A DNA stretch of 64,000 nucleotides, taken from NCBI GenBank assembly GCA_944320765.1, contig CALUIS010000016.1, forward strand, positions 2,933 through 66,932. The letters are read 5' to 3'. This DNA comes from an uncultured Paraprevotella sp. (lineage in GTDB: Bacteria > Bacteroidota > Bacteroidia > Bacteroidales > Bacteroidaceae). Shown piece by piece: positions 1 to 64,000 of this stretch (position 1 is the first letter of the stretch; every line of letters starts with the position of its first letter). Under the pieces are notes generated by a model. It was not told where the DNA came from and did no database searches. It saw only the letters and a program-made list of their open reading frames with translations. A program made the translations under genes and the position numbers.

Positions 1-511
1 TCTCGGCCTTTCCATATAAAAGTTCAGGCTCTGCGGCCATAAGATTATTGTCACTTTCCGGTATTTCGTATGTTTTGACTTTGCGGTCTTCAAGATAAAT
101 GTGATTCAAGGTGTAAGCCAATGATTCCAATGTCTGCATCCGGATTTTAGGTTTCAGCTGACATTCCCATATAGTGATGCAATGCCAACCCATAGCTGCG
201 AGTTGGCATTGTTCCTTTTTATCACGTTCCTTATTCCGTTCAATTTTCTTTTGCCAAAAGTCGATGTTAGTCTTAGGCAGGCGGAAGTATTTGCAATTCT
301 CATGACCATGCCAAAAACAGCCGTTCACAAAAATGACCGTGCGGTATTTACGCAGCACCAAATCAGGATGACCGGGCAGACGTGGATGGTTGAGCCGATA
401 GCGGAAACCTCGGCTGAAAAGGAATTTCCGCACTAATATTTCCGGCTTTGTATCCTTTCCACGTATAGCAGCCATGTTACGATGGCGTTGTTCGTTGGTC
501 AGTCTGTCCAT
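1..511 (-). CDS. vsr: Very-short-patch repair endonuclease Vsr (runs off the left edge; absent from the ORF track)
   Basis: Manual translation from ATG at 511: MDRLTNEQRHRNMAAIRGKDTKPEILVRKFLFSRGFRYRLNHPRLPGHPDLVLRKYRTVIFVNGCFWHGHENC...GWHCITIWEC. Contains the Vsr motifs T-KPE, PD and GCFWHGH. Open to position 2 with no stop. Confidence 0.92.
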   Translation of the reverse strand, partial: MDRLTNEQRHRNMAAIRGKDTKPEILVRKFLFSRGFRYRLNHPRLPGHPDLVLRKYRTVIFVNGCFWHGHENCKYFRLPKTNIDFWQKKIERNKERDKKEQCQLAAMGWHCITIWECQLKPKIRMQTLESLAYTLNHIYLEDRKVKTYEIPESDNNLMAAEPELLYGKAE

Positions 512-607
512 AATCGGTAGCTTTTATTTTTCTATCTGAATTAGTGGTTACTTGGCCAATTCAAGAGAATCTATTCATCAAATATATCTTTTTTGAAGGT
601 TAATTAT

Positions 608-1399
608 CTATTTTCGAATTTTGCCATTAAAAAAGCTATCTATTATTGTTGCGTGACTAAATTGGGTAAGCAAATGTTCTACAATTATTCTTTCACCTTT
701 TGTAGTTAAAGGACCCATCATGACCTCAATATAATCCAGTTTATTTGCATTTAAAGGTACATCTATATAGCTGATGTTGATCGGTGTATTTATTGCTATG
801 GAAGGCCCTAATGTTTCCATAAGCTTGAATATAAGGTCAAAATCTGTTTTTATTTTTGTATCATTAATAAGAAAAGGGTTGATTGGCATTACATTGATTT
901 TAAAACGACACTCTTTCTGAAAAGACCATTCTTCTCTTTTGAAAAGTCCTATCTTGTCTGTTTTGAATCCAGCTCCTGTTTCACCAACTTTTTCTATTAG
1001 GTTATTCATTTCTGATTCAAGGTTCTGAACATAACTAATGTCATATAGTTTTGCTTCATTTATAAAAGCAGACACCATTGCGTTGCCTAAAAAATCTATC
1101 GGTTTACTAAAATAGGATTTGAATTTGTCATTAATCTTATGGGTAATAAACATGTCTTCATCTAATCCAATCCTCACGCCTTTGTTATTCGTATACATTT
1201 TCCACAGCGAAAGATTTTCTTTAGAATCTTTCGTCCAGCATGAGACGAATGTATATTGTCCTAATTTTATGTTTGTTGGGCCTGATCCATACAAAGACTC
1301 TTCACAATCATCTACAAAATCTAATCTATTAAAGCGGATTGTTTTATTTTGTACGATAAGAGCTAATGTTTCTATTGATGTGTAATGATAGATTTTCAT
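608..1399 (-). CDS. DUF2971-like protein, very low GC
   Basis: N-terminal YHYTS..L..I.....IRF, central SCWT...ENLSLWKMY...GVRIG, later EWSFQKECRF. This pattern is typical of DUF2971 (recognised by eye). Confidence 0.65.
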   Translation of the reverse strand: MKIYHYTSIETLALIVQNKTIRFNRLDFVDDCEESLYGSGPTNIKLGQYTFVSCWTKDSKENLSLWKMYTNNKGVRIGLDEDMFITHKINDKFKSYFSKPIDFLGNAMVSAFINEAKLYDISYVQNLESEMNNLIEKVGETGAGFKTDKIGLFKREEWSFQKECRFKINVMPINPFLINDTKIKTDFDLIFKLMETLGPSIAINTPINISYIDVPLNANKLDYIEVMMGPLTTKGERIIVEHLLTQFSHATIIDSFFNGKIRK

Positions 1400-1404
1400 G
1401 CTTA

Positions 1405-3606
1405 TTATATTATTATTCTTTCTAACGTTTCAAATGTTGTATCAATAAAAGTATGGCAAATCATTTTATGTGTATCAATCTTCTGATAATCCGCAAAAAG
1501 TTGCCTGCTGAACCGCAACTCAAAAGCCAATCGTAAATCATCTATAGCCACTTCATCACCTTCTGTCTGTTTAGCTTCCTTTGCGGTTATAGTGCGTACT
1601 CTGACAATCTCATAGACATCCCGAATCCCTTGCCCTTTAATGTAAGGTATGAAGAAGTGTAAGTTTTGTAATGCTATGGTTGTCGGGAATTGTTTGCCCG
1701 TATAATACAAGGTTGCTGTTCCGTCAAGGAAACTTTGTGTATAACCCCGGCGAACACTGTTGCCGACCAGTCCGATAAGTACACGGTTTCCTACATCTAC
1801 AAAAGTACCCTTTTGCGGAATGACACGTGATATGGTTTCCTGTGATTTTGTATTTATCAGACCTTCAATGAAATGTTCCAATAACTTTCGGTTGCATTCA
1901 TCTTTAGGGCGTAAAGGGAAGGCTCCGATATTTACTTCCGCAATGCTTTTGTAAAAATTGGAGACTTCCACCTCTGTTGGCTCTCCATCACCGGGAAAAA
2001 GAATATAGCCGCCAATCACTTCCTTTTTGAGCGCATCAGACGAATAGTCCTTGTAATATATGGCATCTCTGTAGCGGTGCATCTGGTTGATTGCATCGTC
2101 TGGCGGCACGTCTACACCCCTTACCTTTCCACCTATGCGGTATTTCGCATCGAAAAGGTATGTCAGCTTCATTCCTTCTTGCAAGTCGTTCTTGGTCAAC
2201 CGTAAAACAATGTCTGGCTTCTGCGGAACAGTTTTGGTAACTAATTCCTTTATGCCTGTTGAGTTGTTGTCGTTCTCCGTGCTTTTCGGGTTATACACCA
2301 GCTCTGCCAGTTCTACGTTGTCTTTCTTGAACAGAATACGCGAGTGCTCACCCTTGCCCAACTCCCATGTAAACAGGCCGTTCATTTCCATGCGGTTGTG
2401 ATGGTCTATGTCTTCATCGTTCAGATGCAGTTGCTCCTTTACGATGTGGCTCACTTCTATGAAGCACCATATCTCATACAGAGTAGCAATGTCCTTTGTC
2501 TGAAGTCTGTAAATGCCGTCGTTGAGTGAATAGGCACGCCGTAGCATATTCCATGTGCGGTAAACTTGGCTGTAGCCCGAAGCTTTCTGCAAGACCAGAC
2601 TTTCTTGGTTCAGCCCCTTAAAGCGTCCTATGGTTCGGAAAAACGGATTGCTTTGCAACCGTTTCAACGTGGTTGACACGGCCTGCATTTCTGATTTCAT
2701 GGCCTCCGACACTCCCTTCACGCTTTCAATCTGTTTCTTCAGTGCTTCATATTTATTGGTTATTTGCGCGAGGGAGAATTTCAGGAAACGGTTTTCCGGT
2801 GTGTCGTTCGTGTGTATTTGTTCTTCCACACGATACAGATGCGCTGGTTCCAGTCGGTGTTCTGCCAGTTCGTTTTCGATGGATACAGGGAGATGTCTCA
2901 GTTTATCCGCTTTTAGACAGGTCTGATGTCCATGCAACCTGCGCCGTGGGCGCTCAATGATGTTCTTGCAGGCCTTGATGAATTTTTGTTGCTCTCCGGC
3001 GAATATGCTCCACCATACTATTTCTGGTGTCTCACCGTTCTTGTCAGGAGTAAATCCGTGGAATGTTCTTCGCATATAGTCGAGTGACAGCATACGGTAT
3101 TCCCGTTCAATATCCTCAATGATGGCTTTCCAATGCTTGTGGTAATCGAGCTTGCTGCTGAGCACTTCAAACGAAAAGCTGAAACGGCGTGTTTCATTGC
3201 CGACTTTATATATCAACCGGATTTCACTGCGACCTATTTCATTGCCGTAGTTCAGGTAGCCTGCAAGGATGTGCCGATGAAAGGTAAACCGCTCATTGTC
3301 GCCTTGCAGGATGGAGCCAAACTGCGCGTCTTTCACATAGTCCTTGAAGTCCACCCACACTGGGTAGTCCGTATTGTCGAAGAATACGGCTTTCGCCCGA
3401 ACGCCTTGCTCTATTGGCATTTCTTTGTCAGAGCCTTTTAAAAAAACGACAGACTCCACTCCATCAGACCATGAATAAGAGGACAAAAGTGCTTTTTCGC
3501 CCACATTATTCTTTGCCTTTTCCCAAGTGACATCGAATTTTGTACATTCAATGCTCAACTCGAAATCCCTATGCCGTATAGTCAGAAGTTCCATTGTCAG
3601 CTCCAA
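1405..3606 (-). CDS. DUF2357 / PD-(D/E)XK restriction endonuclease (McrC-equivalent subunit) with C-terminal extension
   Basis: DTPENRFLK, LQKASGYSQVY and IATLYEIWCF, plus nuclease motifs KPDIVLRL...LFDAKYR...QMHRYRDAI. Overlaps the McrB-like gene stop by 10 bp. Confidence 0.85.
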   Translation of the reverse strand: MELTMELLTIRHRDFELSIECTKFDVTWEKAKNNVGEKALLSSYSWSDGVESVVFLKGSDKEMPIEQGVRAKAVFFDNTDYPVWVDFKDYVKDAQFGSILQGDNERFTFHRHILAGYLNYGNEIGRSEIRLIYKVGNETRRFSFSFEVLSSKLDYHKHWKAIIEDIEREYRMLSLDYMRRTFHGFTPDKNGETPEIVWWSIFAGEQQKFIKACKNIIERPRRRLHGHQTCLKADKLRHLPVSIENELAEHRLEPAHLYRVEEQIHTNDTPENRFLKFSLAQITNKYEALKKQIESVKGVSEAMKSEMQAVSTTLKRLQSNPFFRTIGRFKGLNQESLVLQKASGYSQVYRTWNMLRRAYSLNDGIYRLQTKDIATLYEIWCFIEVSHIVKEQLHLNDEDIDHHNRMEMNGLFTWELGKGEHSRILFKKDNVELAELVYNPKSTENDNNSTGIKELVTKTVPQKPDIVLRLTKNDLQEGMKLTYLFDAKYRIGGKVRGVDVPPDDAINQMHRYRDAIYYKDYSSDALKKEVIGGYILFPGDGEPTEVEVSNFYKSIAEVNIGAFPLRPKDECNRKLLEHFIEGLINTKSQETISRVIPQKGTFVDVGNRVLIGLVGNSVRRGYTQSFLDGTATLYYTGKQFPTTIALQNLHFFIPYIKGQGIRDVYEIVRVRTITAKEAKQTEGDEVAIDDLRLAFELRFSRQLFADYQKIDTHKMICHTFIDTTFETLERIII

Positions 3607-5327
3607 AAACTTGTATAGCCGGATGACAGCCGCTGTTTCATCTCATCCAATTTCTTTAAGGATACCGATTTTTCAATGGGGAATCCGTCTGATATGTTTG
3701 CCAGTTCTTCGGTTATGACTCGTTTTAGGTTGTCAAGTAAGCTATCTGTCACTTTGGTGTCATCACCTTCAATGCGCGACAGGATTTTCATGTTCGTCAC
3801 CTCGTCCAACGCCCTTGCTACCACATATCCGTCCGGCAGTTCATTGCCTTCTTCATCTTTGTTATAAGGCAAATTGTTCACTACATAAAGCAGGAACTCG
3901 TTGCGTGTGCGGTAAGCCACCTTGAATGGAGTACCCTCCAGCACAGCATTGACTACTTTCAGGTAAATTAACGCCTTGTCACAAACTTCCCGATTGTCGG
4001 AATAAACATCCACTCCTTCCACAGCCGTCCCTATAAGTTCTTCATAGCCCAGCTTCCCGATATGTTCGTAACGCTCGGTCAATCCTGCATCCAAATCCAC
4101 TTCGTTCATTTCTATGGTCATGGCTCGGTCAAGCACTTTTCGTGAGAATGAGAAGGTGGTTTCATCCATGTTCACGGTGCCGATAACTATCAGATTAGCA
4201 GGTAAAGACAGACGTTTCCCGTTTTCTTCCGTCAAGTATGCTTTTCGTTCTTCATCATCCGTGAACAGTTGGTCTATAAGACTTTTGTAGGCGTCAGTCT
4301 GTTCAAAATCTACAATCGGATCGGTTACGACTACTCCATCCGCATTTACTTTACGCGATTCCACCACGCTCAGGTATTCAGCAAAATATTGCTCTACAGG
4401 AGCAAGGTTCATTTCGTCCAAACATAGGAAATGAGGAATTTCAGGGTTTTGTTTAGCCTTGACTAAAAATCTCAGGAATGGCCCGACAACATATCTTTCG
4501 CCGTTTATCCGGCTCACATAACCTATCAGCTCGCTGGAGTCATGCCAATTCGGTTTTACTTGAATCATCTCGAAATTCATAGGCTTTTGGGCCTTGAATT
4601 CTACAGAGTCCTCATCCCAGCAGGCACGTGCCATTTCACGTACAATACGGCTTTTCCCTGTTCCTGATATGCCAGCCAATAATAGAAAAGGTTTTGATTT
4701 AATGGCGGTAATGTAGGGGCGGAATGACATTGATATAAATCCCTTAGGCATTTTTATCCTTTTAGTGGCGTTGTCGAAATTTTTATAAAACGCTTCCTTG
4801 TCTTGTCTATTTGGCATCGTTCTCATATAATCTTTATAATTAGCTGTTAAATATGCTTTCCCGTCTTTAACGGATATGACTTTAGAATAATTATTGAGCG
4901 CATTTGTAATAATGTCCATATTACCCATTTGGTCATGGAAAATCTCTGTTAAAGTCCCCTTTAAATCAGTGGGACTTCCCTTTTGTTCTAAACATTTTAC
5001 CAGTTCTTCTATAAGATATACAGGCGTTTGTAAACCTTTTAGGCTTTTTGTATAAGGATTAGGTGCATAATAACATTGAATCCAATATTCCAAATAAGCC
5101 TGCGCTTCTTCTTCTGTTATGTCATGAGAAAAGCGCGGTATGTATTTTCCGTTACCTTCATAATATAATCCTAATTGACAAGCAAGTTGATATGGCGTAT
5201 GAAAAAAATCGTCTCCCATTTTCAACCTAAATTCTTCGGAAGTCATCTGCGCATGTGGCAAATCTTTTACCAATTCGCATACTGTTTTAGGAGTTGCATT
5301 TCTCCATCTACAAATTACATCAGCCAT
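3597..5327 (-). CDS. McrB-family AAA+ GTPase with an unrecognised ~190-aa N-terminal domain
   Basis: Walker A LLAGISGTGKS, VKPNWHDSSELIGY, Walker B LCLDEMNLA, McrB signature GTVNMDETT and KVLDRA. Confidence 0.9.
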   Translation of the reverse strand: MADVICRWRNATPKTVCELVKDLPHAQMTSEEFRLKMGDDFFHTPYQLACQLGLYYEGNGKYIPRFSHDITEEEAQAYLEYWIQCYYAPNPYTKSLKGLQTPVYLIEELVKCLEQKGSPTDLKGTLTEIFHDQMGNMDIITNALNNYSKVISVKDGKAYLTANYKDYMRTMPNRQDKEAFYKNFDNATKRIKMPKGFISMSFRPYITAIKSKPFLLLAGISGTGKSRIVREMARACWDEDSVEFKAQKPMNFEMIQVKPNWHDSSELIGYVSRINGERYVVGPFLRFLVKAKQNPEIPHFLCLDEMNLAPVEQYFAEYLSVVESRKVNADGVVVTDPIVDFEQTDAYKSLIDQLFTDDEERKAYLTEENGKRLSLPANLIVIGTVNMDETTFSFSRKVLDRAMTIEMNEVDLDAGLTERYEHIGKLGYEELIGTAVEGVDVYSDNREVCDKALIYLKVVNAVLEGTPFKVAYRTRNEFLLYVVNNLPYNKDEEGNELPDGYVVARALDEVTNMKILSRIEGDDTKVTDSLLDNLKRVITEELANISDGFPIEKSVSLKKLDEMKQRLSSGYTSFWS

Positions 5328-6501
5328 TATATCCGTATTTTGTTATATCCATTTTTTTGAGTAGAGCCATTAAAACATCTACAATAATACTGTTTCCTGC
5401 TTGTTTATATGTTTCCGTATCAGAACAAACTATTTTGAAAGAGTCATCAAAACCCATAAGTCGAAGACATTCACGTGGAGTAAGTTTTCTAAACCTTCCA
5501 AATCGTTTGTCTATATCTTTCGAATCGGCAACAATCATTTGTTCTGTTTTGCAATCCAATGGACGAATGGCATAAAGTTCAGGATGAAAATCTGTATAAT
5601 ATGTTTCTTCATAATCTGCCAATCTAAAAAGATATTCATCTGTCTTTATTGTACTTACATCGCATATAAGTTTAGGATGAAATATGAAGTCGCCATGCCA
5701 ATTGAACTGTTGATTTCGTTTTTGGCAAAGAAGTACATCCCCATTTATTTGTGTGTAACTTTTTTGATGATTAATAGTTCTTGTTATAAAGTTTACCCCT
5801 TTTTGTTTTAGTAAATACTTCCTATCAAATTGAGACTGAAGAAAGTCATAAACAGTTCTTGTTAATGGTATTGGTGCGGGATACTTGAACTCGGTCTCTT
5901 TCTTAAATCCTATGCAATATAGACGCTCACGGCTTTGTGGTATACCATAATCTTTCCCATTTAACACTTGGAAATATACATCATAACCACAGTCATTTTC
6001 AAACGTGCTTTTAATTATTTCCCAAGTTTTCCCCTTGTCATGACTAAGCATACCTTTGACATTCTCAAAGATAAAGACTTTTGGTTGGCATTCTATAACA
6101 AGACGTGCAAACTCTCTGAATAAAGTTCCTCTTGTGTCTTCAAACCCGCCATGTTTACCTCGGAGAGAAAAAGCCTGACAAGGGGCTCCTCCAACAAAAA
6201 GATCCACACTCCCTTTAAACGGACGAGCATCCATATTGTGAATGTCAGAATGCCACTGCTTTTCCGATATGTTGTAATTTGCAAAATATGCTTTTTTACA
6301 GTTTTTATCTATATCACCAGCAAATTGAATTTGACTTTTAAGACCTAGTCTATATAAAGAATGTTCAATAGCTCCTATTCCGCTAAAAGAAGTTGCAAGT
6401 CTAATTGTCCTCTCAGGATGAGAGAATTTTGAGAATTGCCAATCGGTAGTGAAATCTATATTTGCAGATGAGTTTTGTATTTCAGAATACTTATTTTTCA
6501 T
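5320..6501 (-). CDS. DNA (cytosine-5) methyltransferase, copy 2
   Basis: Motif I FSGIGA, motif IV GGAPCQAFS, motif VI ENVKG, motif VIII QSRERLY, motifs IX/X RKLTPRECLRLMGF and QAGNSIIVDV. Confidence 0.93.
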   Translation of the reverse strand: MKNKYSEIQNSSANIDFTTDWQFSKFSHPERTIRLATSFSGIGAIEHSLYRLGLKSQIQFAGDIDKNCKKAYFANYNISEKQWHSDIHNMDARPFKGSVDLFVGGAPCQAFSLRGKHGGFEDTRGTLFREFARLVIECQPKVFIFENVKGMLSHDKGKTWEIIKSTFENDCGYDVYFQVLNGKDYGIPQSRERLYCIGFKKETEFKYPAPIPLTRTVYDFLQSQFDRKYLLKQKGVNFITRTINHQKSYTQINGDVLLCQKRNQQFNWHGDFIFHPKLICDVSTIKTDEYLFRLADYEETYYTDFHPELYAIRPLDCKTEQMIVADSKDIDKRFGRFRKLTPRECLRLMGFDDSFKIVCSDTETYKQAGNSIIVDVLMALLKKMDITKYGYNG

Positions 6502-7657
6502 TTCTATTTATTCCGTATTTTGTAATATCCAACTGTTTTAATATGGCTATCAAGACATCAACAACAATACTATTTCCGGCCTCCATATATGCAGATGTAT
6601 TGCTTACAACCAATTTGAAATCATCCTTAAATCCCATTAGTCTTAGGCATTCTCTTGGTGTAAGTTTCCTTAGCCCACCAATTCCTTTAGATTTATTGAA
6701 TGTGACATAATTATCAACTCCGGCTCGATGCATCTTATGCATAGATTGCAAAAGAGGGCGAGCTATGTCAAGATCTGTTTTAATTGGAGTTTTGAAAGTC
6801 TTAGTACCAGTACATAAAACGTATTTTGCTACTTTCTCTGACAAATAAAACTTGTCTTCAACTTCCTTTATCGGGAAAATAAAATCATTAAAATTTTCAG
6901 TAACTAGTCCTTTTATGAGGGCTTGCCTATGCTCTTCATTGGGAGACAAAATTTTTGATTTCCGTTCATATTCATAATATGAACTATTTGTACAATCTTC
7001 AAGAAAATCGTACATTTTATATTTGAGAGGTATTGGGGCAGGATATTTGAATTTTGTTTTTTTCCTAAATCCTATACAAAATAAGCGTTCTCGCGTTTGT
7101 GGTATTCCGTAGTCTCTCGCATTTAGAAGCTGGTAATGAACATCATAGCCACAATAATCTTTAAAAGTATTATATATAACTTCCCATGTGCGCCCTTGAT
7201 CGTGTTTAAATAATCCTTGAACATTCTCAAAGATAAATATTTTGGGTTGGCATTCTTTGACTACCCTTGCAAACTCTCTGAATAAAGTTCCTCTTGTGTC
7301 ATTAAATCCTCTTTGTTCCCCGACAATAGAAAAAGCCTGGCAAGGTGCTCCTCCAACGAATAAATCGACTTTACCACGGTATGGCTTTGCATTAAAATTA
7401 TGTATATCAGTATGCCATTGCTCTTCTGATATATTATAATTTGCAAAATATGTCTTTTTACAATTAGGATCTATGTCGCCTGCAAAAATTATTTGAGAAT
7501 GTAACCTCAAACGCTTAAAAGCATATTCAATTGCGCCTATGCCGCTAAATGATGTTGCTAGCCGTATAATCCTATTAGGATAAGAAAAACTCCTTTCCGC
7601 CCATGGTGTACCTTGAAAATCTATGTTTTCTTGTGAATTTTGCATACTCTTTTGCAT
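6491..7657 (-). CDS. DNA (cytosine-5) methyltransferase, copy 1
   Basis: FSGIGA, GGAPCQAFS, ENVQG, QTRERLF, RKLTPRECLRLMGF and EAGNSIVVDV. Paralog of the adjacent gene with a different central (target-recognition) region. Confidence 0.93.
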   Translation of the reverse strand: MQKSMQNSQENIDFQGTPWAERSFSYPNRIIRLATSFSGIGAIEYAFKRLRLHSQIIFAGDIDPNCKKTYFANYNISEEQWHTDIHNFNAKPYRGKVDLFVGGAPCQAFSIVGEQRGFNDTRGTLFREFARVVKECQPKIFIFENVQGLFKHDQGRTWEVIYNTFKDYCGYDVHYQLLNARDYGIPQTRERLFCIGFRKKTKFKYPAPIPLKYKMYDFLEDCTNSSYYEYERKSKILSPNEEHRQALIKGLVTENFNDFIFPIKEVEDKFYLSEKVAKYVLCTGTKTFKTPIKTDLDIARPLLQSMHKMHRAGVDNYVTFNKSKGIGGLRKLTPRECLRLMGFKDDFKLVVSNTSAYMEAGNSIVVDVLIAILKQLDITKYGINRNEK

Positions 7658-7791
7658 CGTAATATAATTTTCCAGTCAATTTATTTTTAATTGTTTCCTA
7701 CTAAATGGGAATAGTTTTATTTAAAAACATTTGTTAAAAAACTTAGACTGGAGAATCTGTTATTTTATCTAATAAATAAGGGATTTCATTT

Positions 7792-8007
7792 TTATGCTTT
7801 TTTCTTAAAATCATCAAATCTTACCAAGTCCGTTAATTCGACCTCTAAGAGTTTCGCTATTTTCATTAAACTTTCCAAATCTGGTTGACTTGTATTTGTA
7901 CACCACTTAGAAACGGTAGACGGGGTGACATCCAGTTGCTCTGAAAGCCACTTGTTTGTTCGTTTCTTTTCAGCCAAGATTACCTTAATTCTATTTAAGT
8001 CGTCCAT
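7792..8007 (-). CDS. XRE-family helix-turn-helix regulator (C-protein-like position at the head of the RM operon)
   Basis: 71 aa: NRIKVILAEKKRTNKWLSEQLDVTPSTVSKWCTNTSQPDLESLMKIAKLL. Confidence 0.88.
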   Translation of the reverse strand: MDDLNRIKVILAEKKRTNKWLSEQLDVTPSTVSKWCTNTSQPDLESLMKIAKLLEVELTDLVRFDDFKKKA

Positions 8008-8026
8008 ATAAACTAATTTGTGAGTA

Positions 8027-8034
8027 CAAAATTA
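8027..8034 (-). promoter_or_regulatory. Putative Bacteroidetes -7 box for the HTH/RM operon
   Basis: TAATTTTG on the minus strand matches TAnnTTTG, 19 nt upstream of the HTH ATG. Confidence 0.55.
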
Positions 8035-8102
8035 GTGATTTTAATTCACTTAATCGCACGATGCAGATATTTATTGTGCTTATTTATTATGCTTCGGGTT
8101 TC

Positions 8103-8825
8103 CTATGACGATAATTTAGATGAGTTATTCTCTTTCTCTCTTCTCTCCTTAACCTTATCCAATCCGGGCATTTTCTTGGATACGGCACTCTCGCCAGCGG
8201 GGAAGTATGCCTTGAAAATCTGACATAAGAAACTCACAATGTCGCTGCGCTTCTTGCCCATGTTGGAGAAAACGGAGTAAACGTAATACATGAGTTCTTG
8301 CTGACTGCACATTTCGTTTGGCTGGATTATAATTGAGGGTGGAAGAATCAAATCGTGTTCTGCAAATGCGTAGGCACTGGCAAGAATAGCCTTTTGTTCC
8401 TCTTCGCTAAACATCTTGATTTTTCCGGCAAACCATTCAAGTTCTCCTTTTTGAAGTGCTTGTTGTTGTTCGCTCTGACGTTCCATCAGAATGGATACTT
8501 TCTCTTGCTCTTTTACGGTAAGGGCTTCTTCAAGTACGCGGTTCTTACGCTTCAGGACATTATACTTTTCCATACAAGCAATAAAAATACAGAGATAACC
8601 TACGGCTATGGCAAGCACTAATACCGCATGGAAGCGGAACTTGGAAGGGAAGTCCGGCAAAGCATCAACATAGTCGCAAACGATAAGGGCAACTACAAGC
8701 ATAAGCGCAGCTCCGACATACATCGCCCGAACTTTGACTTTTTGGCTCGCAGGAGAAACGCCCACAAGCATAGCTATAGCCAAAGCAGCAACCAATAAGA
8801 TGGATGTCAATATAAAAATTGTCAT
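8103..8825 (-). CDS. Hypothetical membrane protein (about 3 N-terminal hydrophobic segments, coiled linker, soluble C-terminal domain)
   Basis: Clean 240-aa ORF co-oriented directly after the AlbA_2 gene, with hydrophobic runs in residues 1-85. No family recognised. Confidence 0.6.
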   Translation of the reverse strand: MTIFILTSILLVAALAIAMLVGVSPASQKVKVRAMYVGAALMLVVALIVCDYVDALPDFPSKFRFHAVLVLAIAVGYLCIFIACMEKYNVLKRKNRVLEEALTVKEQEKVSILMERQSEQQQALQKGELEWFAGKIKMFSEEEQKAILASAYAFAEHDLILPPSIIIQPNEMCSQQELMYYVYSVFSNMGKKRSDIVSFLCQIFKAYFPAGESAVSKKMPGLDKVKERREKENNSSKLSS

Positions 8826-8842
8826 GTGTCACGTCCTCCCTA

Positions 8843-10456
8843 TTATGGTTTTACTATGATGCGCCAGTAGCCGCCATGGTCAGCTCCTTCTCTGACAAGT
8901 AATCCTTTGGCTTTTAGATTTGCAATTTGCATTTCAATGGCACGTTTGCTTACTCCAATCTTTTCTGCCATCTTGTCTTGGGATATGGAACCGTCTGATA
9001 TTACAAGGTCGAGAATGCTTTGCGCCGTTCTACCCAATCGTTTCTGTTTCACCGAAGATTTTTGCGAATCACCGAAGTTTTTCACCGAAGATTTTTGTGA
9101 ATCACCGAAGTTTTTCACCGAACTTTCTTCGGTTACACCGAATTTTTCAGCATTTACACCGAACTTTTTCTCCGAACCTTCTCCGTTTACAGAGTACTTT
9201 TTGAGGGTACTGTTTACCCTGTCGGCCACCTCTTCTACGGGGATTCTACCGTTCTCACCCCAATTCAGATTATAGAAAGTGGTGAAGAACGAGGAGGCTT
9301 CTGTTTTGTAACGGGGTTCTTTGCCAGGCAGGAAGTTGGGCAGCTTCTCGGTTAGTTCACGCATCTTGCGCAGGCCGGAACCACGCTTCTCCATATAGTC
9401 AAGCTGGGTAAACATATCAGCGATGACGGGGTTGCGGCGTATGGACGGAACATTGTAAATGTCACGGTCTTGAATCTGTGTGCCGTCAAGCATTGCACCG
9501 GGCGACACCAGCTCCACACGGTCATCATAGATGTCGATATGCACCTCACCGCCCATCACCGTGTAATCCCTATGTATAAGATGGTTGACCAATCCTTCAA
9601 AGATAGCACGGTCGGAATAGTCGGGCAGATTGAGGCGGTAGTTGGGCATCTTGACCCAACCGCTCATCGTGTAGTTCTTGATGAAGTCCATGCCGTACTT
9701 TAAAAGTAGGACGAGGTTTGCCCTATGTTCTATTGAGCTGATGGCATCGTCTTTATAACGCCTCGTCCAACGGGTGCAGAATATGCGCGATTGGAATACG
9801 GTGCAGTTGTCCACAAACAGCAGTCCGGCATTGGTCAGCTTACCATCAGGAGTAACCAGCCCGAACGACTCCAGATATTTGTCGTTCCATTCTTGATGCG
9901 TCTGTTCGCGGAACGTATTGGCAAGGATGATGAAAGAGTGCTTGCTGGCGTCCACTTGCGTAGGAAGCGAATCCCATGTCATGTGCGTACCTTTCAGCAC
10001 CAGCGAGAGGAGTTGCTGCGCATTGCACTCCACACTCTCATTGCCGACCCGTACAAAAGCCGTGCGTGTTCCGTCTTGATAATAGTAATAGGGTGTCAGC
10101 ACTCCGGCCTTGACTTTCACTTCGAGCAGGGTGCGTCCTCCGTGTTCTATCGGTATGAGCTGAACTTCCGGTACAGGGTCAAGCCGCGCTTTTATCATTT
10201 CGCTGATAAAGTCGGCATCCGCCTGTGCGTTCTCCAATCCCACAACTTCACCTTCATCGTTTACACCATAAAACAAGCTGCCGCCCTCCGTATTGGCAAA
10301 GGCCGACACGGATTTCAGCCACGACTTCACTTTCTTGCGTTCCAGCATCTCCTTGAAATCGTAAGACGTACATTCTGCTATAAGTCTGTTATCGTGTATC
10401 TGCATGATTTTCTCGTTGTTGTAAGGGTACAATACTCCCATATCATCTACAAACAT
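8843..10456 (-). CDS. AlbA_2 (Schlafen-like) + HATPase_c_4 (RecG C-terminal-like) + C-terminal HTH protein; probable start 10405
   Basis: YDFKE...KSVSAFANTEGGSLFYGVND (AlbA_2); EGLVNHLIHRDY, DIYDDRVELVSPG and RRNPVIADMFTQLDYMEKRGSGL (HATPase_c_4); QDKMAEKIGVSKRAIEMQIANLK (HTH). Confidence 0.85.
   Translation of the reverse strand: MFVDDMGVLYPYNNEKIMQIHDNRLIAECTSYDFKEMLERKKVKSWLKSVSAFANTEGGSLFYGVNDEGEVVGLENAQADADFISEMIKARLDPVPEVQLIPIEHGGRTLLEVKVKAGVLTPYYYYQDGTRTAFVRVGNESVECNAQQLLSLVLKGTHMTWDSLPTQVDASKHSFIILANTFREQTHQEWNDKYLESFGLVTPDGKLTNAGLLFVDNCTVFQSRIFCTRWTRRYKDDAISSIEHRANLVLLLKYGMDFIKNYTMSGWVKMPNYRLNLPDYSDRAIFEGLVNHLIHRDYTVMGGEVHIDIYDDRVELVSPGAMLDGTQIQDRDIYNVPSIRRNPVIADMFTQLDYMEKRGSGLRKMRELTEKLPNFLPGKEPRYKTEASSFFTTFYNLNWGENGRIPVEEVADRVNSTLKKYSVNGEGSEKKFGVNAEKFGVTEESSVKNFGDSQKSSVKNFGDSQKSSVKQKRLGRTAQSILDLVISDGSISQDKMAEKIGVSKRAIEMQIANLKAKGLLVREGADHGGYWRIIVKP
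9048..9122. repeat. In-frame 33-bp tandem repeat (2.3 copies)
   Basis: TTCACCGAAGATTTTTG(C/T)GAATCACCGAAGTTT at 9048 and 9081, partial third copy at 9114. Encodes SSVKNFGDSQK repeats. Confidence 0.9.
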
Positions 10457-10575
10457 ACATAAAAAAGTTCATTTTCCGTTCAGAAGGGATGAATAAAAGC
10501 GGATTTGGAAGAAAATTCCTTTATAAAGCACTTTCTTACCTTTATCATGGAAGATAAAAGAGGATTGGATAACAA

Positions 10576-11535
10576 GTGTTGTATAAGGACGAAACCATTT
10601 GGGCTACCCAAAAGGCAATGGCTCAGTTGTTTGATTGCTCAACAGATAATATCGGTGTCCACCTGAAAAACATTTTTACATCTAATGAATTAGACAAAGA
10701 GGCAACTACCGAAAAAATCTCGGTAGTTCAGAAAGAAGGTGAGAGGGATGTAAACAGGACTACTACGTTCTACAACCTCGATGCCATCATTTCTGTAGGC
10801 TACCGTGTCAATTCCGTTCGTGCCACCCAGTTCCGTCAATGGTGTACTTACGTGCTTCGTCAGTTTGCCATCAGAGGATATGTCATTGACAAAAAGCGAA
10901 TGGAGAACGGTTCATTTATCGGAGAAGATTATTTTGAGCATTTGCTGGCCGAAATCCGAGAGATTCGTCTAAGCGAACGGCGATTCTATCAGAAACTTAC
11001 CGATATCTATGCCACGTCCATAGACTACAATAAAAGCGCACCTACCACACGTTTATTCTACAAAAAGGTTCAGAACAAAATGCACTATGCCGTGCATGGG
11101 CATACGGCGGCGGAACTGATTGTTGAACGTGCCGATGCCTCCAAGGAACACATGGGACTGACCACATGGGAGAATGCTCCGGACGGGAAAATCGTGAAGC
11201 CGGACGTAAGTATAGCCAAGAATTATCTGAAACAAACCGAGCTGGAAGATATGGGGCGGCTCGTCAGCGCCGTGCTTGACATGGCGGAGCGTATGGCGAA
11301 ACGACATATCCCAATGACAATGGAGGATTGGGCGAAGCGCATAGACCTGATACTGGAAGCCGGAGGTGATGTCGTGTTGGACAATGCCGGACGCATTACG
11401 GCTGAGTTCGCCAAGCAATTCGCCGAAGCCGAATTTGAGAAGTACCGCGTCATTCAGGATAAGAACTTTTCTTCCGACTTCGACCGGTTCATTGATGACA
11501 CCTCTTTGCCGCTCGATTTTGTGCCGGAGGACTAA
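10576..11535 (+). CDS. rhuM: RhuM-family protein (5' end appears degenerate)
   Basis: ETIWATQKAMAQLF, YNLDAIISVGYRVNSVRATQFRQW, IREIRLSERRFYQKLTDIYA and AKNYL. Confidence 0.85.
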   Translation: MLYKDETIWATQKAMAQLFDCSTDNIGVHLKNIFTSNELDKEATTEKISVVQKEGERDVNRTTTFYNLDAIISVGYRVNSVRATQFRQWCTYVLRQFAIRGYVIDKKRMENGSFIGEDYFEHLLAEIREIRLSERRFYQKLTDIYATSIDYNKSAPTTRLFYKKVQNKMHYAVHGHTAAELIVERADASKEHMGLTTWENAPDGKIVKPDVSIAKNYLKQTELEDMGRLVSAVLDMAERMAKRHIPMTMEDWAKRIDLILEAGGDVVLDNAGRITAEFAKQFAEAEFEKYRVIQDKNFSSDFDRFIDDTSLPLDFVPED

Positions 11536-11671
11536 CCACAAACAATAAAGAAAACATAATAATTTTTGAGGGAAACCTTCCCGATGCTATTTCAGGTTAT
11601 CATTTAACATTGATATTTTTTCGTTTATGGGGGATGGAGTTTGTCCATGCCGATTAGATGCCGACAGGGAT

Positions 11672-11707
11672 AAAAAATCCGCTCAGTCTTTGTGGGACGG
11701 AGCGGAT
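11672..11707 (-). terminator. Intrinsic terminator after DPP IV
   Basis: Stem ATCCGCTC...GAGCGGAT with inner GTC/GAC pairing, followed by a T6 tract on the minus strand. Confidence 0.75.
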
Positions 11708-11730
11708 GTGGTGTTGACAGGTTATAGCCG

Positions 11731-13947
11731 TTATTTCAGGTTGTCGATGAAGAAGTTCGTGATGCTCGTGTAGAGGTGGTGGCGGGTGTTGCCGCCCGTG
11801 ATGTTATGGTTGCGGTTGTTGTAGGGGAGCATCATGAACGGCTTGCCGGCCTGTACCAGAGCCTCGGCATATTCCATGGAGTTGCGGAAATGCACGTTGT
11901 CATCCGCCGTGCCGTGGCAAATGAGGAGCTTGCCGTGCAGTTTGTCGGCTTGGCTGATGGGGCTGCGGCCGTATCCGGCGGCATTCTCCTTCGGGGTGCG
12001 CATGAAGCGTTCCGTGTACACTGTGTCATAGTAACGCCAGCAGGTGGGCGGGGCCACGGCCACGCCGGCGGCAAATACCGGGCGTCCTTCGCTCATGCTC
12101 ATCAGGGTGTTGAAGCCGCCGTAGCTCCATCCCCAGATGCCGATGTGCTTGCTGTCCACGTAGGGCAGCGTGCCGAGGTAGAGGGCGGCTTCCACTTGGT
12201 CGCGGGCCTCCCAGTAACCCAGGTTCAGGTAGGTGCATTTCTCGAACTCCGCCCCGCGCCCGCCGGTGCCGCGTCCGTCCACGCAGACGCAGATGAAGCC
12301 TTGCTGGGTCAGGTATTGCTCATAGAGCGTGCCGCCCATGCTGCCTGTGCCCCAAGAGTCAAGCACTTGTTGCGAGCCGGGGCCGCTGTATTGGAACATG
12401 ACTACGGGGTATTTTCTGGAGGCGTCGAAGTCGGCAGGTTTCACCATGTAGCCATTCAGCGTGATGCCGTCGCCCGTAGTGAACTGGAAAAACTCGCGCG
12501 CGCCCAGCCCTTGTGAGGCCAGCTTATCCGCTAAAGTCTGGTTGTCCTCCAGCACCTTCAGGGTCTTGCCGCTGCGGCTGCACAGCGAGGTGACGTAGGG
12601 CGTGCGGATGTTGGAATAAACATCCATGTAGTATTTCAGATTCTTGCTGAAGATGGCGTTGTGTTCACCTTCTTCGGCGGAGAGTTTCACGGTTTTTCCG
12701 TTGCCGTTGCTTTTGTAGATGGCCGTATGCGTCGGGTCGTCCGCATGGTTGGCGGAGAAGTAGAAGCAGCCTTCGGCGGTGTCGTAGCCGTAGAAGCTCT
12801 TGACGATGAGGCGGTCGTCCGTCATCTTTTTCACTAACGTTCCGTTTAGGTCGTAGAGGTACAGGTGGTTGAATCCGTCACGTTCGCTGGTCAGCACGAA
12901 ACGTCCCGGATAGAAGGCCAGGTTGCGGAACACGTTCTCGTTGACGTATTTGTCCACTTCGTCGCGCAGGATTTTCTTGCACTCCGTGGAGCGCGGGTTG
13001 GCCATGTACACCTCCAGGCAGTCCTGGTGGCGGTTCAGGGTGAAGACGGCCAGTTTGGACGGGTCGTCGGTGAACCGGATGCGGGGGATGTAGCTGTCCG
13101 CTTCGAGGGGGAGCTTCATGGTCCGGATGACGCGGGCCTTGATGTCGAACGTCTGCACGCTGACGGTGGAGTTCGTGGTGCCGGCCATGGGGTATTTGTA
13201 TTCATAGCGTCCCGGATATTCGGCGTATTCCTCCTTGGCGGGATGGCTGCCCTTGTACCACGGGAAGGAGAAGGTGCGTACCTGGCTCTCGTCGTAGCGT
13301 ATCCAGGCGAGCATGGTGTTGTCGGCGTTGAAGTCGAAGGAGCGGTTGTTGCTGAACTCTTCTTCGTTCACCCAGTCGGGGATGCCGTTGATGACCCGGT
13401 TGAATTCCCCGTCCTTGGTCACCTGGCTTTCGCTGTTGTTGAACAGCAGTTTGACGAGGAAGAGGTTGCCCTCACGCACGAAGGCCACGAGGTTGCCGTC
13501 CGGCGAGAATTTGGGTGACTGCTGCGGGCCGCCGTCCGAGAGCGGCTCAAGCGTGCCGTTGGCGATGTCGTACAGGTAGTACACGGCGGTGAAGGAATGC
13601 CGGTAGATGGGTTTCGTCTCGGTTTGTATTAGGATTTTCTTCTCGTCCGGCGACAGGATGTAGCCGTCGATGCTTTCCAGTTTCACGTCGCGGGCCGTGG
13701 CCACGTCGAACAGCACGTCTTTTTGTTGTCCGTTCCGGAAGGAGTAGGTGACGATTTGCTTGTGGTCGTCGCTCAGGCGGGAGTAGGTTTCCCCGTCGTT
13801 GAGCGGGTTAACGCCGTTGATGCGCTTGGCGGCGTACTCGCCCGAGCAGATGTCTTTCAGGGAAAGGCCTTCGGCCTGTGAATGCATGGGGAAGAGGGCC
13901 ATCATGCATCCGATAAGGAATGTCGAAATCTTTTTCATACGCTTCAA
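11731..13947 (-). CDS. Dipeptidyl peptidase IV (S9B); probable start 13938
   Basis: Signal peptide, DPPIV_N propeller (NGIPDWVNEEE, YKYPMAG), catalytic GIWGWSYGGF, HGTADDNVH and NRNHNI. Confidence 0.92.
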   Translation of the reverse strand: MKRMKKISTFLIGCMMALFPMHSQAEGLSLKDICSGEYAAKRINGVNPLNDGETYSRLSDDHKQIVTYSFRNGQQKDVLFDVATARDVKLESIDGYILSPDEKKILIQTETKPIYRHSFTAVYYLYDIANGTLEPLSDGGPQQSPKFSPDGNLVAFVREGNLFLVKLLFNNSESQVTKDGEFNRVINGIPDWVNEEEFSNNRSFDFNADNTMLAWIRYDESQVRTFSFPWYKGSHPAKEEYAEYPGRYEYKYPMAGTTNSTVSVQTFDIKARVIRTMKLPLEADSYIPRIRFTDDPSKLAVFTLNRHQDCLEVYMANPRSTECKKILRDEVDKYVNENVFRNLAFYPGRFVLTSERDGFNHLYLYDLNGTLVKKMTDDRLIVKSFYGYDTAEGCFYFSANHADDPTHTAIYKSNGNGKTVKLSAEEGEHNAIFSKNLKYYMDVYSNIRTPYVTSLCSRSGKTLKVLEDNQTLADKLASQGLGAREFFQFTTGDGITLNGYMVKPADFDASRKYPVVMFQYSGPGSQQVLDSWGTGSMGGTLYEQYLTQQGFICVCVDGRGTGGRGAEFEKCTYLNLGYWEARDQVEAALYLGTLPYVDSKHIGIWGWSYGGFNTLMSMSEGRPVFAAGVAVAPPTCWRYYDTVYTERFMRTPKENAAGYGRSPISQADKLHGKLLICHGTADDNVHFRNSMEYAEALVQAGKPFMMLPYNNRNHNITGGNTRHHLYTSITNFFIDNLK

Positions 13948-13984
13948 AATGTAGGAATGATATTCTTTGTCTCTAATTTCTGTT

Positions 13985-14019
13985 TCCGCAAAGATAGTTT
14001 TTTTTTCTATCTTTGCGGA
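13985..14019. promoter_or_regulatory. Back-to-back -7 boxes forming a perfect 13-bp inverted repeat around T9 (divergent promoter)
   Basis: TCCGCAAAGATAG-TTTTTTTTT-CTATCTTTGCGGA. Each arm contains TATCTTTG pointing at one of the two divergent genes. Confidence 0.7.
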
Positions 14020-14039
14020 GAGATACGGACTGAAAATGT

Positions 14040-14966
14040 ATGGCCATACCTTATTTATATACTGAGTACGGGGAGTTCCTCCGCCGGGCGTTCCCGTTCA
14101 AGGTGCAGAAGATTTCCGTCAACGCGGGCTTCACCTGTCCCAACCGGGACGGGACGAAGGGTTGGGGCGGATGTACCTATTGCAACAACCAGACGTTCAA
14201 TCCCGCTTATTGCCGTACAGAGAAGACGGTGGCGGAACAGCTGGAGGAGGGGCGGAGGTTCTTCGGGCGGAAATATCCGGAGATGAAGTATCTGGCGTAT
14301 TTCCAGGCGTACACGAACACTTACGGCGAGGTGGACGATGTGGTGCGGAGGTACGAAGAGGCTTTGGCGGTGCCTGATGTGGTGGGGCTGGTCATCGGAA
14401 CCCGTCCGGATTGTATGCCGCAGCCCTTGTTGGACTATCTGGCGGAATTGAACCGCCGTGTGTTCGTGATGGTGGAGTATGGCATTGAGAGTGCGGACGA
14501 CGCGACTTTGGCCCGTATCAACCGGGGGCATACTTGGGGCGAGACGGAGGAGGCCGTGGGACGCACGGCTGAGGCGGGCATTCCCGTGGGCGGGCATGTC
14601 ATTCTCGGATTGCCGGGAGAAGGGCATGAGGATTTGATGCGTCAGGCGGTCAGGATTTCCGGCCTGCCGCTGACGGCCCTGAAAATCCACCAGCTCCAGC
14701 TGATCCGGGGTACGCGCATGGCTCGTGAGTATGCGGAACGGCCGGAGGATTTCCACTTGTACGGCGTGGATGAATATATCGACTTGGCCATAGACTATGT
14801 CGAACGCTTGCGGAAGGACTTATATCTGGAGCGTTTCGTGTCCCAGTCTCCTAAAAGCTTGTTGATTGCTCCCGACTGGGGGCTGAAAAACCATGAGTTC
14901 ACCGCAAGACTGAGGCTCCGGATGGCGGAGCGGGGGGCGTGTCAGGGAAGGCTCGCGGAAAGGTAA
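14040..14966 (+). CDS. TIGR01212 (YhcC-like) radical SAM protein
   Basis: CPNRDGTKGWGGCTYC cluster motif, YFQAYTNTY, IGTRPDC and LKIHQL. Confidence 0.88.
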   Translation: MAIPYLYTEYGEFLRRAFPFKVQKISVNAGFTCPNRDGTKGWGGCTYCNNQTFNPAYCRTEKTVAEQLEEGRRFFGRKYPEMKYLAYFQAYTNTYGEVDDVVRRYEEALAVPDVVGLVIGTRPDCMPQPLLDYLAELNRRVFVMVEYGIESADDATLARINRGHTWGETEEAVGRTAEAGIPVGGHVILGLPGEGHEDLMRQAVRISGLPLTALKIHQLQLIRGTRMAREYAERPEDFHLYGVDEYIDLAIDYVERLRKDLYLERFVSQSPKSLLIAPDWGLKNHEFTARLRLRMAERGACQGRLAER

Positions 14967-15001
14967 TCGGGGAAAAGCTTCGCGGAATCGTTTTTTTTGT
15001 T

Positions 15002-15009
15002 TACTTTTG
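15002..15009 (+). promoter_or_regulatory. Putative -7 box for the GH105 gene
   Basis: TACTTTTG lies 56 nt upstream of the ATG at 15066. Confidence 0.5.
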
Positions 15010-15065
15010 CCCTGAACGGGGAATACGTGAAAGACCAATCATTCATCTTATAAATATCAATCTAC

Positions 15066-17387
15066 ATGAAACACGTGAATTTCAAGTTTTTGTCCTTGTG
15101 GATGGCCCTGCTGTTCGGTGGGGTGTCCGGGGCGGCGTATGCCCAGGCGGGGACGGGGTCGGCCGAGGTGTTGCGGCTGATAGAGAAAGTGAACGGTTAC
15201 TGGCAGGCGCACAACTCGCCCAAGACTCGGGCGTTTTGGGACCATGCCGCGTATTACACCGGCAACATGGAGGCTTACCGCCTGACCGGGAATCCGGCCT
15301 ATTACGAGTACAGCAATGCATGGTGCGAACACAACAACTGGCGGGGGGCCAACAGCGACGACAAACGGAACTGGAAATACAAGACGTATGGAGAGGGGCA
15401 GGATTTCGTCCTCTTCGGCGACTGGCAGATTTGTTTCCAGACTTATATTGACATGTATCATTTGAACCCTGCGGACTATAAGGTGGCGCGGGCCAAAGAA
15501 GTGATGACCTACGCCTGCCATTTGGACGAGAACAAGTTCTGGTGGTGGGCCGACGCGCTGTATATGGCCATGCCCTTGATGTCGAAGATGTACAAGCTGA
15601 CGGGCGACCGGATGTTTCTCGACCAGATGTACGAGAACTATCTTTGGAGCGACAGCCTGATGTACGACCCGGAGGCGCAGCTGTACTACCGGGACGCGAA
15701 GTATATCTACCCGAAGGTGAAGACCGCCAGCGGGGGCAAGAGCTTCTGGGCGCGGGGCGACGGCTGGGTGCTGGCCGGACTGGCCAAGGTGCTGGCCGAC
15801 CTGCCCAAGGATTACGAGCATCGGGATTTCTTCGTGAAGCGTTTCGGCGAGCTGGCGCAGGGCGTGGCGCGTTGCCAGCGGCCGGAGGGTTATTGGAGCC
15901 GCAGCATGTTGTGCGAGGAGGATGCCCCGGGGCCGGAGACCAGCGGGACGGCTTTCTTTGCCTATGGCCTGATGTGGGGCGTGAACCACGGTTACCTGGA
16001 CAAGGCGGAATACGCGCCGGTGATAGAGAAGGCTTGGAATTATTTGGTGAGGACGGCCTTGCAGCCGGATGGCAGCATCGGTTACGTGCAGCCCATCGGT
16101 GAGAAACCCGATCCCACCCGCAAGGTGGACGCGAAGTCGCAGGCTCCTTTCGGCACGGGTGCCTGGCTGCTGGCCGCTTGCGAGCGGGTGCGTTATCTGG
16201 ACGGCAGTGTGACGGATGCGGTATCGCCGAAAGTGACGGTGGAGGTCAAGAATCCTACGGGGGACAACCGGGGCGACGTGGTAGAACTGGATGCCAAGGA
16301 GGTGTTCGGCAAGTTGGGCATTGGCGGAGGACGCCAGTTCGTGGTGTACGATGGCGACCGTACGGAAGTGCCTTACCAGCTGACGCACGACGGCAAGCTG
16401 CTGGTGCAGGTGTTTGTCCGTCCGCAGTCTTCCACCGCGTTGACCATCGTGAAGGGTGTGCCTTCTGACTATCGTTTTACGGCTTGGGGCAGGATATATG
16501 CCTCGCGTGAGGACGACTTGGCATGGGAGAATGACCGTAACGGGTGGCGTGCTTACGGACCGGCCATCCAGAACAGCGGGCAGCATCTTTATGGCTTCGA
16601 CGTGTTCAACAAGAACGTGCCTTATCCCATGTTGGAGACATTCTACCATAGTGAGCTGACTTCCTATGGCCTGCAGGATCGGCTTCGCAAGGCCGGGCGG
16701 GGCAACGAGTGTGACGCGCTGCACCGCACGCTGACTTATCACCGCGACCATGGCTATGGCATGGATGCCTATACCGTGGGACCGACCTTGGGCGCCGGCG
16801 TGCCGGCATTGCTGGACGGAGACCATTTTGTTTATCCGTTGTGCTACAAGGAGGCGGAAGTGCTGGACATGGGGCCGTTGCGCTTCACCGTGCGCCAGAC
16901 GTTTGGCGGTGTCCGCGTGGGCGGCGACCAGGACGTGGTGGAGAGCCGCGTCATCACGCTGGACAAGGGGACGCACCTGAACCGTTGCGAGGTGAGCTAC
17001 GAAGGCCTGTCGGAATCTCGTGAGGTGGCGGCCGGCATCGTGGTGCATAAGAGCAGTCCGGAAGCTTACGTCATGAACAAGAAGAAGGGCTACGTGGCCT
17101 ATGCCGACCCGATGGACCATCCGGAGGCCATGAACGGGCTGGTTTACATTGCCTGCCTGTTCCCCGGCGGCGTGGATGCGGTGAAGTACATTCCGATGGA
17201 GAAGGAAGCAGCCGGAGCCGTGGGGCATGTGGTCGGCTTGGACGAGTACAAGCCCGGCACGGCCTTCACGTATTATTTCGGTGCGGCCTGGAGCAAGTAC
17301 GACATGCCTACGATGGACCTCTGGCAGGCCACGTTGGAGCGTTACGCCCGTCAGCTGGCCGAGCCGCTGGAGGTGACGGTGAAGTAA
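15066..17387 (+). CDS. GH105/GH88-clan unsaturated glycuronyl hydrolase fused to DUF4861
   Basis: WWWADALYMAMP, FWARGDGWVLAGL and ETSGTAFF (GH105-type). C-terminal half has REDDLAWENDRNGWRAYGP and YFGAAWSK (DUF4861-like). Confidence 0.82.
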   Translation: MKHVNFKFLSLWMALLFGGVSGAAYAQAGTGSAEVLRLIEKVNGYWQAHNSPKTRAFWDHAAYYTGNMEAYRLTGNPAYYEYSNAWCEHNNWRGANSDDKRNWKYKTYGEGQDFVLFGDWQICFQTYIDMYHLNPADYKVARAKEVMTYACHLDENKFWWWADALYMAMPLMSKMYKLTGDRMFLDQMYENYLWSDSLMYDPEAQLYYRDAKYIYPKVKTASGGKSFWARGDGWVLAGLAKVLADLPKDYEHRDFFVKRFGELAQGVARCQRPEGYWSRSMLCEEDAPGPETSGTAFFAYGLMWGVNHGYLDKAEYAPVIEKAWNYLVRTALQPDGSIGYVQPIGEKPDPTRKVDAKSQAPFGTGAWLLAACERVRYLDGSVTDAVSPKVTVEVKNPTGDNRGDVVELDAKEVFGKLGIGGGRQFVVYDGDRTEVPYQLTHDGKLLVQVFVRPQSSTALTIVKGVPSDYRFTAWGRIYASREDDLAWENDRNGWRAYGPAIQNSGQHLYGFDVFNKNVPYPMLETFYHSELTSYGLQDRLRKAGRGNECDALHRTLTYHRDHGYGMDAYTVGPTLGAGVPALLDGDHFVYPLCYKEAEVLDMGPLRFTVRQTFGGVRVGGDQDVVESRVITLDKGTHLNRCEVSYEGLSESREVAAGIVVHKSSPEAYVMNKKKGYVAYADPMDHPEAMNGLVYIACLFPGGVDAVKYIPMEKEAAGAVGHVVGLDEYKPGTAFTYYFGAAWSKYDMPTMDLWQATLERYARQLAEPLEVTVK

Positions 17388-17413
17388 AATCAGTAAACAT
17401 CATATCGGTAGGC

Positions 17414-17448
17414 ACAGGCTCGTCCCTTTTTGGGGGCGGGCCTGTTTT
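17414..17448 (+). terminator. Intrinsic terminator after GH105
   Basis: ACAGGCTCGTCCC-TTTTT-GGGGGCGGGCCTGT stem (two G-U pairs) followed by a T tract. Confidence 0.75.
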
Positions 17449-17453
17449 GGTGG

Positions 17454-17800
17454 TTACTGGTGGTTAGCGCATCTTTCAGGGGGTGTCATGAATTTGTGCG
17501 ACGGCATCGCACGTTTTTCAGATTCATGCGATACTGTCGCACGTTTTTCTGTGTCAAACAAATCTCGTATCTGCGGATATTCCAAATAAAATGCGCGAGA
17601 AACCCTGAATAGCGTTTCATTCAATCCCCGGCAGTTTACTTTTTCTTCAAGCCGTTTGAGCAACCGCTCCCCGTATTGAGCACGGTCTTTCCCTTTCTGT
17701 TCGTATTCAACAATATAGCAACCAATCAGCCAGTTGCGCAATGTAGCACACTGATCATCAGTTGTACTTGACTGATTGTATTAGATATGTCTTCCTATGG
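17454..17800 (-). pseudogene. Remnant of a DUF1016 (YhcG-like) N-terminal domain
   Basis: LRNWLIGCYIVEYEQKGKDRAQYGERLLKRL...LFRVSRAFYLEYPQI matches DUF1016_N. In-frame stop just upstream, and the C-terminal nuclease domain is absent. Lower-GC patch. Confidence 0.7.
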
Positions 17801-17911
17801 TTTTACCCATTTGGAGTAATTGGTAAGATTGTCCATCACAAAAGTGTTTTTCTCTATGGCAGCCGGGCTTGGGGCGGCTTAACTTTATGGTAAATTAAAA
17901 AGAGAAACATT

Positions 17912-20080
17912 ATGAGAAAGTTGTTGTGGATGGTATGCATGGGGGCTTTTTGTGCCTCAGGCGCATGGGCGCAGGGGGAGGCTTACAGGAATCCCGCGCT
18001 TTCGCCCGCCGAACGGGCGGACGACTTGTTGGGGCGGCTGACCCTGAAGGAGAAGGTGTCGCTGATGGTCAATTCCTCGCCGGGAGTGGAGCACTTGGGC
18101 ATCAAGCCTTACAACTGGTGGAGCGAGGCCTTGCATGGCGTGGCGCGCAGCGGGCTGGCCACGGTCTATCCCATCACGATGGGGATGGCTTCCTCGTTCG
18201 ATGAGGAGGCGGTGAAGGAGGTGTATGCCACGGTGAGCGACGAGGCCCGCGCCAAATACCACGAGGCGCACCGGCACGGGCGGTTCGGGCAGATGAACGA
18301 GGGGCTGACGTTCTGGACGCCCAACGTGAACATCTTCCGCGACCCGCGCTGGGGAAGGGGACAGGAGACCTGGGGGGAAGACCCTTGGCTGACCGCCCGT
18401 ATGGGGGTGGCCGTGGTGGAAGGCCTCCAGGGGCCGCGGGACGCGAAGTACGACAAGCTCCACGCCTGTGCCAAGCATTATGCCGTGCATAGCGGCCCGG
18501 AGTCCAAGCGGCACTATTTCAACGTGGAGCATCTGGACCCGAGGGATTTGTGGGAGACCTACCTGCCTGCCTTCAAGGCGTTGGTGCAGGAGGCCGACGT
18601 GAAGGAGGTCATGTGCGCCTACCAGCGTTTCGAGGGGGAGCCTTGCTGCGGGAGCAACCGCCTGCTGGCCCAGATTCTCCGGAACGAATGGGGATACAAA
18701 TATCTGGTGGTGAGCGACTGCGGGGCTATCGGGGACTTCTACCATAAGGGACTGCACGGGACGCATCCTGATGCGGCAAGTGCCAGCGCGTCCGCCGTGG
18801 CGAACGGCACGGATCTGGAGTGCGGGTGGGGCGACTACCTGCAGCTGGAGGAGGCCGTGGCGCGGGGATTGATTGCGGAAGAACGCGTCGACGCCAGCCT
18901 GCGCCGTCTGCTGGAGGCGCGTTTCGCCTTGGGCGAGATGGACCCGGACTCCATCGTGCCGTGGAGCCGCATCGGCATCGACACGGTGGATTGCGCCACG
19001 CACCGGCGGTTGGCCTTGGAGATGGCCCGCAAGTCGATGGTGCTGCTCCACAACGACGGGGTGCTGCCGTTGGACAAAGAGGCGGAGGGGCTGGTCGTGA
19101 TGGGGCCGAATGCCGTGGATTCCGTCATGCAATGGGGGAACTACGAGGGGACGCCTTCGCATACTTGCACGGTGCTGGACGGCATCCGTGAACGGTTGGG
19201 GGCGGATGTGCCGTATGAGAAAGGGTGCGGGCTGCTGGACAACGAGGTGTCGGCGGCGGAAGTGGTGGGACGCGTGCGGGATGCCGGGACGGTGGTGTTC
19301 GTGGGCGGTATCTCCCCGGCCTTGGAAGGGGAGGAGAAGAACGATGTCCACCGCCCGGGCTTTGCCGGAGGCGACCGCACGTCCATCGAGCTGCCGCAGG
19401 TGCAGCGTGATATTTTGCGGACCTTGAAGGAAGCCGGAAAGAAGGTGATTTTCGTCAACTGTTCGGGATCGGCCATGGCGCTGGTGCCGGAGTTGGAATC
19501 ATGCGATGCCATCTTGCAGGCGTGGTATCCGGGGCAGGCCGGCGGGCTTGCCGTGGCGGACGTGCTTTTCGGCGATTACAACCCCGGCGGGAAATTGCCG
19601 GTGACGTTCTACAAGAATACGGGGCAGTTGCCGGACTTCGAGGACTACAGCATGAAGGGGCGCACGTACCGCTACATGACGGAGCGTCCTTTGTTCCCCT
19701 TCGGGTACGGGTTGAGTTACACGACGTTCAAGATTTCACAAGGCCGGTTGGACCGCACGTCCGTAAAGGCCGGACAGGAGGTGACGTTCAGGGTGAACGT
19801 GGAGAACACCGGGGAGCGGGACGGCGCGGAGGTGGTGCAGGTGTATGTCCGGAAGGAGGGCGATGCCGGCGGCCCGCTGAAGAGCCTGCGCGGTTTCCGC
19901 CGCGTGGAGCTGAAGGCCGGGGAGTCCCGCGAGGTGGTCGTGCCTTTGCCGGCCGGGGCTTTCGAGTTCTTCAGCCCCGCCACCAACACCATGGAGGTGG
20001 AACCCGGCGAGTACGAGGTGCTGTATGGCAACAGTTCTGATACGCCGGAAGAAAACCGCCTGACGGTAGAGTTGCTGTAA
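17912..20080 (+). CDS. GH3 beta-xylosidase/glucosidase with C-terminal Fn3-like domain
   Basis: WWSEALHG, FWTPNVNIFRDPRWGRGQETWGEDP, CAKHYAVH, VVSDCGAI and LFPFGYGLSYT. Confidence 0.92.
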   Translation: MRKLLWMVCMGAFCASGAWAQGEAYRNPALSPAERADDLLGRLTLKEKVSLMVNSSPGVEHLGIKPYNWWSEALHGVARSGLATVYPITMGMASSFDEEAVKEVYATVSDEARAKYHEAHRHGRFGQMNEGLTFWTPNVNIFRDPRWGRGQETWGEDPWLTARMGVAVVEGLQGPRDAKYDKLHACAKHYAVHSGPESKRHYFNVEHLDPRDLWETYLPAFKALVQEADVKEVMCAYQRFEGEPCCGSNRLLAQILRNEWGYKYLVVSDCGAIGDFYHKGLHGTHPDAASASASAVANGTDLECGWGDYLQLEEAVARGLIAEERVDASLRRLLEARFALGEMDPDSIVPWSRIGIDTVDCATHRRLALEMARKSMVLLHNDGVLPLDKEAEGLVVMGPNAVDSVMQWGNYEGTPSHTCTVLDGIRERLGADVPYEKGCGLLDNEVSAAEVVGRVRDAGTVVFVGGISPALEGEEKNDVHRPGFAGGDRTSIELPQVQRDILRTLKEAGKKVIFVNCSGSAMALVPELESCDAILQAWYPGQAGGLAVADVLFGDYNPGGKLPVTFYKNTGQLPDFEDYSMKGRTYRYMTERPLFPFGYGLSYTTFKISQGRLDRTSVKAGQEVTFRVNVENTGERDGAEVVQVYVRKEGDAGGPLKSLRGFRRVELKAGESREVVVPLPAGAFEFFSPATNTMEVEPGEYEVLYGNSSDTPEENRLTVELL

Positions 20081-20111
20081 GGAAATGATTTGAGAATATG
20101 ACAATGAGGGT

Positions 20112-20161
20112 GTAGCAAAATGAGTTCCTCCACTGCAAGGCGGAGGAACTCATTTTGCTAC
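20112..20161. terminator. Perfect 20-bp inverted repeat between convergent genes (probable bidirectional terminator)
   Basis: GTAGCAAAATGAGTTCCTCC-10 nt-GGAGGAACTCATTTTGCTAC. Confidence 0.7.
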
Positions 20162-20198
20162 TTATTTTGATGCGACCTCTTATTATGTTAGGGATTCC

Positions 20199-22466
20199 TT
20201 ATTTCTTCAGGTCTTCCCACTTCGGGGGGCGTACGCCCATCAGTTCTTCCACGAAGAAGTCGAAGCGCTTGTGTTCGCCGAAGCTCTCGCCCATCGTGTG
20301 GGCGGCCCCGGGCAGCACGACCAGCTCGAAGTCCTTGCCTGCCTTGATGAGGGCGTTGGCCACCTGCAGGGTGGAGGCTGGGTCCACGTTGTCGTCCATC
20401 TCGCCCACCACGAGCATGAGCGGGCGGGTCAGCCGCCAGGCGTTCTCCACGTTGGAGCATTCGACGTAGCTGCTGTCCACGGGGTAGCCCATCCACTGCT
20501 CGTTCCACCAGATTTTGTCCATGCGGTTGTCGTGGCAGCCGCAGCTGGAGTAGGCCGCCTTGTAGAATTCGGGGTGGAAGAGCACGGCGGCCATGGATTC
20601 CTGCCCGCCGGCCGAGCAGCCGTAGATGCCCACGCGGGTGGTGTCCATGCAGGGATATTTTTCCGCTGCGGCCTTGATCCATTGGATACGGTCGGGGAAT
20701 CCGGCGTCCTTCAGGTTCTTGTAGCAAACCTCCTCGAACTTCTTCCCCCGGTAGGAGGTGCCCATGGCGTCCAGCTGCACCACGATGAAGCCCAGTTCGG
20801 CCAGCGCGGTGGTGTAGCCGTTGTAGGGGAGGAAGCTCTTGGGCGTGTAGGCGTCGCCGGGGCCGGAATAGATGTACTCGATGACGGGGTATTTCTTTTG
20901 CGGGTCGAAGTTCGTGGGCCGCTGGATGATGCCCCACATCGGGGTCTTGCCGTCGCGCCCGGGGGCCGTGAAGATTTCCGGGGCCACCCATCCGGCGGAC
21001 CGGATCTGGCTGAGGTCGGCCTGGGCCAAAGTCTGGGGCTGGCCGCCGTCCGTGCTGCGGAGGACGGTGACGGGGGCGCGTTCCACGGTGGAGTATTTGT
21101 CGACGAGTAGGGTGTAGTCCTCGTTGAACACGGCGGAGTGGTTGCCTTCCTCCGGCGTGAGGCAGACCATGTCCTTGCCGTCGAAGCCTATCTTGTAATA
21201 GTGTACGTGGTAGGGGTCTTCCCCGGGATTGACGCCGCTGGCCGTGAAGTAGATGGTCCGGCGTTCCTCGTCCACCTTGAGCACGCGGCGCACCACCCAT
21301 TCGCCTTTCGTGATTTGGCGTTCCACCTTGCCCCGTTCCAGGTCTATCATGTACAAGTGGTTCCAGTTGTCGCGCTCGCTCATCCAGATCATCCGTCGGT
21401 CACCGTCGAGCTTGTGGCGGAACATCCGCTGGTGGTTGACGAACGTGGGGCTGGTTTCTTCCACGAGTGTGCGCACGTGGCCGGTCTCGGCGTCCAGCTC
21501 CAGCACGCGGTACGTCTTGTGGCCCCGCTCGTTGTACTCGAAGGTCAGCGTGCGGCTGTCGGCGTTCCATTCCGGCCCGAACAGGTCATACTGGCGGGCG
21601 AAGAGTTCCGTGGAGGGGATGGTAGCCTTGCCGGTCTCCACGTTGAACGCGCAGGGCACCTTGAAGCGCAGCTCGTCGCCCGGCTTGGCGTACTCCTGCT
21701 GGTGCAGGACGGGCTGGAGCTGGTTCTTGGGCGAGCTTTCCACGTAGTAGACGTAGCGTTTCTGTGCCGGGCGGATTTTGTTGGTGGCCACGTGGCGGCT
21801 GTCCGGGCTCCATCTGATCCAGCTGGAGTAGTAGTTGCCCACCGTGCCGTCGTTGCTGAGGGCGCGTTCGTGGCTGCCGTCGCGGTGGCTGACGTACACG
21901 TTGTCGTTCTTGATGTAGGCCTGCAGCTTGCCGTCCGGCGAGACGACCGGACCGGCCCCCTTCTCGTCGTCCACCTCCATCCAGTGGCGGGGCTTGTGCC
22001 AGGGGGCTTTCTTTATCTCTTCCTTACGGTCCGTTTGCGGATGGCTTCCGAAGGCGTCCCGGATGTTCCAGCGGTATCCCCCGAACTCGAAGGAGACGGT
22101 GGCGGAGTCCGCGCCGAATGCGGAGAGGCGGAGGTTTTTCCGTTGGATGTCCTTTCCGGTCTCGCGGGCCAGCAGTCCGGACAGGGCTTCCATGTCCACG
22201 GCCTTCACCTCAGCCTGAACGTTGCCATCGGAGGTCTGCCCCACGTAGTAGGTGATGCCTTCCGGGGTGTAGGCGGAATAGTGGAACACGCGGTTGCCGT
22301 TCCAGCGGATATCCGCCGGGTCGTCGTACACTTGCGTGGCGTTGAACTTGCCGTAAAGGGAGTAGGCCCGTTGGTAGTCCTCCAGCGTGCCTTGGGCGTG
22401 CAAGTTCATGGCACTAAGGAACAAAGCCTGAAGGATCAGGCCTTTGGTTAAGGTCTTGCAGTTCAT
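20199..22466 (-). CDS. S9-family (DPP IV-like) peptidase
   Basis: Signal peptide (LHA-Q), propeller repeats, YSGPG, nucleophile motif GIYGCSAGG, GEMDDNVDP and GAAH. Confidence 0.85.
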   Translation of the reverse strand: MNCKTLTKGLILQALFLSAMNLHAQGTLEDYQRAYSLYGKFNATQVYDDPADIRWNGNRVFHYSAYTPEGITYYVGQTSDGNVQAEVKAVDMEALSGLLARETGKDIQRKNLRLSAFGADSATVSFEFGGYRWNIRDAFGSHPQTDRKEEIKKAPWHKPRHWMEVDDEKGAGPVVSPDGKLQAYIKNDNVYVSHRDGSHERALSNDGTVGNYYSSWIRWSPDSRHVATNKIRPAQKRYVYYVESSPKNQLQPVLHQQEYAKPGDELRFKVPCAFNVETGKATIPSTELFARQYDLFGPEWNADSRTLTFEYNERGHKTYRVLELDAETGHVRTLVEETSPTFVNHQRMFRHKLDGDRRMIWMSERDNWNHLYMIDLERGKVERQITKGEWVVRRVLKVDEERRTIYFTASGVNPGEDPYHVHYYKIGFDGKDMVCLTPEEGNHSAVFNEDYTLLVDKYSTVERAPVTVLRSTDGGQPQTLAQADLSQIRSAGWVAPEIFTAPGRDGKTPMWGIIQRPTNFDPQKKYPVIEYIYSGPGDAYTPKSFLPYNGYTTALAELGFIVVQLDAMGTSYRGKKFEEVCYKNLKDAGFPDRIQWIKAAAEKYPCMDTTRVGIYGCSAGGQESMAAVLFHPEFYKAAYSSCGCHDNRMDKIWWNEQWMGYPVDSSYVECSNVENAWRLTRPLMLVVGEMDDNVDPASTLQVANALIKAGKDFELVVLPGAAHTMGESFGEHKRFDFFVEELMGVRPPKWEDLKK

Positions 22467-22484
22467 CTTTTATAGGTTTTTTCA

Positions 22485-23984
22485 TTAGTTCTTTTGCCGG
22501 GCCGGACGGGCTTCCGTGTCGCGGATGAGGGTGGCGAACTCCTGCGGCGACACCTCCACCGGGCCGCTCATGAACTCGGGGATGTTGTAGCTGCGCATGA
22601 AACTGCGGTGCATGTCCGGGTCGTCCTGCGGCAGCTCGAACGGCTTGCGCCCCTTTCCGTCCTTGTCGATGTAGGCGATGAAGGGGCGGGTGTAGTTGCC
22701 GTCGTTCCTGCGGCTGCTGAACACGATCCAGCGTCCGTTGCTGCTCCACATGCCTTGGCTCTCAGAGTCGGGCGAGTTGGCTTCTGCCAGGGGACGTGCC
22801 TGCCGCGTGCGCAAGTCCATCAGGTACAGGTCGGCGTCTTTGTGCCAGATGTGGAACACCCCGTATCCGCCCAAGGCGAAGAGGAGGAAACGTCCGTCCG
22901 GCGAGACGCGTGGCATGGTGGCGCTTTTGTTGAGGCCGGCGGCATCGAAGACCAGTTCCGCCGGCCCTACTTCGCGGGTCGCGGGGTCGAAGCTCCGGCG
23001 GTAGAGGTCGTATTTGATGTCCTTGTATCGCGCGATGGTCTCGCTCGTCAGGTCGGCGGCCGTGTCGGTCTGCGCGAAGCGGGCCGAGGCGTAATAGAGG
23101 TGACGGCCGTCCGGGCTCCATCGCGGGAAGACTTCCAGCTCGTCCGGGTCGCCTTTGATGCGGGTCACTTCGTTGCGGTCCACGTCGTAGAGTATCAGAT
23201 CGCTCCGGGTGTCCTGCACTTCCACCTTCTGCAGGTCCAGGGTGTGGAAGGTCTGCCCGGTCTGGTTCACGGAGTAAGCGATGATTTTTTCCGTGGGATG
23301 CCAGTTGGGGTAGACGCCGGCCGAAATCAGCGAGTCGGTCTTGAGGTTCACCTTGGCCAGCTGCCCGTCGTAGGCGATGACCGTGCCGCCCATGTCCTCC
23401 CGCACGTGGAACTGCATACGGGCCGGGTTGTAGTTCTGGTAGGAGTGGCAGTTGATGCACTGGGCGTGTTCCACGTCCGTGTTGATCATGTTGCCGTAGA
23501 TGACGCTTTCGTCAAAGTTGGTCAGGTTCCGCTGGTTCAGGGTCAGGTCCTTGTAGGTGACGTAGGACGGGCTGATGAGGCGGTAGGAGAGGTAAGGGTC
23601 GATGGGTTCTTCGGCCACGTGGAAGGTGAAGGGGCGGCGGCGTGTCCACTTGCCGTCGTGTTCCACGAACACTTCCACCCGCAGGTCTTTTCCTTTGGCG
23701 GTGGCCAGCATTTTTTGCCAACGGCCCACGCCGGGAGTGACTTCACGGTCGTCCGTGGCCCATTCCCCGCCGGGGTAGCTGATGCGTGTCACGTAACGGT
23801 CCGCCGTCTCGTCCACGATGAAATGCAGGGGTGCGATGTTCGGCGGGATGGTCACGCCGGCATAGTCCGGATAGATGTCCGGCAGGTCCCGGCTTTCCGT
23901 GTAAGTGTCCGGCACCTTGGGGGTGCAGCTGAAGAAGAGGGCGGACAACAGTCCGTAAGTGATGGTCTTGGCAATGGCTTTCAT
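22485..23984 (-). CDS. TolB/PD40-like beta-propeller lipoprotein containing a CxxCH motif
   Basis: Lipobox LFFSC; repeats YPNWHP, FPRWSPDG, MPRVSPDG and WSSNGRWIVFSSRR; CINCH at nt 23445-23459. Confidence 0.8.
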   Translation of the reverse strand: MKAIAKTITYGLLSALFFSCTPKVPDTYTESRDLPDIYPDYAGVTIPPNIAPLHFIVDETADRYVTRISYPGGEWATDDREVTPGVGRWQKMLATAKGKDLRVEVFVEHDGKWTRRRPFTFHVAEEPIDPYLSYRLISPSYVTYKDLTLNQRNLTNFDESVIYGNMINTDVEHAQCINCHSYQNYNPARMQFHVREDMGGTVIAYDGQLAKVNLKTDSLISAGVYPNWHPTEKIIAYSVNQTGQTFHTLDLQKVEVQDTRSDLILYDVDRNEVTRIKGDPDELEVFPRWSPDGRHLYYASARFAQTDTAADLTSETIARYKDIKYDLYRRSFDPATREVGPAELVFDAAGLNKSATMPRVSPDGRFLLFALGGYGVFHIWHKDADLYLMDLRTRQARPLAEANSPDSESQGMWSSNGRWIVFSSRRNDGNYTRPFIAYIDKDGKGRKPFELPQDDPDMHRSFMRSYNIPEFMSGPVEVSPQEFATLIRDTEARPARQKN

Positions 23985-23987
23985 GTG

Positions 23988-25931
23988 TTAATAGGTTTGC
24001 AGTCCGTTGACTAAGAAATAGAAATAATAGAATGTGTCGCCGAATTGCGGGCGGAAGGCGATAGCCATCTGGTCTTCCGTCATGCCGGCGCATTGCTGGG
24101 TGAACTCCATGAAGCGGCGGTAGCTGTCCTTCACCTCCTGGTCGAACGGCATGTGGCTGATGTCCACCTGATGCTCCAGATGGCCGTACAGGTAGGCCGC
24201 CTCCTGGTAATGGCGCGGCATGTGTTCGCCCTGGTGCAGCGTGGCATACTGGAAGAAGCGGGGCCAGAACAAGGCGATGTCCTTCATCTGGAGGGCGGCG
24301 ATGAGGGTCTGCTCCTGGAAGAGCGGGTCGCGGCTTTCGCTGTTCGCGAAGGTTCGGAGCAGGTACATCTCGATGACGCTCAGGTCGGAACTGAGCTGGT
24401 CTTGCGCGGGAAGAAGCCGCACGACGGGGCCGAACTCCGTGCTTTCCCTGATGCGTTCCGGATGGTCAAGGTAAGCACTGTATTTTTTTGCCCACTCTTT
24501 CTGGAAGAGGGTGCGGCCCAGCATGTCGATGTATTTGCGGGCCACCTCGTGGTCTCCGTTGGCGATGGAGGCCTTGGCCATGTATTTCAGGTATTCGGTG
24601 CGCCATCCGTAGACTACGCCGTCTTCGATACACCAACGGTAGCAGTAGTTTTCCTGCCCGTAATGGAAGTACAAGGCTTTTCCGCCCACGTGGGCCAGCC
24701 GCACGAGGAACGGGGCGTCGGGGCGTGCGCCGCCTTCGCGGTAGCGGAACATCTCGTCGCCCGCACGGCCCAGGCGGAACAAGGCCAGGTTCTTGTTCAT
24801 CACCATCAGGCGGGTAGGCTCTTCTTCCGCGCCCAGGAAAATGGCGGGGATGCTTTCCCAGTCCTCCTCTTCTATGGCGCGGGCCATGAGCAGCTCGCGG
24901 CGGAAGTTGTCGTTGGTGTACCATGCTTTCTGGAGGCCCCATGCCGTCGCGGCCAGCAAGAGGACATGGAGGGCCGCGATGCTCCAGGGGCCGGGCTTGG
25001 CCGGCTTGTAGTCGTAGAGCGCGGCGCCCATGAGGGGGATGGCGAACAATATATAATAAGGTATGCGGTAGGAACCGAACACTTCGCCGGCCGCGTCAAA
25101 GCTGGGCAGCGCGGCGGTGTAGATGGCCGAGATGTTGGTCTGCGCGTAGAAGTGCCAGGCCACAAGGGGCGTCCCGACCAGCAGGAGCAGGCCGAGGGCC
25201 GTCGGGACAAGGCGGGACTTGTAGGATGCGCCCGGCATCCGCCAGCAGAGCACCGCCATGTAGAACGTTCCGGCCAGGGCATAGGCCCCGAACAGCGGGT
25301 AGCCCGCAAGCGTCCAGACGGCCATCCACGCGTATCCAAGGTACGGGCGGCGGGACAGGCGGCTGAAGCCCCACACCGCCGACAAGGCCAGAAGGATGCC
25401 CAGGCTGGCCACGAAGGCGTAGCCCGGCAGCTTGATGTAGTAGATGAAATAGCCCATCTGCACGATGCCGGCCAAGAGGGCGGCGGGGAGCAGGGGCGTC
25501 AGGATGCTGCCTGCGGCGGACAGCCGGAAGGCGGACCGCGTCACGCCACAAAGGGCCGCCCACAACACGACCAGCAAGGCGACGCCCAACGCCGGATAGT
25601 AGAAGAATTGGGTGAGGAAGCAGGCCATCCATTCCAGCGTGCCGCCCGGGTAGGCCGAAAAGCCGTGATAGAAGGCGGCGTCCGGCAGGAACAGGTTCAG
25701 CTCCTGGATGCGGAACAAAGTCTCCTTTTCGTAGGAGTATAGACAAAATCCCATCACTGCGGGGAGGACGAGGCCGTAGAGCCAAGGAAGCCCTTTCTTC
25801 AGGCGGGCGGCCGACAGTTTTCCGGCGGGACGCGCCGAAGCGGAGGTCTGAGGGTTGTAAGGTTGTGAAAAGTCTGTATTCATGAGTCTCGATTCGTTTT
25901 TTCCATGGGAGATTCGGATTTTTCCCGTCAA
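23988..25931 (-). CDS. DUF6057-like polytopic membrane protein with soluble C-terminal domain
   Basis: QELNLFL...YPGGTLEWMACFLTQFFYYPALG followed by about 8-9 hydrophobic segments. The real start is probably internal (MNTDF). Confidence 0.7.
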   Translation of the reverse strand: MTGKIRISHGKNESRLMNTDFSQPYNPQTSASARPAGKLSAARLKKGLPWLYGLVLPAVMGFCLYSYEKETLFRIQELNLFLPDAAFYHGFSAYPGGTLEWMACFLTQFFYYPALGVALLVVLWAALCGVTRSAFRLSAAGSILTPLLPAALLAGIVQMGYFIYYIKLPGYAFVASLGILLALSAVWGFSRLSRRPYLGYAWMAVWTLAGYPLFGAYALAGTFYMAVLCWRMPGASYKSRLVPTALGLLLLVGTPLVAWHFYAQTNISAIYTAALPSFDAAGEVFGSYRIPYYILFAIPLMGAALYDYKPAKPGPWSIAALHVLLLAATAWGLQKAWYTNDNFRRELLMARAIEEEDWESIPAIFLGAEEEPTRLMVMNKNLALFRLGRAGDEMFRYREGGARPDAPFLVRLAHVGGKALYFHYGQENYCYRWCIEDGVVYGWRTEYLKYMAKASIANGDHEVARKYIDMLGRTLFQKEWAKKYSAYLDHPERIRESTEFGPVVRLLPAQDQLSSDLSVIEMYLLRTFANSESRDPLFQEQTLIAALQMKDIALFWPRFFQYATLHQGEHMPRHYQEAAYLYGHLEHQVDISHMPFDQEVKDSYRRFMEFTQQCAGMTEDQMAIAFRPQFGDTFYYFYFLVNGLQTY

Positions 25932-26039
25932 AGTTAGTGAATCCTATCCACGAAACCGTAATATTTTGAGGAAAACTTAGCCAGCGGTAGGAAAAAACGG
26001 ATAAAATGTCGTATCTTTATTCCGTATTTCCTAATTTAA

Positions 26040-29207
<3,168 letters not shown>

Positions 29208-29220
29208 TAAAGGTGAGGAT

Positions 29221-29257
29221 ATGAAAAAGGCGCGTCCCGACGACGCGCCTTTTTCAT
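29221..29257. terminator. Bidirectional intrinsic terminator
   Basis: ATGAAAAAGGCGCGTC-CCGAC-GACGCGCCTTTTTCAT, a 16-bp perfect stem between convergent genes. Confidence 0.85.
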
Positions 29258-29276
29258 GTCCTTTCAGGATGGGGAT

Positions 29277-32084
29277 TTACGGCACCAAGACCTTGGCGGA
29301 ACGGTCGCCTGCCTTGACCACGTAAAGGCCCTTGCCCAAGCGGCTGTGGCGGGAAACCTGTTGTCCGCCTATGGCGTAGATGCTGTAGTCATCCGTGCCT
29401 TCCACTACAATCTGCCCGTCGCGTGCCGTGACCTTCAGCGGGGACTGCTGCTTGACGGCTTCGATGCCGGAGCCGCCTTCCGGGTCGTCGCTGACGGCAA
29501 TCCATCCGATGACATCGCCGTTGTCGTCCACGAAGTCACTCTCGGTGGTGGTGTCGGTATTGTCTTTCTGGCGGATAATCCGTGCGCCGGTCGTGGCGGG
29601 TGTCCCTGCGTTGTCCACCACCTTGTTGTCCGTGCTGTAGCTGTGCATGCGGTAGACGGATGCGGGGGAATAGTTGTCGGTTTGCGGCCCCATCAGCATG
29701 ACGGGGTTGAACAGGTTGACCGTTTCTCCGGCCTCGTCCACGAAATCAATCGGGCGGTAACGTCTGCCGTCCACCAGTTCTTCTGTATTGCGTCCCACGG
29801 TGAGGATTTTGCCGTTGTCCATCTTGGCCGTTCCGGGCGTGGCGGCCACGTAGAAGATTTCTTGTCCCACGAAAGAGGACGAAGCATCGTCGAGGGCGGC
29901 CTGGCGGCGCAGTTTTACTGTAAAACCTTCGTTCGTGATGCCCCAGACTTTGGCCACATACGGATTGGCGTGTCGTGAGAGTACATTGACGATGACCACG
30001 GGAGTCACACCTTCCGGGAACGGTGTCGCGAAACTGATCCAGGTGCTTTCATTCTTGATCCGCTCCCCGCTTTCGCCTACTTCCAAGGTGAGGTCGCCAA
30101 TCTTATGCGCCCCTTTCTTCAATACCATGAAGTCCGTGGTTTCCGGGTTCGAGATGGTCTGTTCATAATCTCCTTCGCTCCACGGGATGACGTGGAACGA
30201 GAAGCGGTCGTCCAGTACGGTCATGACGGTGTTGACCGGCACGGTGCCGGAGTTCTTGTATGAAATCAGTCCGGTGAAGACGGCCGGTGTCTCTTCCTCC
30301 CCGAGGGAGGTGAAGGAGGTATAGAAGTCGTTTGTGTCGGCAATCTTCAGTGTGCCATATTGGAATCCTGCTTCGCCTTCCGCACCCACCACGGACAGCT
30401 GGACTTCGTCGGTCATGCGTTCTTCCCCGTCGATGTCATAGTTGTGTACGCGGTAGGTGTAGATGCCCCGCTGGAAATCCTCCGGGAAGGTTTCCGTGTA
30501 GCGCATGGAGCTGTTTTCCAGCTCGCTTCCCGTGTATTTCTTGACGGTCTGCCATTCGCCTTCGTTGAAACGAACCTCCAGGAAGGCGGAGTCCGTGAAC
30601 TCCAGGTTCGGATGGTTCCACGTGAGTACCAGCTCGCGGGTCCGTTCGGTGTAGTCCAAGGCCAGCCCGCCCGGTTCTTTGATGACGACCTTGGGGACAT
30701 ATTCGTAGGCTTTGTTGTAGCCCATGCCGGACTTCATGTCGGCATACCACTTGCCGAGAAGGGAGAGTTCGCCGCCTTGGTCGTTGTACTTGAACAGTTT
30801 GGAGCAGTCCTTCTCGCTGTTCCAGTAGGCGTAGCGTTCCACGTAGGGGAAGTTGTTCCAATTCGTCAGGACTTCGGTCATCACATCGTAGTTCTTCTGT
30901 TGGTTTTCAGTGGAGAAGCTTCCGTCTGTGGCGAAGATGCCTTTGTTGTAATCGTCGCCGCCCCACGAAGCCCCCCAGACGAACTCGGAAACCCAAATGG
31001 GACGTTTGTAGGTGTCATAGTACCCTTTGAGTTCGTTGTTCAGTTTGTTTTGGTTCCAGTAGCAGTGCATGTCGAGGATGTCGCAGCGCCAGCCGCGAGC
31101 GTCGATGGCGTCCATGAACTCGCGGAGCCAGCCGAGGCTGCCGTCGTGCGAGGACGGGGAGCAGAGGCGCATGCCCGTGGCCATCAGGTTCTCCCAGTTG
31201 TTCAGGACGGTCTCCACGTCTTGCGGATGGTCGTCCGCGCTGTTGCCCGGCTCGTTGTTGGTCTGCATGTGGCAGGATTGGGTCACGCTGCCGCAGGTGG
31301 CCACGGACGGCCAGTCCTCGTAGATGTGGTGGGGCACCCATTCGGCATCCGGCAGGTTGCTGCCGTTGCCTTGTCCCCAGTCGTAGCACCACGTGACGTT
31401 GAGGGTGTCCACAATCAAAGCCCCGCCATCGCTGGCGATACCTTTTTTCTCGTAGTTATACCATTGGAACACGCGGTAGGAGGAAATCTTCCCGTCCATC
31501 TCCTTGGGCAGTTCCGCAAATTCGAGGTCTTCCTTGTCGGCGATGAAGCAGCGGCTGTAGCCGCGTCCGCGCGGGCTGTTGGAGAAAGTCACCATGTAGC
31601 CCCGTTTGAGCTTGAAGCTCCGGATGCGGTTGTTGAGCTTGGCGGCGGTGAGGGTGTTCATGTAGCCGCCGGAATGCTCCGTGCCGAAGTCGTTGACCGA
31701 CTCGCCGCCGAAGTCCGGTTCGGAATAGACGGTCAGGGGCTTGAAGTCCTTGCCGTAGGGCATGATGATGGTGCCGGAGGCATACATCTTCACCTGGCAG
31801 TTCTCGCCGTCCACGGCATCCTCTCCGTTGATTTGGATGAAGCCCAGGTAGCTGAAGGCGTCGCTGGGGCGGATGTTCTCGAAGATGATGACGGCATGTT
31901 CCGTGTTGGTCAGGTTGATGCTGCCGGTCGTGGTGAAGGGCGTCTCTCCCGTGATGGTGTAGTCCACGTCCTCCGTCAGGGTGACGGCATTGGTCACTTG
32001 CGCCACCTTTTCAACCGTATTGGCAGCCCATGCGGCCGGGCTGAGCGCGGCGGCCATGGCAAAGGTCAATAGTTGGTTTTTCAT
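29277..32084 (-). CDS. Secreted multidomain glycoside hydrolase: beta/gamma-crystallin-like + GH128-like catalytic domain + Fn3-like + H-lectin-like region + T9SS-like CTD
   Basis: VYSEPDFGG and NNRIRSFKLKRGY (crystallin); TWCYDW, NNEP, DMHCYW, PIWVSEF and VERYAYW (GH128); C-terminal YSIYAIGGQQV...KGLYVVK...KVLVP. Confidence 0.72.
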   Translation of the reverse strand: MKNQLLTFAMAAALSPAAWAANTVEKVAQVTNAVTLTEDVDYTITGETPFTTTGSINLTNTEHAVIIFENIRPSDAFSYLGFIQINGEDAVDGENCQVKMYASGTIIMPYGKDFKPLTVYSEPDFGGESVNDFGTEHSGGYMNTLTAAKLNNRIRSFKLKRGYMVTFSNSPRGRGYSRCFIADKEDLEFAELPKEMDGKISSYRVFQWYNYEKKGIASDGGALIVDTLNVTWCYDWGQGNGSNLPDAEWVPHHIYEDWPSVATCGSVTQSCHMQTNNEPGNSADDHPQDVETVLNNWENLMATGMRLCSPSSHDGSLGWLREFMDAIDARGWRCDILDMHCYWNQNKLNNELKGYYDTYKRPIWVSEFVWGASWGGDDYNKGIFATDGSFSTENQQKNYDVMTEVLTNWNNFPYVERYAYWNSEKDCSKLFKYNDQGGELSLLGKWYADMKSGMGYNKAYEYVPKVVIKEPGGLALDYTERTRELVLTWNHPNLEFTDSAFLEVRFNEGEWQTVKKYTGSELENSSMRYTETFPEDFQRGIYTYRVHNYDIDGEERMTDEVQLSVVGAEGEAGFQYGTLKIADTNDFYTSFTSLGEEETPAVFTGLISYKNSGTVPVNTVMTVLDDRFSFHVIPWSEGDYEQTISNPETTDFMVLKKGAHKIGDLTLEVGESGERIKNESTWISFATPFPEGVTPVVIVNVLSRHANPYVAKVWGITNEGFTVKLRRQAALDDASSSFVGQEIFYVAATPGTAKMDNGKILTVGRNTEELVDGRRYRPIDFVDEAGETVNLFNPVMLMGPQTDNYSPASVYRMHSYSTDNKVVDNAGTPATTGARIIRQKDNTDTTTESDFVDDNGDVIGWIAVSDDPEGGSGIEAVKQQSPLKVTARDGQIVVEGTDDYSIYAIGGQQVSRHSRLGKGLYVVKAGDRSAKVLVP

Positions 32085-32108
32085 TGTAGGATTGTTGTTA
32101 ATGGTTTG

Positions 32109-33107
32109 TCATTTGTCGTTAGGAAAAGCCTTTTCCAGCCGTTTCAGTTCTTTCTTGGTGATGGCGATGACCGTGCCGTGGCGCGGGGTGAACTTGCCCT
32201 GGGTGGCGGTGTCCTGCACGCGCTTGAAGCTCTTCAGGTCCTGGCTGGTGCAGAACTGGTAGTGTCCGTTCATGTAGCAGTCGTACATCAGCACCCAGTC
32301 GCCCTCGATGCGCTGGAACACGCCCGAGCCTTCCACGGCTTTGTCGGTGTCCTCGAACGTTCCCGGCAGCAGTTCCCACTGGCTGGAGTCGTGCAGGTCC
32401 CGCGTCAGATACTGGCGGATGCCCTTTTTCTGTTCGCCCTCGGTCTTGAAGAACACATGGTAGACTCCGTCCTCGTCCTGCACGATGTCCGTGTCGATGG
32501 CGGACTTTTTGTAGTCGAACAACACTTGCGGTTCGCCTTCCAGGTCGCTGAAGTCCTCATTGGCGTATGCCCAGTACACTTTGTCGTAGGGGCAGCTGCC
32601 GTCGTCGGTCAGGATGGAGAAGTAGACCATGTACTTCTTGGCTTCCTTGTCGTAGATGGTCTGCGGGGCCCATACGCGGGTGACGTGGGCGAACATCGTT
32701 CCGGCATATTTCTCCGGGAAGTTCACGGTGTGGTGCGCCCAGTTCACCAGGTCCTTGCTGCGCATCAGCACGATGCCCCGGTTGGAGGCCCATCCCTGGC
32801 TGGAACGCATGTCGGTGACCACCATGTAGAAGTATCCGTCTTCTCCTCTCAGGATATGTGGGTCTCTCACGCCCTTCTTGATGGAGATGGTGTCGGAACC
32901 GATGATGGGTTCCCCGTTGTTCAACGGGGTGTAGTTGTATCCGTCATGGCTGATGGCGTAGCAGATTTGTTCCTCTTCAGGAGCGTTGCCTGTGAAATAA
33001 GTGAAAAGGTAAGCTACTTTCTTCTGGGCATGGAGCATCGGGGCTTGGCCGAACAGTCCGGCACACATCAGGCTGATGCCCAATACGGTCTTTAGGTTTT
33101 TTCTCAT
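32109..33107 (-). CDS. GH43 family glycoside hydrolase
   Basis: YLFTYF, GVRDPHILR, VWAPQTIYD, AIDTDI, AVEGSGVF and PRHGTV. Confidence 0.88.
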   Translation of the reverse strand: MRKNLKTVLGISLMCAGLFGQAPMLHAQKKVAYLFTYFTGNAPEEEQICYAISHDGYNYTPLNNGEPIIGSDTISIKKGVRDPHILRGEDGYFYMVVTDMRSSQGWASNRGIVLMRSKDLVNWAHHTVNFPEKYAGTMFAHVTRVWAPQTIYDKEAKKYMVYFSILTDDGSCPYDKVYWAYANEDFSDLEGEPQVLFDYKKSAIDTDIVQDEDGVYHVFFKTEGEQKKGIRQYLTRDLHDSSQWELLPGTFEDTDKAVEGSGVFQRIEGDWVLMYDCYMNGHYQFCTSQDLKSFKRVQDTATQGKFTPRHGTVIAITKKELKRLEKAFPNDK

Positions 33108-33135
33108 GATGAAAATGAATAGGTTAATAAACAGT

Positions 33136-33143
33136 CAAAAGTA
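33136..33143 (-). promoter_or_regulatory. Putative -7 box for GH43/GH128
   Basis: TACTTTTG on the minus strand, 28 nt upstream of the ATG. Confidence 0.5.
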
Positions 33144-33191
33144 CGAAAAAAAGCCTATAGCCTTTCCTTGCCGCTCTTTTATTAACTACAA

Positions 33192-35204
33192 TTAACTTTT
33201 CCCGCGTTTCTCGCGGAGGGCTTCTGCCAAGGCCCATTGGATGGAAGCTTCTTCTTCCTTTCCGCAACGGGCCAAGGCGTCGCCGAACAGTTCGTGCGCT
33301 TTGGCGTGTTGGGGCTTCAGGGAAACGGCCTTGTCAAAATCGGCGACGGCTTGTTCGATGCGGCCGCAATGCAGGTGGTTCTTCCCCCGGTTGTAGAATG
33401 CCTTGAAGCTGGCCGGGTTCAAGGCGACCGCCTTGTTGAAATGTTTGAGGGCTCCGTCAGAGTCTCCGGCGTCCTGCAGGGTGATGCCTTTGCGGATATG
33501 GGCATCCACATAGTCCGGGTCGAGCGAAAGGGCCTTGTCGTAGTTGGCCAAGGCGGCGCGTACGTTGTGGGCCTGCAGGATGGAGGCGTTTCCTAATTCG
33601 TAGTACTCCCGGGCATAGCCTTTCATCAGGGCTTGCTGGTCGGCCAGGCGTTGCTTCAGCTGTTCGTTTTCCTCTTTCAGGCGGCGGATGATGCCGAGCT
33701 TGCGGCAGATGAAGCGTTTTACGACCGGTTTCTCAATGTCGTAGCGGCTGTGGATGGCGGTGAGGAAATGCTCCAGGAACTCGGGAAATTCTCCACGGTC
33801 GAAAGCTTGCACGGCGGCTTGGTATTCAATGTCGGCCTTGGCCTTTTTCAAGGCTTGCCCGATGGCTTGCGGGTCGTTGAACTGCTGGGAGAAGCGAAGG
33901 ATTTCCGGTTTGACGAAGATGTCGGACCGGGCGATTTCCTTTTTCAAGGTGATGCCTTGCAGGGAGGTGCAGCGGCTCAGGGCCACATAGGCTTGTCCGC
34001 CGGCGAAGACGCCGCCGGTGAAGTCGACGGTCACCTTGCGGAACGTCAGTCCTTGGCTCTTGTGGATGGTGATGGCCCAGGCCAGGCGCAGGGGGAACTG
34101 GCGGAAGGTGCCAAGTTCTTCTTCCTCGATTTTCTTTTCCTGTTCGTTGTAAGTATAGCGCATGTTGCTCCACACTTCCCGTGCCACTTCCAGTTCCGCG
34201 CCGTCCTCATTGACCACGTAGATACGTCCGTTTTCCTCGTCGATGGCGGACACGATGCCCAACGTGCCGTTCACCCATCGTTTGTCCATGTCGTTCTTGA
34301 CGAAGATGACCTGTGCGCCGGGCTTGATCTCCAGATTCATCAGGGTGGGGAGCGAGCTTTCGGGAAACTCGCCCTGTATCTCGCCGGTGAAGACCGTGCT
34401 TTCGGCATCTATCTCTGCCAGACGTTGCTGGTTGATGTAGTCCACGTTGTCGCGGCGGGTGGCCAGGGTGATGTTCAGGTCGTGGCCGCTCTTTCTTTCG
34501 TCCGTCCGGTTCCACCGGGTGTTGAGCAGTTGCAGGTCGGCGTTTCCGGCCTGGTTGGTACGGATATGGTCGAGTACGGCGATGAAGGCAGCGTCTGTCT
34601 GCCGGTACACTTTCTGAAGTTCGATGGATACCAGTCGCATTTCCTCAAAAACCTTGGCCGAGAAGAAGTAGGGCGAAGGGTAGTAGCGGTTTAGCATTTC
34701 CCGTTCGTTGGCCTTCACCACCGGTTCCAGTTGGAAGATGTCGCCCACGAACAGCATCTGTTTCCCGCCGAACGGTTCCCGCAAATTGCGGCTGTAGAGG
34801 CGCAGCACGCGGTCGATGAAGTCGATGATGTCCGCCCGCACCATGGAAACCTCGTCGATGATGATGAGTTCCACCTCGCGGATGATTTTCTGTTGTGTGG
34901 CGTTGTATTTCAGGAAATCCTTCAGTTTCCGCAGGCTGAAGCGCGGGTCGTCGGGCAGGAGGGGATGGAAGGGGAGCTTGAAGAAGCTGTGGAGCGTGCT
35001 GCCGCCGACGTTGATGGCGGCGATGCCGGTGGGGGCCAGCACCACATGCTTCTTGCGCGTGTGCGTACATATATATTTTAATAAGGTGGATTTGCCCGTG
35101 CCGGCTTTTCCGGTAAGAAAAACCGAATTGCGGGTAAACTGAATCAGTTTCAGGGTATTCTGAAACTCCGGATTCCGGATGTCTATTTCAATTTCGTCTT
35201 TCAA
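33192..35204 (-). CDS. PIF1/RecD-like SF1B helicase with C-terminal coiled coil and TPR repeats
   Basis: TGKAGTGKS, APTGIAA, IDEVSM, GDIFQL, TIHKSQG and QAYVALSR; TPR-like ALANYDKALSLDPDY and AVADFDKAVSLKP. Confidence 0.88.
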   Translation of the reverse strand: MKDEIEIDIRNPEFQNTLKLIQFTRNSVFLTGKAGTGKSTLLKYICTHTRKKHVVLAPTGIAAINVGGSTLHSFFKLPFHPLLPDDPRFSLRKLKDFLKYNATQQKIIREVELIIIDEVSMVRADIIDFIDRVLRLYSRNLREPFGGKQMLFVGDIFQLEPVVKANEREMLNRYYPSPYFFSAKVFEEMRLVSIELQKVYRQTDAAFIAVLDHIRTNQAGNADLQLLNTRWNRTDERKSGHDLNITLATRRDNVDYINQQRLAEIDAESTVFTGEIQGEFPESSLPTLMNLEIKPGAQVIFVKNDMDKRWVNGTLGIVSAIDEENGRIYVVNEDGAELEVAREVWSNMRYTYNEQEKKIEEEELGTFRQFPLRLAWAITIHKSQGLTFRKVTVDFTGGVFAGGQAYVALSRCTSLQGITLKKEIARSDIFVKPEILRFSQQFNDPQAIGQALKKAKADIEYQAAVQAFDRGEFPEFLEHFLTAIHSRYDIEKPVVKRFICRKLGIIRRLKEENEQLKQRLADQQALMKGYAREYYELGNASILQAHNVRAALANYDKALSLDPDYVDAHIRKGITLQDAGDSDGALKHFNKAVALNPASFKAFYNRGKNHLHCGRIEQAVADFDKAVSLKPQHAKAHELFGDALARCGKEEEASIQWALAEALREKRGKS

Positions 35205-35207
35205 CGT

Positions 35208-37685
35208 TTACGGATTGATGGAGTCTTTTTCTGTTGCATTCCCGGCTGGCGGGACTATGCGTCCTGTCGCGGATATGGGGGAAGCGTTCAACGAGTCGCC
35301 GGCGATTCCTAAGGTGTCCGTCGCCAAGGAATCCGGTTGCGGATAGTAGCTTTCGCAGAGATAAGTCGACGGGTCGATTTCCTCCAGCGGTTGCTTGGGG
35401 AACTTCACGCGGTATTGGGCGAAGCGGTCGTCCAGCAGCACTTTCTGGATGAAGTTGCCGAAGATGGGCAAGGCCGTGCGGCTGCCTTGTCCCAAAGCCC
35501 CCGTGCGGAAGTGGATGCTCCGGTATTCTCCGCCGACCCATCCGCCAGCCACCAGTTTGGGCGTGACTCCCACGAACCATGCGTCGGAATGGTTGTTGGA
35601 CGTTCCGGTCTTTCCGCCGAAATCCGAATACTTCAGTACGGGGTGGATATAGCTCCACAAGGCGGCCGTGGTGCCGCCCGGTTCGGTCAGCCCTCCGCGC
35701 AGCAGGTGTTGCATGTAGAAGGCGGAACGGTAGGGGATGGCTTGTTTCTCTTCAGGTTCGGGCGAGTAGATGATATTGCCGTCGCGGTCGAGTATCCGGG
35801 TAATCAGGATGGGCGGGGTCGCGATTCCGTCGTGGATGACCGTGCAATAGCCGTTGACCAGTTCCAGCAGGTTCACGTCAGAGGAGCCGAGGCTGAGTGA
35901 CGGTGTCTCGTGCAGGGGAGATTCGATGCCCATGGCATGGGCCGTCTGCGCCACGTTATGGATGCCCATCTCGTAGCCCAACTTGACCGCCACGCTGTTG
36001 ATGCTTTGGGCGAAGGCCGATTTCAGGGGCATGGCGGCTCCCGAGAAGGTACCGTTTGCGTTGTGGGGGGTCCACTTGGTGGGTTCGCCGTGTATCGTGT
36101 CCGGGTATTGCATCCATTCGTCCACGCGGGTGTCGCAAGGGGTCAGCCCTTGGTTCATGGCTTCGGCATAGACGAAGAGCTTGAAGGTGGAGCCGGGTTG
36201 GCGCATGGCCGTCACCTTGTCGTATTTCCACGAACCGAAGTCGATGTCTCCCACCCAGGCTTTTACTTGCCGGGTGTCCGGTTCCATGGCCACGAAGCCG
36301 CAGTGCAGGAACTTGACCATGTAGCGGATGGAGTCCATCGTGCTCAGGCTGTCTTCCTTGTAGCCGTCGTAGCTGAACACTTTCACCTTGTGGGGGAGGT
36401 TCAGGTAGTAGGCGACGGAGTCCGGTTGGTCGGGAAAACGATGGGCCAGGTATTTGTAATGGGTTGTCCTTTTGGCCAGGTCTTCGATGAAGTTGGGGAT
36501 TTCCTGATGCTTTTCGTCTTGCCAGGGATGGGTCTTGCCCCAGTGTTGGTAGAAGCGTTCCTGAAGGATTTCCATCTGTTTCACGGCCGCCTCTTCCGCG
36601 TATTTCTGCATACGGGTGTCGATGGTGGTATAGATTTTCAGCCCGTCGGCATAGAGGTCCAGTTTGTTTTCGCTGTCGTATCCTGTGATTTTCCCTTCTT
36701 CGCACAGCTTGTCGATATATTCCGGCAGCTGGGTGCGGAAGTAGGGGGCGATGCCGTCGTAGCTGCTCTCTTCCTTGTGGGGGCTGACCACCATGGGCAG
36801 GGCCATGAGGGAGTCCAGTTGCGCGGCTGTGGCCTTCTTCCCGTCGAGGATCAGATGGCCGTGGTCATAAAGGTTGGTGAGCACCACGTTGCGCCGTTGG
36901 GTGCTGTTTTTGGGGTTGAGTTTGGGGTTGTAGGTGGAGGTGGCTTTCAGCAGGCCCACGAGGGTGGCGGCCTGTTCGTAGGTCAGCTGGTCGGGCGTGG
37001 TGTTGAAGTACGTGCGGCAGGCGGTTTTGATGCCAAAGGAATTGCTGCCGAAGTCCACCGTGTTGAAATACATGGTGAGGATTTCTTCCTTGGTGAATAT
37101 CCTCTCCAATTTGACCGCCACGATCCATTCCTTGGCTTTCATGACCAGGATTTTCACGCCGGGAATCTTGCCCAAAAGGCCGGTGGAGTACTGTGTGCGC
37201 ACGCGGAACATGTTCTTGGCCAGTTGCTGGGTGATGGTGCTGGCCCCGCGGGCGTTGCCCTGGAGGATGTCCTTGATGGCGGAGAAAAGTCCTTGGAAGT
37301 CGATGCCATGGTGGCGGTAGAAGCGTTCGTCCTCGGTGTCTATCAGGGTCTGGATGATGATGGGCGAGATGTCCTCGTATTCCACGGGGGTGCGGTTCTC
37401 GCTGAAGAAGCGTCCGATGAGTACGCTGTCTGCGCTGTAGATTTCGGAAGCCTCGCTGTTGACGGGATGCTCGATGTCCTTGAATCCCGGGGATTTGCCG
37501 AAGAGGTAAAGGAAGTTCAGGTCTACGGCCACCAGCAGCAGGATGAAGGCGGCGACGCAGGTGGCCAGCCAGCTGGCGGTTTTCTTGTACCAAGGGCCGC
37601 GATACAGTTTCGTGAATTGGGACCAGCCCCTTTTCAGCCCTTGGCCGGTCTTTTGGAGTATGCGGTGCATGTGAATGGGTTTCAT
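35208..37685 (-). CDS. mrcA: Class A penicillin-binding protein (PBP1A)
   Basis: Transglycosylase EDERFY and GASTITQQLAKN; transpeptidase QPGSTFK, SIN and GKTGTS. Confidence 0.88.
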   Translation of the reverse strand: MKPIHMHRILQKTGQGLKRGWSQFTKLYRGPWYKKTASWLATCVAAFILLLVAVDLNFLYLFGKSPGFKDIEHPVNSEASEIYSADSVLIGRFFSENRTPVEYEDISPIIIQTLIDTEDERFYRHHGIDFQGLFSAIKDILQGNARGASTITQQLAKNMFRVRTQYSTGLLGKIPGVKILVMKAKEWIVAVKLERIFTKEEILTMYFNTVDFGSNSFGIKTACRTYFNTTPDQLTYEQAATLVGLLKATSTYNPKLNPKNSTQRRNVVLTNLYDHGHLILDGKKATAAQLDSLMALPMVVSPHKEESSYDGIAPYFRTQLPEYIDKLCEEGKITGYDSENKLDLYADGLKIYTTIDTRMQKYAEEAAVKQMEILQERFYQHWGKTHPWQDEKHQEIPNFIEDLAKRTTHYKYLAHRFPDQPDSVAYYLNLPHKVKVFSYDGYKEDSLSTMDSIRYMVKFLHCGFVAMEPDTRQVKAWVGDIDFGSWKYDKVTAMRQPGSTFKLFVYAEAMNQGLTPCDTRVDEWMQYPDTIHGEPTKWTPHNANGTFSGAAMPLKSAFAQSINSVAVKLGYEMGIHNVAQTAHAMGIESPLHETPSLSLGSSDVNLLELVNGYCTVIHDGIATPPILITRILDRDGNIIYSPEPEEKQAIPYRSAFYMQHLLRGGLTEPGGTTAALWSYIHPVLKYSDFGGKTGTSNNHSDAWFVGVTPKLVAGGWVGGEYRSIHFRTGALGQGSRTALPIFGNFIQKVLLDDRFAQYRVKFPKQPLEEIDPSTYLCESYYPQPDSLATDTLGIAGDSLNASPISATGRIVPPAGNATEKDSINP

Positions 37686-37708
37686 TAAGGTTGATGATGT
37701 TCGTAGGG

Positions 37709-37716
37709 CAAATTTA
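37709..37716 (-). promoter_or_regulatory. Putative -7 box for PBP1A
   Basis: TAAATTTG on the minus strand, 23 nt upstream of the ATG. Confidence 0.5.
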
Positions 37717-37724
37717 GGAAAAGT

Positions 37725-38630
37725 TTACCGTATAACGGCCTTTTCCAACAGATTTTTTATGCCCGCCCGGTCATCGGGGTGGAACCAGTGGATGTCCGGG
37801 TCGCGGCGGAACCACGTCATTTGCTTGCGCGAGTAGATGCGGGTATGTTGCTTGATCTTCTCCACGGCGGTTTCCAAGTCCCACTCCCCGTCCATGTACT
37901 GGAACATTTCTTTGTAGCCCACGGTGTTCAGGGCGTTGGTGTGCCGGTAGGGCAAGACGCGGCGGGCCTCGTCTTCCAGGCCTTGTGCCACCATTTCGTC
38001 CACTCGCCGGTTGATGCGGCCGTACAATTCTTCGCGTTCGCGGCGGAGGCCGATTTTCAGGATGTCGAAGGGGCGTTCCTTGGCTTGGCTGGTGCGGAAG
38101 GAGGAATAAGGCTTCCCTGTCATGTAGCAGATTTCCAAGGCATGGATGACCCGCTTGGGGTTCTTCAAGTCCACGGAACGGTAATATTCCGGGTCGAGCA
38201 GCCGGAGTTCCTTGCAGAGGGCTTCCAAGCCCGCTTCCTCGTACCGTTCCAGCATGAGGCGGCGGGTGTCTTCGTCCACGGTGGGGATATCGTCGATGCC
38301 TTTGCACACGGCATCGATGTACATCATGCTGCCGCCTGCCAGCAGGGCGTAAGGGTGGTGTGTGAAAAGCTCGCCTAACAGGCGGAGTGCGTCGGTCTCA
38401 TATTGGGCCGCACTGTAATAGTCCGTAAGGGAGAGAGTGCCGACGAAGTAGTGCTTGACGCGCCGTTGCTGTTCGGCTGTCGGGGCTGCGGTGCCGATGG
38501 GCAGGTCCCGGAACAATTGCCGGGAGTCTGCGTTCAGGATGGGGGTATGAAGAAACTCAGCCATCGAAAGGCTGAGTTCCGTTTTTCCTACGCCCGTAGG
38601 GCCTATCAGGACAACCAATAAGGGCTTCAT
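37725..38630 (-). CDS. miaA: tRNA dimethylallyltransferase
   Basis: [26 protein letters not shown] and YSRKQMTWF. Confidence 0.95.
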
Positions 38631-38633
38631 GGA

Positions 38634-39182
38634 TTATTTGTAGGGATTTCCCTCGCTGATTTCAAATCCTTCGGGGTCGAATTCCTCCGCGTCGAAGTTC
38701 TCGTTGTCCGCGAAGTCCTCGTTCAGGTCTTCTGTGTTCAGAGAGCTTTCCTTCTTCAGGAATTCTTCCGGGTCGCAGGCTTGCTGTGGCGCTTCCCCGT
38801 AGCCGCGGCTGCACACCGGTTGCGGCTGGGGATGTCCGAAGATGATTTCCGTCAGTTCCATGAAGAACATGCGTTCGCCCAATGGGTCGAACACATATAC
38901 CAGCCTTTGTTTTTCGTCTTCCAGCATCTCGCTGAGCCGGGTGTCCTTCATCAGGTACACATCCTCGTCCTCGCGGCTGGTGCCCATGTCTTCCAGCAGG
39001 ATTTCCTGTTCCTGTTCCCACGCCTCGTTGCAGATGAAGAAGCTTGTGGGCTGGTCGTCCGCATAATGGCAGGCGGACAGGATGGCTTGGTGGAGGTCGT
39101 GGAATGTGGCCTCGGAGTCAATCTTGATTTCCCGGAAGAAGTCGTCTGTTTCATTGGAGACGAGGGTGAAACGATATACCAT
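38634..39182 (-). CDS. pRiA4b ORF-3-like protein with acidic tail
   Basis: FREIKIDSEATFHDLHQAIL and LVYVFD motifs. Occupies the usual Bacteroidales position between lpxA and miaA. Confidence 0.7.
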   Translation of the reverse strand: MVYRFTLVSNETDDFFREIKIDSEATFHDLHQAILSACHYADDQPTSFFICNEAWEQEQEILLEDMGTSREDEDVYLMKDTRLSEMLEDEKQRLVYVFDPLGERMFFMELTEIIFGHPQPQPVCSRGYGEAPQQACDPEEFLKKESSLNTEDLNEDFADNENFDAEEFDPEGFEISEGNPYK

Positions 39183-39203
39183 GGCAGGGCAAGGGTTAAG
39201 GGG

Positions 39204-39977
39204 TTAATGTACGAATCCGCGTTTGGATTGTTCGATAAAGTCGATGATGTAGTCTCTTTCGGGACTGGCCGGCACCTCTTCGCGCACTTTCTGCAGGGCT
39301 TCTGCCAGTTGGAGGCCGCTTTGCAGGATGATGCGGTAAGTGGTATGGATGTTCTCAATCAGTTCGTTGCTGAATCCCCGGCGGCGCAGTCCCACGATGT
39401 TCAGGCCGCAGTAGGCTGCCGGCTCGCGGGCGCACATGCTGTAGGGCAATACGTCCTGGCTGAATCGGGTGCCGCCGCCTACCATCGTGTATCCGCCTAC
39501 GCGGCAGAACTGGTGCATCAGCACGTTGGCACTGATGATGGCATGGTCGTCCACGACAATCTCGCCTGCCAGTTTTGTTCCGTTGCCGATAATGCAGTCA
39601 TCTCCCACCGTGGCGTCATGGGCCACATGCACGCTCTCCATCAGCAGGTTGCCGCTACCGACCTTGGTCCTGCCTTTGGCGGCTGTTCCCCGGTTGATGG
39701 TGACATTTTCACGGATCTTATTGTTGTCGCCTACTTCCGCAGTGGTTTCTTCTCCTCTGAACTTCAGGTCTTGCGGGACGGCGCCGATGACTGCTCCCGG
39801 GAAGATGGTGTTCCCGTTTCCGATGCGTGCGCCGTAGAGTACTGTCACGTGGTTCATCAGCACGTTGTTGTCGCCGATTTCCACATTCTTGTCGATGAAG
39901 CAGAAAGGGCCAATCTCGCAGTTCTCTCCGATTTTGGCTTCCGGGTCGATGAATGCCAATGGGCTTATTTTACTCAT
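39204..39977 (-). CDS. lpxA: UDP-N-acetylglucosamine acyltransferase
   Basis: Hexapeptide repeats, PQDLKF, IRENVTINRGT and HVAHD. Confidence 0.95.
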   Translation of the reverse strand: MSKISPLAFIDPEAKIGENCEIGPFCFIDKNVEIGDNNVLMNHVTVLYGARIGNGNTIFPGAVIGAVPQDLKFRGEETTAEVGDNNKIRENVTINRGTAAKGRTKVGSGNLLMESVHVAHDATVGDDCIIGNGTKLAGEIVVDDHAIISANVLMHQFCRVGGYTMVGGGTRFSQDVLPYSMCAREPAAYCGLNIVGLRRRGFSNELIENIHTTYRIILQSGLQLAEALQKVREEVPASPERDYIIDFIEQSKRGFVH

Positions 39978-39987
39978 ATTTTTGGAT

Positions 39988-41373
39988 TTACTTGTTCTTT
40001 ACGATTTGTGCGGTAAAGGTGGCCTCCATCACGACGCGTTCGCCCACGAAGATGTAGCCGCGCATGGAGGAAATGCCGTGGCGTACGGGGGCCAGCAGTT
40101 CCACCTTGAATAATAAGGTGTCGCCCGGCACTACTTTCTGGCGGAACTTCACCTGGTCGATGCGCAGGAAGTAGGTGCTCCAGCGTTCAGGCTCGTCCAC
40201 GGAGTTCAGCACCAGCAGCCCGCCGGCCTGGGCCATGGCCTCGATTTGCAGCACGCCCGGCATGACCGGCTCCTGGGGGAAGTGTCCCGTGAAGAACGGC
40301 TCGTTGCTCGTCACGTTCTTCACCGCCACGATGGTGGTGGGACCCAGTTCGATGACCTTGTCCACCAGTTGCATGGGATAGCGGTGGGGCAGGAGCTCGC
40401 GGATGCGGTTCACGTCCATGATGGGCGGTTCGTTGCAGTCGTATCCCGGAGCTTGTATTTCGTGCGCGCGGATTTCCTTGCGGATGAGCCGTGCGAACTT
40501 GTTGTTGATGGTATGCCCCGGCCGGGTGGCGATGATGCGCCCTTTGATGGGCTTGCCAATCAGGGCCATGTCGCCGATGATGTCCAGCAGCTTGTGGCGT
40601 GCCGGTTCGTTCTCCCATACCAAGGGCTTGTGGTTCAGATAGCCTTTCTCCTTGGCGTCATGGTGCGGCACGCCGATAGAGTCGGCCAGTTTGTCCAACC
40701 GTTCCTGCGGCATCTCGTTCTCATAAATCACGATGGCGTTGTCCAGGTCGCCGCCTTTGATGAGGCCTGCGGCCATGAGTTGTTCCACCTCGCGCACGAA
40801 GACGAACGTGCGGCTGGGGGCGATTTCCTGCTCGAAGTTGTCCATGTTGTCCAATGTGGCGAACTGGCTGGAGAGTACTTTCGAGTTGAAGGAAATCATG
40901 GCGGTGATGCTGAACTGGTCATCCGGCAGGATGGTGATGCACGAGCCGGTCTCCTCGTCCTTCACTTCCAGTTTCTTGCGGATGATATAACAGTCTTTCA
41001 CCGCGTTTTGTTCGGCTATGCCCACACGCTTGATGTTCTCCACGTAGATTTCGGCGCTTCCGTCCAGAATCGGCAGTTCAGGTCCGTTGACCTGCAGCAG
41101 GCAGTTGTCCACGCCCATGGCATACAAGGCCGCCATCGCGTGTTCCACTGTGCTGCATCGTGCTTCTCCGCGGCCCAACACTGTGCCTCGGGTGGTTTCT
41201 ATCACGTTTTCGGCCACGGCGTCAATGATGGGACGGCCTTCCAGGTCGATACGCTGGATTTTGTATCCATGGTTTTCGGGAGCGGGGTTGAACGTCACGG
41301 TCAGGTTCAGGCCCGTGTGCAACCCTTTGCCGTACAATGAAAAACTTCCTTGCAATGTTTTCTGTTTCAGCAT
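39988..41373 (-). CDS. lpxC/fabZ: Bifunctional LpxC-FabZ
   Basis: GLHTG, TVEH and HKLLDIIGD (LpxC); LPHRYPMQLVD and GHFPQEPVMPGVL (FabZ). Confidence 0.95.
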   Translation of the reverse strand: MLKQKTLQGSFSLYGKGLHTGLNLTVTFNPAPENHGYKIQRIDLEGRPIIDAVAENVIETTRGTVLGRGEARCSTVEHAMAALYAMGVDNCLLQVNGPELPILDGSAEIYVENIKRVGIAEQNAVKDCYIIRKKLEVKDEETGSCITILPDDQFSITAMISFNSKVLSSQFATLDNMDNFEQEIAPSRTFVFVREVEQLMAAGLIKGGDLDNAIVIYENEMPQERLDKLADSIGVPHHDAKEKGYLNHKPLVWENEPARHKLLDIIGDMALIGKPIKGRIIATRPGHTINNKFARLIRKEIRAHEIQAPGYDCNEPPIMDVNRIRELLPHRYPMQLVDKVIELGPTTIVAVKNVTSNEPFFTGHFPQEPVMPGVLQIEAMAQAGGLLVLNSVDEPERWSTYFLRIDQVKFRQKVVPGDTLLFKVELLAPVRHGISSMRGYIFVGERVVMEATFTAQIVKNK

Positions 41374-41379
41374 AGCTCT

Positions 41380-42429
41380 TTATTTCTTCTTGTTCAGTAT
41401 TTCTTTCAGTTCCTCTATTTCCTTTTTCATGCGGTTCAGGTCCGAATACATCTCCGGCAGGTTCTTGAACACGACGCTCGAGCGGGCGAAGTTCTTGGCT
41501 TCGATGGCGGGGGAGCCTTGCACCGTGGCGTGGCCCTTGCGGATGCTTCCGGCGATGCCCGCCTGTGCGCCGGACCGCACCTGGTCGCCGATGACGGCAT
41601 GGCCGGCGATGCCTACCTGGCCGCCGAACATGCACCATTGCCCGATTTTGGTGGAGCCGGCCACACCCACTTGGGCGGACATGACCGTATGGGCGCCCAC
41701 TTCCACATTGTGGGCCACCTGTACCAGGTTGTCCAGCTTCACTCCTTTCCGGATGTAGGTGGACCCCATGGTGGAGCGGTCCACGCAAGTGTTGGCGCCG
41801 ATTTCCACGTCGTCCTCAATGGTGACGATGCCGATTTGCGGAATCTTGTCGTAGCCGTGGGGGGTCGGCGCGAAGCCGAAACCGTCCGCGCCGATGACGC
41901 AGCCGGAGTGCAGGATGACGCGGTTGCCGACCTTGCAGTCATGGTAGACCGACACGTTCGGATACAATATGCAGTTTTCCCCCACTGACGCATGGTCATA
42001 CACGGTGGTGTGGGGGTAGATTTGTGTGCCTTTCCCGATGCGCACGTTTTCGCCGACATAGGCGAAAGGCGCGATATAGCAATCTTCGCCGATTTGGGCG
42101 GTAGGCGCGATGTAGGCCAGCGGGTCGATGCCTTTTTTCTTCGGTTTGCTCATCTCGTACAATGTCAGCAGTTTGGCTACGGCATCGTAGGCGTTGTCCA
42201 CGCGGATGAGGGTGGCCTTTGTTTCTTTTTCCAGCTTCAGGGCCTTGTCTACCAGCACGATGCTGGATTGTGTGTCATAAAGGTAATGGGTATATTTGGG
42301 GTTGGACAAGAACGAGATGGCCCCCGGTACACCTTCTTCTATCTTGGCGAAAGTATGCACCGTGGCGTTTTCATCTCCTTCTACCGTCCCTTGTATGAAT
42401 TCAGCGATTTGCTTGGCGGTAAATTCCAT
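41380..42429 (-). CDS. lpxD: UDP-3-O-acyl-glucosamine N-acyltransferase
   Basis: GADGFGF, KIPQIG and [12 protein letters not shown]. Confidence 0.95.
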
Positions 42430-42566
42430 GGCCTAATGTTGTTGTCATTACTAATTTTGCAAATTTCGCAAAAAAAATCGAAATACGTGCTATTTTAGCC
42501 TATAAAATCGCCCGCGCCCCCGTTTTATGCTGTCTTTTTGACAAGTTGCGGGGGCGCGGTGCGGGT

Positions 42567-43388
42567 TTACAGGTTCTGGAGCTGGGCGGCCATCTGTTGC
42601 TGTACCTCCCGTGCCTTTTCCGCAGCCACGGCGGCGAAATTCTCCGTGGAGTCGGCATAGATGATGGCCCGGCTGCTGTTCACAATCAGTCCGCAAGTCT
42701 TGTTCATGCCGTAGCGGCACACTTCCTCCAGCGACCCGCCTTGTGCGCCGATGCCCGGCACGAGCAGGAAGTGTTCGGGTACGATCCGGCGGATCTCCTC
42801 GAACATGCGGCCTTGCGTGGCGCCCACCACGTACATCATGTTCCCGTCGTTGCCCCATTCCTGGCTCTTGCGCAGCACTTTCTCAAAGAGGCGTTCGCCT
42901 TGCGCGTCTTCCGTCAGCTGGAAGTCGTGCGAGCCCTTGTTGCTGGTCAGGGCGAGCAGGATGACCCACTTGCCTTCGTAGCCGAGGAAGGGCGTCACGC
43001 TGTCCTCGCCCATGTAGGGGGCCACGGTCAGCGCGTCGAGCTGCATCTCCTTGAAGAAGGTGCGGGCGTACATGGCCGAGGTGTTGCCGATGTCGCCGCG
43101 CTTGGCGTCGGCGATGATGAACTGGTCGGGATAGTTCTCGTTCAGGTATTGGATGGTCTTTTCAAACGCGAGCCACCCCTTCACGCCCATGCTTTCGTAG
43201 AAGGCCAGGTTGGGCTTGTAGGCGATGCAGTAGGGCGCGGTGGCGTCGATGATGGCCTTGTTGAAGGCGAATATCGGGTCTTCTTCTTTCAACAGGTGCT
43301 GCGGGATTTTCTGGATGTCCGTGTCCAGTCCCACGCAAAGGAAGGACTGTTTCTTCTTGATGTTCTCGAAAAGTTGTTGCTTGTTCAT
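42567..43388 (-). CDS. pyrF: Orotidine-5'-phosphate decarboxylase
   Basis: [26 protein letters not shown] and [10 protein letters not shown]. Confidence 0.95.
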
Positions 43389-43484
43389 GCTGTTATGTTT
43401 TTGATGTGGTTGTAGTCATTTCATGAGGTAGTAGCTTTTCATGAGGGGCTGTCGGGTGAAAAAGCGTCTCATCTTATGTCGTTC

Positions 43485-44597
43485 TTACAGTTCGCTCTCC
43501 TTCATCCGCTCGGCGTTCTCGGCCACGGTCAGCTGGTCGATGCAGTCCTGGATGTTGCCGTCCATGAACGACGGGAGGTTCTGCATGTTGTAGCCGATGC
43601 GGTGGTCGGTGATGCGGCTTTGCGGGTAGTTGTAGGTGCGTATCTTGGCCGAGCGGTCGCCGGTGGACACCATCGTCTTGCGGCGGCTGGCGATGTCGTC
43701 GATGTATTTCTGGTGTTCCTTGTCATAAATGAACGTGCGCAGGCGCGCGAGGGCGCGTTCCTTGTTCTTGGGCTGGTCGCGTGTCTCGGTGCATTCGATG
43801 AGGATTTCCTCCGTCTCGCCCGTGTTGGGGTTCTTCCACAGGTAGCGGGCGCGCACGCCGGACTCCACCTTGTTCACGTTCTGCCCGCCGGCGCCGCTGG
43901 AGCGGAACGTGTCCCACTTGATTTCGCCCTCGTTGATTTCCACGTCGAACTCCTGCGCTTCGGGCAGCACGGCCACGGTGGCGGCCGACGTGTGCACCCG
44001 TCCCTGGGTCTCGGTGGCGGGGACGCGCTGCACGCGGTGTACGCCCGACTCGTACTTCAGCGTGCCATAGACTTTTTCGCCCGTCACGCTGAAGATGATT
44101 TCCTTGAAGCCGCCCGCGGCTCCTTCGGTGTAGCTGGACACGGCCACTTTCCAGCCTTTCATCTCGCAGAACTTGGTGTACATGCGGAAGAGGTCTCCGG
44201 CAAAGAGGGCCGCCTCGTCGCCGCCCGTGCCGCCGCGGATCTCCATGATGACGTTCTTGTCGTCCTCCGGGTCGGCCGGCACGAGCAACAGTTTGATTTG
44301 CTCCTCGATTTCCGGGATGCGCTTTTCGGCGGCGGCCAGTTCCTCGCGGGCCATTTCCTTCATTTCCGGGTCGTCTTCCGTGGCCAGCATGTCCTTGGCC
44401 TCCTGCACGGTCTGCAGGCAGTCCATGTAACTTTTCCTGGCTTTCATGATGTCCCCCAGGTCCTTGTATTCTTTTGTGAGCTTCACGTAGCGTTTCTGGT
44501 CGCTGATGACGTGCGGGTCGGTGATGAGCGTGCCGACTTCTTCGTAGCGGCTCACCAGTCCTTCCAGTTTGTTTAATATCGTATTGTTTGCTGCCAT
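43485..44597 (-). CDS. prfA: Peptide chain release factor 1 (start corrected to ATG 44597, 370 aa)
   Basis: GTGGDEAALF, VHRVQRVPATE, SGAGGQNVNK and KIRTYNYPQ. The ORF-track extension to 44876 is non-homologous and runs through a repeat. Confidence 0.95.
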   Translation of the reverse strand: MAANNTILNKLEGLVSRYEEVGTLITDPHVISDQKRYVKLTKEYKDLGDIMKARKSYMDCLQTVQEAKDMLATEDDPEMKEMAREELAAAEKRIPEIEEQIKLLLVPADPEDDKNVIMEIRGGTGGDEAALFAGDLFRMYTKFCEMKGWKVAVSSYTEGAAGGFKEIIFSVTGEKVYGTLKYESGVHRVQRVPATETQGRVHTSAATVAVLPEAQEFDVEINEGEIKWDTFRSSGAGGQNVNKVESGVRARYLWKNPNTGETEEILIECTETRDQPKNKERALARLRTFIYDKEHQKYIDDIASRRKTMVSTGDRSAKIRTYNYPQSRITDHRIGYNMQNLPSFMDGNIQDCIDQLTVAENAERMKESEL

Positions 44598-44616
44598 AAT
44601 ATCATGTTTCCGGGTG

Positions 44617-44624
44617 CAAAGATA
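44617..44624 (-). promoter_or_regulatory. Putative -7 box for prfA
   Basis: TATCTTTG on the minus strand, 19 nt upstream of the corrected ATG. Confidence 0.6.
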
Positions 44625-44821
44625 CACAGAAAAACTGAAAGGGCTTTGCACGTCGGGCTGCAAATGTTTCCAGATTCCGCAGAGGCTGCCGGAGTACTCC
44701 GCGCCAAGTACTGTCGCGGCCTGTGCGGGACGTTTCCCCTGGAGTGGACGGGCGGAGGGGTAAGCGTCGTTCCGGCATCGGGGAGGGCGTGCCGGGATGA
44801 CGCAAAACCAGTGGGATGCGA

Positions 44822-44957
44822 CTGCCCCGCCTGAAAGGGGGGCTGGCCTGAAAGGCCTGAGGGGTCTGACATCCACGGGAACATACCTTGGTAGTATGTC
44901 TTGTAAATGTTAAACCCCTCAGTCGCTTCGCGCCAGCTCCCCTGCAAGGCGGAGCAG
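44822..44957. repeat. REP-like inverted doublet, copy A (solo; inverted relative to B-D)
   Basis: CTGCCCCGCCTGAAAGGGGGGCTGGCCTGAAAGGCCTGAGGGGT-spacer-ACCCCTCAGTCGCTTCGCGCCAGCTCCCCTGCAAGGCGGAGCAG. Confidence 0.9.
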
Positions 44958-45011
44958 GTTTGTGCCGCAATGTCTCGCTACTGGTTGCGCGGCAGGAATG
45001 CCGCACCTCCT

Positions 45012-48000
45012 TTACTGCACGAACACCTTGCGGGCGGACTTCTGGCCGCTGACATGCACCAGGTAGATGCCCGGCTTCAGGGCGTGGCGGAACGAGCCGC
45101 CCGTGGTGCGTTCGGCATGGACGCGTGTGCCGGACGGGTCGTAGAGTGTCACGGTGTCACCCTCGCGCAACCCCTCCACATAGAGGATGCGCCGGCGCAC
45201 GTAGACGTTCAGCGTGCCGGCCGTGTCGTCCGCGATGGACGAGAAGGAGAGGGTGAAGCGTGCCGCGTCGTCCGCCGCTTCCGTGAGGGTGAAGCGGTAG
45301 TCCGTGCGGCGGAGGTCCACCTTCGCGCCCGTCTTGTGGTCGGTCAGCCATACTTCGGTGGCCGTCTCGATGTCCGCCGTCTCTCCCAGGGTCATCGTGT
45401 ATTCCCCGGCCACGGCGCGGATGCCCACCTGCAAGCTGCCCGCCGCGTCCACGGCGTTCATCAGCGAGAAGCGCGTGCCCGTGCGGTTCACGGCATAGAG
45501 CTGCGGCGCGTCGGCCCGCGGGGCCATCATCTTCAGGCCGTCGGCGCCGAGGGTGAAGTCGCCGTCCGTTTCCTCGTTTGTGGGGGAGAAGACGAAGCCG
45601 TCCGCTCCCGTCTCGCCCCACAGGCCGAGGCGGTACTGCTGCAGGTTCACCCCGTTTCCATCTGTTGTTTCGCCGGGGGCTGAAGGCCGCCGGAAGCGCA
45701 GGGACTCCGTCTGGCCGTCGCCGATGACCGCCGTCTGGGTGAAGACGCCCTTGCCGAAGCTGAGCGTGCCGTCCGTCGTGCCGTCCGGACGGGTGGTGGT
45801 GCCGTCCCAGCTCTGCATGGTGAAGTATTGTCCGTCCTGCAGGGTATAGAGGATGTGCGGCAGGTCCATGGCCGGCGTTGTTCCGGTCAACTTGGCCGTC
45901 AGGTCGTAGCCGCTCACCAGATAAGGCAGGCCGAAGAGGTTCCAGCCCATGTTCTCCTTGAAGGTGAATTTCGGCGTGCCGTCCGCGTTTACCGTGTTCT
46001 CGTCGTATTGCGTCAGGGCGACGGTCTTTTCCGTCTCGTCCGCCGTTTCGCTGTAGACGGGCGCCGTGCCGTTTTCCGCTCCGGCGGTGAAGCGGTAGGT
46101 GCCGTCCGTTCCGGCTTTCAGGGCGAAGCCTTGGTTGGCGTTGAAGGAGGTGGCCGATTCGTTCCAGAATTCCGAGTCGGACTCGTGGAAGGCGAAGAGG
46201 CTTTCCGCGCGTTTGGCCCCGTTGTAGGTCTCCGTGCTGTCGGCCTCGATCAGGGGCGTGAAGGCCGTGGCCTTGCCGGCCGCCTCGTCCACCCGGCTGA
46301 TGCCGTCGCGCCGCAGGGCATAAGGCACGGCTGCCAGGTTCCAGCCCGCGCTGAGCGCGCGCTCCGTGGCCACGTAGGGCAGCGACACGTCATGTCCGTT
46401 GCCGTAGAGCGAGGCACCCTCGCGGAGCAGCAGGTAGCCCGGTGTGAAGGGCGTGGTCGTGGTGACGGTGCCGGAGGTGGTCCGGGTGTCGTGGCCTACC
46501 ACGAAGTGGCCGCCTGTGTTCACGTAGACCACCGACCCGGCCACGGGGTAGTGCTTGCCGGCGGCGATGCCGTCACCCTGGACCGTGCTTTGGTTGGCCG
46601 TGGCCAGTTTCCCGTTCTCCGGCACGCTCCAAGTCTCGAAGCAGCCGTTGTCCGGCTTGCCGTTCAGGAGGCGCGGGTTGCCCGCCAGGTCGCGGTCGTG
46701 CCCGGCCAGTTTCATATAGGCCGTGATGTCGTGGTTGCCGTCAGGGTCGATGTCGGCAGACTCCTCGTCCAGCTGGTAGTTCCAGGCCTCGTCCGTCTGG
46801 TTGTGGATGTAGCGGTTCTTTCCCGTTGCATTTTCGCGGTTGTTCAGGTTTGTTCCGGCGTTGATGGTGCCGGTGGCCGTGACGTTCACGATGGTGCCGG
46901 TGGTGCCGGCCGCTCCGTCCACGAACGAGTTGTAGAGGACACCCTCTTCTTCCATCGTCACGTTTCCTTCCACGATGGAGGTGGAGAGCATACCGCGTTG
47001 GCCTATGGTGGCCTGGCCGTCCACCAGGAAGCCGTCCACCACGGAGGTGTTTTTGTTATCTCCTTGCTCGGCTTTGATGGCCAGTCCGCTCACGGTGGAG
47101 TGCTGCCCCTGGCTTTCCATCATGCCGCGCCGTTGTGCCAGCAGTCCGGCCACGGTGTCGGTGGCGGCGGTGTCGGTGGCGGCGGTTTCGCTGCCGTTGT
47201 AGCGTTCGGTGTGCATGCCGCCGTACACTTTCGTGCCGCCCAGCTGCACGTTGAGGCTCGCGACCCGCCCGTCTTGTCCCACGGTGCTTTGGGCGAAGAC
47301 GTAGCCGTATTCGTTCGGGCGGGTGTTGGCGTAGATGCCCGCCAGGTTCACGGCGTCCTGCAGGTCCGTCAGGGCGTTTTCCCACGAAGAGCCGTCGCCC
47401 GCCGTGGTGAGCCGGTCGTCCACGTAGATGATTTGCCGCATCGGCGCGGCGTATTCGTAGGCCCCCACGTCGATGCTTTGGTCCACGAAGCGGGCCGTGC
47501 CGCCCAGGTCGGTTTCGGCCGCCTTGGCCGCGTCGCTTACGGCATCATCCGGGTCTTGTCCGTCCTGGATGAATCCCGGATAGCGGTAGTCTTCCATGAA
47601 ACTTTCATACGGCGTGTCGTCGCCCTGGTCCAGCAGGGCGATGCCCGGGCGGATGTGGTAGTCGCGCGACAGCACGTCGTCGGCGGTCGGATTCACGAAG
47701 TTCGGGCCGTTCACGATGTCGTCGTTGTCCGTTCCGGGAGCGAAGGCCACGTTATGGTTCGTTTCGTTGTCCGTGAGGGTGGAGAGGTGTTGGTTCTTCG
47801 TGTTCTTCCACGCCACGGAGTTCTGCACCGTCGGGCTGCCCGTGAAGTCCGTGCCGTTCTGCGCGAACGTGCCGTTGATGACGGTGGCTGTGGCGTTCTG
47901 TTCCACTGCCAGTCCCGTGCCGCTGTTGTCCGCGAAGAGCACGTTCACCAGCGTATGTCCGCCTTGGCTGCCGCTTTCCACGACGGCACCCTTCCCGGAG

Positions 48001-51000
48001 TCGCGCACCTGCACGTTTTTCAGCGTGACTTTGTTATTCGTCTGGCTGGTGTGGATGCGTATGCCGTCCCCTTTCGTGCCGTCTTCCTTCGCGTTATGGA
48101 AGAGGATGCCTTCCACGAACACTTCCCGTCCGGCTTGCGGGACGTTGATGTCCAGCAGGGTCTCCGTCTCCGCGTCCGGATGGGCGTAGATGACGGTGGG
48201 GTTCGAGAAATCCTGCACCCCTTGTTCGTTGTACGAGCCTCGGATGGAGAGGGTTTGGGCGGAGGACATGGTCGTAGACCCCATGGTGGCGTTGAAGGCC
48301 GTGTTGCCGGCAAAGGTATGCGCGTTGGCATACTCGCCTTGGCGGATCAGTACGGCATTGTAGGGCCAGTTCTTTTTCTCGGTCGTGTTTTGGTCGTCGC
48401 TGGCATTGGCCAGCCCCACGATGGCCCCGCGCAGGTCGCTGGTGGCGTTGGCCCAGTTGAGGCCGTTGGCTTCTCCTGCATCCATCGTCGCCACGTAGAT
48501 GGTGTCCATCTTGTCGAAGGCCAGGTTGTACTGGTACTCGTACAGCCCGATGTCGATGATGCGGTCCATGTCTTGGTTGTCCTCATCTTTCGGCCCGCTG
48601 TAGCGCAGGTAGAGGGAGCCGTCCTCTTTCTCCATGAAAGCGTTGAGGATGGGGCTGTTCGGGTCGTAGGTATCGGTCAGCCTTTCTTTATAAGCACCTT
48701 CAGCCGCCCCGTAATAGTCCGGCACTTCGGCTTCCGAGGTGGGGAAGGCCACGTCCTTGTCCACCACGCCGTCCCCGGCATCCGTCAGGATGGAGATGGA
48801 GCCTGGATTCCAGCGTTCGGCGGAGGAGAAGCCCGCCACGCCGGCCGTGGCGGAGGGGGCGGCGAAGCGCGGGCCGTCCACCGCTCCGTTGTCGGCGGAG
48901 ACGGTGATGTTGTGGTTGCCGGTCGCGTCGGTCTTTCCGTCCGGTTTCTGGCTTTCCGTCCAGTGGTTCTCTTCCGTGGCCGAATAGCGTACGGAGGTGG
49001 TCAGGTTGCGGTGGAAGGATTCCGGGTTGGCCCCGTCGGTATATTCGTTGCCCCAGGCCAAGGTGTTGAGGATGTCCCCATGACGGGCCGTCACGGCATA
49101 TTCGGCCGACTTGTTGCGCACGAGGGTGTTGTTCACCAGCAGGATGCCCGTCTTTTCGTCATCGGAGGACGGGAACACCGCCGCCGCGCCGCCGTCGCCC
49201 GTGGTCTCGTTGTTGGCCCAGAGCGTGTTGAAGGCCTTGAGGCCGTAGTCGCCGCCGTAGACCATCGCGGCACCTCCGCCCAAATAGTTGTTTTCTTCCG
49301 TCTTAGGATCGTCCACCGTGCTGTTGCCCGCCAGCATCGAGCCGAAGAGGCGGAGTCCGGCGTCGTGCACATAGATGGCGTTGCCTATCACGGCGCGGTT
49401 GCGCAGCAGGCGGCAGCGGTTGAGCGTGTATTTCACGCCGCTGGAATAGATGCCGCCGCCGCGTCCCACCACACCGGTGCCTTCCTGCGCGTTTTCGCTT
49501 TCAGCGTAGGCCGTGTTGGCGGTCTGTCCGTCCATGATGGTCAGGCCGTCCAGCGTCACCTCGGCAGCCATATTTTGTGGGATGTCATAGCTTTGGTCGT
49601 TCTGTCCTTTGTTCTCCGTGTCGCTATAGATGACGTGGTAGGCATTCGTCTCTGTGGTGGACACGTTGATGTTGCCCGAGAGGATGCTCTGGTAGCTCAT
49701 CTCCCACGGTTCCAGGATGCCGTTCGAGTTCAGGTCGCTCTGCTCGCGGGCGGCGAGGATGTTTTCGGTGGTGGCATTGGTCTGCCAGTTTACATTGGAG
49801 ACACCCGGTATGGACGTGAGATTTTCATTGTTTTCGTTGCAGATGTAGCCCTCTTTTCCCGAGAATCCGCCGTAGATCTGCACGCCGTAGGGGACGTTGA
49901 AGGAGTTGAGCCGCTGGTCGTTGACGAGGCCCGGCGCGGTATTGTTGTCGCGCTTGTAGGTGGGCTTGTACGTGCCTTCGGCAATCAGGATCTCGAACGT
50001 CTTCTCCCGGGCTTTTTCGTATGTTTTCCTTACTTCGCGGACGTATTGCAGGGCCTCGTCCAGGTGGGAGAACGGGGTGTAGAACGAGCGGCCCAGATAG
50101 TCTTCCACGTTGATGTCGTCTGGAATGCGGTCATCGCGTCCCGTAGCCGCCACGAAGAGTCGGGTGAACCACTTGTTCGTGCTGAGCCGTCCGCCCTCGA
50201 AGGCGAAGGCTCCCACGTCGAGACGATCCATGCCGGTCTGTTCGCGTTCCAGCCGGTTGATGTCGGCGGAGGCGACACCCATGCCCGTCACGAGGCGGGT
50301 CTGGTAGCCCACGGGCATACCCGATTTGATGAGCGGGGAGAAAGCCCGCAGCATGTAGTTCACCTCGTCGGCAAAGTAGTCGTTGGGTTCGCGGGTCATG
50401 CTGGTGTTCTGCTCAAAGGTGGCGGGCAGTTCCGTCTGTTCCACGAAGCAGCTGTTGAAGAGGTAGATTTCCGTGGGGGCGTCGTCGGCTTGCCCGGTCA
50501 GGGTGTGGCCGATGTAGTCGTCGGTGAACCGTGTTTCGGTGACGCCGCTGATGTTCATGTCCGAGCTGGCCTCGTTGCCCCAGATGACGGAGTTGAGGGT
50601 GACGGCCGCGCCGTCCTCCAGGTAGAGGCCGCCACCCGTGTCGTCGGACGTGTTGCCGGCGATGGTGGACGAGATGATGTAGGTGCCGGCGGTGGCGGTG
50701 GGGGCTTCCGCGCCGGTATGCCCGTTGGCGGCGTAGATGCCCGCGCCGTAGGTGGCCTGGTTGTCCTTGACGAGTGTGCCGGAGACGGTCGCGCCCGCCT
50801 CCAGGTAGAGGCCGCCGCCGCTGGTGGCGGTGTTGTCCCGCACGATGCAGTTGCGCACGTGGCCCCATGCCGGCACCACGGCCCCGCCGCCCTTGTCGTT
50901 GTCACGGCCGGAGGAGGTGGCCTGCCCTTCCGTGAGGGTCACGCCGTCGAGGATGGTGGTCAGGCCCTGCGTGTCGCCCTCCGGTTTCTCCCCGAAGGTC

Positions 51001-54000
51001 ACGGCGTGGTGCCCGTTCACCGTCTGTCCGTCGCTGAGCGTCACCACGGGGCTGAGCAGGGTGGGGTAGTTGCGGATGTCGCGGCAGTCGGGGTTGGAGG
51101 TCTCCTGCCAGTTGTCCTCCGTCTCTTTGTAGCCGCCCATGAGGGTCACGCCGTAAGGCACGGTGTAGGTGTAGCTTTGCGGGTCGTTGGGGTCGCTCAG
51201 GTCGTCCTCGTTGGGATGGTAGACGAACGGGTTTTCTTTCTGGTTGTAGCCCGCCACCTTCACGATGGCGCGGTGGCCTGTCCCCCCGGCCACGTACTGT
51301 CCCGCCGCGTCGAGGATGTCCTGCAGCTTTTCGGCGCAGGCGGCCTGGTCGAGGCTGCCGCCGCTCCGCGTGCCGCGTCCCGCTTGGGTGACGTAGTAGG
51401 TGGCGGTGGTGATGCCGTTCTCCGTAGTCGTATTATGTTGGATATTGGCCGTATTGTCCAGCTCGTAGGCTCCCACGTCCACGGTGCAGTCCTTGATGCG
51501 GTCGGTGAAGTCCACGTCGGTTTCGGGCAGTGCGCTGCCTTCGTAGCCGTGGTTGACGCACCAGTTCCCCACTTTCAGGCGGTAGTTATTGTTGGTTTGG
51601 GCGTTGGCATCGGCAAAAGGATATTCCAAATAAGATCCGTTTTGGCTGTCCACCAGTTTGTTCCGGATGCCTTCGCTAAGTTGGGTTGCTGTATGTATGT
51701 AACAGTTGTAAGAAAGTTGGAAGGTACCTTCGCTGGTGGACTTGATGGCGAGGCCCGTGTTTCCGTAAAACAGGCAGTTGTAGATTTCCAAGTTGGACTT
51801 GATGCCGGTTGTTGTCCATTGGGTCAGTCCGCCGCCGTTGCCGTAGTTGGTTGTGCGGTTGTAGGCAATGGTGTTGTTGTAGAACTTGGCGTTCTCAATG
51901 AAAATGCCTCCGCCATCGACCTGGGACGAATTATTGGCCACCAACAAGTTGTAGCCTTTTCCTGCAAGCATGTACATGCCGCCGCCATAGGATTCATTGC
52001 CGTTGCAGGCGTTGTTGATGACGAAGCAGTTGATGACCTCACTGTAGTGGTCAAGATGGGTAGAGCTGTCGCCGTCGCAATAGATGCCGCCTCCGCGGTT
52101 TCGACTGGCACTGCCGTTGTAGTTTTGGGTCACTACGCAGTTGCGCAATTTCACGCCGCGGAACATGCGGACACCGGCCCCTCCGTCGCGGTTGGCAATA
52201 TAGTTCTTGTAAAAACCGTGTCGGATGGTGAACCCGTCCCAAGACGCTCCTTCATATTCTACATATCGGGGATCGTAGTTTTGGTTCTTTTCGTAACGTG
52301 TGGTGTTGGTGGTGGCATCATTATCATTTAAGTTGAAGTTGGGGTCACTTCCGGCTGTGCTTCCGGGAGCTTTTGTGGGGAGGCAGACATCCGGCTGGAA
52401 CAAGACGGGTTTGCGTAGCACGCCGTCCGATGTCGCGACATTATCGAAACGGCTTGAAATGTACGGGGTATTGCCGTCCCACCGGTCAAACATGGATTGC
52501 TCTTGTATTTGCAGGATGGTTTCATATTTAGCCCTGTCCGCTTCGGTGGCACCTTCGCGCAAAGGGATGTACTGCGACATTAGGGCTTTGCGCTCGTCCA
52601 TACCCGGACACCCTTCGTTGGGGAAACCACCATAGACATCCACGCGGTCGCGGATGACGTAACCTTTGTAGTCCGTGTAGATGCCTGCGGCCACCCATAC
52701 TTGCCTAATTTGTCCAGAAGGATCTGCTGCGGAGGCCTTCTCCACGGCATATTGCAGGCCGCTGATGTATCGTTCTTTTCGGTTATTGGTAATAGTGGGA
52801 TATTTGTTTGCCTTAATGAAGTCCTTGCTGGCACCGGACTGTTCGGCATAGGGGCGATTTATCTCATCGTAAAAGCCGATATACCGTGAGTTTGTAGTGA
52901 GAATCTTGTTTCCTCCTTCTGTGATGTATTGGTTATTGTCCAAATCGTAGATATAATTCCCCGCGATGGCGTTCTCCCAAGAAGAGCCGTCCATTTTGCC
53001 TGCGCCTTCGGGCGTGACGTACCACACTGTTCCTGTTTCCGGCAGTTCCGCCTCGTAGGCACCGAGGTCGGTCATGCCGCCGAGGTTGCGGGAGAGGCCG
53101 GCGATGTCTTGGGGGATAGGCATACTGGATGTCTGATTGATGACTTGGTTGGCAGCCTCCACTGAGCTGGTGAGCGGCTTGAAGGAAGAGTAACCGCCGC
53201 GGTAGGTGTCGAAGCCGAGGGTTGCGCCCTTGCCGTTCGTCGGGTTCTGGAAGTGCTCGGCAGTGACGTCGAGCGGTACGTTGTTGGAGCTGGCCAGCGT
53301 GTTGCCCATGGAGAGGCAGTTGGTGGCGGAGGCGTCTCCGCTATGCTGCGCATAGCTTCCTCCCGCATTGTTGGCGAAGGTGACATGGCGCAGGGTCAGG
53401 GCTCCGGCGATGACCGAAGCGGCGTTGGCATCGGCGTTCGTGTTGTTGTTCACTACGCAGTTGTCCATGTTTACAGTGGAGCCGGTTCCGCCGTAGATGG
53501 CCGCGCCCTGGTTCGCGCTGCAGTTCTCGATGATGCACCGCCGGAGCGTCACTGTGGCGTTTTCTTCGATGAGGAGGCCGCCGCCCTGCAGGTAGACGGC
53601 CTCGCCCGCCGCGTTGCCGTTGATGATGTGGAAGCCCTCGAAGGTGACTTTCGCGCCGGGCTGCACGTGGATGCAGTGGTAGAGGCCGTCGGCCCGGTCG
53701 CGTCCGTCCGGGTTGCCGTTGATGACGGAGCGGTAGGTGAGCGGGTCGTGGTCGTGGCTGTCGTTGTCCGCGAAACCGCCCTTGACGGTCAGGGGCAGCC
53801 CGCTCTGTATGGCCGGCACCCCGATGGTGGCCGACTTCGGGTCGTCGCTGGCGAAGGTGTAGCGCGGATAGATGGTCTCGCTCTGCAACACGTAGATTTC
53901 CAACTGGTTGACGCCTTGGGCTTCCATTTCGGCCTTCGTCAGGTCCGCCATATAGCTGATGGCCTCGTTGACGGAGCGGTAGCCCCTCTCCCAGCTGCTG

Positions 54001-56888
54001 CCGTCGTGTTCCGGTTCCTGGCAGGACACGTCCACATAGAGGCGGAGGGTGCTGCCATTCTTTTCAGGGACCAATTGCACCGGGTCGATGCGGTGTGCGC
54101 CGAGGGCCGGCTTGCTGTGCAGCGGGTCGCCCTTGAGGTCCACCTGCGGGATGAGGCTCACGCCGGAGGGCATGGCGAGGGGCGGCAAGCCCTGGGCGCG
54201 GAGGTTGCTGCCCTGCACGGCTTGCCAGAGGTAGTCGATGTCGGTCCAGTTTTCCTGGATGCCGTATTCCGTTCTCAGCGATGCCGCGTCGGCGAAGTTG
54301 GTGCTTCCGCCCGCCGGGTCGGAAAAGTCCGGCGCGAGCAGGGTGGTGTTCCCGGCTTCCGGCACGTTGTTGTCGTCGCTCAGGCGCAGCACGTCCTCCT
54401 GCAGGATGTTGTACCACACCGCGCTGTTGTAGCCCGACACGGCGGAGTTGTAGAACCGCACTTTGTCTGTGGCCGGGTTGAGGGCGTAGAAGGGCGCGTT
54501 GTCCGACGCGCCGTTATGGTTGTTCCACAGCACGGAGTTCACCACCAGCCCGTATTCGTAGAGGTAGAGGCCGCCCGTCTTGGAGGCGTCGCTCATGGCC
54601 GCGTCCGTGGCGCGGGGGGTGTAGTTGTTCACGATGGTGCTTTGCACCACGGTGCCGCCCCGGTAGCAGTACACCGCCCCGTTCTCCAGGCTCTGGTTGT
54701 TGCTCACCACGCTGGTGGAGAGGGTCAGCTGGCCGGGGTATCCGCCCGCGGGACAGTTCATGAACAACGCCCCGCCGTTGTGGGCCGAGTTGTTGGCCAT
54801 CATGCAGCGCAACACCTCGCCCCGCGTGTCGGCGTACACCGCCCCGCCATGGCCGGTAACGGCGCTGTTGTTGTAGATGAGGCAGCCTTCCACGCGCCCG
54901 CCTTTCAGGTAGATGCCGCCGCCATGGTTCTGTGCGCGGTTCTCCTTCACCACGCAGTTGACCAGCGCGGTGCGTTCGCCTTGCATGTACACGCCGCCGC
55001 CCAGTCCGTCCGTGCCGCTGTTTCCTGAGGCATAGCCGCCCCGGATGGTGACGCCGCACAGCTCGGTGCGCAACCCGAACTCACCCTCGCCTTCGCCAAG
55101 AGGGGCGAACCACACCACGTGGCAGGATTCGCTGGTGGGGGTCCAGCTGTTGTTGCTCGCGCTCCACGTGCAGTCGCCGTTGTAGTTGTAGCCTTCGAGG
55201 ATGGTCTCGCCGCCGTTGGCGTAGGCCCACGGGCGGTCTCCCCTTGTCAGCTTGTCGCGGGTCATGTCTGCCGGTTCCTCCGGGAATCCGCCGTAGACGC
55301 TGATGCCGTCGCGCATCCGGAAGAAGACGGTGGCCGTGTTGCCTGCCACGAGCTGTCGTGTGGGCCGGTAGGTGCCGGCGGCCACCCACACCTCTCCCCG
55401 TCCGCCCATGTCGGCCAGGTCGTCAATGGCTTGCTGCAGGTCTCCCATGGCCTGGCTCCAGCTGGTGCCGTTGCCCGTTCCTCCCGCCTTGACGTAGCGG
55501 ATGTGTCCGGCCTCCACCTGGCGGTACTCATACGCGCCGATGTCGGGGAGCGTGCCGGAGGGGCGTGCGGTGCCGATGGGGTCCAGGGCCAGCACGCCTC
55601 GGACGGCGGCGGGGAGGTCCGCGATGGCGGCTCCCCGGTCAATCAGCACCGAACCGTGGCGCAGCTGGTAGCTTTGGTCGGGGTAGGGGCTTTCCTGCCA
55701 GTTGAAGTCCTGGTCGAAGCCCATCTTGGGCGAGGGGTCGTCGAAGAGGGGCGGCTGGTCGTCCAGGTCGAAGTTGTTCGCTCCGGCATAGATGTTGCCG
55801 TAGCCGTCCGCCGCGCCTTTGTCGGCTTCGGGATAGGCGCAGTGCGACATGCCGGGCTTGTTCGCCTCGGTCTCGTAGAGGGCGGAGTTGCCCCAGATGA
55901 CTGTGTTGTACACTTGTATGCTGCCATCGGCGGGGTCGGTCAGCTCCACGGCAGCCGCCGTGTTGCGCGTCACGGTGCTCTGCACCACGCGGGCCTCGGG
56001 CGACATGAGGATGCCGCCGTTCTCGTTGTTGGCCACGACGGTGTTCACCACCATGCCGCGCCCGGCCAGGTAGATGCCGCCGCCGTCGTTCTGTTGCGAG
56101 GAGCGCGTGCCCGCCGCGTTGTTCATCAGGTAACATGACTCGATGGTGGAGGCGTCCGATCCGGCACCGTCATGCACGTAGATGGCGCCGCCCGTGGGAG
56201 CGTAGTTGTAGAGGAAGAAGCAGTGGCGGATGTGGTAGGTGCCGCTGCCGCTCACCACTACCGCGCCGCCAGGGCCGTAGCGGTTGGCATCGGTGTTGTG
56301 GGCCGCCGCGATGGTGAGTCCGTCAATCATCGTGGCTTCCGTGCCGTCGGTGGCGAGGGTGAACACGTGCGGGGCGTTGTCAGCCCGCAGGTCGTCCGGG
56401 TCGTCGGTGGGGAAGATGAGCGACGGGCCTGCCGGGAAGTACTTGTCGTCCTTGTCCCGGTCGGCCACGACGACGGAGATGTAGCGGAACTCGAAGCGGT
56501 CGCCCCGCCGTGCGCGGTTGTCCGGCGTCTCGGTGGTTTCCGTGCCGCTCTCGCCCGAGAAGCCGCCGTAGATTTTCACGCCGGCGGGGACGGCGAAGCC
56601 CTCTTCGGACGGTACGACATAGACTTTCTCGCGACTGTCCACCTTCTCATAGCCCATGAGGCGGATTTCGTCGCCGGCCTCCGCCTGCCGCAGGGCCTCA
56701 TAGAGCGTGGTGGCGTCCTGCCAGGAAGAGCCGTTTCCCTTGCTGGCCTCGTTCAGCGGTTTGACGTAATAGATGTTTTGTGCCATGGCCGTCATGGCGC
56801 AGCATAAAAAGAGGCAAGCCGCGAGGAAAGCGGCCTTGCGTGTCGTTCCCGTTGCTGAATTCATCTTATATAAGTCCTTCATCTTCAT
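45012..56888 (-). CDS. Giant (3958 aa) secreted surface protein: eight tandem right-handed beta-helix (Pmp/pectin-lyase-like) modules with choice-of-anchor-Q-like ends and a T9SS-like CTD
   Basis: Signal peptide (AMA-Q). Eight repeats start YV...G.G.SW..A...L..A and end D.GAYE-like, with many GGG(I/L/V)Y motifs. C-terminal VTLYDPSG...LKPGIYLV...KVFVQ. Confidence 0.85.
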   Translation of the reverse strand: MKMKDLYKMNSATGTTRKAAFLAACLFLCCAMTAMAQNIYYVKPLNEASKGNGSSWQDATTLYEALRQAEAGDEIRLMGYEKVDSREKVYVVPSEEGFAVPAGVKIYGGFSGESGTETTETPDNRARRGDRFEFRYISVVVADRDKDDKYFPAGPSLIFPTDDPDDLRADNAPHVFTLATDGTEATMIDGLTIAAAHNTDANRYGPGGAVVVSGSGTYHIRHCFFLYNYAPTGGAIYVHDGAGSDASTIESCYLMNNAAGTRSSQQNDGGGIYLAGRGMVVNTVVANNENGGILMSPEARVVQSTVTRNTAAAVELTDPADGSIQVYNTVIWGNSALYETEANKPGMSHCAYPEADKGAADGYGNIYAGANNFDLDDQPPLFDDPSPKMGFDQDFNWQESPYPDQSYQLRHGSVLIDRGAAIADLPAAVRGVLALDPIGTARPSGTLPDIGAYEYRQVEAGHIRYVKAGGTGNGTSWSQAMGDLQQAIDDLADMGGRGEVWVAAGTYRPTRQLVAGNTATVFFRMRDGISVYGGFPEEPADMTRDKLTRGDRPWAYANGGETILEGYNYNGDCTWSASNNSWTPTSESCHVVWFAPLGEGEGEFGLRTELCGVTIRGGYASGNSGTDGLGGGVYMQGERTALVNCVVKENRAQNHGGGIYLKGGRVEGCLIYNNSAVTGHGGAVYADTRGEVLRCMMANNSAHNGGALFMNCPAGGYPGQLTLSTSVVSNNQSLENGAVYCYRGGTVVQSTIVNNYTPRATDAAMSDASKTGGLYLYEYGLVVNSVLWNNHNGASDNAPFYALNPATDKVRFYNSAVSGYNSAVWYNILQEDVLRLSDDNNVPEAGNTTLLAPDFSDPAGGSTNFADAASLRTEYGIQENWTDIDYLWQAVQGSNLRAQGLPPLAMPSGVSLIPQVDLKGDPLHSKPALGAHRIDPVQLVPEKNGSTLRLYVDVSCQEPEHDGSSWERGYRSVNEAISYMADLTKAEMEAQGVNQLEIYVLQSETIYPRYTFASDDPKSATIGVPAIQSGLPLTVKGGFADNDSHDHDPLTYRSVINGNPDGRDRADGLYHCIHVQPGAKVTFEGFHIINGNAAGEAVYLQGGGLLIEENATVTLRRCIIENCSANQGAAIYGGTGSTVNMDNCVVNNNTNADANAASVIAGALTLRHVTFANNAGGSYAQHSGDASATNCLSMGNTLASSNNVPLDVTAEHFQNPTNGKGATLGFDTYRGGYSSFKPLTSSVEAANQVINQTSSMPIPQDIAGLSRNLGGMTDLGAYEAELPETGTVWYVTPEGAGKMDGSSWENAIAGNYIYDLDNNQYITEGGNKILTTNSRYIGFYDEINRPYAEQSGASKDFIKANKYPTITNNRKERYISGLQYAVEKASAADPSGQIRQVWVAAGIYTDYKGYVIRDRVDVYGGFPNEGCPGMDERKALMSQYIPLREGATEADRAKYETILQIQEQSMFDRWDGNTPYISSRFDNVATSDGVLRKPVLFQPDVCLPTKAPGSTAGSDPNFNLNDNDATTNTTRYEKNQNYDPRYVEYEGASWDGFTIRHGFYKNYIANRDGGAGVRMFRGVKLRNCVVTQNYNGSASRNRGGGIYCDGDSSTHLDHYSEVINCFVINNACNGNESYGGGMYMLAGKGYNLLVANNSSQVDGGGIFIENAKFYNNTIAYNRTTNYGNGGGLTQWTTTGIKSNLEIYNCLFYGNTGLAIKSTSEGTFQLSYNCYIHTATQLSEGIRNKLVDSQNGSYLEYPFADANAQTNNNYRLKVGNWCVNHGYEGSALPETDVDFTDRIKDCTVDVGAYELDNTANIQHNTTTENGITTATYYVTQAGRGTRSGGSLDQAACAEKLQDILDAAGQYVAGGTGHRAIVKVAGYNQKENPFVYHPNEDDLSDPNDPQSYTYTVPYGVTLMGGYKETEDNWQETSNPDCRDIRNYPTLLSPVVTLSDGQTVNGHHAVTFGEKPEGDTQGLTTILDGVTLTEGQATSSGRDNDKGGGAVVPAWGHVRNCIVRDNTATSGGGLYLEAGATVSGTLVKDNQATYGAGIYAANGHTGAEAPTATAGTYIISSTIAGNTSDDTGGGLYLEDGAAVTLNSVIWGNEASSDMNISGVTETRFTDDYIGHTLTGQADDAPTEIYLFNSCFVEQTELPATFEQNTSMTREPNDYFADEVNYMLRAFSPLIKSGMPVGYQTRLVTGMGVASADINRLEREQTGMDRLDVGAFAFEGGRLSTNKWFTRLFVAATGRDDRIPDDINVEDYLGRSFYTPFSHLDEALQYVREVRKTYEKAREKTFEILIAEGTYKPTYKRDNNTAPGLVNDQRLNSFNVPYGVQIYGGFSGKEGYICNENNENLTSIPGVSNVNWQTNATTENILAAREQSDLNSNGILEPWEMSYQSILSGNINVSTTETNAYHVIYSDTENKGQNDQSYDIPQNMAAEVTLDGLTIMDGQTANTAYAESENAQEGTGVVGRGGGIYSSGVKYTLNRCRLLRNRAVIGNAIYVHDAGLRLFGSMLAGNSTVDDPKTEENNYLGGGAAMVYGGDYGLKAFNTLWANNETTGDGGAAAVFPSSDDEKTGILLVNNTLVRNKSAEYAVTARHGDILNTLAWGNEYTDGANPESFHRNLTTSVRYSATEENHWTESQKPDGKTDATGNHNITVSADNGAVDGPRFAAPSATAGVAGFSSAERWNPGSISILTDAGDGVVDKDVAFPTSEAEVPDYYGAAEGAYKERLTDTYDPNSPILNAFMEKEDGSLYLRYSGPKDEDNQDMDRIIDIGLYEYQYNLAFDKMDTIYVATMDAGEANGLNWANATSDLRGAIVGLANASDDQNTTEKKNWPYNAVLIRQGEYANAHTFAGNTAFNATMGSTTMSSAQTLSIRGSYNEQGVQDFSNPTVIYAHPDAETETLLDINVPQAGREVFVEGILFHNAKEDGTKGDGIRIHTSQTNNKVTLKNVQVRDSGKGAVVESGSQGGHTLVNVLFADNSGTGLAVEQNATATVINGTFAQNGTDFTGSPTVQNSVAWKNTKNQHLSTLTDNETNHNVAFAPGTDNDDIVNGPNFVNPTADDVLSRDYHIRPGIALLDQGDDTPYESFMEDYRYPGFIQDGQDPDDAVSDAAKAAETDLGGTARFVDQSIDVGAYEYAAPMRQIIYVDDRLTTAGDGSSWENALTDLQDAVNLAGIYANTRPNEYGYVFAQSTVGQDGRVASLNVQLGGTKVYGGMHTERYNGSETAATDTAATDTVAGLLAQRRGMMESQGQHSTVSGLAIKAEQGDNKNTSVVDGFLVDGQATIGQRGMLSTSIVEGNVTMEEEGVLYNSFVDGAAGTTGTIVNVTATGTINAGTNLNNRENATGKNRYIHNQTDEAWNYQLDEESADIDPDGNHDITAYMKLAGHDRDLAGNPRLLNGKPDNGCFETWSVPENGKLATANQSTVQGDGIAAGKHYPVAGSVVYVNTGGHFVVGHDTRTTSGTVTTTTPFTPGYLLLREGASLYGNGHDVSLPYVATERALSAGWNLAAVPYALRRDGISRVDEAAGKATAFTPLIEADSTETYNGAKRAESLFAFHESDSEFWNESATSFNANQGFALKAGTDGTYRFTAGAENGTAPVYSETADETEKTVALTQYDENTVNADGTPKFTFKENMGWNLFGLPYLVSGYDLTAKLTGTTPAMDLPHILYTLQDGQYFTMQSWDGTTTRPDGTTDGTLSFGKGVFTQTAVIGDGQTESLRFRRPSAPGETTDGNGVNLQQYRLGLWGETGADGFVFSPTNEETDGDFTLGADGLKMMAPRADAPQLYAVNRTGTRFSLMNAVDAAGSLQVGIRAVAGEYTMTLGETADIETATEVWLTDHKTGAKVDLRRTDYRFTLTEAADDAARFTLSFSSIADDTAGTLNVYVRRRILYVEGLREGDTVTLYDPSGTRVHAERTTGGSFRHALKPGIYLVHVSGQKSARKVFVQ

Positions 56889-56936
56889 GTCTCGTTCCTA
56901 TTGTTTTCTTCCTCTATTATATTCAGACTTTGAATT

Positions 56937-56972
56937 GCTCCCCTGCGAAGCGGGGCAGTTTTTGGCCGCGGG
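56937..56972. repeat. Truncated extra copy of the REP right arm plus flank
   Basis: GCTCCCCTGCGAAGCGGGGCAGTTTTTGGCCGCGGG resembles 57132-57167 GCCCCCCTGCGAGGCGGGGCAGTTTTTGGTTGCGGG. Confidence 0.8.
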
Positions 56973-56987
56973 CTTCCGTTCGGCGAT

Positions 56988-57153
56988 TGCTCCGCCTTGT
57001 AGGGGAGCTGGCCCGTAGGGCCTGAGGGGTTTAACGCGCACGTCAGCAAACTTTTAAAGTCAGCTTTCGTGTTTGTTCCCCTCGTGGGCGTTTTCCTCGT
57101 GGGCGTGAGACCCCCCAGCCGCTTCGCGGCAGCCCCCCTGCGAGGCGGGGCAG
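56988..57153. repeat. REP-like inverted doublet, copy B (left direct repeat of the DUF559 unit)
   Basis: 166 bp; 5 mismatches versus copy C by manual alignment. Confidence 0.95.
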
Positions 57154-57590
57154 TTTTTGGTTGCGGGTTCTTTCTTCTCCTCGAACTCCGTTTGTGACAG
57201 TTCCGCCCGACGTTGCGATACGGCTGTCTGGATTTGTCGGACTACGACAGACATGTTGCGGAACACATCTTCGTTTTCGTAGCGGAGAATCCGGATGCCA
57301 TGTTCGCGATAAAGGTAGTCACTCCTTTGTCGGTCGTGTTCCAGTCCGTCGGGGGAATAGTGGCCGTCTCCGTCCAGTTCTATGCCCAGCCGCAGCTCGT
57401 GGCAGTAGAAGTCCAGGATGTATGGCCCCACGCCATATTGTCTTCTCCATCGGCTACCGTTCATTTGTTTGCCGCGCAGCAATTTCCAGAGTGTCGCTTC
57501 GGCCGGGGTCAGGTTGTGCCGCAGCTCTTTCCGGCGGGCTTTGCCGTCGTATGGATTGTCTGTCTGGTATTTGCTTCGGTCGTATGTCAT
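57060..57590 (-). CDS. DUF559 endonuclease-domain protein (Vsr-like fold)
   Basis: RKELRHNLTPAEATLWKLLR, WRRQYGVGPYILDFYC, LGIELDGDGH, HDRQRSDYL and GIRILRYEN. The last ~31 codons lie within repeat B. Confidence 0.9.
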   Translation of the reverse strand: MTYDRSKYQTDNPYDGKARRKELRHNLTPAEATLWKLLRGKQMNGSRWRRQYGVGPYILDFYCHELRLGIELDGDGHYSPDGLEHDRQRSDYLYREHGIRILRYENEDVFRNMSVVVRQIQTAVSQRRAELSQTEFEEKKEPATKNCPASQGGCREAAGGSHAHEENAHEGNKHES

Positions 57591-57616
57591 CTTACGTTTT
57601 GTTTTGTTTTTATAAC

Positions 57617-57782
57617 TGCTCCGCCTTGTAGGGGAGCTGGCCCGTAGGGCCTGAGGGGTTTGACATTCACGTCAGCAAACTTTTAAAGTCAGCTTTCGTG
57701 TTTGTTCCCCTCGTGGGCGTTTTCCTCGTGGGTGTGAGACCCCCCAGCCGCTTCGCGGCAGCCCCCCTGCGAGGCGGGGCAG
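57617..57782. repeat. REP-like inverted doublet, copy C (right direct repeat of the DUF559 unit)
   Basis: Near-identical to copy B; ends 26 nt before the DUF559 ATG. Confidence 0.95.
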
Positions 57783-57805
57783 TCTTTTTGTCCCTGTGGG
57801 TGGTT

Positions 57806-58900
57806 TCAGTTCCCGCTGCCCGTCGGCAGGCCGGTGAGAGTGACGCGCAGGCGGTAGTAGGCCACGTCGTCCGGATTGTACTGGTCCGGCGTGTATGTAC
57901 GGTCAATGGAGTACGTTCGTGTCTTGTCCGCTGTTTGCTCCATAATTTGGATTTGGTAGTTTATCGTTCCGCCGCCAGGCTGGAAGATGTAGGTGTCCTC
58001 GCGGCCATAGACGGCGGTGCCGGCATTCGCGTCCCCGTCATCGTTGAACAGGAGCGTTTGTTCGTTTCCTGTACTATTCTGTGTCGGCTTGAACACATAT
58101 CCTTCTTGGGGCAGGCCGCTGAGTATGATGGCATTCAGGAACGCGTTGGGGTGCGCCTCGTGGAAGGTTTCAGAGAAGTTCCACTGGATGTCCACCTTGG
58201 CCGCCACATGGTGAAGCGTACCGGTCACCTCGCTTTGCTTCTGTCCGTAGTTTTTAACGGGGATGGCTCCGTTCACCACACCTTCGGCTGCATTGTAAGA
58301 GGAATAGAGGTCGCGAAGCGAGATGGAATGGTTGTCGAATGACAGGGTGATGGCCTCTATCGCGGCCTTGCTCTTTTTCTTAGTTGTTCCGTCTTCCGAA
58401 AGCTCGTCCGGTTGGGGCAGGCCACCGTACACATCTTCCGCGCCCAAGTCGTCCGCACTGGCGATGATGTAGCAGTATGCGTCCGTCGCGCCGTCGATGA
58501 GCGGCAGGTTGATTTGGTCGGTGTAGGAGTACACATATACGTTCTGTCCCGTGCCGTCCGTGGTCCAGCTGTCCCGGATGCCGGAGTACTCGCTGAACAG
58601 CACTTCCTTGGTGTCGCCGTCGGCATCCGTGAAGGCCGTGTAGACGTACAGGTAGTCCGGCAGCGGCAGGCGCGCGTCGCTGCCCGGGTCGCCCGGCGAG
58701 CGTTTGAGGGCTTCCGAGGCCGGGATGCTGATTTGCAGCGGCACGTAGCGGTCCTCGTAGGCCGGCGCGGGCACTTCGTCGTCGTGTTGGCAGGCGGTGA
58801 GCGCCGTCAGGAGGGCGAGCAGGGCCAGTAGTCCTGCCGCGCCTTCCGTCAGTCGCTTCTTATATAAATAGTTTAGTGATGTGTGATGCATGATGTCCAT
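57806..58900 (-). CDS. Lipoprotein, probable type V pilus accessory subunit
   Basis: Lipobox LTAC-QHDDE, then LQISIP...KRSPGDPG (basic cleavage-type site) and LHHVAAKVDI. Lies in an operon with pilin-like genes. Confidence 0.6.
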   Translation of the reverse strand: MDIMHHTSLNYLYKKRLTEGAAGLLALLALLTALTACQHDDEVPAPAYEDRYVPLQISIPASEALKRSPGDPGSDARLPLPDYLYVYTAFTDADGDTKEVLFSEYSGIRDSWTTDGTGQNVYVYSYTDQINLPLIDGATDAYCYIIASADDLGAEDVYGGLPQPDELSEDGTTKKKSKAAIEAITLSFDNHSISLRDLYSSYNAAEGVVNGAIPVKNYGQKQSEVTGTLHHVAAKVDIQWNFSETFHEAHPNAFLNAIILSGLPQEGYVFKPTQNSTGNEQTLLFNDDGDANAGTAVYGREDTYIFQPGGGTINYQIQIMEQTADKTRTYSIDRTYTPDQYNPDDVAYYRLRVTLTGLPTGSGN

Positions 58901-58912
58901 TCTCCTTGTCGT

Positions 58913-60052
58913 TTAGATTTCCACTTCGTGGTTGCCGCCGGGCTTCCAGTCCAGTTCCACGCTCACGCCCACCGACTGGTCCGAGGTGACCACCTGGCCG
59001 TTGTCGTTGAGGCGCGCCTTGATGACCTTCAGGCGGCCGGCGGGCAGGGGTGTCTTCACGTGGAGGGTGCTGCGGGTGGTGCTGCCGTCCGCCAGGGTGG
59101 CGTACACCTCCATGCGCCAGAGGCCCTCGCCGCTGGTGGACACGTCGCCGTTGCCGCGCGTCTCCGGCCCGTCGGCCGAGGGGAAGCACACGGCATGGAA
59201 GGCGATGAGTCCCGCCTCGTCGGTGCGCAGCGTGCGCACCACGGGCGAGCGGTCGTAGCCCGTGAAGGTGCTGTCGGAGGGGGTGTAGCCCGTGGCCATG
59301 TCGCGCACGTAGGCCGTGAGGGCTGCGGGCTGCGCCCCGGCGGTGGGCTGTAGCACGAGGATGGCGGCACTGTTCTGCATGCCCAGCGAGAGGCTGAACT
59401 GCTGGCTCTGCCCTGCCGAGACTTCCATTTCCGCCGTGGTGGAGAAGATGCCCGTGGTCTGGCTGTCCACCGTGTCGGCTTCGGCCTGCTGCACGCGCAG
59501 GGTGGCGAAGCGGTCGGCGGCGGCATATTGCAGGCTGCCCATGTCGGCGGTGTTGGCCAGCGCGGCGTGCTCGTAGGCCCGTGGTTCCACGTAGAGGGTG
59601 AACGAGGCTTGCCCGGCGTTCACCGTGTAGCGGTCGTGCCGGTAGAGCGACTTGTCGTCGCGGTCGAAGAACGAGAGGTCGATGTCTCGTGCCTGGTTGG
59701 TGAACACGCCTGCGAGCCGTTCTTCCAGCCGTGCGGCCAGCTGTTGTTCGGCGGCCGTGGTCAGTTCCGTCTGCAGTTCCGTGCGCAGGTCGAGGGACAG
59801 GCGCAGGTCGTAGCGCAGGGCCACGTCCGCGCCGCACTTCGAGAGGTCCTCGTTGATGCAGCCTGTGAGGGCGAGCGCGGCGGCCGCAGCCAGTCCGGCC
59901 CGTCGCAGGGGGCGTGGCACCTTCCACCGCCTCGTGCTGTCGGCGCGTGGCGGGAGCTGCTCTGTGCGGGAGTGCCTTGTTCCGATGTCAGCTCTCTTGA
60001 TGTTCATTTCCTGTATTTCTTTTTGTCCTTTGGTGGGCGGCGGGCCGGCCAA
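58913..60052 (-). CDS. FimB/Mfa2-like fimbrial lipoprotein; probable start 60007
   Basis: LALTGCINEDLSKC lipobox typical of Mfa2-like proteins, IDLSFFD, and a C-terminal VSVELDWKPGGNHEVEI strand. Confidence 0.7.
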   Translation of the reverse strand: MAGPPPTKGQKEIQEMNIKRADIGTRHSRTEQLPPRADSTRRWKVPRPLRRAGLAAAAALALTGCINEDLSKCGADVALRYDLRLSLDLRTELQTELTTAAEQQLAARLEERLAGVFTNQARDIDLSFFDRDDKSLYRHDRYTVNAGQASFTLYVEPRAYEHAALANTADMGSLQYAAADRFATLRVQQAEADTVDSQTTGIFSTTAEMEVSAGQSQQFSLSLGMQNSAAILVLQPTAGAQPAALTAYVRDMATGYTPSDSTFTGYDRSPVVRTLRTDEAGLIAFHAVCFPSADGPETRGNGDVSTSGEGLWRMEVYATLADGSTTRSTLHVKTPLPAGRLKVIKARLNDNGQVVTSDQSVGVSVELDWKPGGNHEVEI

Positions 60053-60064
60053 GGCCCGCCGCCC
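60035..60064. other. Perfect 12-bp GC hairpin in the leader of the Mfa2-like gene
   Basis: GGGCGGCGGGCC-GGCCAA-GGCCCGCCGCCC; no U tract in the sense direction. Confidence 0.6.
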
Positions 60065-60101
60065 TGTCAGCTGTTTCCAGCTGTTTCCCTTTTGGGGTGT
60101 G

Positions 60102-60274
60102 AAAACTGCTCCGCCTCGTAGGGGAGCTGGCCCGTAGGGCCTGAGGGGTTTGACGCGAACGTCAGCATTCTTTTGAAGTCCGCTTCTGTGGGTGTTTCCC
60201 CTCGTGGTGGTTACCGTGGGTGTGAGACCCCTCAGTCGCTTCGCGACAGCTCCCCTGCAAGGCGGAGCAGTTTT
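60102..60274. repeat. REP-like inverted doublet, copy D (solo)
   Basis: Outer arms AAAACTGCTCCGCCT / AGGCGGAGCAGTTTT are perfectly inverted. The left arm is nearly identical to B/C; the spacer is diverged but homologous. Confidence 0.92.
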
Positions 60275-60314
60275 TTGTGTGTGGCTGTCGCTTTACCTAT
60301 TTATATATAGGGCG

Positions 60315-62288
60315 TCAGTTGATGCTTACGTTGAAGGTGTAGCCCTTTTGCCACTCCAGGTCTACGCTCAGGCCGAGCTGCAGGTTCGTGGCCCGCAGGT
60401 CCGGGATGGTGACGTAGGCGTTCTCCAGCGAGCTGATGGTAACCGTCGCCGTGGTCTTGTAGTCCTGCATGAAGATGTGGTCTACGCCGGAGGGAGCGGG
60501 GGATGAGGCGTTGCCGCCACTGGCCTTGTTCAGCGTGCCGACCAGGTAGAACTTCATGCCCTTGGCGATGAGTCCGCCGTCTACGCCGTAGAAGGCGTCG
60601 CCGTTGTTCGTCATTTCGAGGGCGAAGTTTACTTTATCGGCTTCTGCGCCATTACCGCCTGCACCCTTGTTGTCCAGGAGCAGGGTGTAGTTCGCGTTGG
60701 TCGCTGCGGTGGTCACGTAGGTGTTATCTGCGACGGCGTTGTCGTACACCGTCTGTGTGAATTCTGCGGCTCCAGTTCCCGTTGCAGGCAGGAGGTTGTA
60801 GCCCAGTTTGGTGGGCTGTCCGCCCACGAGGATGCCGTCCAGCGTGAAGCGGTCAATGCCGACCACCACGCTGTTGCCTTCAGAGTCATCCACGTTGTTT
60901 TTAGCGAACTTCACGGTCGTCGCCAGCTGCGCTACGCCGTATTGGATGTTCTTCTCCAGTGCCACGAGGCGGGTGGTGGGCTGCACGGCAGCTTCCCAGC
61001 CGCTCCAGTTGCCAGTATTCATCCAGCTACCTGCCGCGGGGAATGAGGCCGTGGGGTCATCGTTCGTCTTGGCTGCGGTGCTGATGTAGTAAGCCAGCGA
61101 GGCCGGATAGGTCAGGCTGTTGAGCGGCACCTTGTTGTCGCCGGAACCCACGATGATGCCATCGCTGCTGCCTCCCGTGTTGTTGTCCTTCACGTAGGCG
61201 AAAGCACTGTTATCCCACTTTACCTGCATCGCGCCGTCCGGCAGGTTGAAGTTTTCGGGGAATTTCTTGACGTTATCGTCTACGCCGGTCTTCCATTCAA
61301 TGGTGGTTGTTCCGGCTCCGGCTCCGGCATCTTCCTTGGTATAGAACAGCGGAGCTTCCGTTACGGAACCGCTGTTATCGTCGTCAGAGGCGATGGCCGC
61401 TTGGATGGCTTTGGCGATGGTGACGGGGTTGTCGTTGCCCGCAGTGCCTTCCGTGTCATTGGCAATCTTATCTACGGCAAAGTAGAGTTCCTCCATCGCG
61501 GCCTTGATGGCGTTGGCCGAGCCGGCCTTGAGGGTCTGCATGGCATCGTGGAGTGCAATCAGCGTGGCTTTGTCGGGGTTAGACGGGGTGTCATCCGTCA
61601 GTGTGCTCCAGCCGCTTACGTCCATCACGTCGTCCAGCTGGTCCAGCAGGACGTTCTGCGGAGTAGTGAGGTCTCCGCGATTTGTCAGGATTTGCTTCAG
61701 GTTGAAGGTGATGTCGTTCACCGTGCTGATGCTACCGTCATCCAATGAAGTCTCCAGCGCGCCTTGGGCGAAGTATTTTTCCGCCTCGGTGGAATATGCC
61801 GGACTGGTTTTGTACAGCGCCTGTCCGTAGAAGAGGAAGGTGTTCGTACCCGTGGGAATCTCCACGTCGCTGTAAATCTTCTGGCCTTCGTTGTCGGAGG
61901 GGCCGCTCTCGCCGTCACCTGTGCCGCCGAAAGAGGCCGTGATGTTGCTCAGCCGGATGATGGAGGAAATCCCTTCCGAGCCGGTCACCGTGCCGGCAGT
62001 ACCGGGATTGGCGATGTTCAGCGGAATGAGGTTGATGCCCTCCATGCCGAGGAAGTTGTTGCTGCCGCTGCTGGCAGTGTTCTGCGTGTTGTCCGACGTC
62101 ATGCGTTTGTTGGTGTTGGCGTGCGGGATGTTGATGGCGAATTCCGTCTTTACCGTTTCCCCGTTGTAGCTGGGGTTCACGAGTGCGGTCTCCTCGGCGA
62201 GGTTGTCGTCGGAGCTGCAGGCGGTGAAAGCCGCCGCGCCTGCCAGCAAAGCCATGCTGAACAGACTGTACTTTGTGAATTGTTTCAT
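60315..62288 (-). CDS. Probable type V pilin (major-subunit-like lipoprotein)
   Basis: Lipobox FTAC-SSDD, ETVKTEFAINIP...NKRMTS, and C-terminal LGLSVDLEWQKGYTFNVSIN. Confidence 0.65.
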   Translation of the reverse strand: MKQFTKYSLFSMALLAGAAAFTACSSDDNLAEETALVNPSYNGETVKTEFAINIPHANTNKRMTSDNTQNTASSGSNNFLGMEGINLIPLNIANPGTAGTVTGSEGISSIIRLSNITASFGGTGDGESGPSDNEGQKIYSDVEIPTGTNTFLFYGQALYKTSPAYSTEAEKYFAQGALETSLDDGSISTVNDITFNLKQILTNRGDLTTPQNVLLDQLDDVMDVSGWSTLTDDTPSNPDKATLIALHDAMQTLKAGSANAIKAAMEELYFAVDKIANDTEGTAGNDNPVTIAKAIQAAIASDDDNSGSVTEAPLFYTKEDAGAGAGTTTIEWKTGVDDNVKKFPENFNLPDGAMQVKWDNSAFAYVKDNNTGGSSDGIIVGSGDNKVPLNSLTYPASLAYYISTAAKTNDDPTASFPAAGSWMNTGNWSGWEAAVQPTTRLVALEKNIQYGVAQLATTVKFAKNNVDDSEGNSVVVGIDRFTLDGILVGGQPTKLGYNLLPATGTGAAEFTQTVYDNAVADNTYVTTAATNANYTLLLDNKGAGGNGAEADKVNFALEMTNNGDAFYGVDGGLIAKGMKFYLVGTLNKASGGNASSPAPSGVDHIFMQDYKTTATVTISSLENAYVTIPDLRATNLQLGLSVDLEWQKGYTFNVSIN

Positions 62289-62363
62289 AACGTTTACGTT
62301 TTAGGTTTTTAACTATGTTTGTTTATCTCTCTCTCTGTTTCTGTGCTTTCTGGACCTCTGCGC

Positions 62364-64000
62364 TCAGGGGAGGGTGACATCCTGGGTGTAGCCCTGTTGC
62401 CATTGCAGGTGTACCCACAGGGCGAGTTGCAGGCTGGTGGACCGCAGGTCGGGCACGGTGAGGTAGGCGTTCGCCAGCGAATGGATGGTGACGTTCGCCG
62501 TGGTGGTGTAGTCCTGCGCGAAGGTGCGGCCCGTTCGCGTGCCGGCCGAAGCCTCTTCGGGGTCCAGCTGCCCCACGAGGTAGAACTTCATGCCGCTGGC
62601 AATCAGTCCCCCGTCGAGGCCGTAGAAGGCGTCGCCGTGGTTTTGCAGTTCCAGGGCGAAGTTCACGGTCTCGGTCGTGCCCTCCCGCTGGTTGTCCAGC
62701 AGCAGGGTGTAGTTCTCGGGAGTCGCCGTGGTGGTCACGTAGGTGTCCGCTGCGACGGCGTTGTCGTACACCGTCCGGTCGAACGTCGTGCCCGTGGCGG
62801 GCAGCAGCCGGTAGTCCGTCCGGGCGGGCTGTCCGCCCACGAGGATGCCCGTAAGCTCGAAGCGGTTGTTGGCCACCGCGATGCGGTGCCCCTCCGAGTC
62901 CTCCACGGGCGATTGCGCGAAGCGCACGGTGGTGGCCAGTTGCGCCACGGCGTATTGGATGTGGTCCTTCAGCGCCACGAGGCGCGAGATGGGCCGCACG
63001 GTGTTCGTCCAGCCGTTATCATCCCAAGGGCTTGTCTCCCAGCTGCCCGCGTCGGGGAACTGGGCCGACGGGTCGTCGTGGCTCCGCACGGCGGAGCAGG
63101 CGTAGTAGGCCAGCGAGGCCGGATAGGTCAGGCTGTTGAGCTTCACCTTGTCGGTGCCGCCCACGGTGATGCCGTCGCCGCCGGTCTCCGTGTCGTCCTC
63201 CACGTAGGAGAAGCGCCCCTTCGTGTCGTTCCACGCGAGTTGCACGGCGCCCTCCGGCAGGTGCTGCGCGGCGGGGAAGTCGGTGATGGCTTTGTTCGTG
63301 ACGGCCCATTCCAGTTCGTAGGTGCCGTCCCCGTCCGTGTCGGATGCCTGGAACAGGGCGGACTGGCCTGTGATGGCCGTCTGGATGGCTTTGGCGATGC
63401 TTTGCGGCGTTCCGCCCGCTTGTGCTTCCGCAATGGGGCTTACGGCGTTGTAGAGGCTTTCCAGCGTCAGGCGGACGGCTTCTGCCGAACCGGCCTGTAG
63501 CTCCTGCATGTTGGCGTAGAGCACGGCCAGCGTCTGCTCGTCGCGGTCCGTGGACGCGTCGTCCGTCCCGCTCCAGCTGTTCACGCCCATCACTTGGTTC
63601 AGCTGGGCGAGCAAGGCGTTCTTCGGGGTTTCCAGGTCGGCGGTCAGGATTTGCTTCAGGTTGAAGCCGATGTTGTTCACCGTGCTGATGCTGCCGTCGT
63701 CCAGCGAGGTCTCCAGCGCACCCTGGGCGAAGTATTTGTCTGCATCGGTGGAATAGCTGTCATACTTCGCCTGCCCGTAGAAGAGGAAGGTGTTCGTGCC
63801 CGTGGGGATGTTCACGTCGGTGTAGATTTTCCGTCCCGCGTCGTGCCCGTTCGTGGTGGTGCCTGTGGTCCAGTCCTCTCCGCCCGTGTCGTCGATGTCG
63901 TCCAGGCTGATCATGTAGCTCAGGTAGCATTCGCTGGCGTTGCCGATTTCGCCGTCGTATGCCGTAGCCAGCGGGATGAGGCGGATGTCCTGCATGCCGA
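62364..64000 (-). CDS. Paralog of the adjacent pilin-like gene (5' end beyond the window)
   Basis: Shares IPTGTNTFLFYGQA, YFAQGALETSLDDGSISTVN, LNSLTYPASLAYY and DGGLIA.GMKFYLVG with 60315-62288; C-terminal LWVHLQWQQGYTQDVTLP. Confidence 0.75.
   Translation of the reverse strand, partial: GMQDIRLIPLATAYDGEIGNASECYLSYMISLDDIDDTGGEDWTTGTTTNGHDAGRKIYTDVNIPTGTNTFLFYGQAKYDSYSTDADKYFAQGALETSLDDGSISTVNNIGFNLKQILTADLETPKNALLAQLNQVMGVNSWSGTDDASTDRDEQTLAVLYANMQELQAGSAEAVRLTLESLYNAVSPIAEAQAGGTPQSIAKAIQTAITGQSALFQASDTDGDGTYELEWAVTNKAITDFPAAQHLPEGAVQLAWNDTKGRFSYVEDDTETGGDGITVGGTDKVKLNSLTYPASLAYYACSAVRSHDDPSAQFPDAGSWETSPWDDNGWTNTVRPISRLVALKDHIQYAVAQLATTVRFAQSPVEDSEGHRIAVANNRFELTGILVGGQPARTDYRLLPATGTTFDRTVYDNAVAADTYVTTTATPENYTLLLDNQREGTTETVNFALELQNHGDAFYGLDGGLIASGMKFYLVGQLDPEEASAGTRTGRTFAQDYTTTANVTIHSLANAYLTVPDLRSTSLQLALWVHLQWQQGYTQDVTLP

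Follow-up and report, generated by a model that had tools for sequence, protein, structure and literature searches.

The four inverted doublets (copies A to D) of the analysed window, a 64,000-nucleotide stretch from an uncultured Paraprevotella sp., are members of a new, REP/BIME-like family of non-coding palindromic repeats that extends over the whole genome. They are not a product of the local DUF559 gene, since such repeats are scattered behind genes in this genome (about 48) and in two sister species. The account that we lean towards is that copies A to D are non-autonomous, REPIN/BIME-like heterodimers of nested palindromes that replace the interiors of terminator hairpins and probably act as two-way terminators or intercistronic hairpins.

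Copies in the Window

Coordinates were re-derived for the four copies described in the initial annotation, and all proved to be real: each consists of two inverted arms of about 52 nt flanking a spacer, and each lies at a gene junction (Table 1). In copy A, a type 1 arm (GGCC-TGAAA-GGCC) is followed by a palindromic spacer of 36 nt and a type 2 arm (GGCGC-GAA-GCGAC), and the spacers of copies B to D measure 66–69 nt. The outer 15-bp inverted repeats are degenerate in all four. Because the flanks of copy A match the full-length consensus weakly, its outer layer is only a putative counterpart of the outer inverted repeat that full-length copies carry (GAGGGTGTAKCAAAA...TTTTGMTACACCCTC). As had been described, the first 44 kb contain no full arm, although a related minimal hairpin does occur there. 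A scan of positions 44000–61000 with Rfam covariance models (E ≤ 1) gave no match.

Table 1. Repeat copies, related hairpins and the enclosed gene, in window coordinates.
Feature	Position	Strand	Description
Minimal relative	20108..20161	+	Outer inverted repeat GGGTGTAGCAAAA / TTTTGCTAC around one HP1-like hairpin; perfect 20-bp stem
Copy A with degenerate outer layer	44797..44975	+	Flanks compared with the full-length consensus; weak match
Copy A	44820..44959	+	Canonical 140-bp doublet, between the stop of a 3958-aa gene and the start of prfA
Solo HP1-type hairpin, then T run	56937..56960	+	25 nt from copy B
Copy B	56985..57155	+	171-bp chimeric long-spacer doublet, where the DUF559 ORF, at its 3′ end, extends into the right arm
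DUF559 ORF	57060..57590	-	176 aa, Vsr-like endonuclease fold, between copies C and B
Copy C	57614..57784	+	171-bp long-spacer doublet, between the stop of a 361-aa gene and the DUF559 start
Copy D	60104..60272	+	169-bp long-spacer doublet, between the stop of a 657-aa gene and the start of a 364-aa gene

The genes around the copies had been called pilin, accessory and adhesin genes. Pfam gives no support for the pilus label among the window genes; they are therefore termed variable surface-protein-like here. A sub-threshold Mfa2 hint was obtained only in the orthologue on the related metagenome scaffold L211, and true Mfa-like matches only at the locus of Bacteroides sp. GD17.

Arm Structure and Covariation

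Each arm is built from two small GC-rich hairpins followed by a conserved GAGGGGTYTCAC tail. In the first hairpin (HP1), the stem has 8 bp plus a bulged G, and the triloop is GAA or YGY; the second (HP2) closes a triloop with a stem of 5 bp. Each doublet pairs an arm whose HP2 reads GGCCC-NNN-GGGCC with one whose HP2 reads GYCGC-GAA-GCGRC, giving an element of about 140 bp; counting the outer inverted repeat of 15 bp, its length is about 182 bp. The two HP2 stems are unlike in nearly all doublets; at HP2 position 29, C in one arm corresponds to G in the other in 31 of the 33 distinct doublets of this genome (hereafter G000).

The hairpins are maintained by paired substitutions. Cells of the stems are paired in 98.2% of cases, against 84.7% in shuffles, and 153 cells show changes on both sides of the stem, a number that none of 500 shuffles reached (52.5 on average); slid controls gave at most 23 double-sided changes. 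Six of 13 pairs covary. Differences between the two arms of one doublet point the same way: HP1 pair 5-24 is G-C in one arm and C-G in the other in 9 of 33 G000 doublets and in 24 of 38 doublets of the sister species G017 and G044, and pair 7-22 differs as T-A versus C-G in 7 of 33 G000 doublets. The compensatory changes preserve the local hairpins, not pairing between the arms. Minimum-free-energy folds are long hairpins bearing side stems. The commonest loops are TGAAA and GAA, and GTAG is confined to the loops of a minority of arms. Since G-T and A-C mismatches in the G000 stems are nearly equal, at about 11 each (small numbers), they give no sign of RNA-level selection, and compensatory changes in quasi-palindromes can also arise by template switching in the absence of selection.

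The two arm types also bear on the polarity of the copies. The described difference between tails continuing GGGGTTT and GGGGTCT..CCACG was borne out in the window, and by this tail marker copy A is indeed flipped relative to B to D. The HP2 stem, however, marks the arm type in all 34 doublets of G000, and by that stem copy A is oriented like the other three. Genome-wide, 27 of the 28 classifiable GGCCC-type arms have the CCCACGG tail; the only GYCGC-type arms that bear it are three, those of B, C and D, and these copies are therefore regarded as chimeric. Copies B and C are 96% identical to each other and about 84% identical to D. The suggestion that D's second arm had been converted was not borne out: its arm is the plain family consensus, and the derived compensatory changes belong to B and C, which have them in common; true arm-to-arm conversion was seen elsewhere, in copy A of strain contig L036. 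Local spread in the sense of duplication is supported, with B, C and D forming a locus-specific chimeric long-spacer subfamily.

Distribution in the Genome

A profile of the arm was searched over the contigs of G000 (2.9 Mb, 99.98% complete). The 90 arm matches comprise 34 inverted doublets, 14 single arms and about 8 partial matches, and merge into 48 loci on 25 contigs, so the family is not confined to the surface-protein locus as had been proposed. A uniform distribution and a majority of single arms had been named as outcomes that would refute the initial inference; the copies turned out to be genome-wide and mostly double-armed. The clustering of four copies within 16 kb is marginally unusual (permutation P = 0.075), and neighbour gaps of at most 7 kb number 9 in G000 against 4.7 expected (P = 0.036).

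Every one of the 34 doublets is intergenic, with 11 in convergent, 21 in tandem and 1 in divergent regions, the latter making up 14% genome-wide. The G000 doublets lie 10–100 nt 3′ of stop codons, at a median of about 40 nt from the upstream stop, and their orientation relative to transcription is unbiased in the three genomes compared (7:13, 6:3 and 7:10). A second minimal relative was located at C4:68359-68418 of G000. Between closely spaced elements of G000 only ordinary genes were found (AAA_14/DUF4143, DUF4595, HAD hydrolase, QueA, OprB, DUF3575 and an OMP barrel) and no transposase or integrase; ORFs between G044 doublets gave no matches. A co-oriented array of ORFs and repeats was seen only at B to D and on scaffold L211, and elsewhere the elements are dispersed in both orientations.

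Relatives, Strains and Turnover

The family is abundant in 3 of the 31 genomes of the genus and absent from 26. The sister species G017 and G044, both metagenome-assembled genomes (MAGs) named "uncultured Paraprevotella sp.", hold the most and the youngest copies, at dozens of loci; the median pairwise identity of copies is 94–95% in each of them and 77% in G000. One orthologous pair of copies is 79% identical, and its G017 member is 93% identical to its own paralogues. The same arm design recurs in Bacteroides sp. GD17, where doublets occupy a Mfa-like fimbrillin locus, and more weakly in two other genera. In three taxa, doublets stand at every junction of fimbrial/surface-protein clusters; on scaffold L211, copies of the long-spacer subfamily mark each gene junction of the syntenic locus and lie on either side of a 132-aa DUF559.

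Full-length copies in G017 and G044 (n = 47) have 15-bp terminal inverted repeats and a uniform length of 182 bp. As the initial annotation had noted for the window, no target-site duplication (TSD) was found, either at the copies here and the other G000 doublets (34 in all) or in these 47, whose flanks lean towards inverted complementarity and not towards direct repetition. Between sister-species flanks of 97–99% identity, an element is replaced by a C8-ACAA-G10 hairpin, by a different REP family or by unrelated DNA. Clean empty sites were found neither among strains at copy A nor at three G017-versus-G000 and three G017-versus-G044 loci, where only replacements or unalignable spacers were seen. 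Since all filled/empty pairs are replacements, the turnover could be accounted for by gene conversion or by ordinary recombination, with no need for transposition.

The proposed comparison of insertion sites among strains gave a divided answer, with B to D fixed in every strain contig read and copy A present in some strains and absent from others. Whole arms are swapped at D, whose type 2 arm is doubled in some strains or gives way to another family variant. Strain identity rises from 45–70% to 95–100% exactly at D, C and B, and the block C-DUF559-B shows 100% conservation across strains amid variable neighbours.

Putative Role at Transcript Ends

Both ends of the element carry a hairpin followed by a T tract. 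The 12 nt after the terminal hairpin contain a mean of 5.3 T, compared with 3.3 in the background, and 56% of ends have at least six T, compared with 15%. This build was flagged at B, at C and at the solo hairpin; the flagged strand of B and C is the + strand and the genes lie on the - strand, on which no T run follows B or C. Judged by position and build, the family is most likely a two-way hairpin barrier, serving as a terminator, a 3′-end stabiliser or an intercistronic attenuator. The earlier idea that the hairpins tune transcript termination or stability fits the placement behind stop codons, the avoidance of divergent regions and the hairpin-plus-T-tract ends.

Comparison with Known Repeat Systems

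The closest likeness is to the REP dimers, REPINs and BIMEs of Proteobacteria, with their GTAG- and CGTC-tagged REPs (Di Nocera et al. 2013, PMC3733652; Bertels and Rainey 2011, PMC3116915), which are likewise extragenic GC-rich palindromic units arranged as inverted pairs around a structured spacer. Heterodimers of two types, such as the Y and Z palindromic units of BIMEs, nesting within longer palindromes, location at gene 3′ ends and between convergent genes, lineage-specific abundance and absence of a TSD are common to both, and CGTC REPs likewise have no dedicated transposase. However, a REP unit is one stem-loop of 20–40 nt, whereas the arm described here has two hairpins and a conserved tail; the GTAG/CGTC tag is absent, no RAYT is tied to the family, an outer inverted repeat of 15 bp surrounds the element, and the host is an uncultured gut Bacteroidales lineage.

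Correia/NEMIS elements of Neisseria and ERIC/IRU elements of Enterobacteria are imperfect palindromes of 100–200 bp in transcribed intergenic DNA, with terminal inverted repeats, presence/absence polymorphism between strains and reported effects on termination and RNA processing. The family resembles them in being palindromic and intergenic, with terminal repeats and strain polymorphism, but none of these elements is assembled from mini-hairpins that covary and come in two obligatory types, and Correia elements make a TA target duplication, in contrast to the family. Bidirectional intrinsic terminators, too, are GC-rich hairpins that follow directly on stop codons, with an A tract on one side and a T tract on the other; the two minimal relatives are exactly of this kind; the family differs from them in its length of 140–182 bp, its repeats of 77–95% identity, its two arm types and its turnover between close relatives. 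The TIR repeats of TIRYT/'TIRtron' tyrosine transposases are long, sometimes doubly palindromic and arranged as dimers in moderately abundant families, many with the GGGG-containing motif GGGGWSAS (PMC3733652). The tail here is GGGGTYTCAC instead, and no Y1 gene is flanked by arms. A likeness of GGGGTCTGAC to the start of the Tn3 inverted repeat was dropped as a coincidence of ten bases, which face inward here.

Origin and Alternative Explanations

No mobilising enzyme was found for the family when RAYT, integron integrase and a parent insertion sequence (IS) were sought. All carriers except Bacteroides sp. GD17 are MAGs, and a repeat-flanked transposase could therefore be missing from the assemblies. 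The main competitor to a mobile repeat is that the elements are host-functional hairpins only, acting as two-way terminators or as sites of intercistronic RNA processing, and that they owe their numbers to local duplication, recombination and gene conversion rather than to a transposition-like process. We give this reading a real, if minor, chance, because it accommodates the position behind stop codons with a hairpin and T tract at each end, the minimal hairpins with the same outer repeat at terminator positions, the replacements at every filled/empty comparison, the arm swaps between strains and the doublets at each cluster junction of three taxa. Nonetheless, copies of such high identity at dozens of unlinked loci in G017 and G044, set against the 26 genomes that have none, form the pattern of a burst, and a plain terminator needs neither 140–180 bp nor two arm types nor an outer inverted repeat. 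It is improbable that the family represents a classical MITE of the TIR type that descends from a DDE insertion sequence, with the 15-bp outer repeats GAGGGTGTAKCAAAA as transposase binding sites. The well-defined termini, the uniform length in G017 and G044 and the patchy distribution in the genus would suit a MITE, and censuses have recorded very many MITE clusters in Bacteroidota (PMC11602168). However, the 47 copies have no TSD of any length and tend to have inverted-complementary flanks, no ORF of G000 is enclosed by a pair of outer repeats or of arms, and covariation of internal hairpins is not required of a DDE MITE. The initial annotation had allowed that the copies might be the ends of a known IS, and no such IS was found: a parent with the same termini was found neither in G000 nor in phage and plasmid collections, which contain no match to the family, the other carrier genomes having been covered in part. 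Still less probable is a REPIN in the strict sense, mobilised by a RAYT (Y1 HUH transposase), even though the inverted dimers with a structured spacer have that architecture, heterodimers and dimers nested in longer palindromes are known for REP families (PMC3733652) and G017 encodes a RAYT-like protein (PF01797, 35 bits). Neither G000, at 99.98% completeness, nor G044 has a PF01797 match; within the genus the domain occurs only in G017, G011 and G043, the last two of which do not carry the family; the G017 gene is flanked by another REP family, virtually absent from G000, with no arm within 3 kb; and no fixed GTAG or CGTC tag exists. Y1/RAYT was accordingly discarded as the mobiliser.

Two readings centred on the B to D array are extremely unlikely. 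The initial annotation had traced the local spread to the DUF559 unit, as if a selfish nuclease with its repeat were the source of the doublets, and the gene is indeed bracketed by two nearly identical direct copies, with the same bracket on the related scaffold and a fully conserved block among varying neighbours. This proposal is already contradicted by G017 and G044, which carry the family but no DUF559 gene, the sole matches there being to the repeat-encoded tail. DUF559 is single-copy in G000, against 48 repeat loci, most of them far from it. Its homologues are ordinary 'endonuclease domain-containing proteins' of about 125 aa (about 125–132 aa) from many phyla, and its C-terminal stretch, about residue 125 to 176, comes from run-on into repeat B. 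Lying between two copies, DUF559 is a passenger rather than the driver. We think it just as implausible that the copies are attC-like recombination sites of a cassette array lacking its integrase (CALIN). The locus and its syntenic scaffold do contain co-oriented units of a gene plus a repeat, one with a small, promoter-less, unrelated gene (DUF559), and structure is conserved more than sequence, both of which would fit such an array; against it stand the spread of elements over 25 contigs, beside core genes and in both orientations, and the lack of R''/R' core sites recognisable by eye. An integron integrase was excluded, as the best TIGR02249 match scored 79 bits against a cut-off of 265.

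Under the explanation that we prefer, non-autonomous heterodimers replacing terminator interiors, the family would spread or homogenise while single-stranded, driven by a factor acting in trans or by hairpin-templated copying. New copies would land in the centre of existing palindromes and replace the interior of a terminator hairpin, leaving no target-site duplication. Copies B to D are a local chimeric long-spacer subfamily that punctuates the variable surface-protein cluster. More speculatively, and with considerable doubt on our part, the family may need neither a RAYT nor any other transposase, spreading by hairpin-templated copying over terminator palindromes and being co-opted in Bacteroidales as punctuation of fimbrial/surface-protein clusters. 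If so, the elements would double as conserved anchors in the swapping of hypervariable alleles, an idea prompted by the jumps in strain identity at D, C and B.

Conclusions

For annotation, the family marks likely transcript ends and explains run-on ORFs such as the DUF559 tail. REP/BIME-type families have been studied closely in Proteobacteria, and few accounts of them exist for gut Bacteroidales. The repeats reported here follow clear rules, with two covarying mini-hairpins per arm, two obligatory arm types and an outer inverted repeat, and show the pattern of a recent burst in two sister species, with no associated RAYT. They thus offer a tractable case for studying how palindromic repeats spread when a dedicated transposase is lacking, and for asking whether such repeats influence the expression of operons and the exchange of alleles at surface-protein loci, with Bacteroides sp. 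GD17 as a cultured carrier that allows experiments.

Genome-Wide Distribution and Hairpin Architecture

The four doublets of the window, copies A to D, each formed by two inverted arms of about 52 nt around a spacer, were recovered at the positions reported in the initial annotation. A repeat search of the window grouped B, C and D into one 171-nt direct-repeat family and identified the eight arms of A-D as mutually inverted repeats of 48-62 nt with 77-90% complementarity. When each is aligned in its own orientation, the arms have in common AACTGCYCCGCC-loop-GGGGRGCTG-(13-nt hairpin)-CTGRGGGGTYTNAC. An arm profile was then run with iterated nhmmer on the genome assembly (2.93 Mb, 48 contigs, 56% GC, marker completeness 99.98%), in which the window corresponds to C16:2933-66932, yielding 90 matches. 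Full arms account for 82 of these, arranged as 34 convergent doublets and 14 single arms, and about 8 are partial, comprising the first hairpin only. Because the matches are spread over 25 contigs, the family is not limited to the window locus, and its supposed confinement to a surface-protein locus does not hold. The chance of finding four elements within 16 kb is P = 0.075 (permutation over non-divergent intergenic regions), and clustering overall is modest, with 9 neighbour gaps of ≤7 kb observed versus 4.7 expected (P = 0.036, permutation). The usual element measures 138-142 bp (52-nt arm, 36-39-nt spacer, 52-nt arm), and copy A is of this kind; longer spacers occur in B, C and D (169-171 bp) and in three other elements (177-185 bp).

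Features of the window and their characteristics
Feature	Position (strand)	Characteristics
Minimal hairpin	20108-20161	Perfect 20-bp stem GTAGCAAAATGAGTTCCTCC / GGAGGAACTCATTTTGCTAC, then TTATTTTG; outer inverted repeat plus one HP1-like stem; looks like a strong terminator
Copy A	44820-44959	Doublet
3958-aa ORF (giant gene)	45012-56888 (-)	No Pfam match at E ≤0.001; 3926 to 4067 aa between strains
Copy B	56985-57155	Doublet
DUF559 ORF, at its run-on into B	57060-57200 (-)	176 aa
Copy C	57614-57784	Doublet
Copy D	60104-60272	Doublet
Mosaic strain variation	57806-62288 and 45012-56888	Strain contigs L023-L027

Each arm contains two local hairpins, HP1 and HP2. HP1 follows GCYCC-G-CCT / AGG-GGRGC; one G is bulged, and the loop has three bases (GAA, TGC, TGT or similar). 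HP2 is a triloop on a 5-bp stem. Every doublet combines one type-1 arm (HP2 GGCCC-NNN-GGGCC or GGCC-TGAAA-GGCC) with one type-2 arm (HP2 GYCGC-GAA-GCGRC), whose HP2 includes the GCGAAGC heptamer, a DNA mini-hairpin of unusual stability. Among 80 full arms of this genome, HP1 pair 5-24 is G-C in 63 and C-G in 12, and pair 7-22 is T-A in 64 and C-G in 10; HP2 pair 27-37 is G-C in 37, T-A in 29 and C-G in 8, and pair 29-35 is C-G in 42, G-C in 38 and never unpaired. When 99 arms of four genomes were aligned to a covariance model, paired cells made up 98.2% of the total versus 84.7% in shuffles, and double-sided changes occupied 153 cells versus 52.5, with 0 of 500 shuffles attaining the observed count. 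With the partner columns slid, 47-66% of cells are paired and no more than 23 are changed on both sides. This alignment was fitted to the model, a caveat of little weight because the arms align nearly gap-free.

Energy-model folding favours a long arm-to-arm stem. However, type-1 and type-2 HP2 sequences have no mutual complementarity, and HP1 differs between the arms of one element, yet is paired inside each. Pair 5-24 is G-C in one arm and C-G in the other in 9 of 33 doublets of this genome and in 24 of 38 from its two sister-species MAGs, G017 and G044; pair 7-22 is T-A in one arm and C-G in the other in 7 of the 33. Since both hairpins differ between arms while remaining paired within them, the conserved objects are four local hairpins per element, not the long stem. 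The spacer, too, is a palindrome (CCCACGG..CATAC-loop-GTATG..TTGTGGAC) and is of fixed polarity: in 27 of the 28 arms that could be classified, its CCCACGG side comes after the type-1 arm.

The proposal that A is flipped relative to B-D stands for tail and spacer and fails for HP2 type, which on the + strand runs from type 1 to type 2 in all four copies. Genome-wide, only B, C and D carry a CCCACG tail on the type-2 arm; they are therefore a chimeric subfamily, in which either the centre is turned around with respect to the outer modules or the HP2 modules have been swapped. The element at C32:7857 has a long spacer of the same kind, but its linkage is canonical. The right arm of D, formerly read as converted, matches the family consensus, and the derived compensatory changes are those common to B and C. 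True arm-to-arm conversion was found in strain contig L036, where the type-2 HP2 of copy A has acquired its partner's type-1 sequence.

Gene Context

Genes were predicted with a simple dicodon-scored ORF caller (2142 genes, 89% coding). All 34 doublets are intergenic: 11 convergent, 21 tandem, 1 divergent and 1 at a contig end, in a genome whose intergenic regions are 14% convergent and 14% divergent. Over this genome, G017 and G044, 3 of 75 elements are divergent. Elements in tandem contexts adjoin the upstream stop codon (median ~40 nt), the next start being more distant, and the same position is seen in both sister species. Orientation relative to transcription is without bias (7:13, 6:3 and 7:10 in the three genomes). 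The 12 nt past the terminal hairpins hold a mean of 5.3 T versus 3.3 in the intergenic background, and 56% of element ends have ≥6 T in 12 nt versus 15%, independently of whether transcript exit is expected there. A consensus scan rated a solo hairpin, and copies B and C at their right ends, as terminator-like on the + strand, but the local genes lie on the - strand. Position and build suggest that the family may serve as a two-way terminator or an intercistronic hairpin.

Origin and Possible Mobilisers

Spread from a DUF559 unit had been proposed as the origin of the family. PF04480 has a single match in the whole genome, between C and B, and DUF559 was not found in the carriers G017 and G044, whose sole matches correspond to the C-terminal tail encoded by repeat B; the proposal is not borne out. 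DUF559 homologues are "endonuclease domain-containing proteins" of ~125 aa from many phyla. The ORF lacks the stop of its 125-132-aa homologues and continues for ~44-50 codons into B; since homologues have only ~125 aa, residues ~125 to 176 are a repeat-encoded run-on. The nearest relative, of 132 aa and 75% identical, is encoded on L211, a syntenic metagenome scaffold on which the long-spacer subfamily occupies every gene junction, twice before DUF559 and once directly behind its stop. Thus, DUF559 is an old passenger of the locus rather than the source of the family, and its link to the doublets is incidental.

A RAYT/Y1 transposase was also considered as mobiliser, and PF01797 was not found in this genome or G044. 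Within the genus it occurs only in G017, G011 and G043, and the family is absent from the latter two. The RAYT-like G017 ORF (L181:2664-3206; 180 aa, 35 bits) sits between 200-bp repeats of a different REP family (GCGGGGGATTTGCAATCCCCCGC, TGCGGATTCGGAAATCCGCA and relatives; L181:2200-3600, G017 contig C1 at ~21.7-23.1 kb). This arrangement is a classical REPtron, unrelated to the doublets: no arms lie within 3 kb of the ORF, and the genome studied here is practically devoid of the REP family around it. No integron integrase was found, the genes between close elements are ordinary, and phage and plasmid collections gave no matches. Four short contigs of the assembly, C45-C48 (2.5-10 kb), have 39-41% GC versus 56% in the rest and may represent a foreign element or binning contamination.

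Relatives of the Family

Searching 185,579 species genomes by pattern gave, among the matches listed, two "uncultured Paraprevotella sp." MAGs, BRZ_KA__bin9 (G017) and BRZ_EQ__bin131 (G044), and a third carrier, the isolate Bacteroides sp. GD17. Among 31 genomes of the genus, the family is abundant only in the studied genome, G017 and G044, with one copy each in G016 and G006. Of another 150 genomes, sampled evenly over the order and almost all from other genera, only two gave matches, both weak; these share the design, with a GC hairpin followed by a GCCGC-GAA-GCGGC or CCCC-GAA-GGGG hairpin and finally GAGGGGT. The GD17 arms have diverged with both hairpins kept, and one variant nests an additional GGC-GAA-GCC mini-hairpin within the HP1 loop. 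Related doublets in GD17 (loci L100 and L108, NZ_JBCEZS010000006.1) lie at junctions of a Mfa-like fimbrillin / DUF6261 cluster.

Copies in G017 and G044 are uniform, their 139-bp cores showing a median pairwise identity of 94-95% versus 77% in the studied genome, and are set in a constant outer layer, GAGGGTGTAKCAAAA-CCTGCGAGAAGS-(core)-TA-TTTTGMTACACCCTC, for a whole element of ~182 bp. No direct repeats were seen flanking these 47 copies, and the flanks are often inverted-complementary. Flanks in G044 are frequently other repeated hairpin motifs, a mosaic make-up resembling that of BIMEs. Many G044 copies (L063, L064, L072-L075, L081, L082) abut two additional repeated motifs, GGCATACGCAATAGTGCGAGTAT and CTCCTATCCCATAAATTGTCATTT, at fixed junctions, with the core in either orientation between them, which makes a BIME-like mosaic of several repeat families.

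Variation and Turnover

Strains were compared through metagenome contigs with identical LpxD or DUF559 proteins. Four strain contigs have copy A and three lack it, but with replacement of the entire region downstream of the giant gene. Every strain contig read holds B, C, D and DUF559. One strain without copy A carries, at L032:7640-7700, AACTGCCCCGCCTTGCAGG followed by an unrelated hairpin, that is, half of HP1 fused to other sequence. In L026, the type-2 arm of D is wholly exchanged for another family variant, a near-match to the single arm at C32:3656, and L027 holds both versions in tandem. Strain identity is 45-70% in the 657-aa gene and climbs abruptly to 95-100% within D; across the 3' half of the 361-aa gene it is 45-80%, reaching 99-100% at C, and it drops to ~70-86% just past B, at the 5' end of the giant gene. 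These three gene portions, with 45-85% identity among strains, are the variable part of the mosaic. Identity is 99-100% in the 364-aa gene and in the C-DUF559-B block, the latter forming an island of 100% conservation.

Most insertion sites are common to G017 and G044, with flanks 95-100% identical, and the two differ at three sites with 97-99% identical flanks. In G044 the place of the G017 element is taken by a 24-nt C8-ACAA-G10 hairpin (L050/L160), by clustered repeats of another REP family, or by unrelated 180-nt DNA. At C18:47803-47844 the studied genome keeps the outer inverted repeat around an unrelated 21-nt interior, where both sister species have a full element, and its single arm at C1:6015 corresponds to a doublet in G044. 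Minimal hairpins, with the outer repeat and one HP1, occur at C4:68359, C9:85011 and in the window; they resemble either progenitors or the outcome of a collapse between the short GCTCC direct repeats in the two HP1 stems. The orthologous pair C9:40562 and G017 L055 is 79% identical, compared with 93% between the G017 copy and its own paralogues, implying that copies were homogenised or re-inserted.

Conclusions

Homodimers and heterodimers of REPs, dimers enclosed within longer palindromes, CGTC REPs as families without a dedicated transposase, and RAYT-like "TIRYT" genes with doubly palindromic TIR repeats have been described (Di Nocera et al., PMC3733652). A MITE census lists tens of thousands of MITE clusters in Bacteroidota and gives no description of individual families (PMC11602168). 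No published description of the doublet family was found in the literature. The doublets are a real, well-structured, genome-wide REP/BIME/REPIN-like repeat family. Their features point to elements that would form hairpins while single-stranded and that may turn over through replacement of palindrome interiors.

Follow-up and report, generated by a model that had tools for sequence, protein, structure and literature searches.

Introduction

REP/REPIN-RAYT systems are reportedly made up of repeat doublets together with a single-copy Y1 HUH transposase gene that is flanked by them. Integron gene cassettes are composed of an ORF and a folded attC site and move as circles. As for DUF559, it is a very common nuclease family whose structure has been solved, and we know of no role for it. 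In the classification of PMC3424549 (Table 1), 'VSR, DUF559, DUF2726' form one clade (1cw0, 3hrl and 3r3p). Knowledge of BoxC/PIT/TMECO repeats in E. coli goes back to the 1990s; they are found throughout bacteria and mark sites of genome instability, with no function or partner protein known for them (PMC4666352). The consensus of this 'intrastrand triplex' is CCCTCNCCC N3-6 GGGNGAGGG N3 GGGNGAGGG (Holder et al. 2015, PMC4666352), and no mobility genes were found near TMECO by the same authors.

The locus compared with these systems here lies in the window, that is, the whole stretch of 64,000 nucleotides that was analysed (contig C16:2933-66932), which belongs to a source genome (G000) of 2.93 Mb in 48 contigs, with 56% G+C and 99.98% completeness. 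It is regarded as one local case of a widespread cassette, in which a DUF559 gene is lodged between copies of a structured BoxC/PIT-type repeat. No published description of the pairing of DUF559 with BoxC/PIT-type repeats was found in the paper library searched; the nearest is a table row of PMC9881135, which gives 'DUF559 domain-containing protein' an odds ratio of 14.3 for enrichment among predicted inversion targets.

The DUF559 Cassette and Its Gene

A 917-bp spacer separates a fimbrial-type lipoprotein gene (57806-58900, minus strand) from the gene of a giant surface protein of 3958 aa (45012-56888, minus strand), and it is this spacer that holds the cassette. The DUF559 gene, identified by its PF04480 profile match and encoding a Vsr-fold PD-(D/E)XK protein of 176 aa, occupies 57060-57590 on the minus strand. 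Upstream of it lies doublet C (57617-57787), with repeat units at 57614-57663 (+) and 57735-57783 (-), and downstream lies doublet B (56988-57158), with units at 56986-57034 (+) and 57106-57155 (-), the spacers between the units being 71-72 nt in both. B and C form a direct repeat of 171 nt with an offset of 629 and six mismatches (96.5% identity), four of which are clustered at 57033-57038. The initial annotation came close to these values with 166-bp repeats, five mismatches and the same offset. It had also stated that only the gene and a 26-nt A-rich leader separate the two copies, which is indeed the case: the unique DNA (57159-57616, 458 nt) consists of that leader, which fills the interval from doublet C to the ATG (57591-57616, minus strand), and 432 nt of the ORF. 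As it further described, the ORF then reads into doublet B for 99 nt, which gives 32 codons and the stop; that is to say, residues 1-144 come from unique sequence and residues 145-176 are encoded by the repeat.

The two solo doublets of that annotation, A and D, are likewise real. Doublet A (44821-44957) has an ordinary short spacer and lies just 3' of the giant gene, while doublet D (60104-60272) has a long spacer of 69 nt, lies within the fimbrial operon and is 84% identical to B and C. As a single strand, copy B folds with -46.3 kcal/mol (z = -5.0), and none of 200 shuffled sequences folds as well. A truncated unit of repeat family D2, comprising the first hairpin only and followed by a T-run on the plus strand, is found at 56937-56972 (minus strand). 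It was also considered as a duplicated end of the DUF559 gene and rejected as such, the shared 9 nt being part of an extended repeat consensus (AACCsGCrAGAAG), which is present at other copies. An Rfam scan of the region returned MIR1858 matches at chance level only (27 bits against a gathering score of 137), and PADLOC returned weak domain-level matches only, so that the cassette does not count among the known defence systems.

The protein, a putative nuclease, matches PF04480 over residues 17-124 with E = 6.8e-27 and 93.9 bits (cut-off 20.6), and a match to PDB 3hrl, a solved structure named 'endonuclease-like protein', was obtained with E = 6e-13. In an alignment of 24 homologues all 24 invariant columns are kept, including R49 R50 Q51, D60 F61 Y62, E71 L72 D73 G74 and H77, which bears out the earlier remark that the conserved motifs look intact; the presumed catalytic residues D60, E71, D73, H77 and E105 are retained in the same alignment together with the RRQ motif. 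With the E. coli YcjD equivalog model NF007294 the score is 61 bits, below the cut-off of 218, and the protein is, as judged from these scores, a relative and not an equivalog. G000 contains exactly one DUF559 gene. Compared with the syntenic, 75%-identical orthologue of a sister species, dN/dS is 0.16 at dS ~1.06. What is shown is an intact single-copy gene on which purifying selection acts and which has been kept at this locus since the split of the two species.

Structure and Genomic Distribution of the Repeat Units

The unit can be written as CTCCGCC-TGAAA-GGGGAG-[GGCCC GTA GGGCC]-GAGGGG. In it, a pyrimidine block is followed by its purine complement and then by another purine block, the mirror of the second block, so all three blocks of the triplex-type design are present, and the second loop of the unit (~17 nt) holds a 5-bp hairpin with a GNA loop. 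This second hairpin occurs with five Watson-Crick arm types and is paired in 62 of the 68 in-register copies. Its loop has the form C-GNA-G in 44/68 copies, which we take to be the very stable DNA mini-hairpin of the GCGAAGC type. Positions 5, 24 and 39 covary three ways, being G-C-T in 54 copies and C-G-G in 10; this would fit a base triple, and linkage within subfamilies could equally give it. When a scanner of our own for the three-block design was applied, it scored 59 of the 89 units of the genome, with a genome background of ~130-140 hits. The TMECO consensus with its short loops does not cover the unit, which reads CTCCGCC-N5-GGGGAG-N17(hairpin)-GAGGGG; the design is common to both and the consensus is not. 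On its block structure, the repeat unit is a BoxC/PIT-type three-block motif and not an ordinary REP. Of the inverted REP doublets proposed in the initial annotation, the convergent inverted pairs of 50-nt units stand and the identity as ordinary REPs does not.

By iterated nhmmer search, 89 units of 50 nt were collected from G000, with the consensus AACTGCTCCGCCTGAAAGGGGAGCTGGCCCGAAGGGCCTGAGGGGTCTCA; the unit pattern gives 68 matches in the genome and the reversed pattern gives none. Among the 89 units there are 34 convergent doublets, the only close arrangement that was seen. The spacer within the doublet measures 36-42 nt in 26/34 cases, and B, C and D represent a long-spacer subtype of about 69-72 nt. 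At least 59 of the 89 units lie within the 9% of the sequence outside long ORFs, so that the family is scattered, mostly intergenic and arranged in inverted doublets, as REP/REPIN families are. A Y1 HUH/RAYT transposase was sought in G000, and neither a PF01797 match nor a homologue of the RAYT-like ORF of the congener G017 was found.

No two other doublets of the genome are as similar as B and C, which are 95% alike and are each the best match of the other. In the sister species (L048) the flanking doublets are 92-96% alike, whereas doublets of the two species are only ~72% alike to each other. Thus, the flanking doublets evolve in concert, which means that sequence continues to be exchanged between the two flanking copies while the intervening 458-bp gene is retained.

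Some changes in the repeat complement were also seen nearby. One strain (L034 99-334) has an extra 50-nt unit adjoining doublet D, a small within-species repeat polymorphism. In the sister species, a doublet lies between two fimbrial genes (L048 1314-1469) where G000, going by the alignment coordinates, apparently has ~22 bp, so doublets seem to be gained or lost on such a timescale.

Distribution in Related Genomes and Strains

In a search of 5.8 billion proteins, the two nearest homologues proved to have doublets of the same superfamily on either side. P0002 (75% identical, L048) lies at the syntenic locus of the sister species, and in P0003 (56% identical, L049) the ORF likewise reads into the downstream doublet. 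Among 31 congeneric species genomes the unit is carried by three, namely G000 (68 pattern matches), G017 (74) and G030 (136). In G017 and G030, a DUF559 gene was found neither by protein search nor with PF04480 nor with the family profile, subject to the caveat of dropout from draft assemblies, because a 458-nt gene between repeats can vanish from them; many DUF559 homologues are located on contigs shorter than 1.5 kb. Among the 5.8 billion proteins there was also no further homologue above 57% identity that could belong to G030. The scattered repeat family thus does not need the DUF559 gene, with draft-assembly dropout as the caveat.

A metagenome contig that is 99% identical to G017 (L049) has the DUF559 gene of the 56% homologue, and the G017 reference is without it, which makes the gene sporadic within the G017 species. 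The flanks of this pair have diverged, so that the insertion site cannot be read from it. At the place corresponding to the doublet-DUF559-doublet of L049, the G017 sequence (L058 ~905-960, G017:C15) contains only a 29-nt palindrome, AACAGCCCCGCCTCGCAGGCGAGGCTGTT, which resembles the two outermost doublet ends joined and may represent either a footprint or a normal terminator. DNA searches of the congeners for a syntenic empty site gave none, the flanking genes not being conserved in G017 or G030.

Orthologues of the DUF559 clade of the window were found only in the repeat-bearing lineage and in 0/27 repeat-free congeners. Another congener, G008, has a different DUF559 (38% identity) with short BoxC-like motifs of its own, of which five are present in G008 and none in four other congeners tested. 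G017 also contains a RAYT-like Y1 transposase ORF of 180 aa (L017 1396-1938, G017:C1), whose flanks, when translated, point to a different repeat of lower GC content; the 50-nt unit was not found at that locus.

Within the species of the window, the three-doublet layout is identical in 10/10 independent metagenome contigs examined in detail, and every further contig of sufficient length has the DUF559 gene at this locus. Contigs from 33 blocks of the assembly collection encode the identical DUF559 protein there. Neither a solo nor an empty allele of the cassette site was seen among ~20 strain contigs, and the solo/full polymorphism suggested at the outset was accordingly not encountered. Scans of a separate collection of metagenome contigs, in which the species is not represented, gave 0 hits for the solo allele and likewise 0 for the full one.

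The giant surface-protein gene (45012-56888) and the fimbrial-type lipoprotein genes (57806-60052) form a strain-hypervariable mosaic. Its nucleotide diversity reaches 0.2-0.3 (200-nt bins, nine metagenome strains) and alternates with segments of ~0-0.5%. The cassette is nearly without diversity; a recent sweep was considered and no evidence for it was seen, since the same holds for a neighbouring conserved gene and the high diversity belongs to the surface-protein mosaics.

Pairing of DUF559 Genes and Repeats across Bacteria

To see the locus in a wider frame, the three-block scanner was applied to 80 DUF559 loci from species-representative genomes of 13 named phyla. The wider association hinted at in the initial annotation was confirmed: motif density is 4.18 per kb within 300 bp of DUF559 genes versus 0.143 per kb more than 600 bp away, a ~29-fold difference. 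Any motif nearby was recorded for 71/80 DUF559 genes against 21/181 other genes of the same loci, and motifs on both sides for 41/80 against 2/181. Bracketing direct repeats of at least 60 nt were found at 24/78 DUF559 genes and 3/191 controls, and bracketing inverted repeats of at least 30 nt at 20/78 and 0/191, respectively. It is nearly certain that the association of DUF559 with the repeats is real and specific.

The direct-orientation layout of module, gene and module seen in the window recurs, with modules of 100-240 nt, and the design with a hairpin in loop 2 was found in Acidobacteriota, Planctomycetota, Hymenobacter, Pedobacter and Bacteroidaceae. With respect to orientation, motifs pointing towards the gene from both sides occur in 36/80 loci, which would fit insertion into a doublet spacer, and nearest units facing away from the gene, as in the window, are the rarest orientation (1/80 loci). 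When the repeat class is placed on the DUF559 tree, 14 changes are needed versus a shuffled mean of 30.7 (minimum 25); the phylum follows the tree weakly, with 16 changes versus 21.8 shuffled. Because related rows share labels, this fit is suggestive and not proof of co-transfer.

Carriage of a relative by plasmids (29/72,556, mostly non-mobilizable) and by phages (2/50,697) is rare, so the classical vehicles do not explain the spread. In nine of the 80 loci (L080, L088, L089, L092, L093, L114, L123, L133 and L143), the DUF559 domain is part of an open frame exceeding 1000 aa, perhaps through fusion or in-frame insertion.

In E. coli K-12, a perfect TMECO is located 168 bp downstream of ycjD on the same strand, in agreement with the statement in the initial annotation that this gene sits beside BoxC-type palindromes. 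In the fabI-ycjD-sapF region of K-12 (L144 5040-5840), part of the 3' end of ycjD (GGAGACGGTGCTGGAGAATATTC) is present a second time, in the interval from the stop of the gene to the TMECO. Contiguity is broken ~40 nt before this TMECO in ~2080/5426 complete E. coli genomes, and strain 536 has an RND efflux island at that place.

Possible Origin of the Cassette

The explanation that we favour, and hold only tentatively as somewhat short of probable, is that the DUF559 gene is a selfish, homing-type lodger, for which a pre-existing repeat family would serve as landing and recognition site, and that it is not the engine spreading this family; the mechanism is inferred. The nuclease would recognise the folded single-strand repeat with its hairpin 1, its GNA mini-hairpin and its G-rich third block, and would nick at or near it. 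The resulting breaks would lead to recombinational repair between repeat copies, which may homogenise both flanking doublets and may also place 'gene + one doublet', by copying or re-insertion, at another doublet. The route could be a 629-bp circle or gene conversion, either of which would yield the doublet-gene-doublet layout, and the scattered family would have been spread by something other than DUF559.

This homing-type reading agrees with the association statistics over the 80 loci and the tracking of the DUF559 tree by repeat class, with the similar bracketing of the 75% and 56% homologues, and with the motifs that G008 and E. coli ycjD have of their own. The kept invariant residues, the dN/dS of 0.16 and the concerted evolution of the flanking doublets point the same way, as do the structure of the unit (pairing of hairpin 2, C-GNA-G loops, covariation of 5/24/39) and the sporadic distribution seen in L049 with the gene and the G017 reference without it. 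Moreover, one member of the Vsr/DUF559 clade is a proven homing endonuclease of a group I intron (PMC3424549, Table 1). On the other hand, there is one gene copy with 34 doublets on offer, where active homing would be expected to give several; no empty or solo allele was seen at the cassette site, and the single presence/absence pair (L049 and G017) has diverged flanks that leave the insertion site unreadable. Classical homing splits its target site and does not duplicate a whole 171-nt module, and the gene of the window stands between two complete doublets, not inside one, instead of interrupting its own recognition site. The nearest units also face away from the gene, as in 1/80 loci only; RecA-mediated conversion between close direct repeats could homogenise them without a nuclease, and the covariation among repeat copies may reflect subfamily descent and not structural constraint.

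Some of the same evidence can be read without any interaction between protein and repeat, if fragile, recombination-prone repeats simply receive foreign DNA and DUF559 is a small gene that is often transferred. This is possible and yet rather doubtful. Strain variation is concentrated at TMECO sites (PMC4666352), ~2080/5426 E. coli genomes show a break of contiguity at the TMECO next to ycjD, repeats thrive without DUF559, and the window locus is itself a hypervariable surface-protein mosaic; but such passive neighbourhood leaves unexplained why 89% of DUF559 genes and 12% of other genes are flanked across 13 named phyla, why repeat class tracks the gene tree, and why two species have kept the gene between 171-nt direct repeats at dS ~1 under purifying selection. 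A further view, in which DUF559 would be a domesticated single-copy enzyme that copies, spreads and sustains the whole 89-unit family as RAYT does for REPINs, appears quite unlikely. It would account for a genome with one DUF559, no Y1 transposase and family members on both sides of the gene, for clade orthologues confined to the repeat-carrying lineage (0/27 repeat-free congeners) and for BoxC-like motifs found only in the genome with the DUF559 type of G008. However, the largest and very homogeneous family, that of G030 (136 matches), and that of G017 (74) are without DUF559, again with the dropout caveat; no further hit above 57% identity among the 5.8 billion proteins is attributable to G030, and B and C belong to the atypical long-spacer subtype and not to the majority form of the family. 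The RAYT/REPIN-like partnership advanced in the initial annotation is accordingly retained as far as a gene lodged in a genome-wide REPIN-like family without RAYT is concerned, and is not supported as regards a nuclease that mobilises or maintains the family, since G017 (74) and G030 (136) lack DUF559.

Very little probability is given to the folded repeats being terminators, insulators or translational brakes that house a potentially toxic nuclease, with scattered copies doing likewise for other genes. The 59/89 units in the 9% of sequence outside long ORFs, the terminator-like look of truncated units followed by T-runs, and the position of one doublet directly after the stop of the upstream gene and of another across the DUF559 stop would suit such a regulatory role. 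Nevertheless, PMC4666352 quotes earlier experiments in which PIT/BoxC elements acted neither as promoters nor as terminators, and a role in regulation alone would not lead one to expect long direct repeats on either side of the gene, concerted evolution or co-transfer across phyla. Finally, repeats break short assemblies and Logan contigs end at doublet C, so that an assembly error or a trivial recent tandem duplication had to be considered for the bracket; this is refuted by the identical layout in ~20 independent assemblies from two sample series, the sister species has the same layout as well, and the chance of an artefact is negligible.

Whether or not the gene is a homing-type lodger, the window sets constraints on any account: a thriving repeat family does not require the gene, selection keeps the gene between direct repeats that recombine, and the flanking copies evolve in concert. 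The pairing is specific and very frequent, which makes both the repeat problem and the DUF559 problem experimentally testable.

Comparison with Known Systems

Compared with REP/REPIN-RAYT, the window has short structured repeats that are mostly outside long ORFs and form inverted doublets, and one enzyme gene per genome framed by family members. Unlike RAYT, its enzyme is a Vsr-fold PD-(D/E)XK protein and not HUH, with no PF01797 match, and its repeat is a three-block, triplex-type motif. Nor is the family found only together with the enzyme gene, given G017 (74) and G030 (136) without DUF559, under the draft-dropout caveat. If the link is real, this would be a repeat-plus-nuclease element parallel to REP/RAYT with a different enzyme.

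With the BoxC/PIT/TMECO repeats (PMC4666352) the window units share the three-block design, the intergenic and scattered location and the occurrence at sites of strain variation. They differ in their blocks (CTCCGCC / GGGGAG / GAGGGG), in a loop 2 of ~17 nt with a 5-bp GNA-loop hairpin instead of 3 nt, and in their arrangement in convergent doublets of 140-170 nt. The likeness to Vsr and the Vsr-fold homing endonucleases (PMC3424549) lies in fold and clade, one clade member being a proven selfish homing nuclease and Vsr being an enzyme that nicks; the difference is that the gene of the window is not in an intron.

As in an integron cassette, the DUF559 ORF has on both sides of it direct copies of an imperfect palindrome with an ssDNA fold, and 'ORF + one site' could circularise. 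Unlike in integrons, the nuclease cannot carry out strand exchange, and the site family is scattered over the genome and not arrayed. A broader and unlikely proposal is that DUF559 nucleases are the missing protein partners of BoxC/PIT/triplex-type repeats throughout bacteria, which would recognise the folded single strand, nick it and thereby mobilise 'gene + repeat' units, small circles being one possible form, and would also copy or homogenise gene-less repeats. If this were true, they would make up a nuclease-driven class of mobile elements, distinct from those based on transposases or integrases.

Follow-up and report, generated by a model that had tools for sequence, protein, structure and literature searches.

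Covarying hairpins in dispersed inverted doublets of an uncultured Paraprevotella and their possible link to a DUF559 nuclease

The stretch of DNA analysed here (the window, 64,000 nucleotides, G000:C16:2933-66932) belongs to the genome of an uncultured Paraprevotella sp. (G000; 2.93 Mb, 56% G+C, 99.98% complete) and contains four inverted-doublet elements, named A to D, each made of two arms of ~58 nt, a type I arm on the forward strand and a type II arm on the reverse strand. Element A (44818-44965) has its arms at 44820-44877 (+) and 44902-44959 (-) with a spacer of 26 nt, and the spacer is about 56 nt in the other three. Element B (56984-57160) is formed by arms at 56985-57042 (+) and 57098-57155 (-) around a 56-nt spacer, element C (57613-57789) by arms at 57614-57671 (+) and 57727-57784 (-), and element D (60103-60277) by arms at 60104-60161 (+) and 60215-60272 (-). 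Elements B and C share 96% identity. Between these two doublets lies a DUF559 (Vsr-fold) gene (57060-57590, reverse strand) that codes for 176 amino acids, with the domain at residues 17-124, and whose last ~33 codons run into element B. The gene is single-copy in the genome. Its product matches PF04480 (E = 7e-27) and PDB 3HRL (E = 1e-12), and when aligned it shows the catalytic D...E-x-D...H pattern.

From the outer end inwards, each arm consists of AACT (the first bases being AACTGC), a first hairpin (H1), a T, a second hairpin (H2) and a G-rich tail, (C/T)(T/G)GAGGGGT. H1 has the form GCTCC(G)CCT-loop-AGGGGAGC and H2 is a 5-bp stem closed by a triloop. In the B left arm H1 lies at 56989-57008 (+) and reads GCTCC(G)CCT-TGT-AGGGGAGC, with 8 bp and a bulged G. 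In the remaining arms H1 is found at 57618-57637, 60108-60127 and 44824-44843 on the forward strand and at 57132-57151, 57761-57780, 60249-60268 and 44936-44955 on the reverse strand. Two versions of the stem occur in the window, GCTCC(G)CCT/AGGGGAGC and GCCCC(G)CCT/AGGGGGGC, both of 8 bp with the bulged G. To the left of B lies a solo H1-like half arm with a T-run (56937-56972, +), which shares 89% identity with the right end of this element.

H2 reads GGCCC-GTA-GGGCC in the left arms of B (57010-57022), C (57639-57651) and D (60129-60141) and GGCCT-GAA-AGGCC in that of A (44845-44857), all on the forward strand. On the reverse strand it is GCCGC-GAA-GCGGC in the right arms of B (57118-57130) and C (57747-57759), GTCGC-GAA-GCGAC in that of D (60235-60247) and GGCGC-GAA-GCGAC, with one G.A mismatch, in that of A (44922-44934). 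The interval 57010-57131 thus runs from the H2 of the B left arm to the H2 of the B right arm. All these stem and loop motifs had been listed by a sequence-only reading of the window and were recovered in the eight arms where it had placed them. The tail is CTGAGGGGT at 57022-57030 (+) in the B left arm and lies at 57651-57659, 60141-60149 and 44857-44865 in the other forward arms and at 57110-57118, 57739-57747, 60227-60235 and 44914-44922 in the reverse ones. Its GAGGGG(T) is the mirror image of the H1 purine strand, (A)GGGGAG.

A profile made from the eight window arms (nhmmer) detected 82 full arms in the genome, organized as 33 complete inverted doublets of ~140-175 bp plus about 16 solo or partial arms, and both doublets and solo arms all sit between long ORFs. 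The two arm types differ in H2, which is GGCCC, GGCCT or GCCCC in type I and GTCGC, GCCGC or GGCGC in type II. Every doublet (33/33) combines one arm of each type, with nearly balanced polarity (17 vs 16). GAA forms the loop of H1 in 48 of the 81 arms of this genome. The solo arms on contigs C12 and C39 fall within a duplicated segment of 1.7 kb that also contains a P-loop gene, which by eye is not a transposase.

We aligned 102 arms, 81 from G000 and 21 from the congener G017, in order to follow the stems column by column. Stem cells were paired in 97.7% of cases, against 86.9 +/- 0.6% after shuffling (none of 500 shuffles reached the observed value), and the H1 cells in 98.1%, with one bulged G. 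Cells altered on both sides numbered 127 vs 46 +/- 4 in the shuffles (0/500), a count that overstates independent compensatory events, which are about 8 because the arm copies are kin. The covariation score was 0.267 and did not exceed 0.063 when the 3' partners were slid by 1-3 columns. Two-sided changes affected 5 of the 13 pairs, two of them in H1, columns 5/25 (G-C 75, C-G 19) and 7/23 (T-A 85, C-G 10), and three in H2, columns 28/38 (G-C 48, T-A 31, C-G 10), 30/36 (C-G 53, G-C 47) and 31/35 (C-G 91, T-A 9). Six fully Watson-Crick versions of the H2 stem are found in G000 (GGCCC, GTCGC, GGCCT, GCCGC, GCCCC and GTCGT). The sequence-only reading had proposed, from the window arms, that stem sequences change while pairing is kept and that the upstream stem also covaries, and had named a larger alignment as the check. 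Both proposals held in the larger alignment.

Three observations also speak for an active maintenance of pairing. The master type II arm of G017 carries a G.A mismatch (GGCGC...GCGAC), and copies derived from it have re-paired as GCGCC or GTCGC. The two arms of one doublet differ at covarying positions of both H1 and H2, and therefore the local hairpins are perfect and the pairing from arm to arm would be mismatched. When element B was folded as a single strand, a long stem appeared with both H2 hairpins extruded, and a single arm folded by itself as H1 plus H2. The functional strand could not be assigned in this way, since nearest-neighbour DNA folding gave equal energies for both strands, with parameters in which no special GNA term was seen.

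The same pattern might be explained with no selection on the fold, if the arms were terminal inverted repeats read as duplex and their palindromes were kept by quasi-palindrome template switching or gene conversion. Subfamily founders do account for much of the covariation count, and the variation among strains has the look of replacement. At least 23 metagenome contigs encode the identical DUF559 protein at this locus, and in ten of them the B and C arms were invariant. At the D-right arm four alleles were found among strains, with many linked differences that are internally compensated in each (H1 GCTCC, CTCC-type or GCCCC; H2 GTCGC, GCCCC or GGCGC). Because the alleles differ by many linked changes, whole arms have been replaced at a fixed site, what fits conversion or re-insertion rather than stepwise mutation. 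A duplex-reading protein, however, gives no reason for a palindromic H2 of free sequence, and the position of this mini-hairpin and its GAA loop recur with unrelated stems in distant phyla (see below). In addition, the loops are strand-asymmetric, since T-N-C was never found on the G-rich strand (0, vs 71 for G-N-A). We consider this purely mutational origin very improbable, and we are rather confident that selection acts on an intrastrand fold and not on the duplex sequence.

The H2 loop is G-N-A in the eight arms of the window, as the sequence-only reading had said of every arm, but the rule weakens genome-wide to 60 of 81 arms, and to 71 of 102 in the whole alignment. By arm type, it is present in 44 of 48 type II arms, mostly as GAA, and in 27 of 54 type I arms, where AAC (18) and ATA (4) are also found. 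The exact heptamer GCGAAGC occurs in 33 of the 102 arms. Half of the type I arms depart from the G-N-A loop, and this counts against our main reading, as does the kinship of the covarying copies. Triloops of the C-GNA-G form are hyperstable in DNA and considerably weaker in RNA (PMC13037366, PMC3201870). Mini-hairpins of GCGNAGC DNA far outdo their RNA counterparts in stability and act in single-stranded DNA contexts (PMC13037366), and the natural d(GCGNAGC) examples work there at primase sites (PMC13037366, PMC3201870).

A role of the fold in RNA, with the arms acting as terminators, mRNA 3' stabilisers or sRNA-like structures, has to be weighed here, since RNA-level roles of this kind have been proposed for REP, ERIC and Correia elements. 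The intergenic location would suit it and, among 32 elements classified by the orientation of their neighbours, 10 lie between convergent genes (an enrichment) and 3 between divergent ones (a depletion), a distribution that is also compatible with insertion into 3' ends or into palindromes already in place. Some arm outer ends are a hairpin followed by a T-run as well. At B and C, however, the neighbouring genes are on the other strand from these sites, and terminator-like sites show no excess (23 vs 19.7 expected from shuffles). Orientation relative to the flanking genes is unbiased (12 vs 7), and departures from pairing show no excess of the G.U type, with 17 G.T vs 15 A.C. The C-GAA-G triloop is the DNA-stable form and RNA families favour tetraloops (PMC13037366), and PIT motifs had neither promoter nor terminator activity in earlier work, as far as it is quoted in PMC4666352. 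All this makes a function in RNA improbable, and the fold is likely to be read as DNA. Selection on a DNA structure, which the sequence-only reading had inferred, is supported as regards the intrastrand fold, and the triloop form, the lack of a G.T excess and the unbiased orientation point to DNA indirectly.

The mirror tail provides the third strand of a possible triplex. At seven of the eight mirrored positions, the tail set against H1 gives canonical C-G.G, T-A.A or T-A.T triads in 83-97% of the arms (85-99 of 102). The three-way covariation is mixed, because the tail follows one of the H1 swaps and mostly not the other. The change from G5-C25 to C5-G25 is linked to T40 becoming G40 in the tail (18 of 20 arms, vs 0 of 82 otherwise), and the change from T7-A23 to C7-G23 is followed by the tail in two of ten arms (B-right and C-right) and not in the remaining eight, which counts against our main reading. 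A layout of this kind has been described in 262 proteobacterial genomes as the TMECO pattern, with 3610 occurrences, in which a C-rich stem, a loop of 3-6 nt, a G-rich stem, a loop of 3 nt and a second G-rich block follow each other (Holder et al. 2015, PMC4666352). TMECO sequences form an intrastrand triplex in vitro, DMS footprinting shows no stable triplex in vivo, and they have no known partner protein or mobility gene (PMC4666352).

The BoxC/PIT/TMECO class, which the sequence-only reading had left out of account, is in fact the closest family (PMC4666352), and the filing of the arms under REP or IS200/IS605 ends by that reading was not supported. No match to PF01797, the Y1 (RAYT) gene, was found in G000, and no conserved GTAG or CGTC tag stands beside the palindrome in the arms, GTAG appearing only inside some of the loops. 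An assignment to REP/REPIN-RAYT is unsupported on both grounds. Ends of the IS200/IS605 type are not supported either, for the lack of a Y1 gene and because the arms are inverted, so that each strand has one arm in its own orientation and the other as its complement, rather than hairpins on the same strand at both ends. A canonical case of a Y1 gene flanked by its repeats does exist in G017, with another repeat family, and this Y1-like protein is absent from G000 and G044, the other element-bearing genomes of the genus.

A parent element or transposase common to these three genomes was not found either. Of the features typical of MITEs the inverted ends are present, and the flanks of the G017 copies have inverted symmetry specific to each copy and no direct symmetry. 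Comparisons of G017 and G044 gave no clean empty site from which a target duplication could be read. One insertion of G017 corresponds to an unalignable intergenic stretch in G044, G006 and G016, and at three further sites G017 and G044 differ in the repeat family present or in its copy number. The arms and an unrelated REP family replace each other at common intergenic hot spots. In G044, the segments of ~660-1000 bp between paired doublets had no Pfam match.

The association with DUF559 is strong across phyla. From 90 DUF559 loci fetched from many phyla, 64 have a repeat shared by the two flanks of the gene, vs 2 of 128 controls taken from the same loci shifted by 1.7 kb. A finder of the hairpin plus mirror tail, applied to 83 of the loci, located the motif on both sides of the gene in 53 of them (0 of 125 controls) and on at least one side in 67 (4 of 125 controls). 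In 93 of 115 cases the motif closest to the gene points its tail at it. The arms that adjoin the gene in the window face away from it, unlike those at 81% of the other loci. Five genomes with 1-4 DUF559 genes contain 3, 9, 10, 151 and 306 copies of the motif, and 0-1 of the reversed pattern. In 22 DUF559 loci, which include Xanthomonadales, Anaerolineales, Brevundimonas and others, there is also a mini-hairpin in the second loop, with GAA in 80 of 101 matches and stems such as GCCC, GGCC, GTCC, GGCGC, CATGC and CCGCC. The Xanthomonadales stems are GGCC upstream and GCCC downstream, an asymmetry of the same kind as that of the two arm types found here. In Escherichia coli K-12 the single small DUF559 gene, ycjD, terminates within a BoxC-like hairpin, and a full motif follows ~160 nt downstream. 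In the literature searched we found no published link between DUF559 and these repeats, the sole hint being an enrichment row for predicted inversion targets (2023).

Within the genus the picture is less simple. Of its 31 genomes, G000, G017 and G044 have multiple copies of the elements, and relics persist in G016 and G006. Both G017 and G044 (each 99% complete) have at least ~20 copies among the matches listed, many of them 93-98% alike, and DUF559 is absent from the two by Pfam model and protein search; the protein matches in G044 fall only on the repeat-encoded tail of the DUF559 protein. We take this absence as serious but not final evidence against DUF559 as the reader, because a small gene between near-identical repeats can drop from short-read assemblies. 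In G008 a DUF559 gene is accompanied by a different, short-loop motif and by no arms of the A-D family, and no such arms were found beside the DUF559 genes of other Bacteroidales relatives, which have short-loop motifs instead. The B-DUF559-C locus has no DNA-level counterpart among the 30 congeners.

Many recent copies in two congeners without the gene could be accounted for if DUF559 were a passenger, or a homing nuclease using the repeats as landing pads, and the arms were spread by an unidentified transposase or by hairpin replication or recombination. The exchange of the arms with an unrelated REP family at the same hot spots fits well with this, and so does the location of the gene in the window, outside the inner slot of the doublets. 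Two characterised relatives of DUF559 also count against it as the reader of a folded arm in that they act on duplex DNA, namely Vsr and I-Bth0305I. Vsr does so at T:G mismatches. I-Bth0305I, a Vsr-like protein (EDxHD) with solved structure, is a homing endonuclease with a duplex target (PMC3424549), which also speaks for this alternative. On the other hand, the three element-bearing genomes share no transposase that could move the arms, the Y1 gene of G017 being flanked by other repeats, and the pairing of gene and motif across phyla is very tight. Besides, DUF559 has one copy that keeps its locus from strain to strain, unlike an active homing gene. We find the passenger or homing alternative rather unlikely. 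The role of reader that the sequence-only reading had suggested for DUF559 is supported across phyla, with 53 of 83 loci flanked on both sides, and contradicted by G017 and G044, and on this sequence evidence we propose it tentatively, as something short of an even chance.

In our main reading the arm belongs to the BoxC/PIT/TMECO class as a folded-DNA unit, most likely read by DUF559, and we give this a probability of roughly 0.5. The ~58-nt arm would be composed of the H1 hairpin, a compact C-GNA-G mini-hairpin (H2) and the mirror G-tail, with H2 as a substitute for the second loop, of 3 nt, in the classical motif. The G-tail may fold back on H1 as an antiparallel purine-motif triplex, and H2 would then act as a rigid clamp, free in sequence, that places the tail beside H1. 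Pairing in H2 would be kept and its sequence left free because a compact hairpin whose ends meet would clamp the purine strand to the tail, and compensating changes would arise because the shape of H1 and H2 matters and not their sequence. We infer that the unit is folded and read in the cell when the DNA is single-stranded or extruded. The putative reader would be the small Vsr-fold DUF559 nuclease, whose binding or cutting could drive arm copying or gene conversion. The relatives of this nuclease in many phyla lie between inward-facing arms of the same design. The inverted type I plus type II doublets resemble REPINs or the Y/Z units of BIMEs.

Catalogues of BoxC, PIT or "triplex" repeats go back to the 1990s and cover hundreds of genomes. 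To our knowledge, the repeats still lack an assigned function, origin or protein partner. The locus described here adds clean covariation evidence that two hairpins per unit are maintained because of their shape, together with a structural rationale, since a DNA-hyperstable mini-hairpin sits at the second loop of the classical motif, and a candidate enzyme. That DUF559 nucleases are the missing partner of these repeats in many phyla, as a second repeat-plus-nuclease system independent of RAYT, is a possibility that we still regard as doubtful. If the link is true, there would be a second partnership of repeat and nuclease beside REP/RAYT, and a non-B DNA fold would be read by a protein, of which cases are rare. 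If it is not, what is left is a well-described new variant within an orphan family of repeats.

Four known systems can be compared with the arms. The product of the DUF559 gene has the same fold as Vsr and I-Bth0305I, and the folded strand proposed as its target is unlike the duplex or T:G mismatch targets of these enzymes. We know of no Vsr-like homing endonuclease or Vsr tied to a dispersed repeat family. With the d(GCGNAGC) mini-hairpin, H2 shares the C-GNA-G triloop form in 71 of 102 arms, but half of the type I arms have AAC, ATA or other loops; also, the primase-site examples prime, and H2 would instead serve within a larger fold.

The resemblance to REP/BIME/REPIN-RAYT systems, whose REP units are read as single-stranded DNA hairpins (PMC3116915, PMC3337134, PMC3479197), is that of high-copy extragenic palindromes with compensated stems, arranged in inverted doublets of two unit types (compare Y/Z), and in both cases the repeats stand on either side of a single-copy nuclease gene. 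The enzyme is of the HUH type there and the candidate here is a PD-(D/E)XK protein of Vsr fold, and the mirror G-tail is an extra feature of the window units.

Finally, the likeness to BoxC/PIT/TMECO repeats extends to the whole layout, with a C-rich 9-nt stem, a short loop, a complementary G-rich stem and a mirrored second G-rich block, and to the genomic setting, both being dispersed, mainly intergenic, often in inverted pairs and at locally unstable intergenic regions, and neither having had a known protein partner. The hosts differ, the published census being of proteobacterial genomes, and the arms are set apart by the bulged G in H1 and by the pairing of two arm types in doublets of ~140-175 bp. 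In the published pattern the second loop is of 3 nt, and here it has 14 nt (a T plus the 13-nt H2, the mini-hairpin having flanking T's). Because it exceeds 3 nt, the arms are a variant and not strict members of the class, and from their sequence we describe them as an H2-bearing, doublet-organized variant of BoxC/PIT/TMECO that would be able to form the same kind of triplex.

Two congeners of the window species, G017 and G044, were compared at three syntenic intergenic sites (L125:5116-5578, 9261-9465 and 11938-12375, against L134-L136), and the occupants differ at all of them within surrounding regions that are 97-98% identical. One site holds a doublet of family-1 (the ~58-nt BoxC-type arms) in one species and repeats of family-2, a separate hairpin family, in the other, while another has two tandem doublets in one versus a truncated doublet in the other. 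Unrelated repeat families re-use the same intergenic hot spots at these three sites. The family-1 copies of G017 (L093-L110) reach past the arms, out to GAGGGTGTAGCAAAA...TTTTGCTACACCCTC, and the DNA immediately outside has a copy-specific symmetry that is inverted, not direct, as if the insertions sat within palindromes already there.

Variation was also found within the window species. Among ten same-species metagenome contigs (L175-L184), arm D-right (window 60215-60272) has four alleles with differing H1 and H2 hairpin variants, and the D-left arm carries a GTTA tetraloop in two of the ten. Immediately to the left of element B (window 56937-56972) is a lone H1-like hairpin with TTTTTGG after it, 89% similar to the right end of B and apparently left over from an additional arm.

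Some longer repeated segments adjoin or carry arms as well. In G044, a ~600-660-bp multi-copy segment (L169:380-1040, L170:690-1350 and L171:365-965; copies 92-94% alike) is flanked by a family-1 doublet at either end at no fewer than three loci; it has no match in Pfam and is absent from G000, the genome holding the window. G000 has a 1.7-kb segment in two copies of 99% identity near two contig ends (C12:95235-96788 and C39:7729-9294), with a P-loop gene of ~520 aa whose 5' portion contains a solo arm; judged by eye, the gene looks primase/VirE-like.

In E. coli K-12 (1351194-1351429), a BoxC-like hairpin (L137:5195-5250) contains the end of ycjD, a DUF559 gene, and a full TMECO-type motif (L137:5393-5430) lies ~160 nt downstream of the gene; upstream there is only a perfect 18-bp palindrome.

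Hairpin repeats other than family-1, of the GGGGGATTTGCAATCCCCC and GGATTCGGAAATCC types, lie on both sides of a Y1_Tnp-like gene of 180 aa in G017 (L113:2664-3206, in the region L113:2240-3440, that is G017:C1, about 21700-22900). Neither this gene nor its flanking repeat family is present in G000, while in G044 the repeats are present but the gene was not found. The G017 gene, bracketed by its own hairpin repeats, has the canonical arrangement of the REP/RAYT type.
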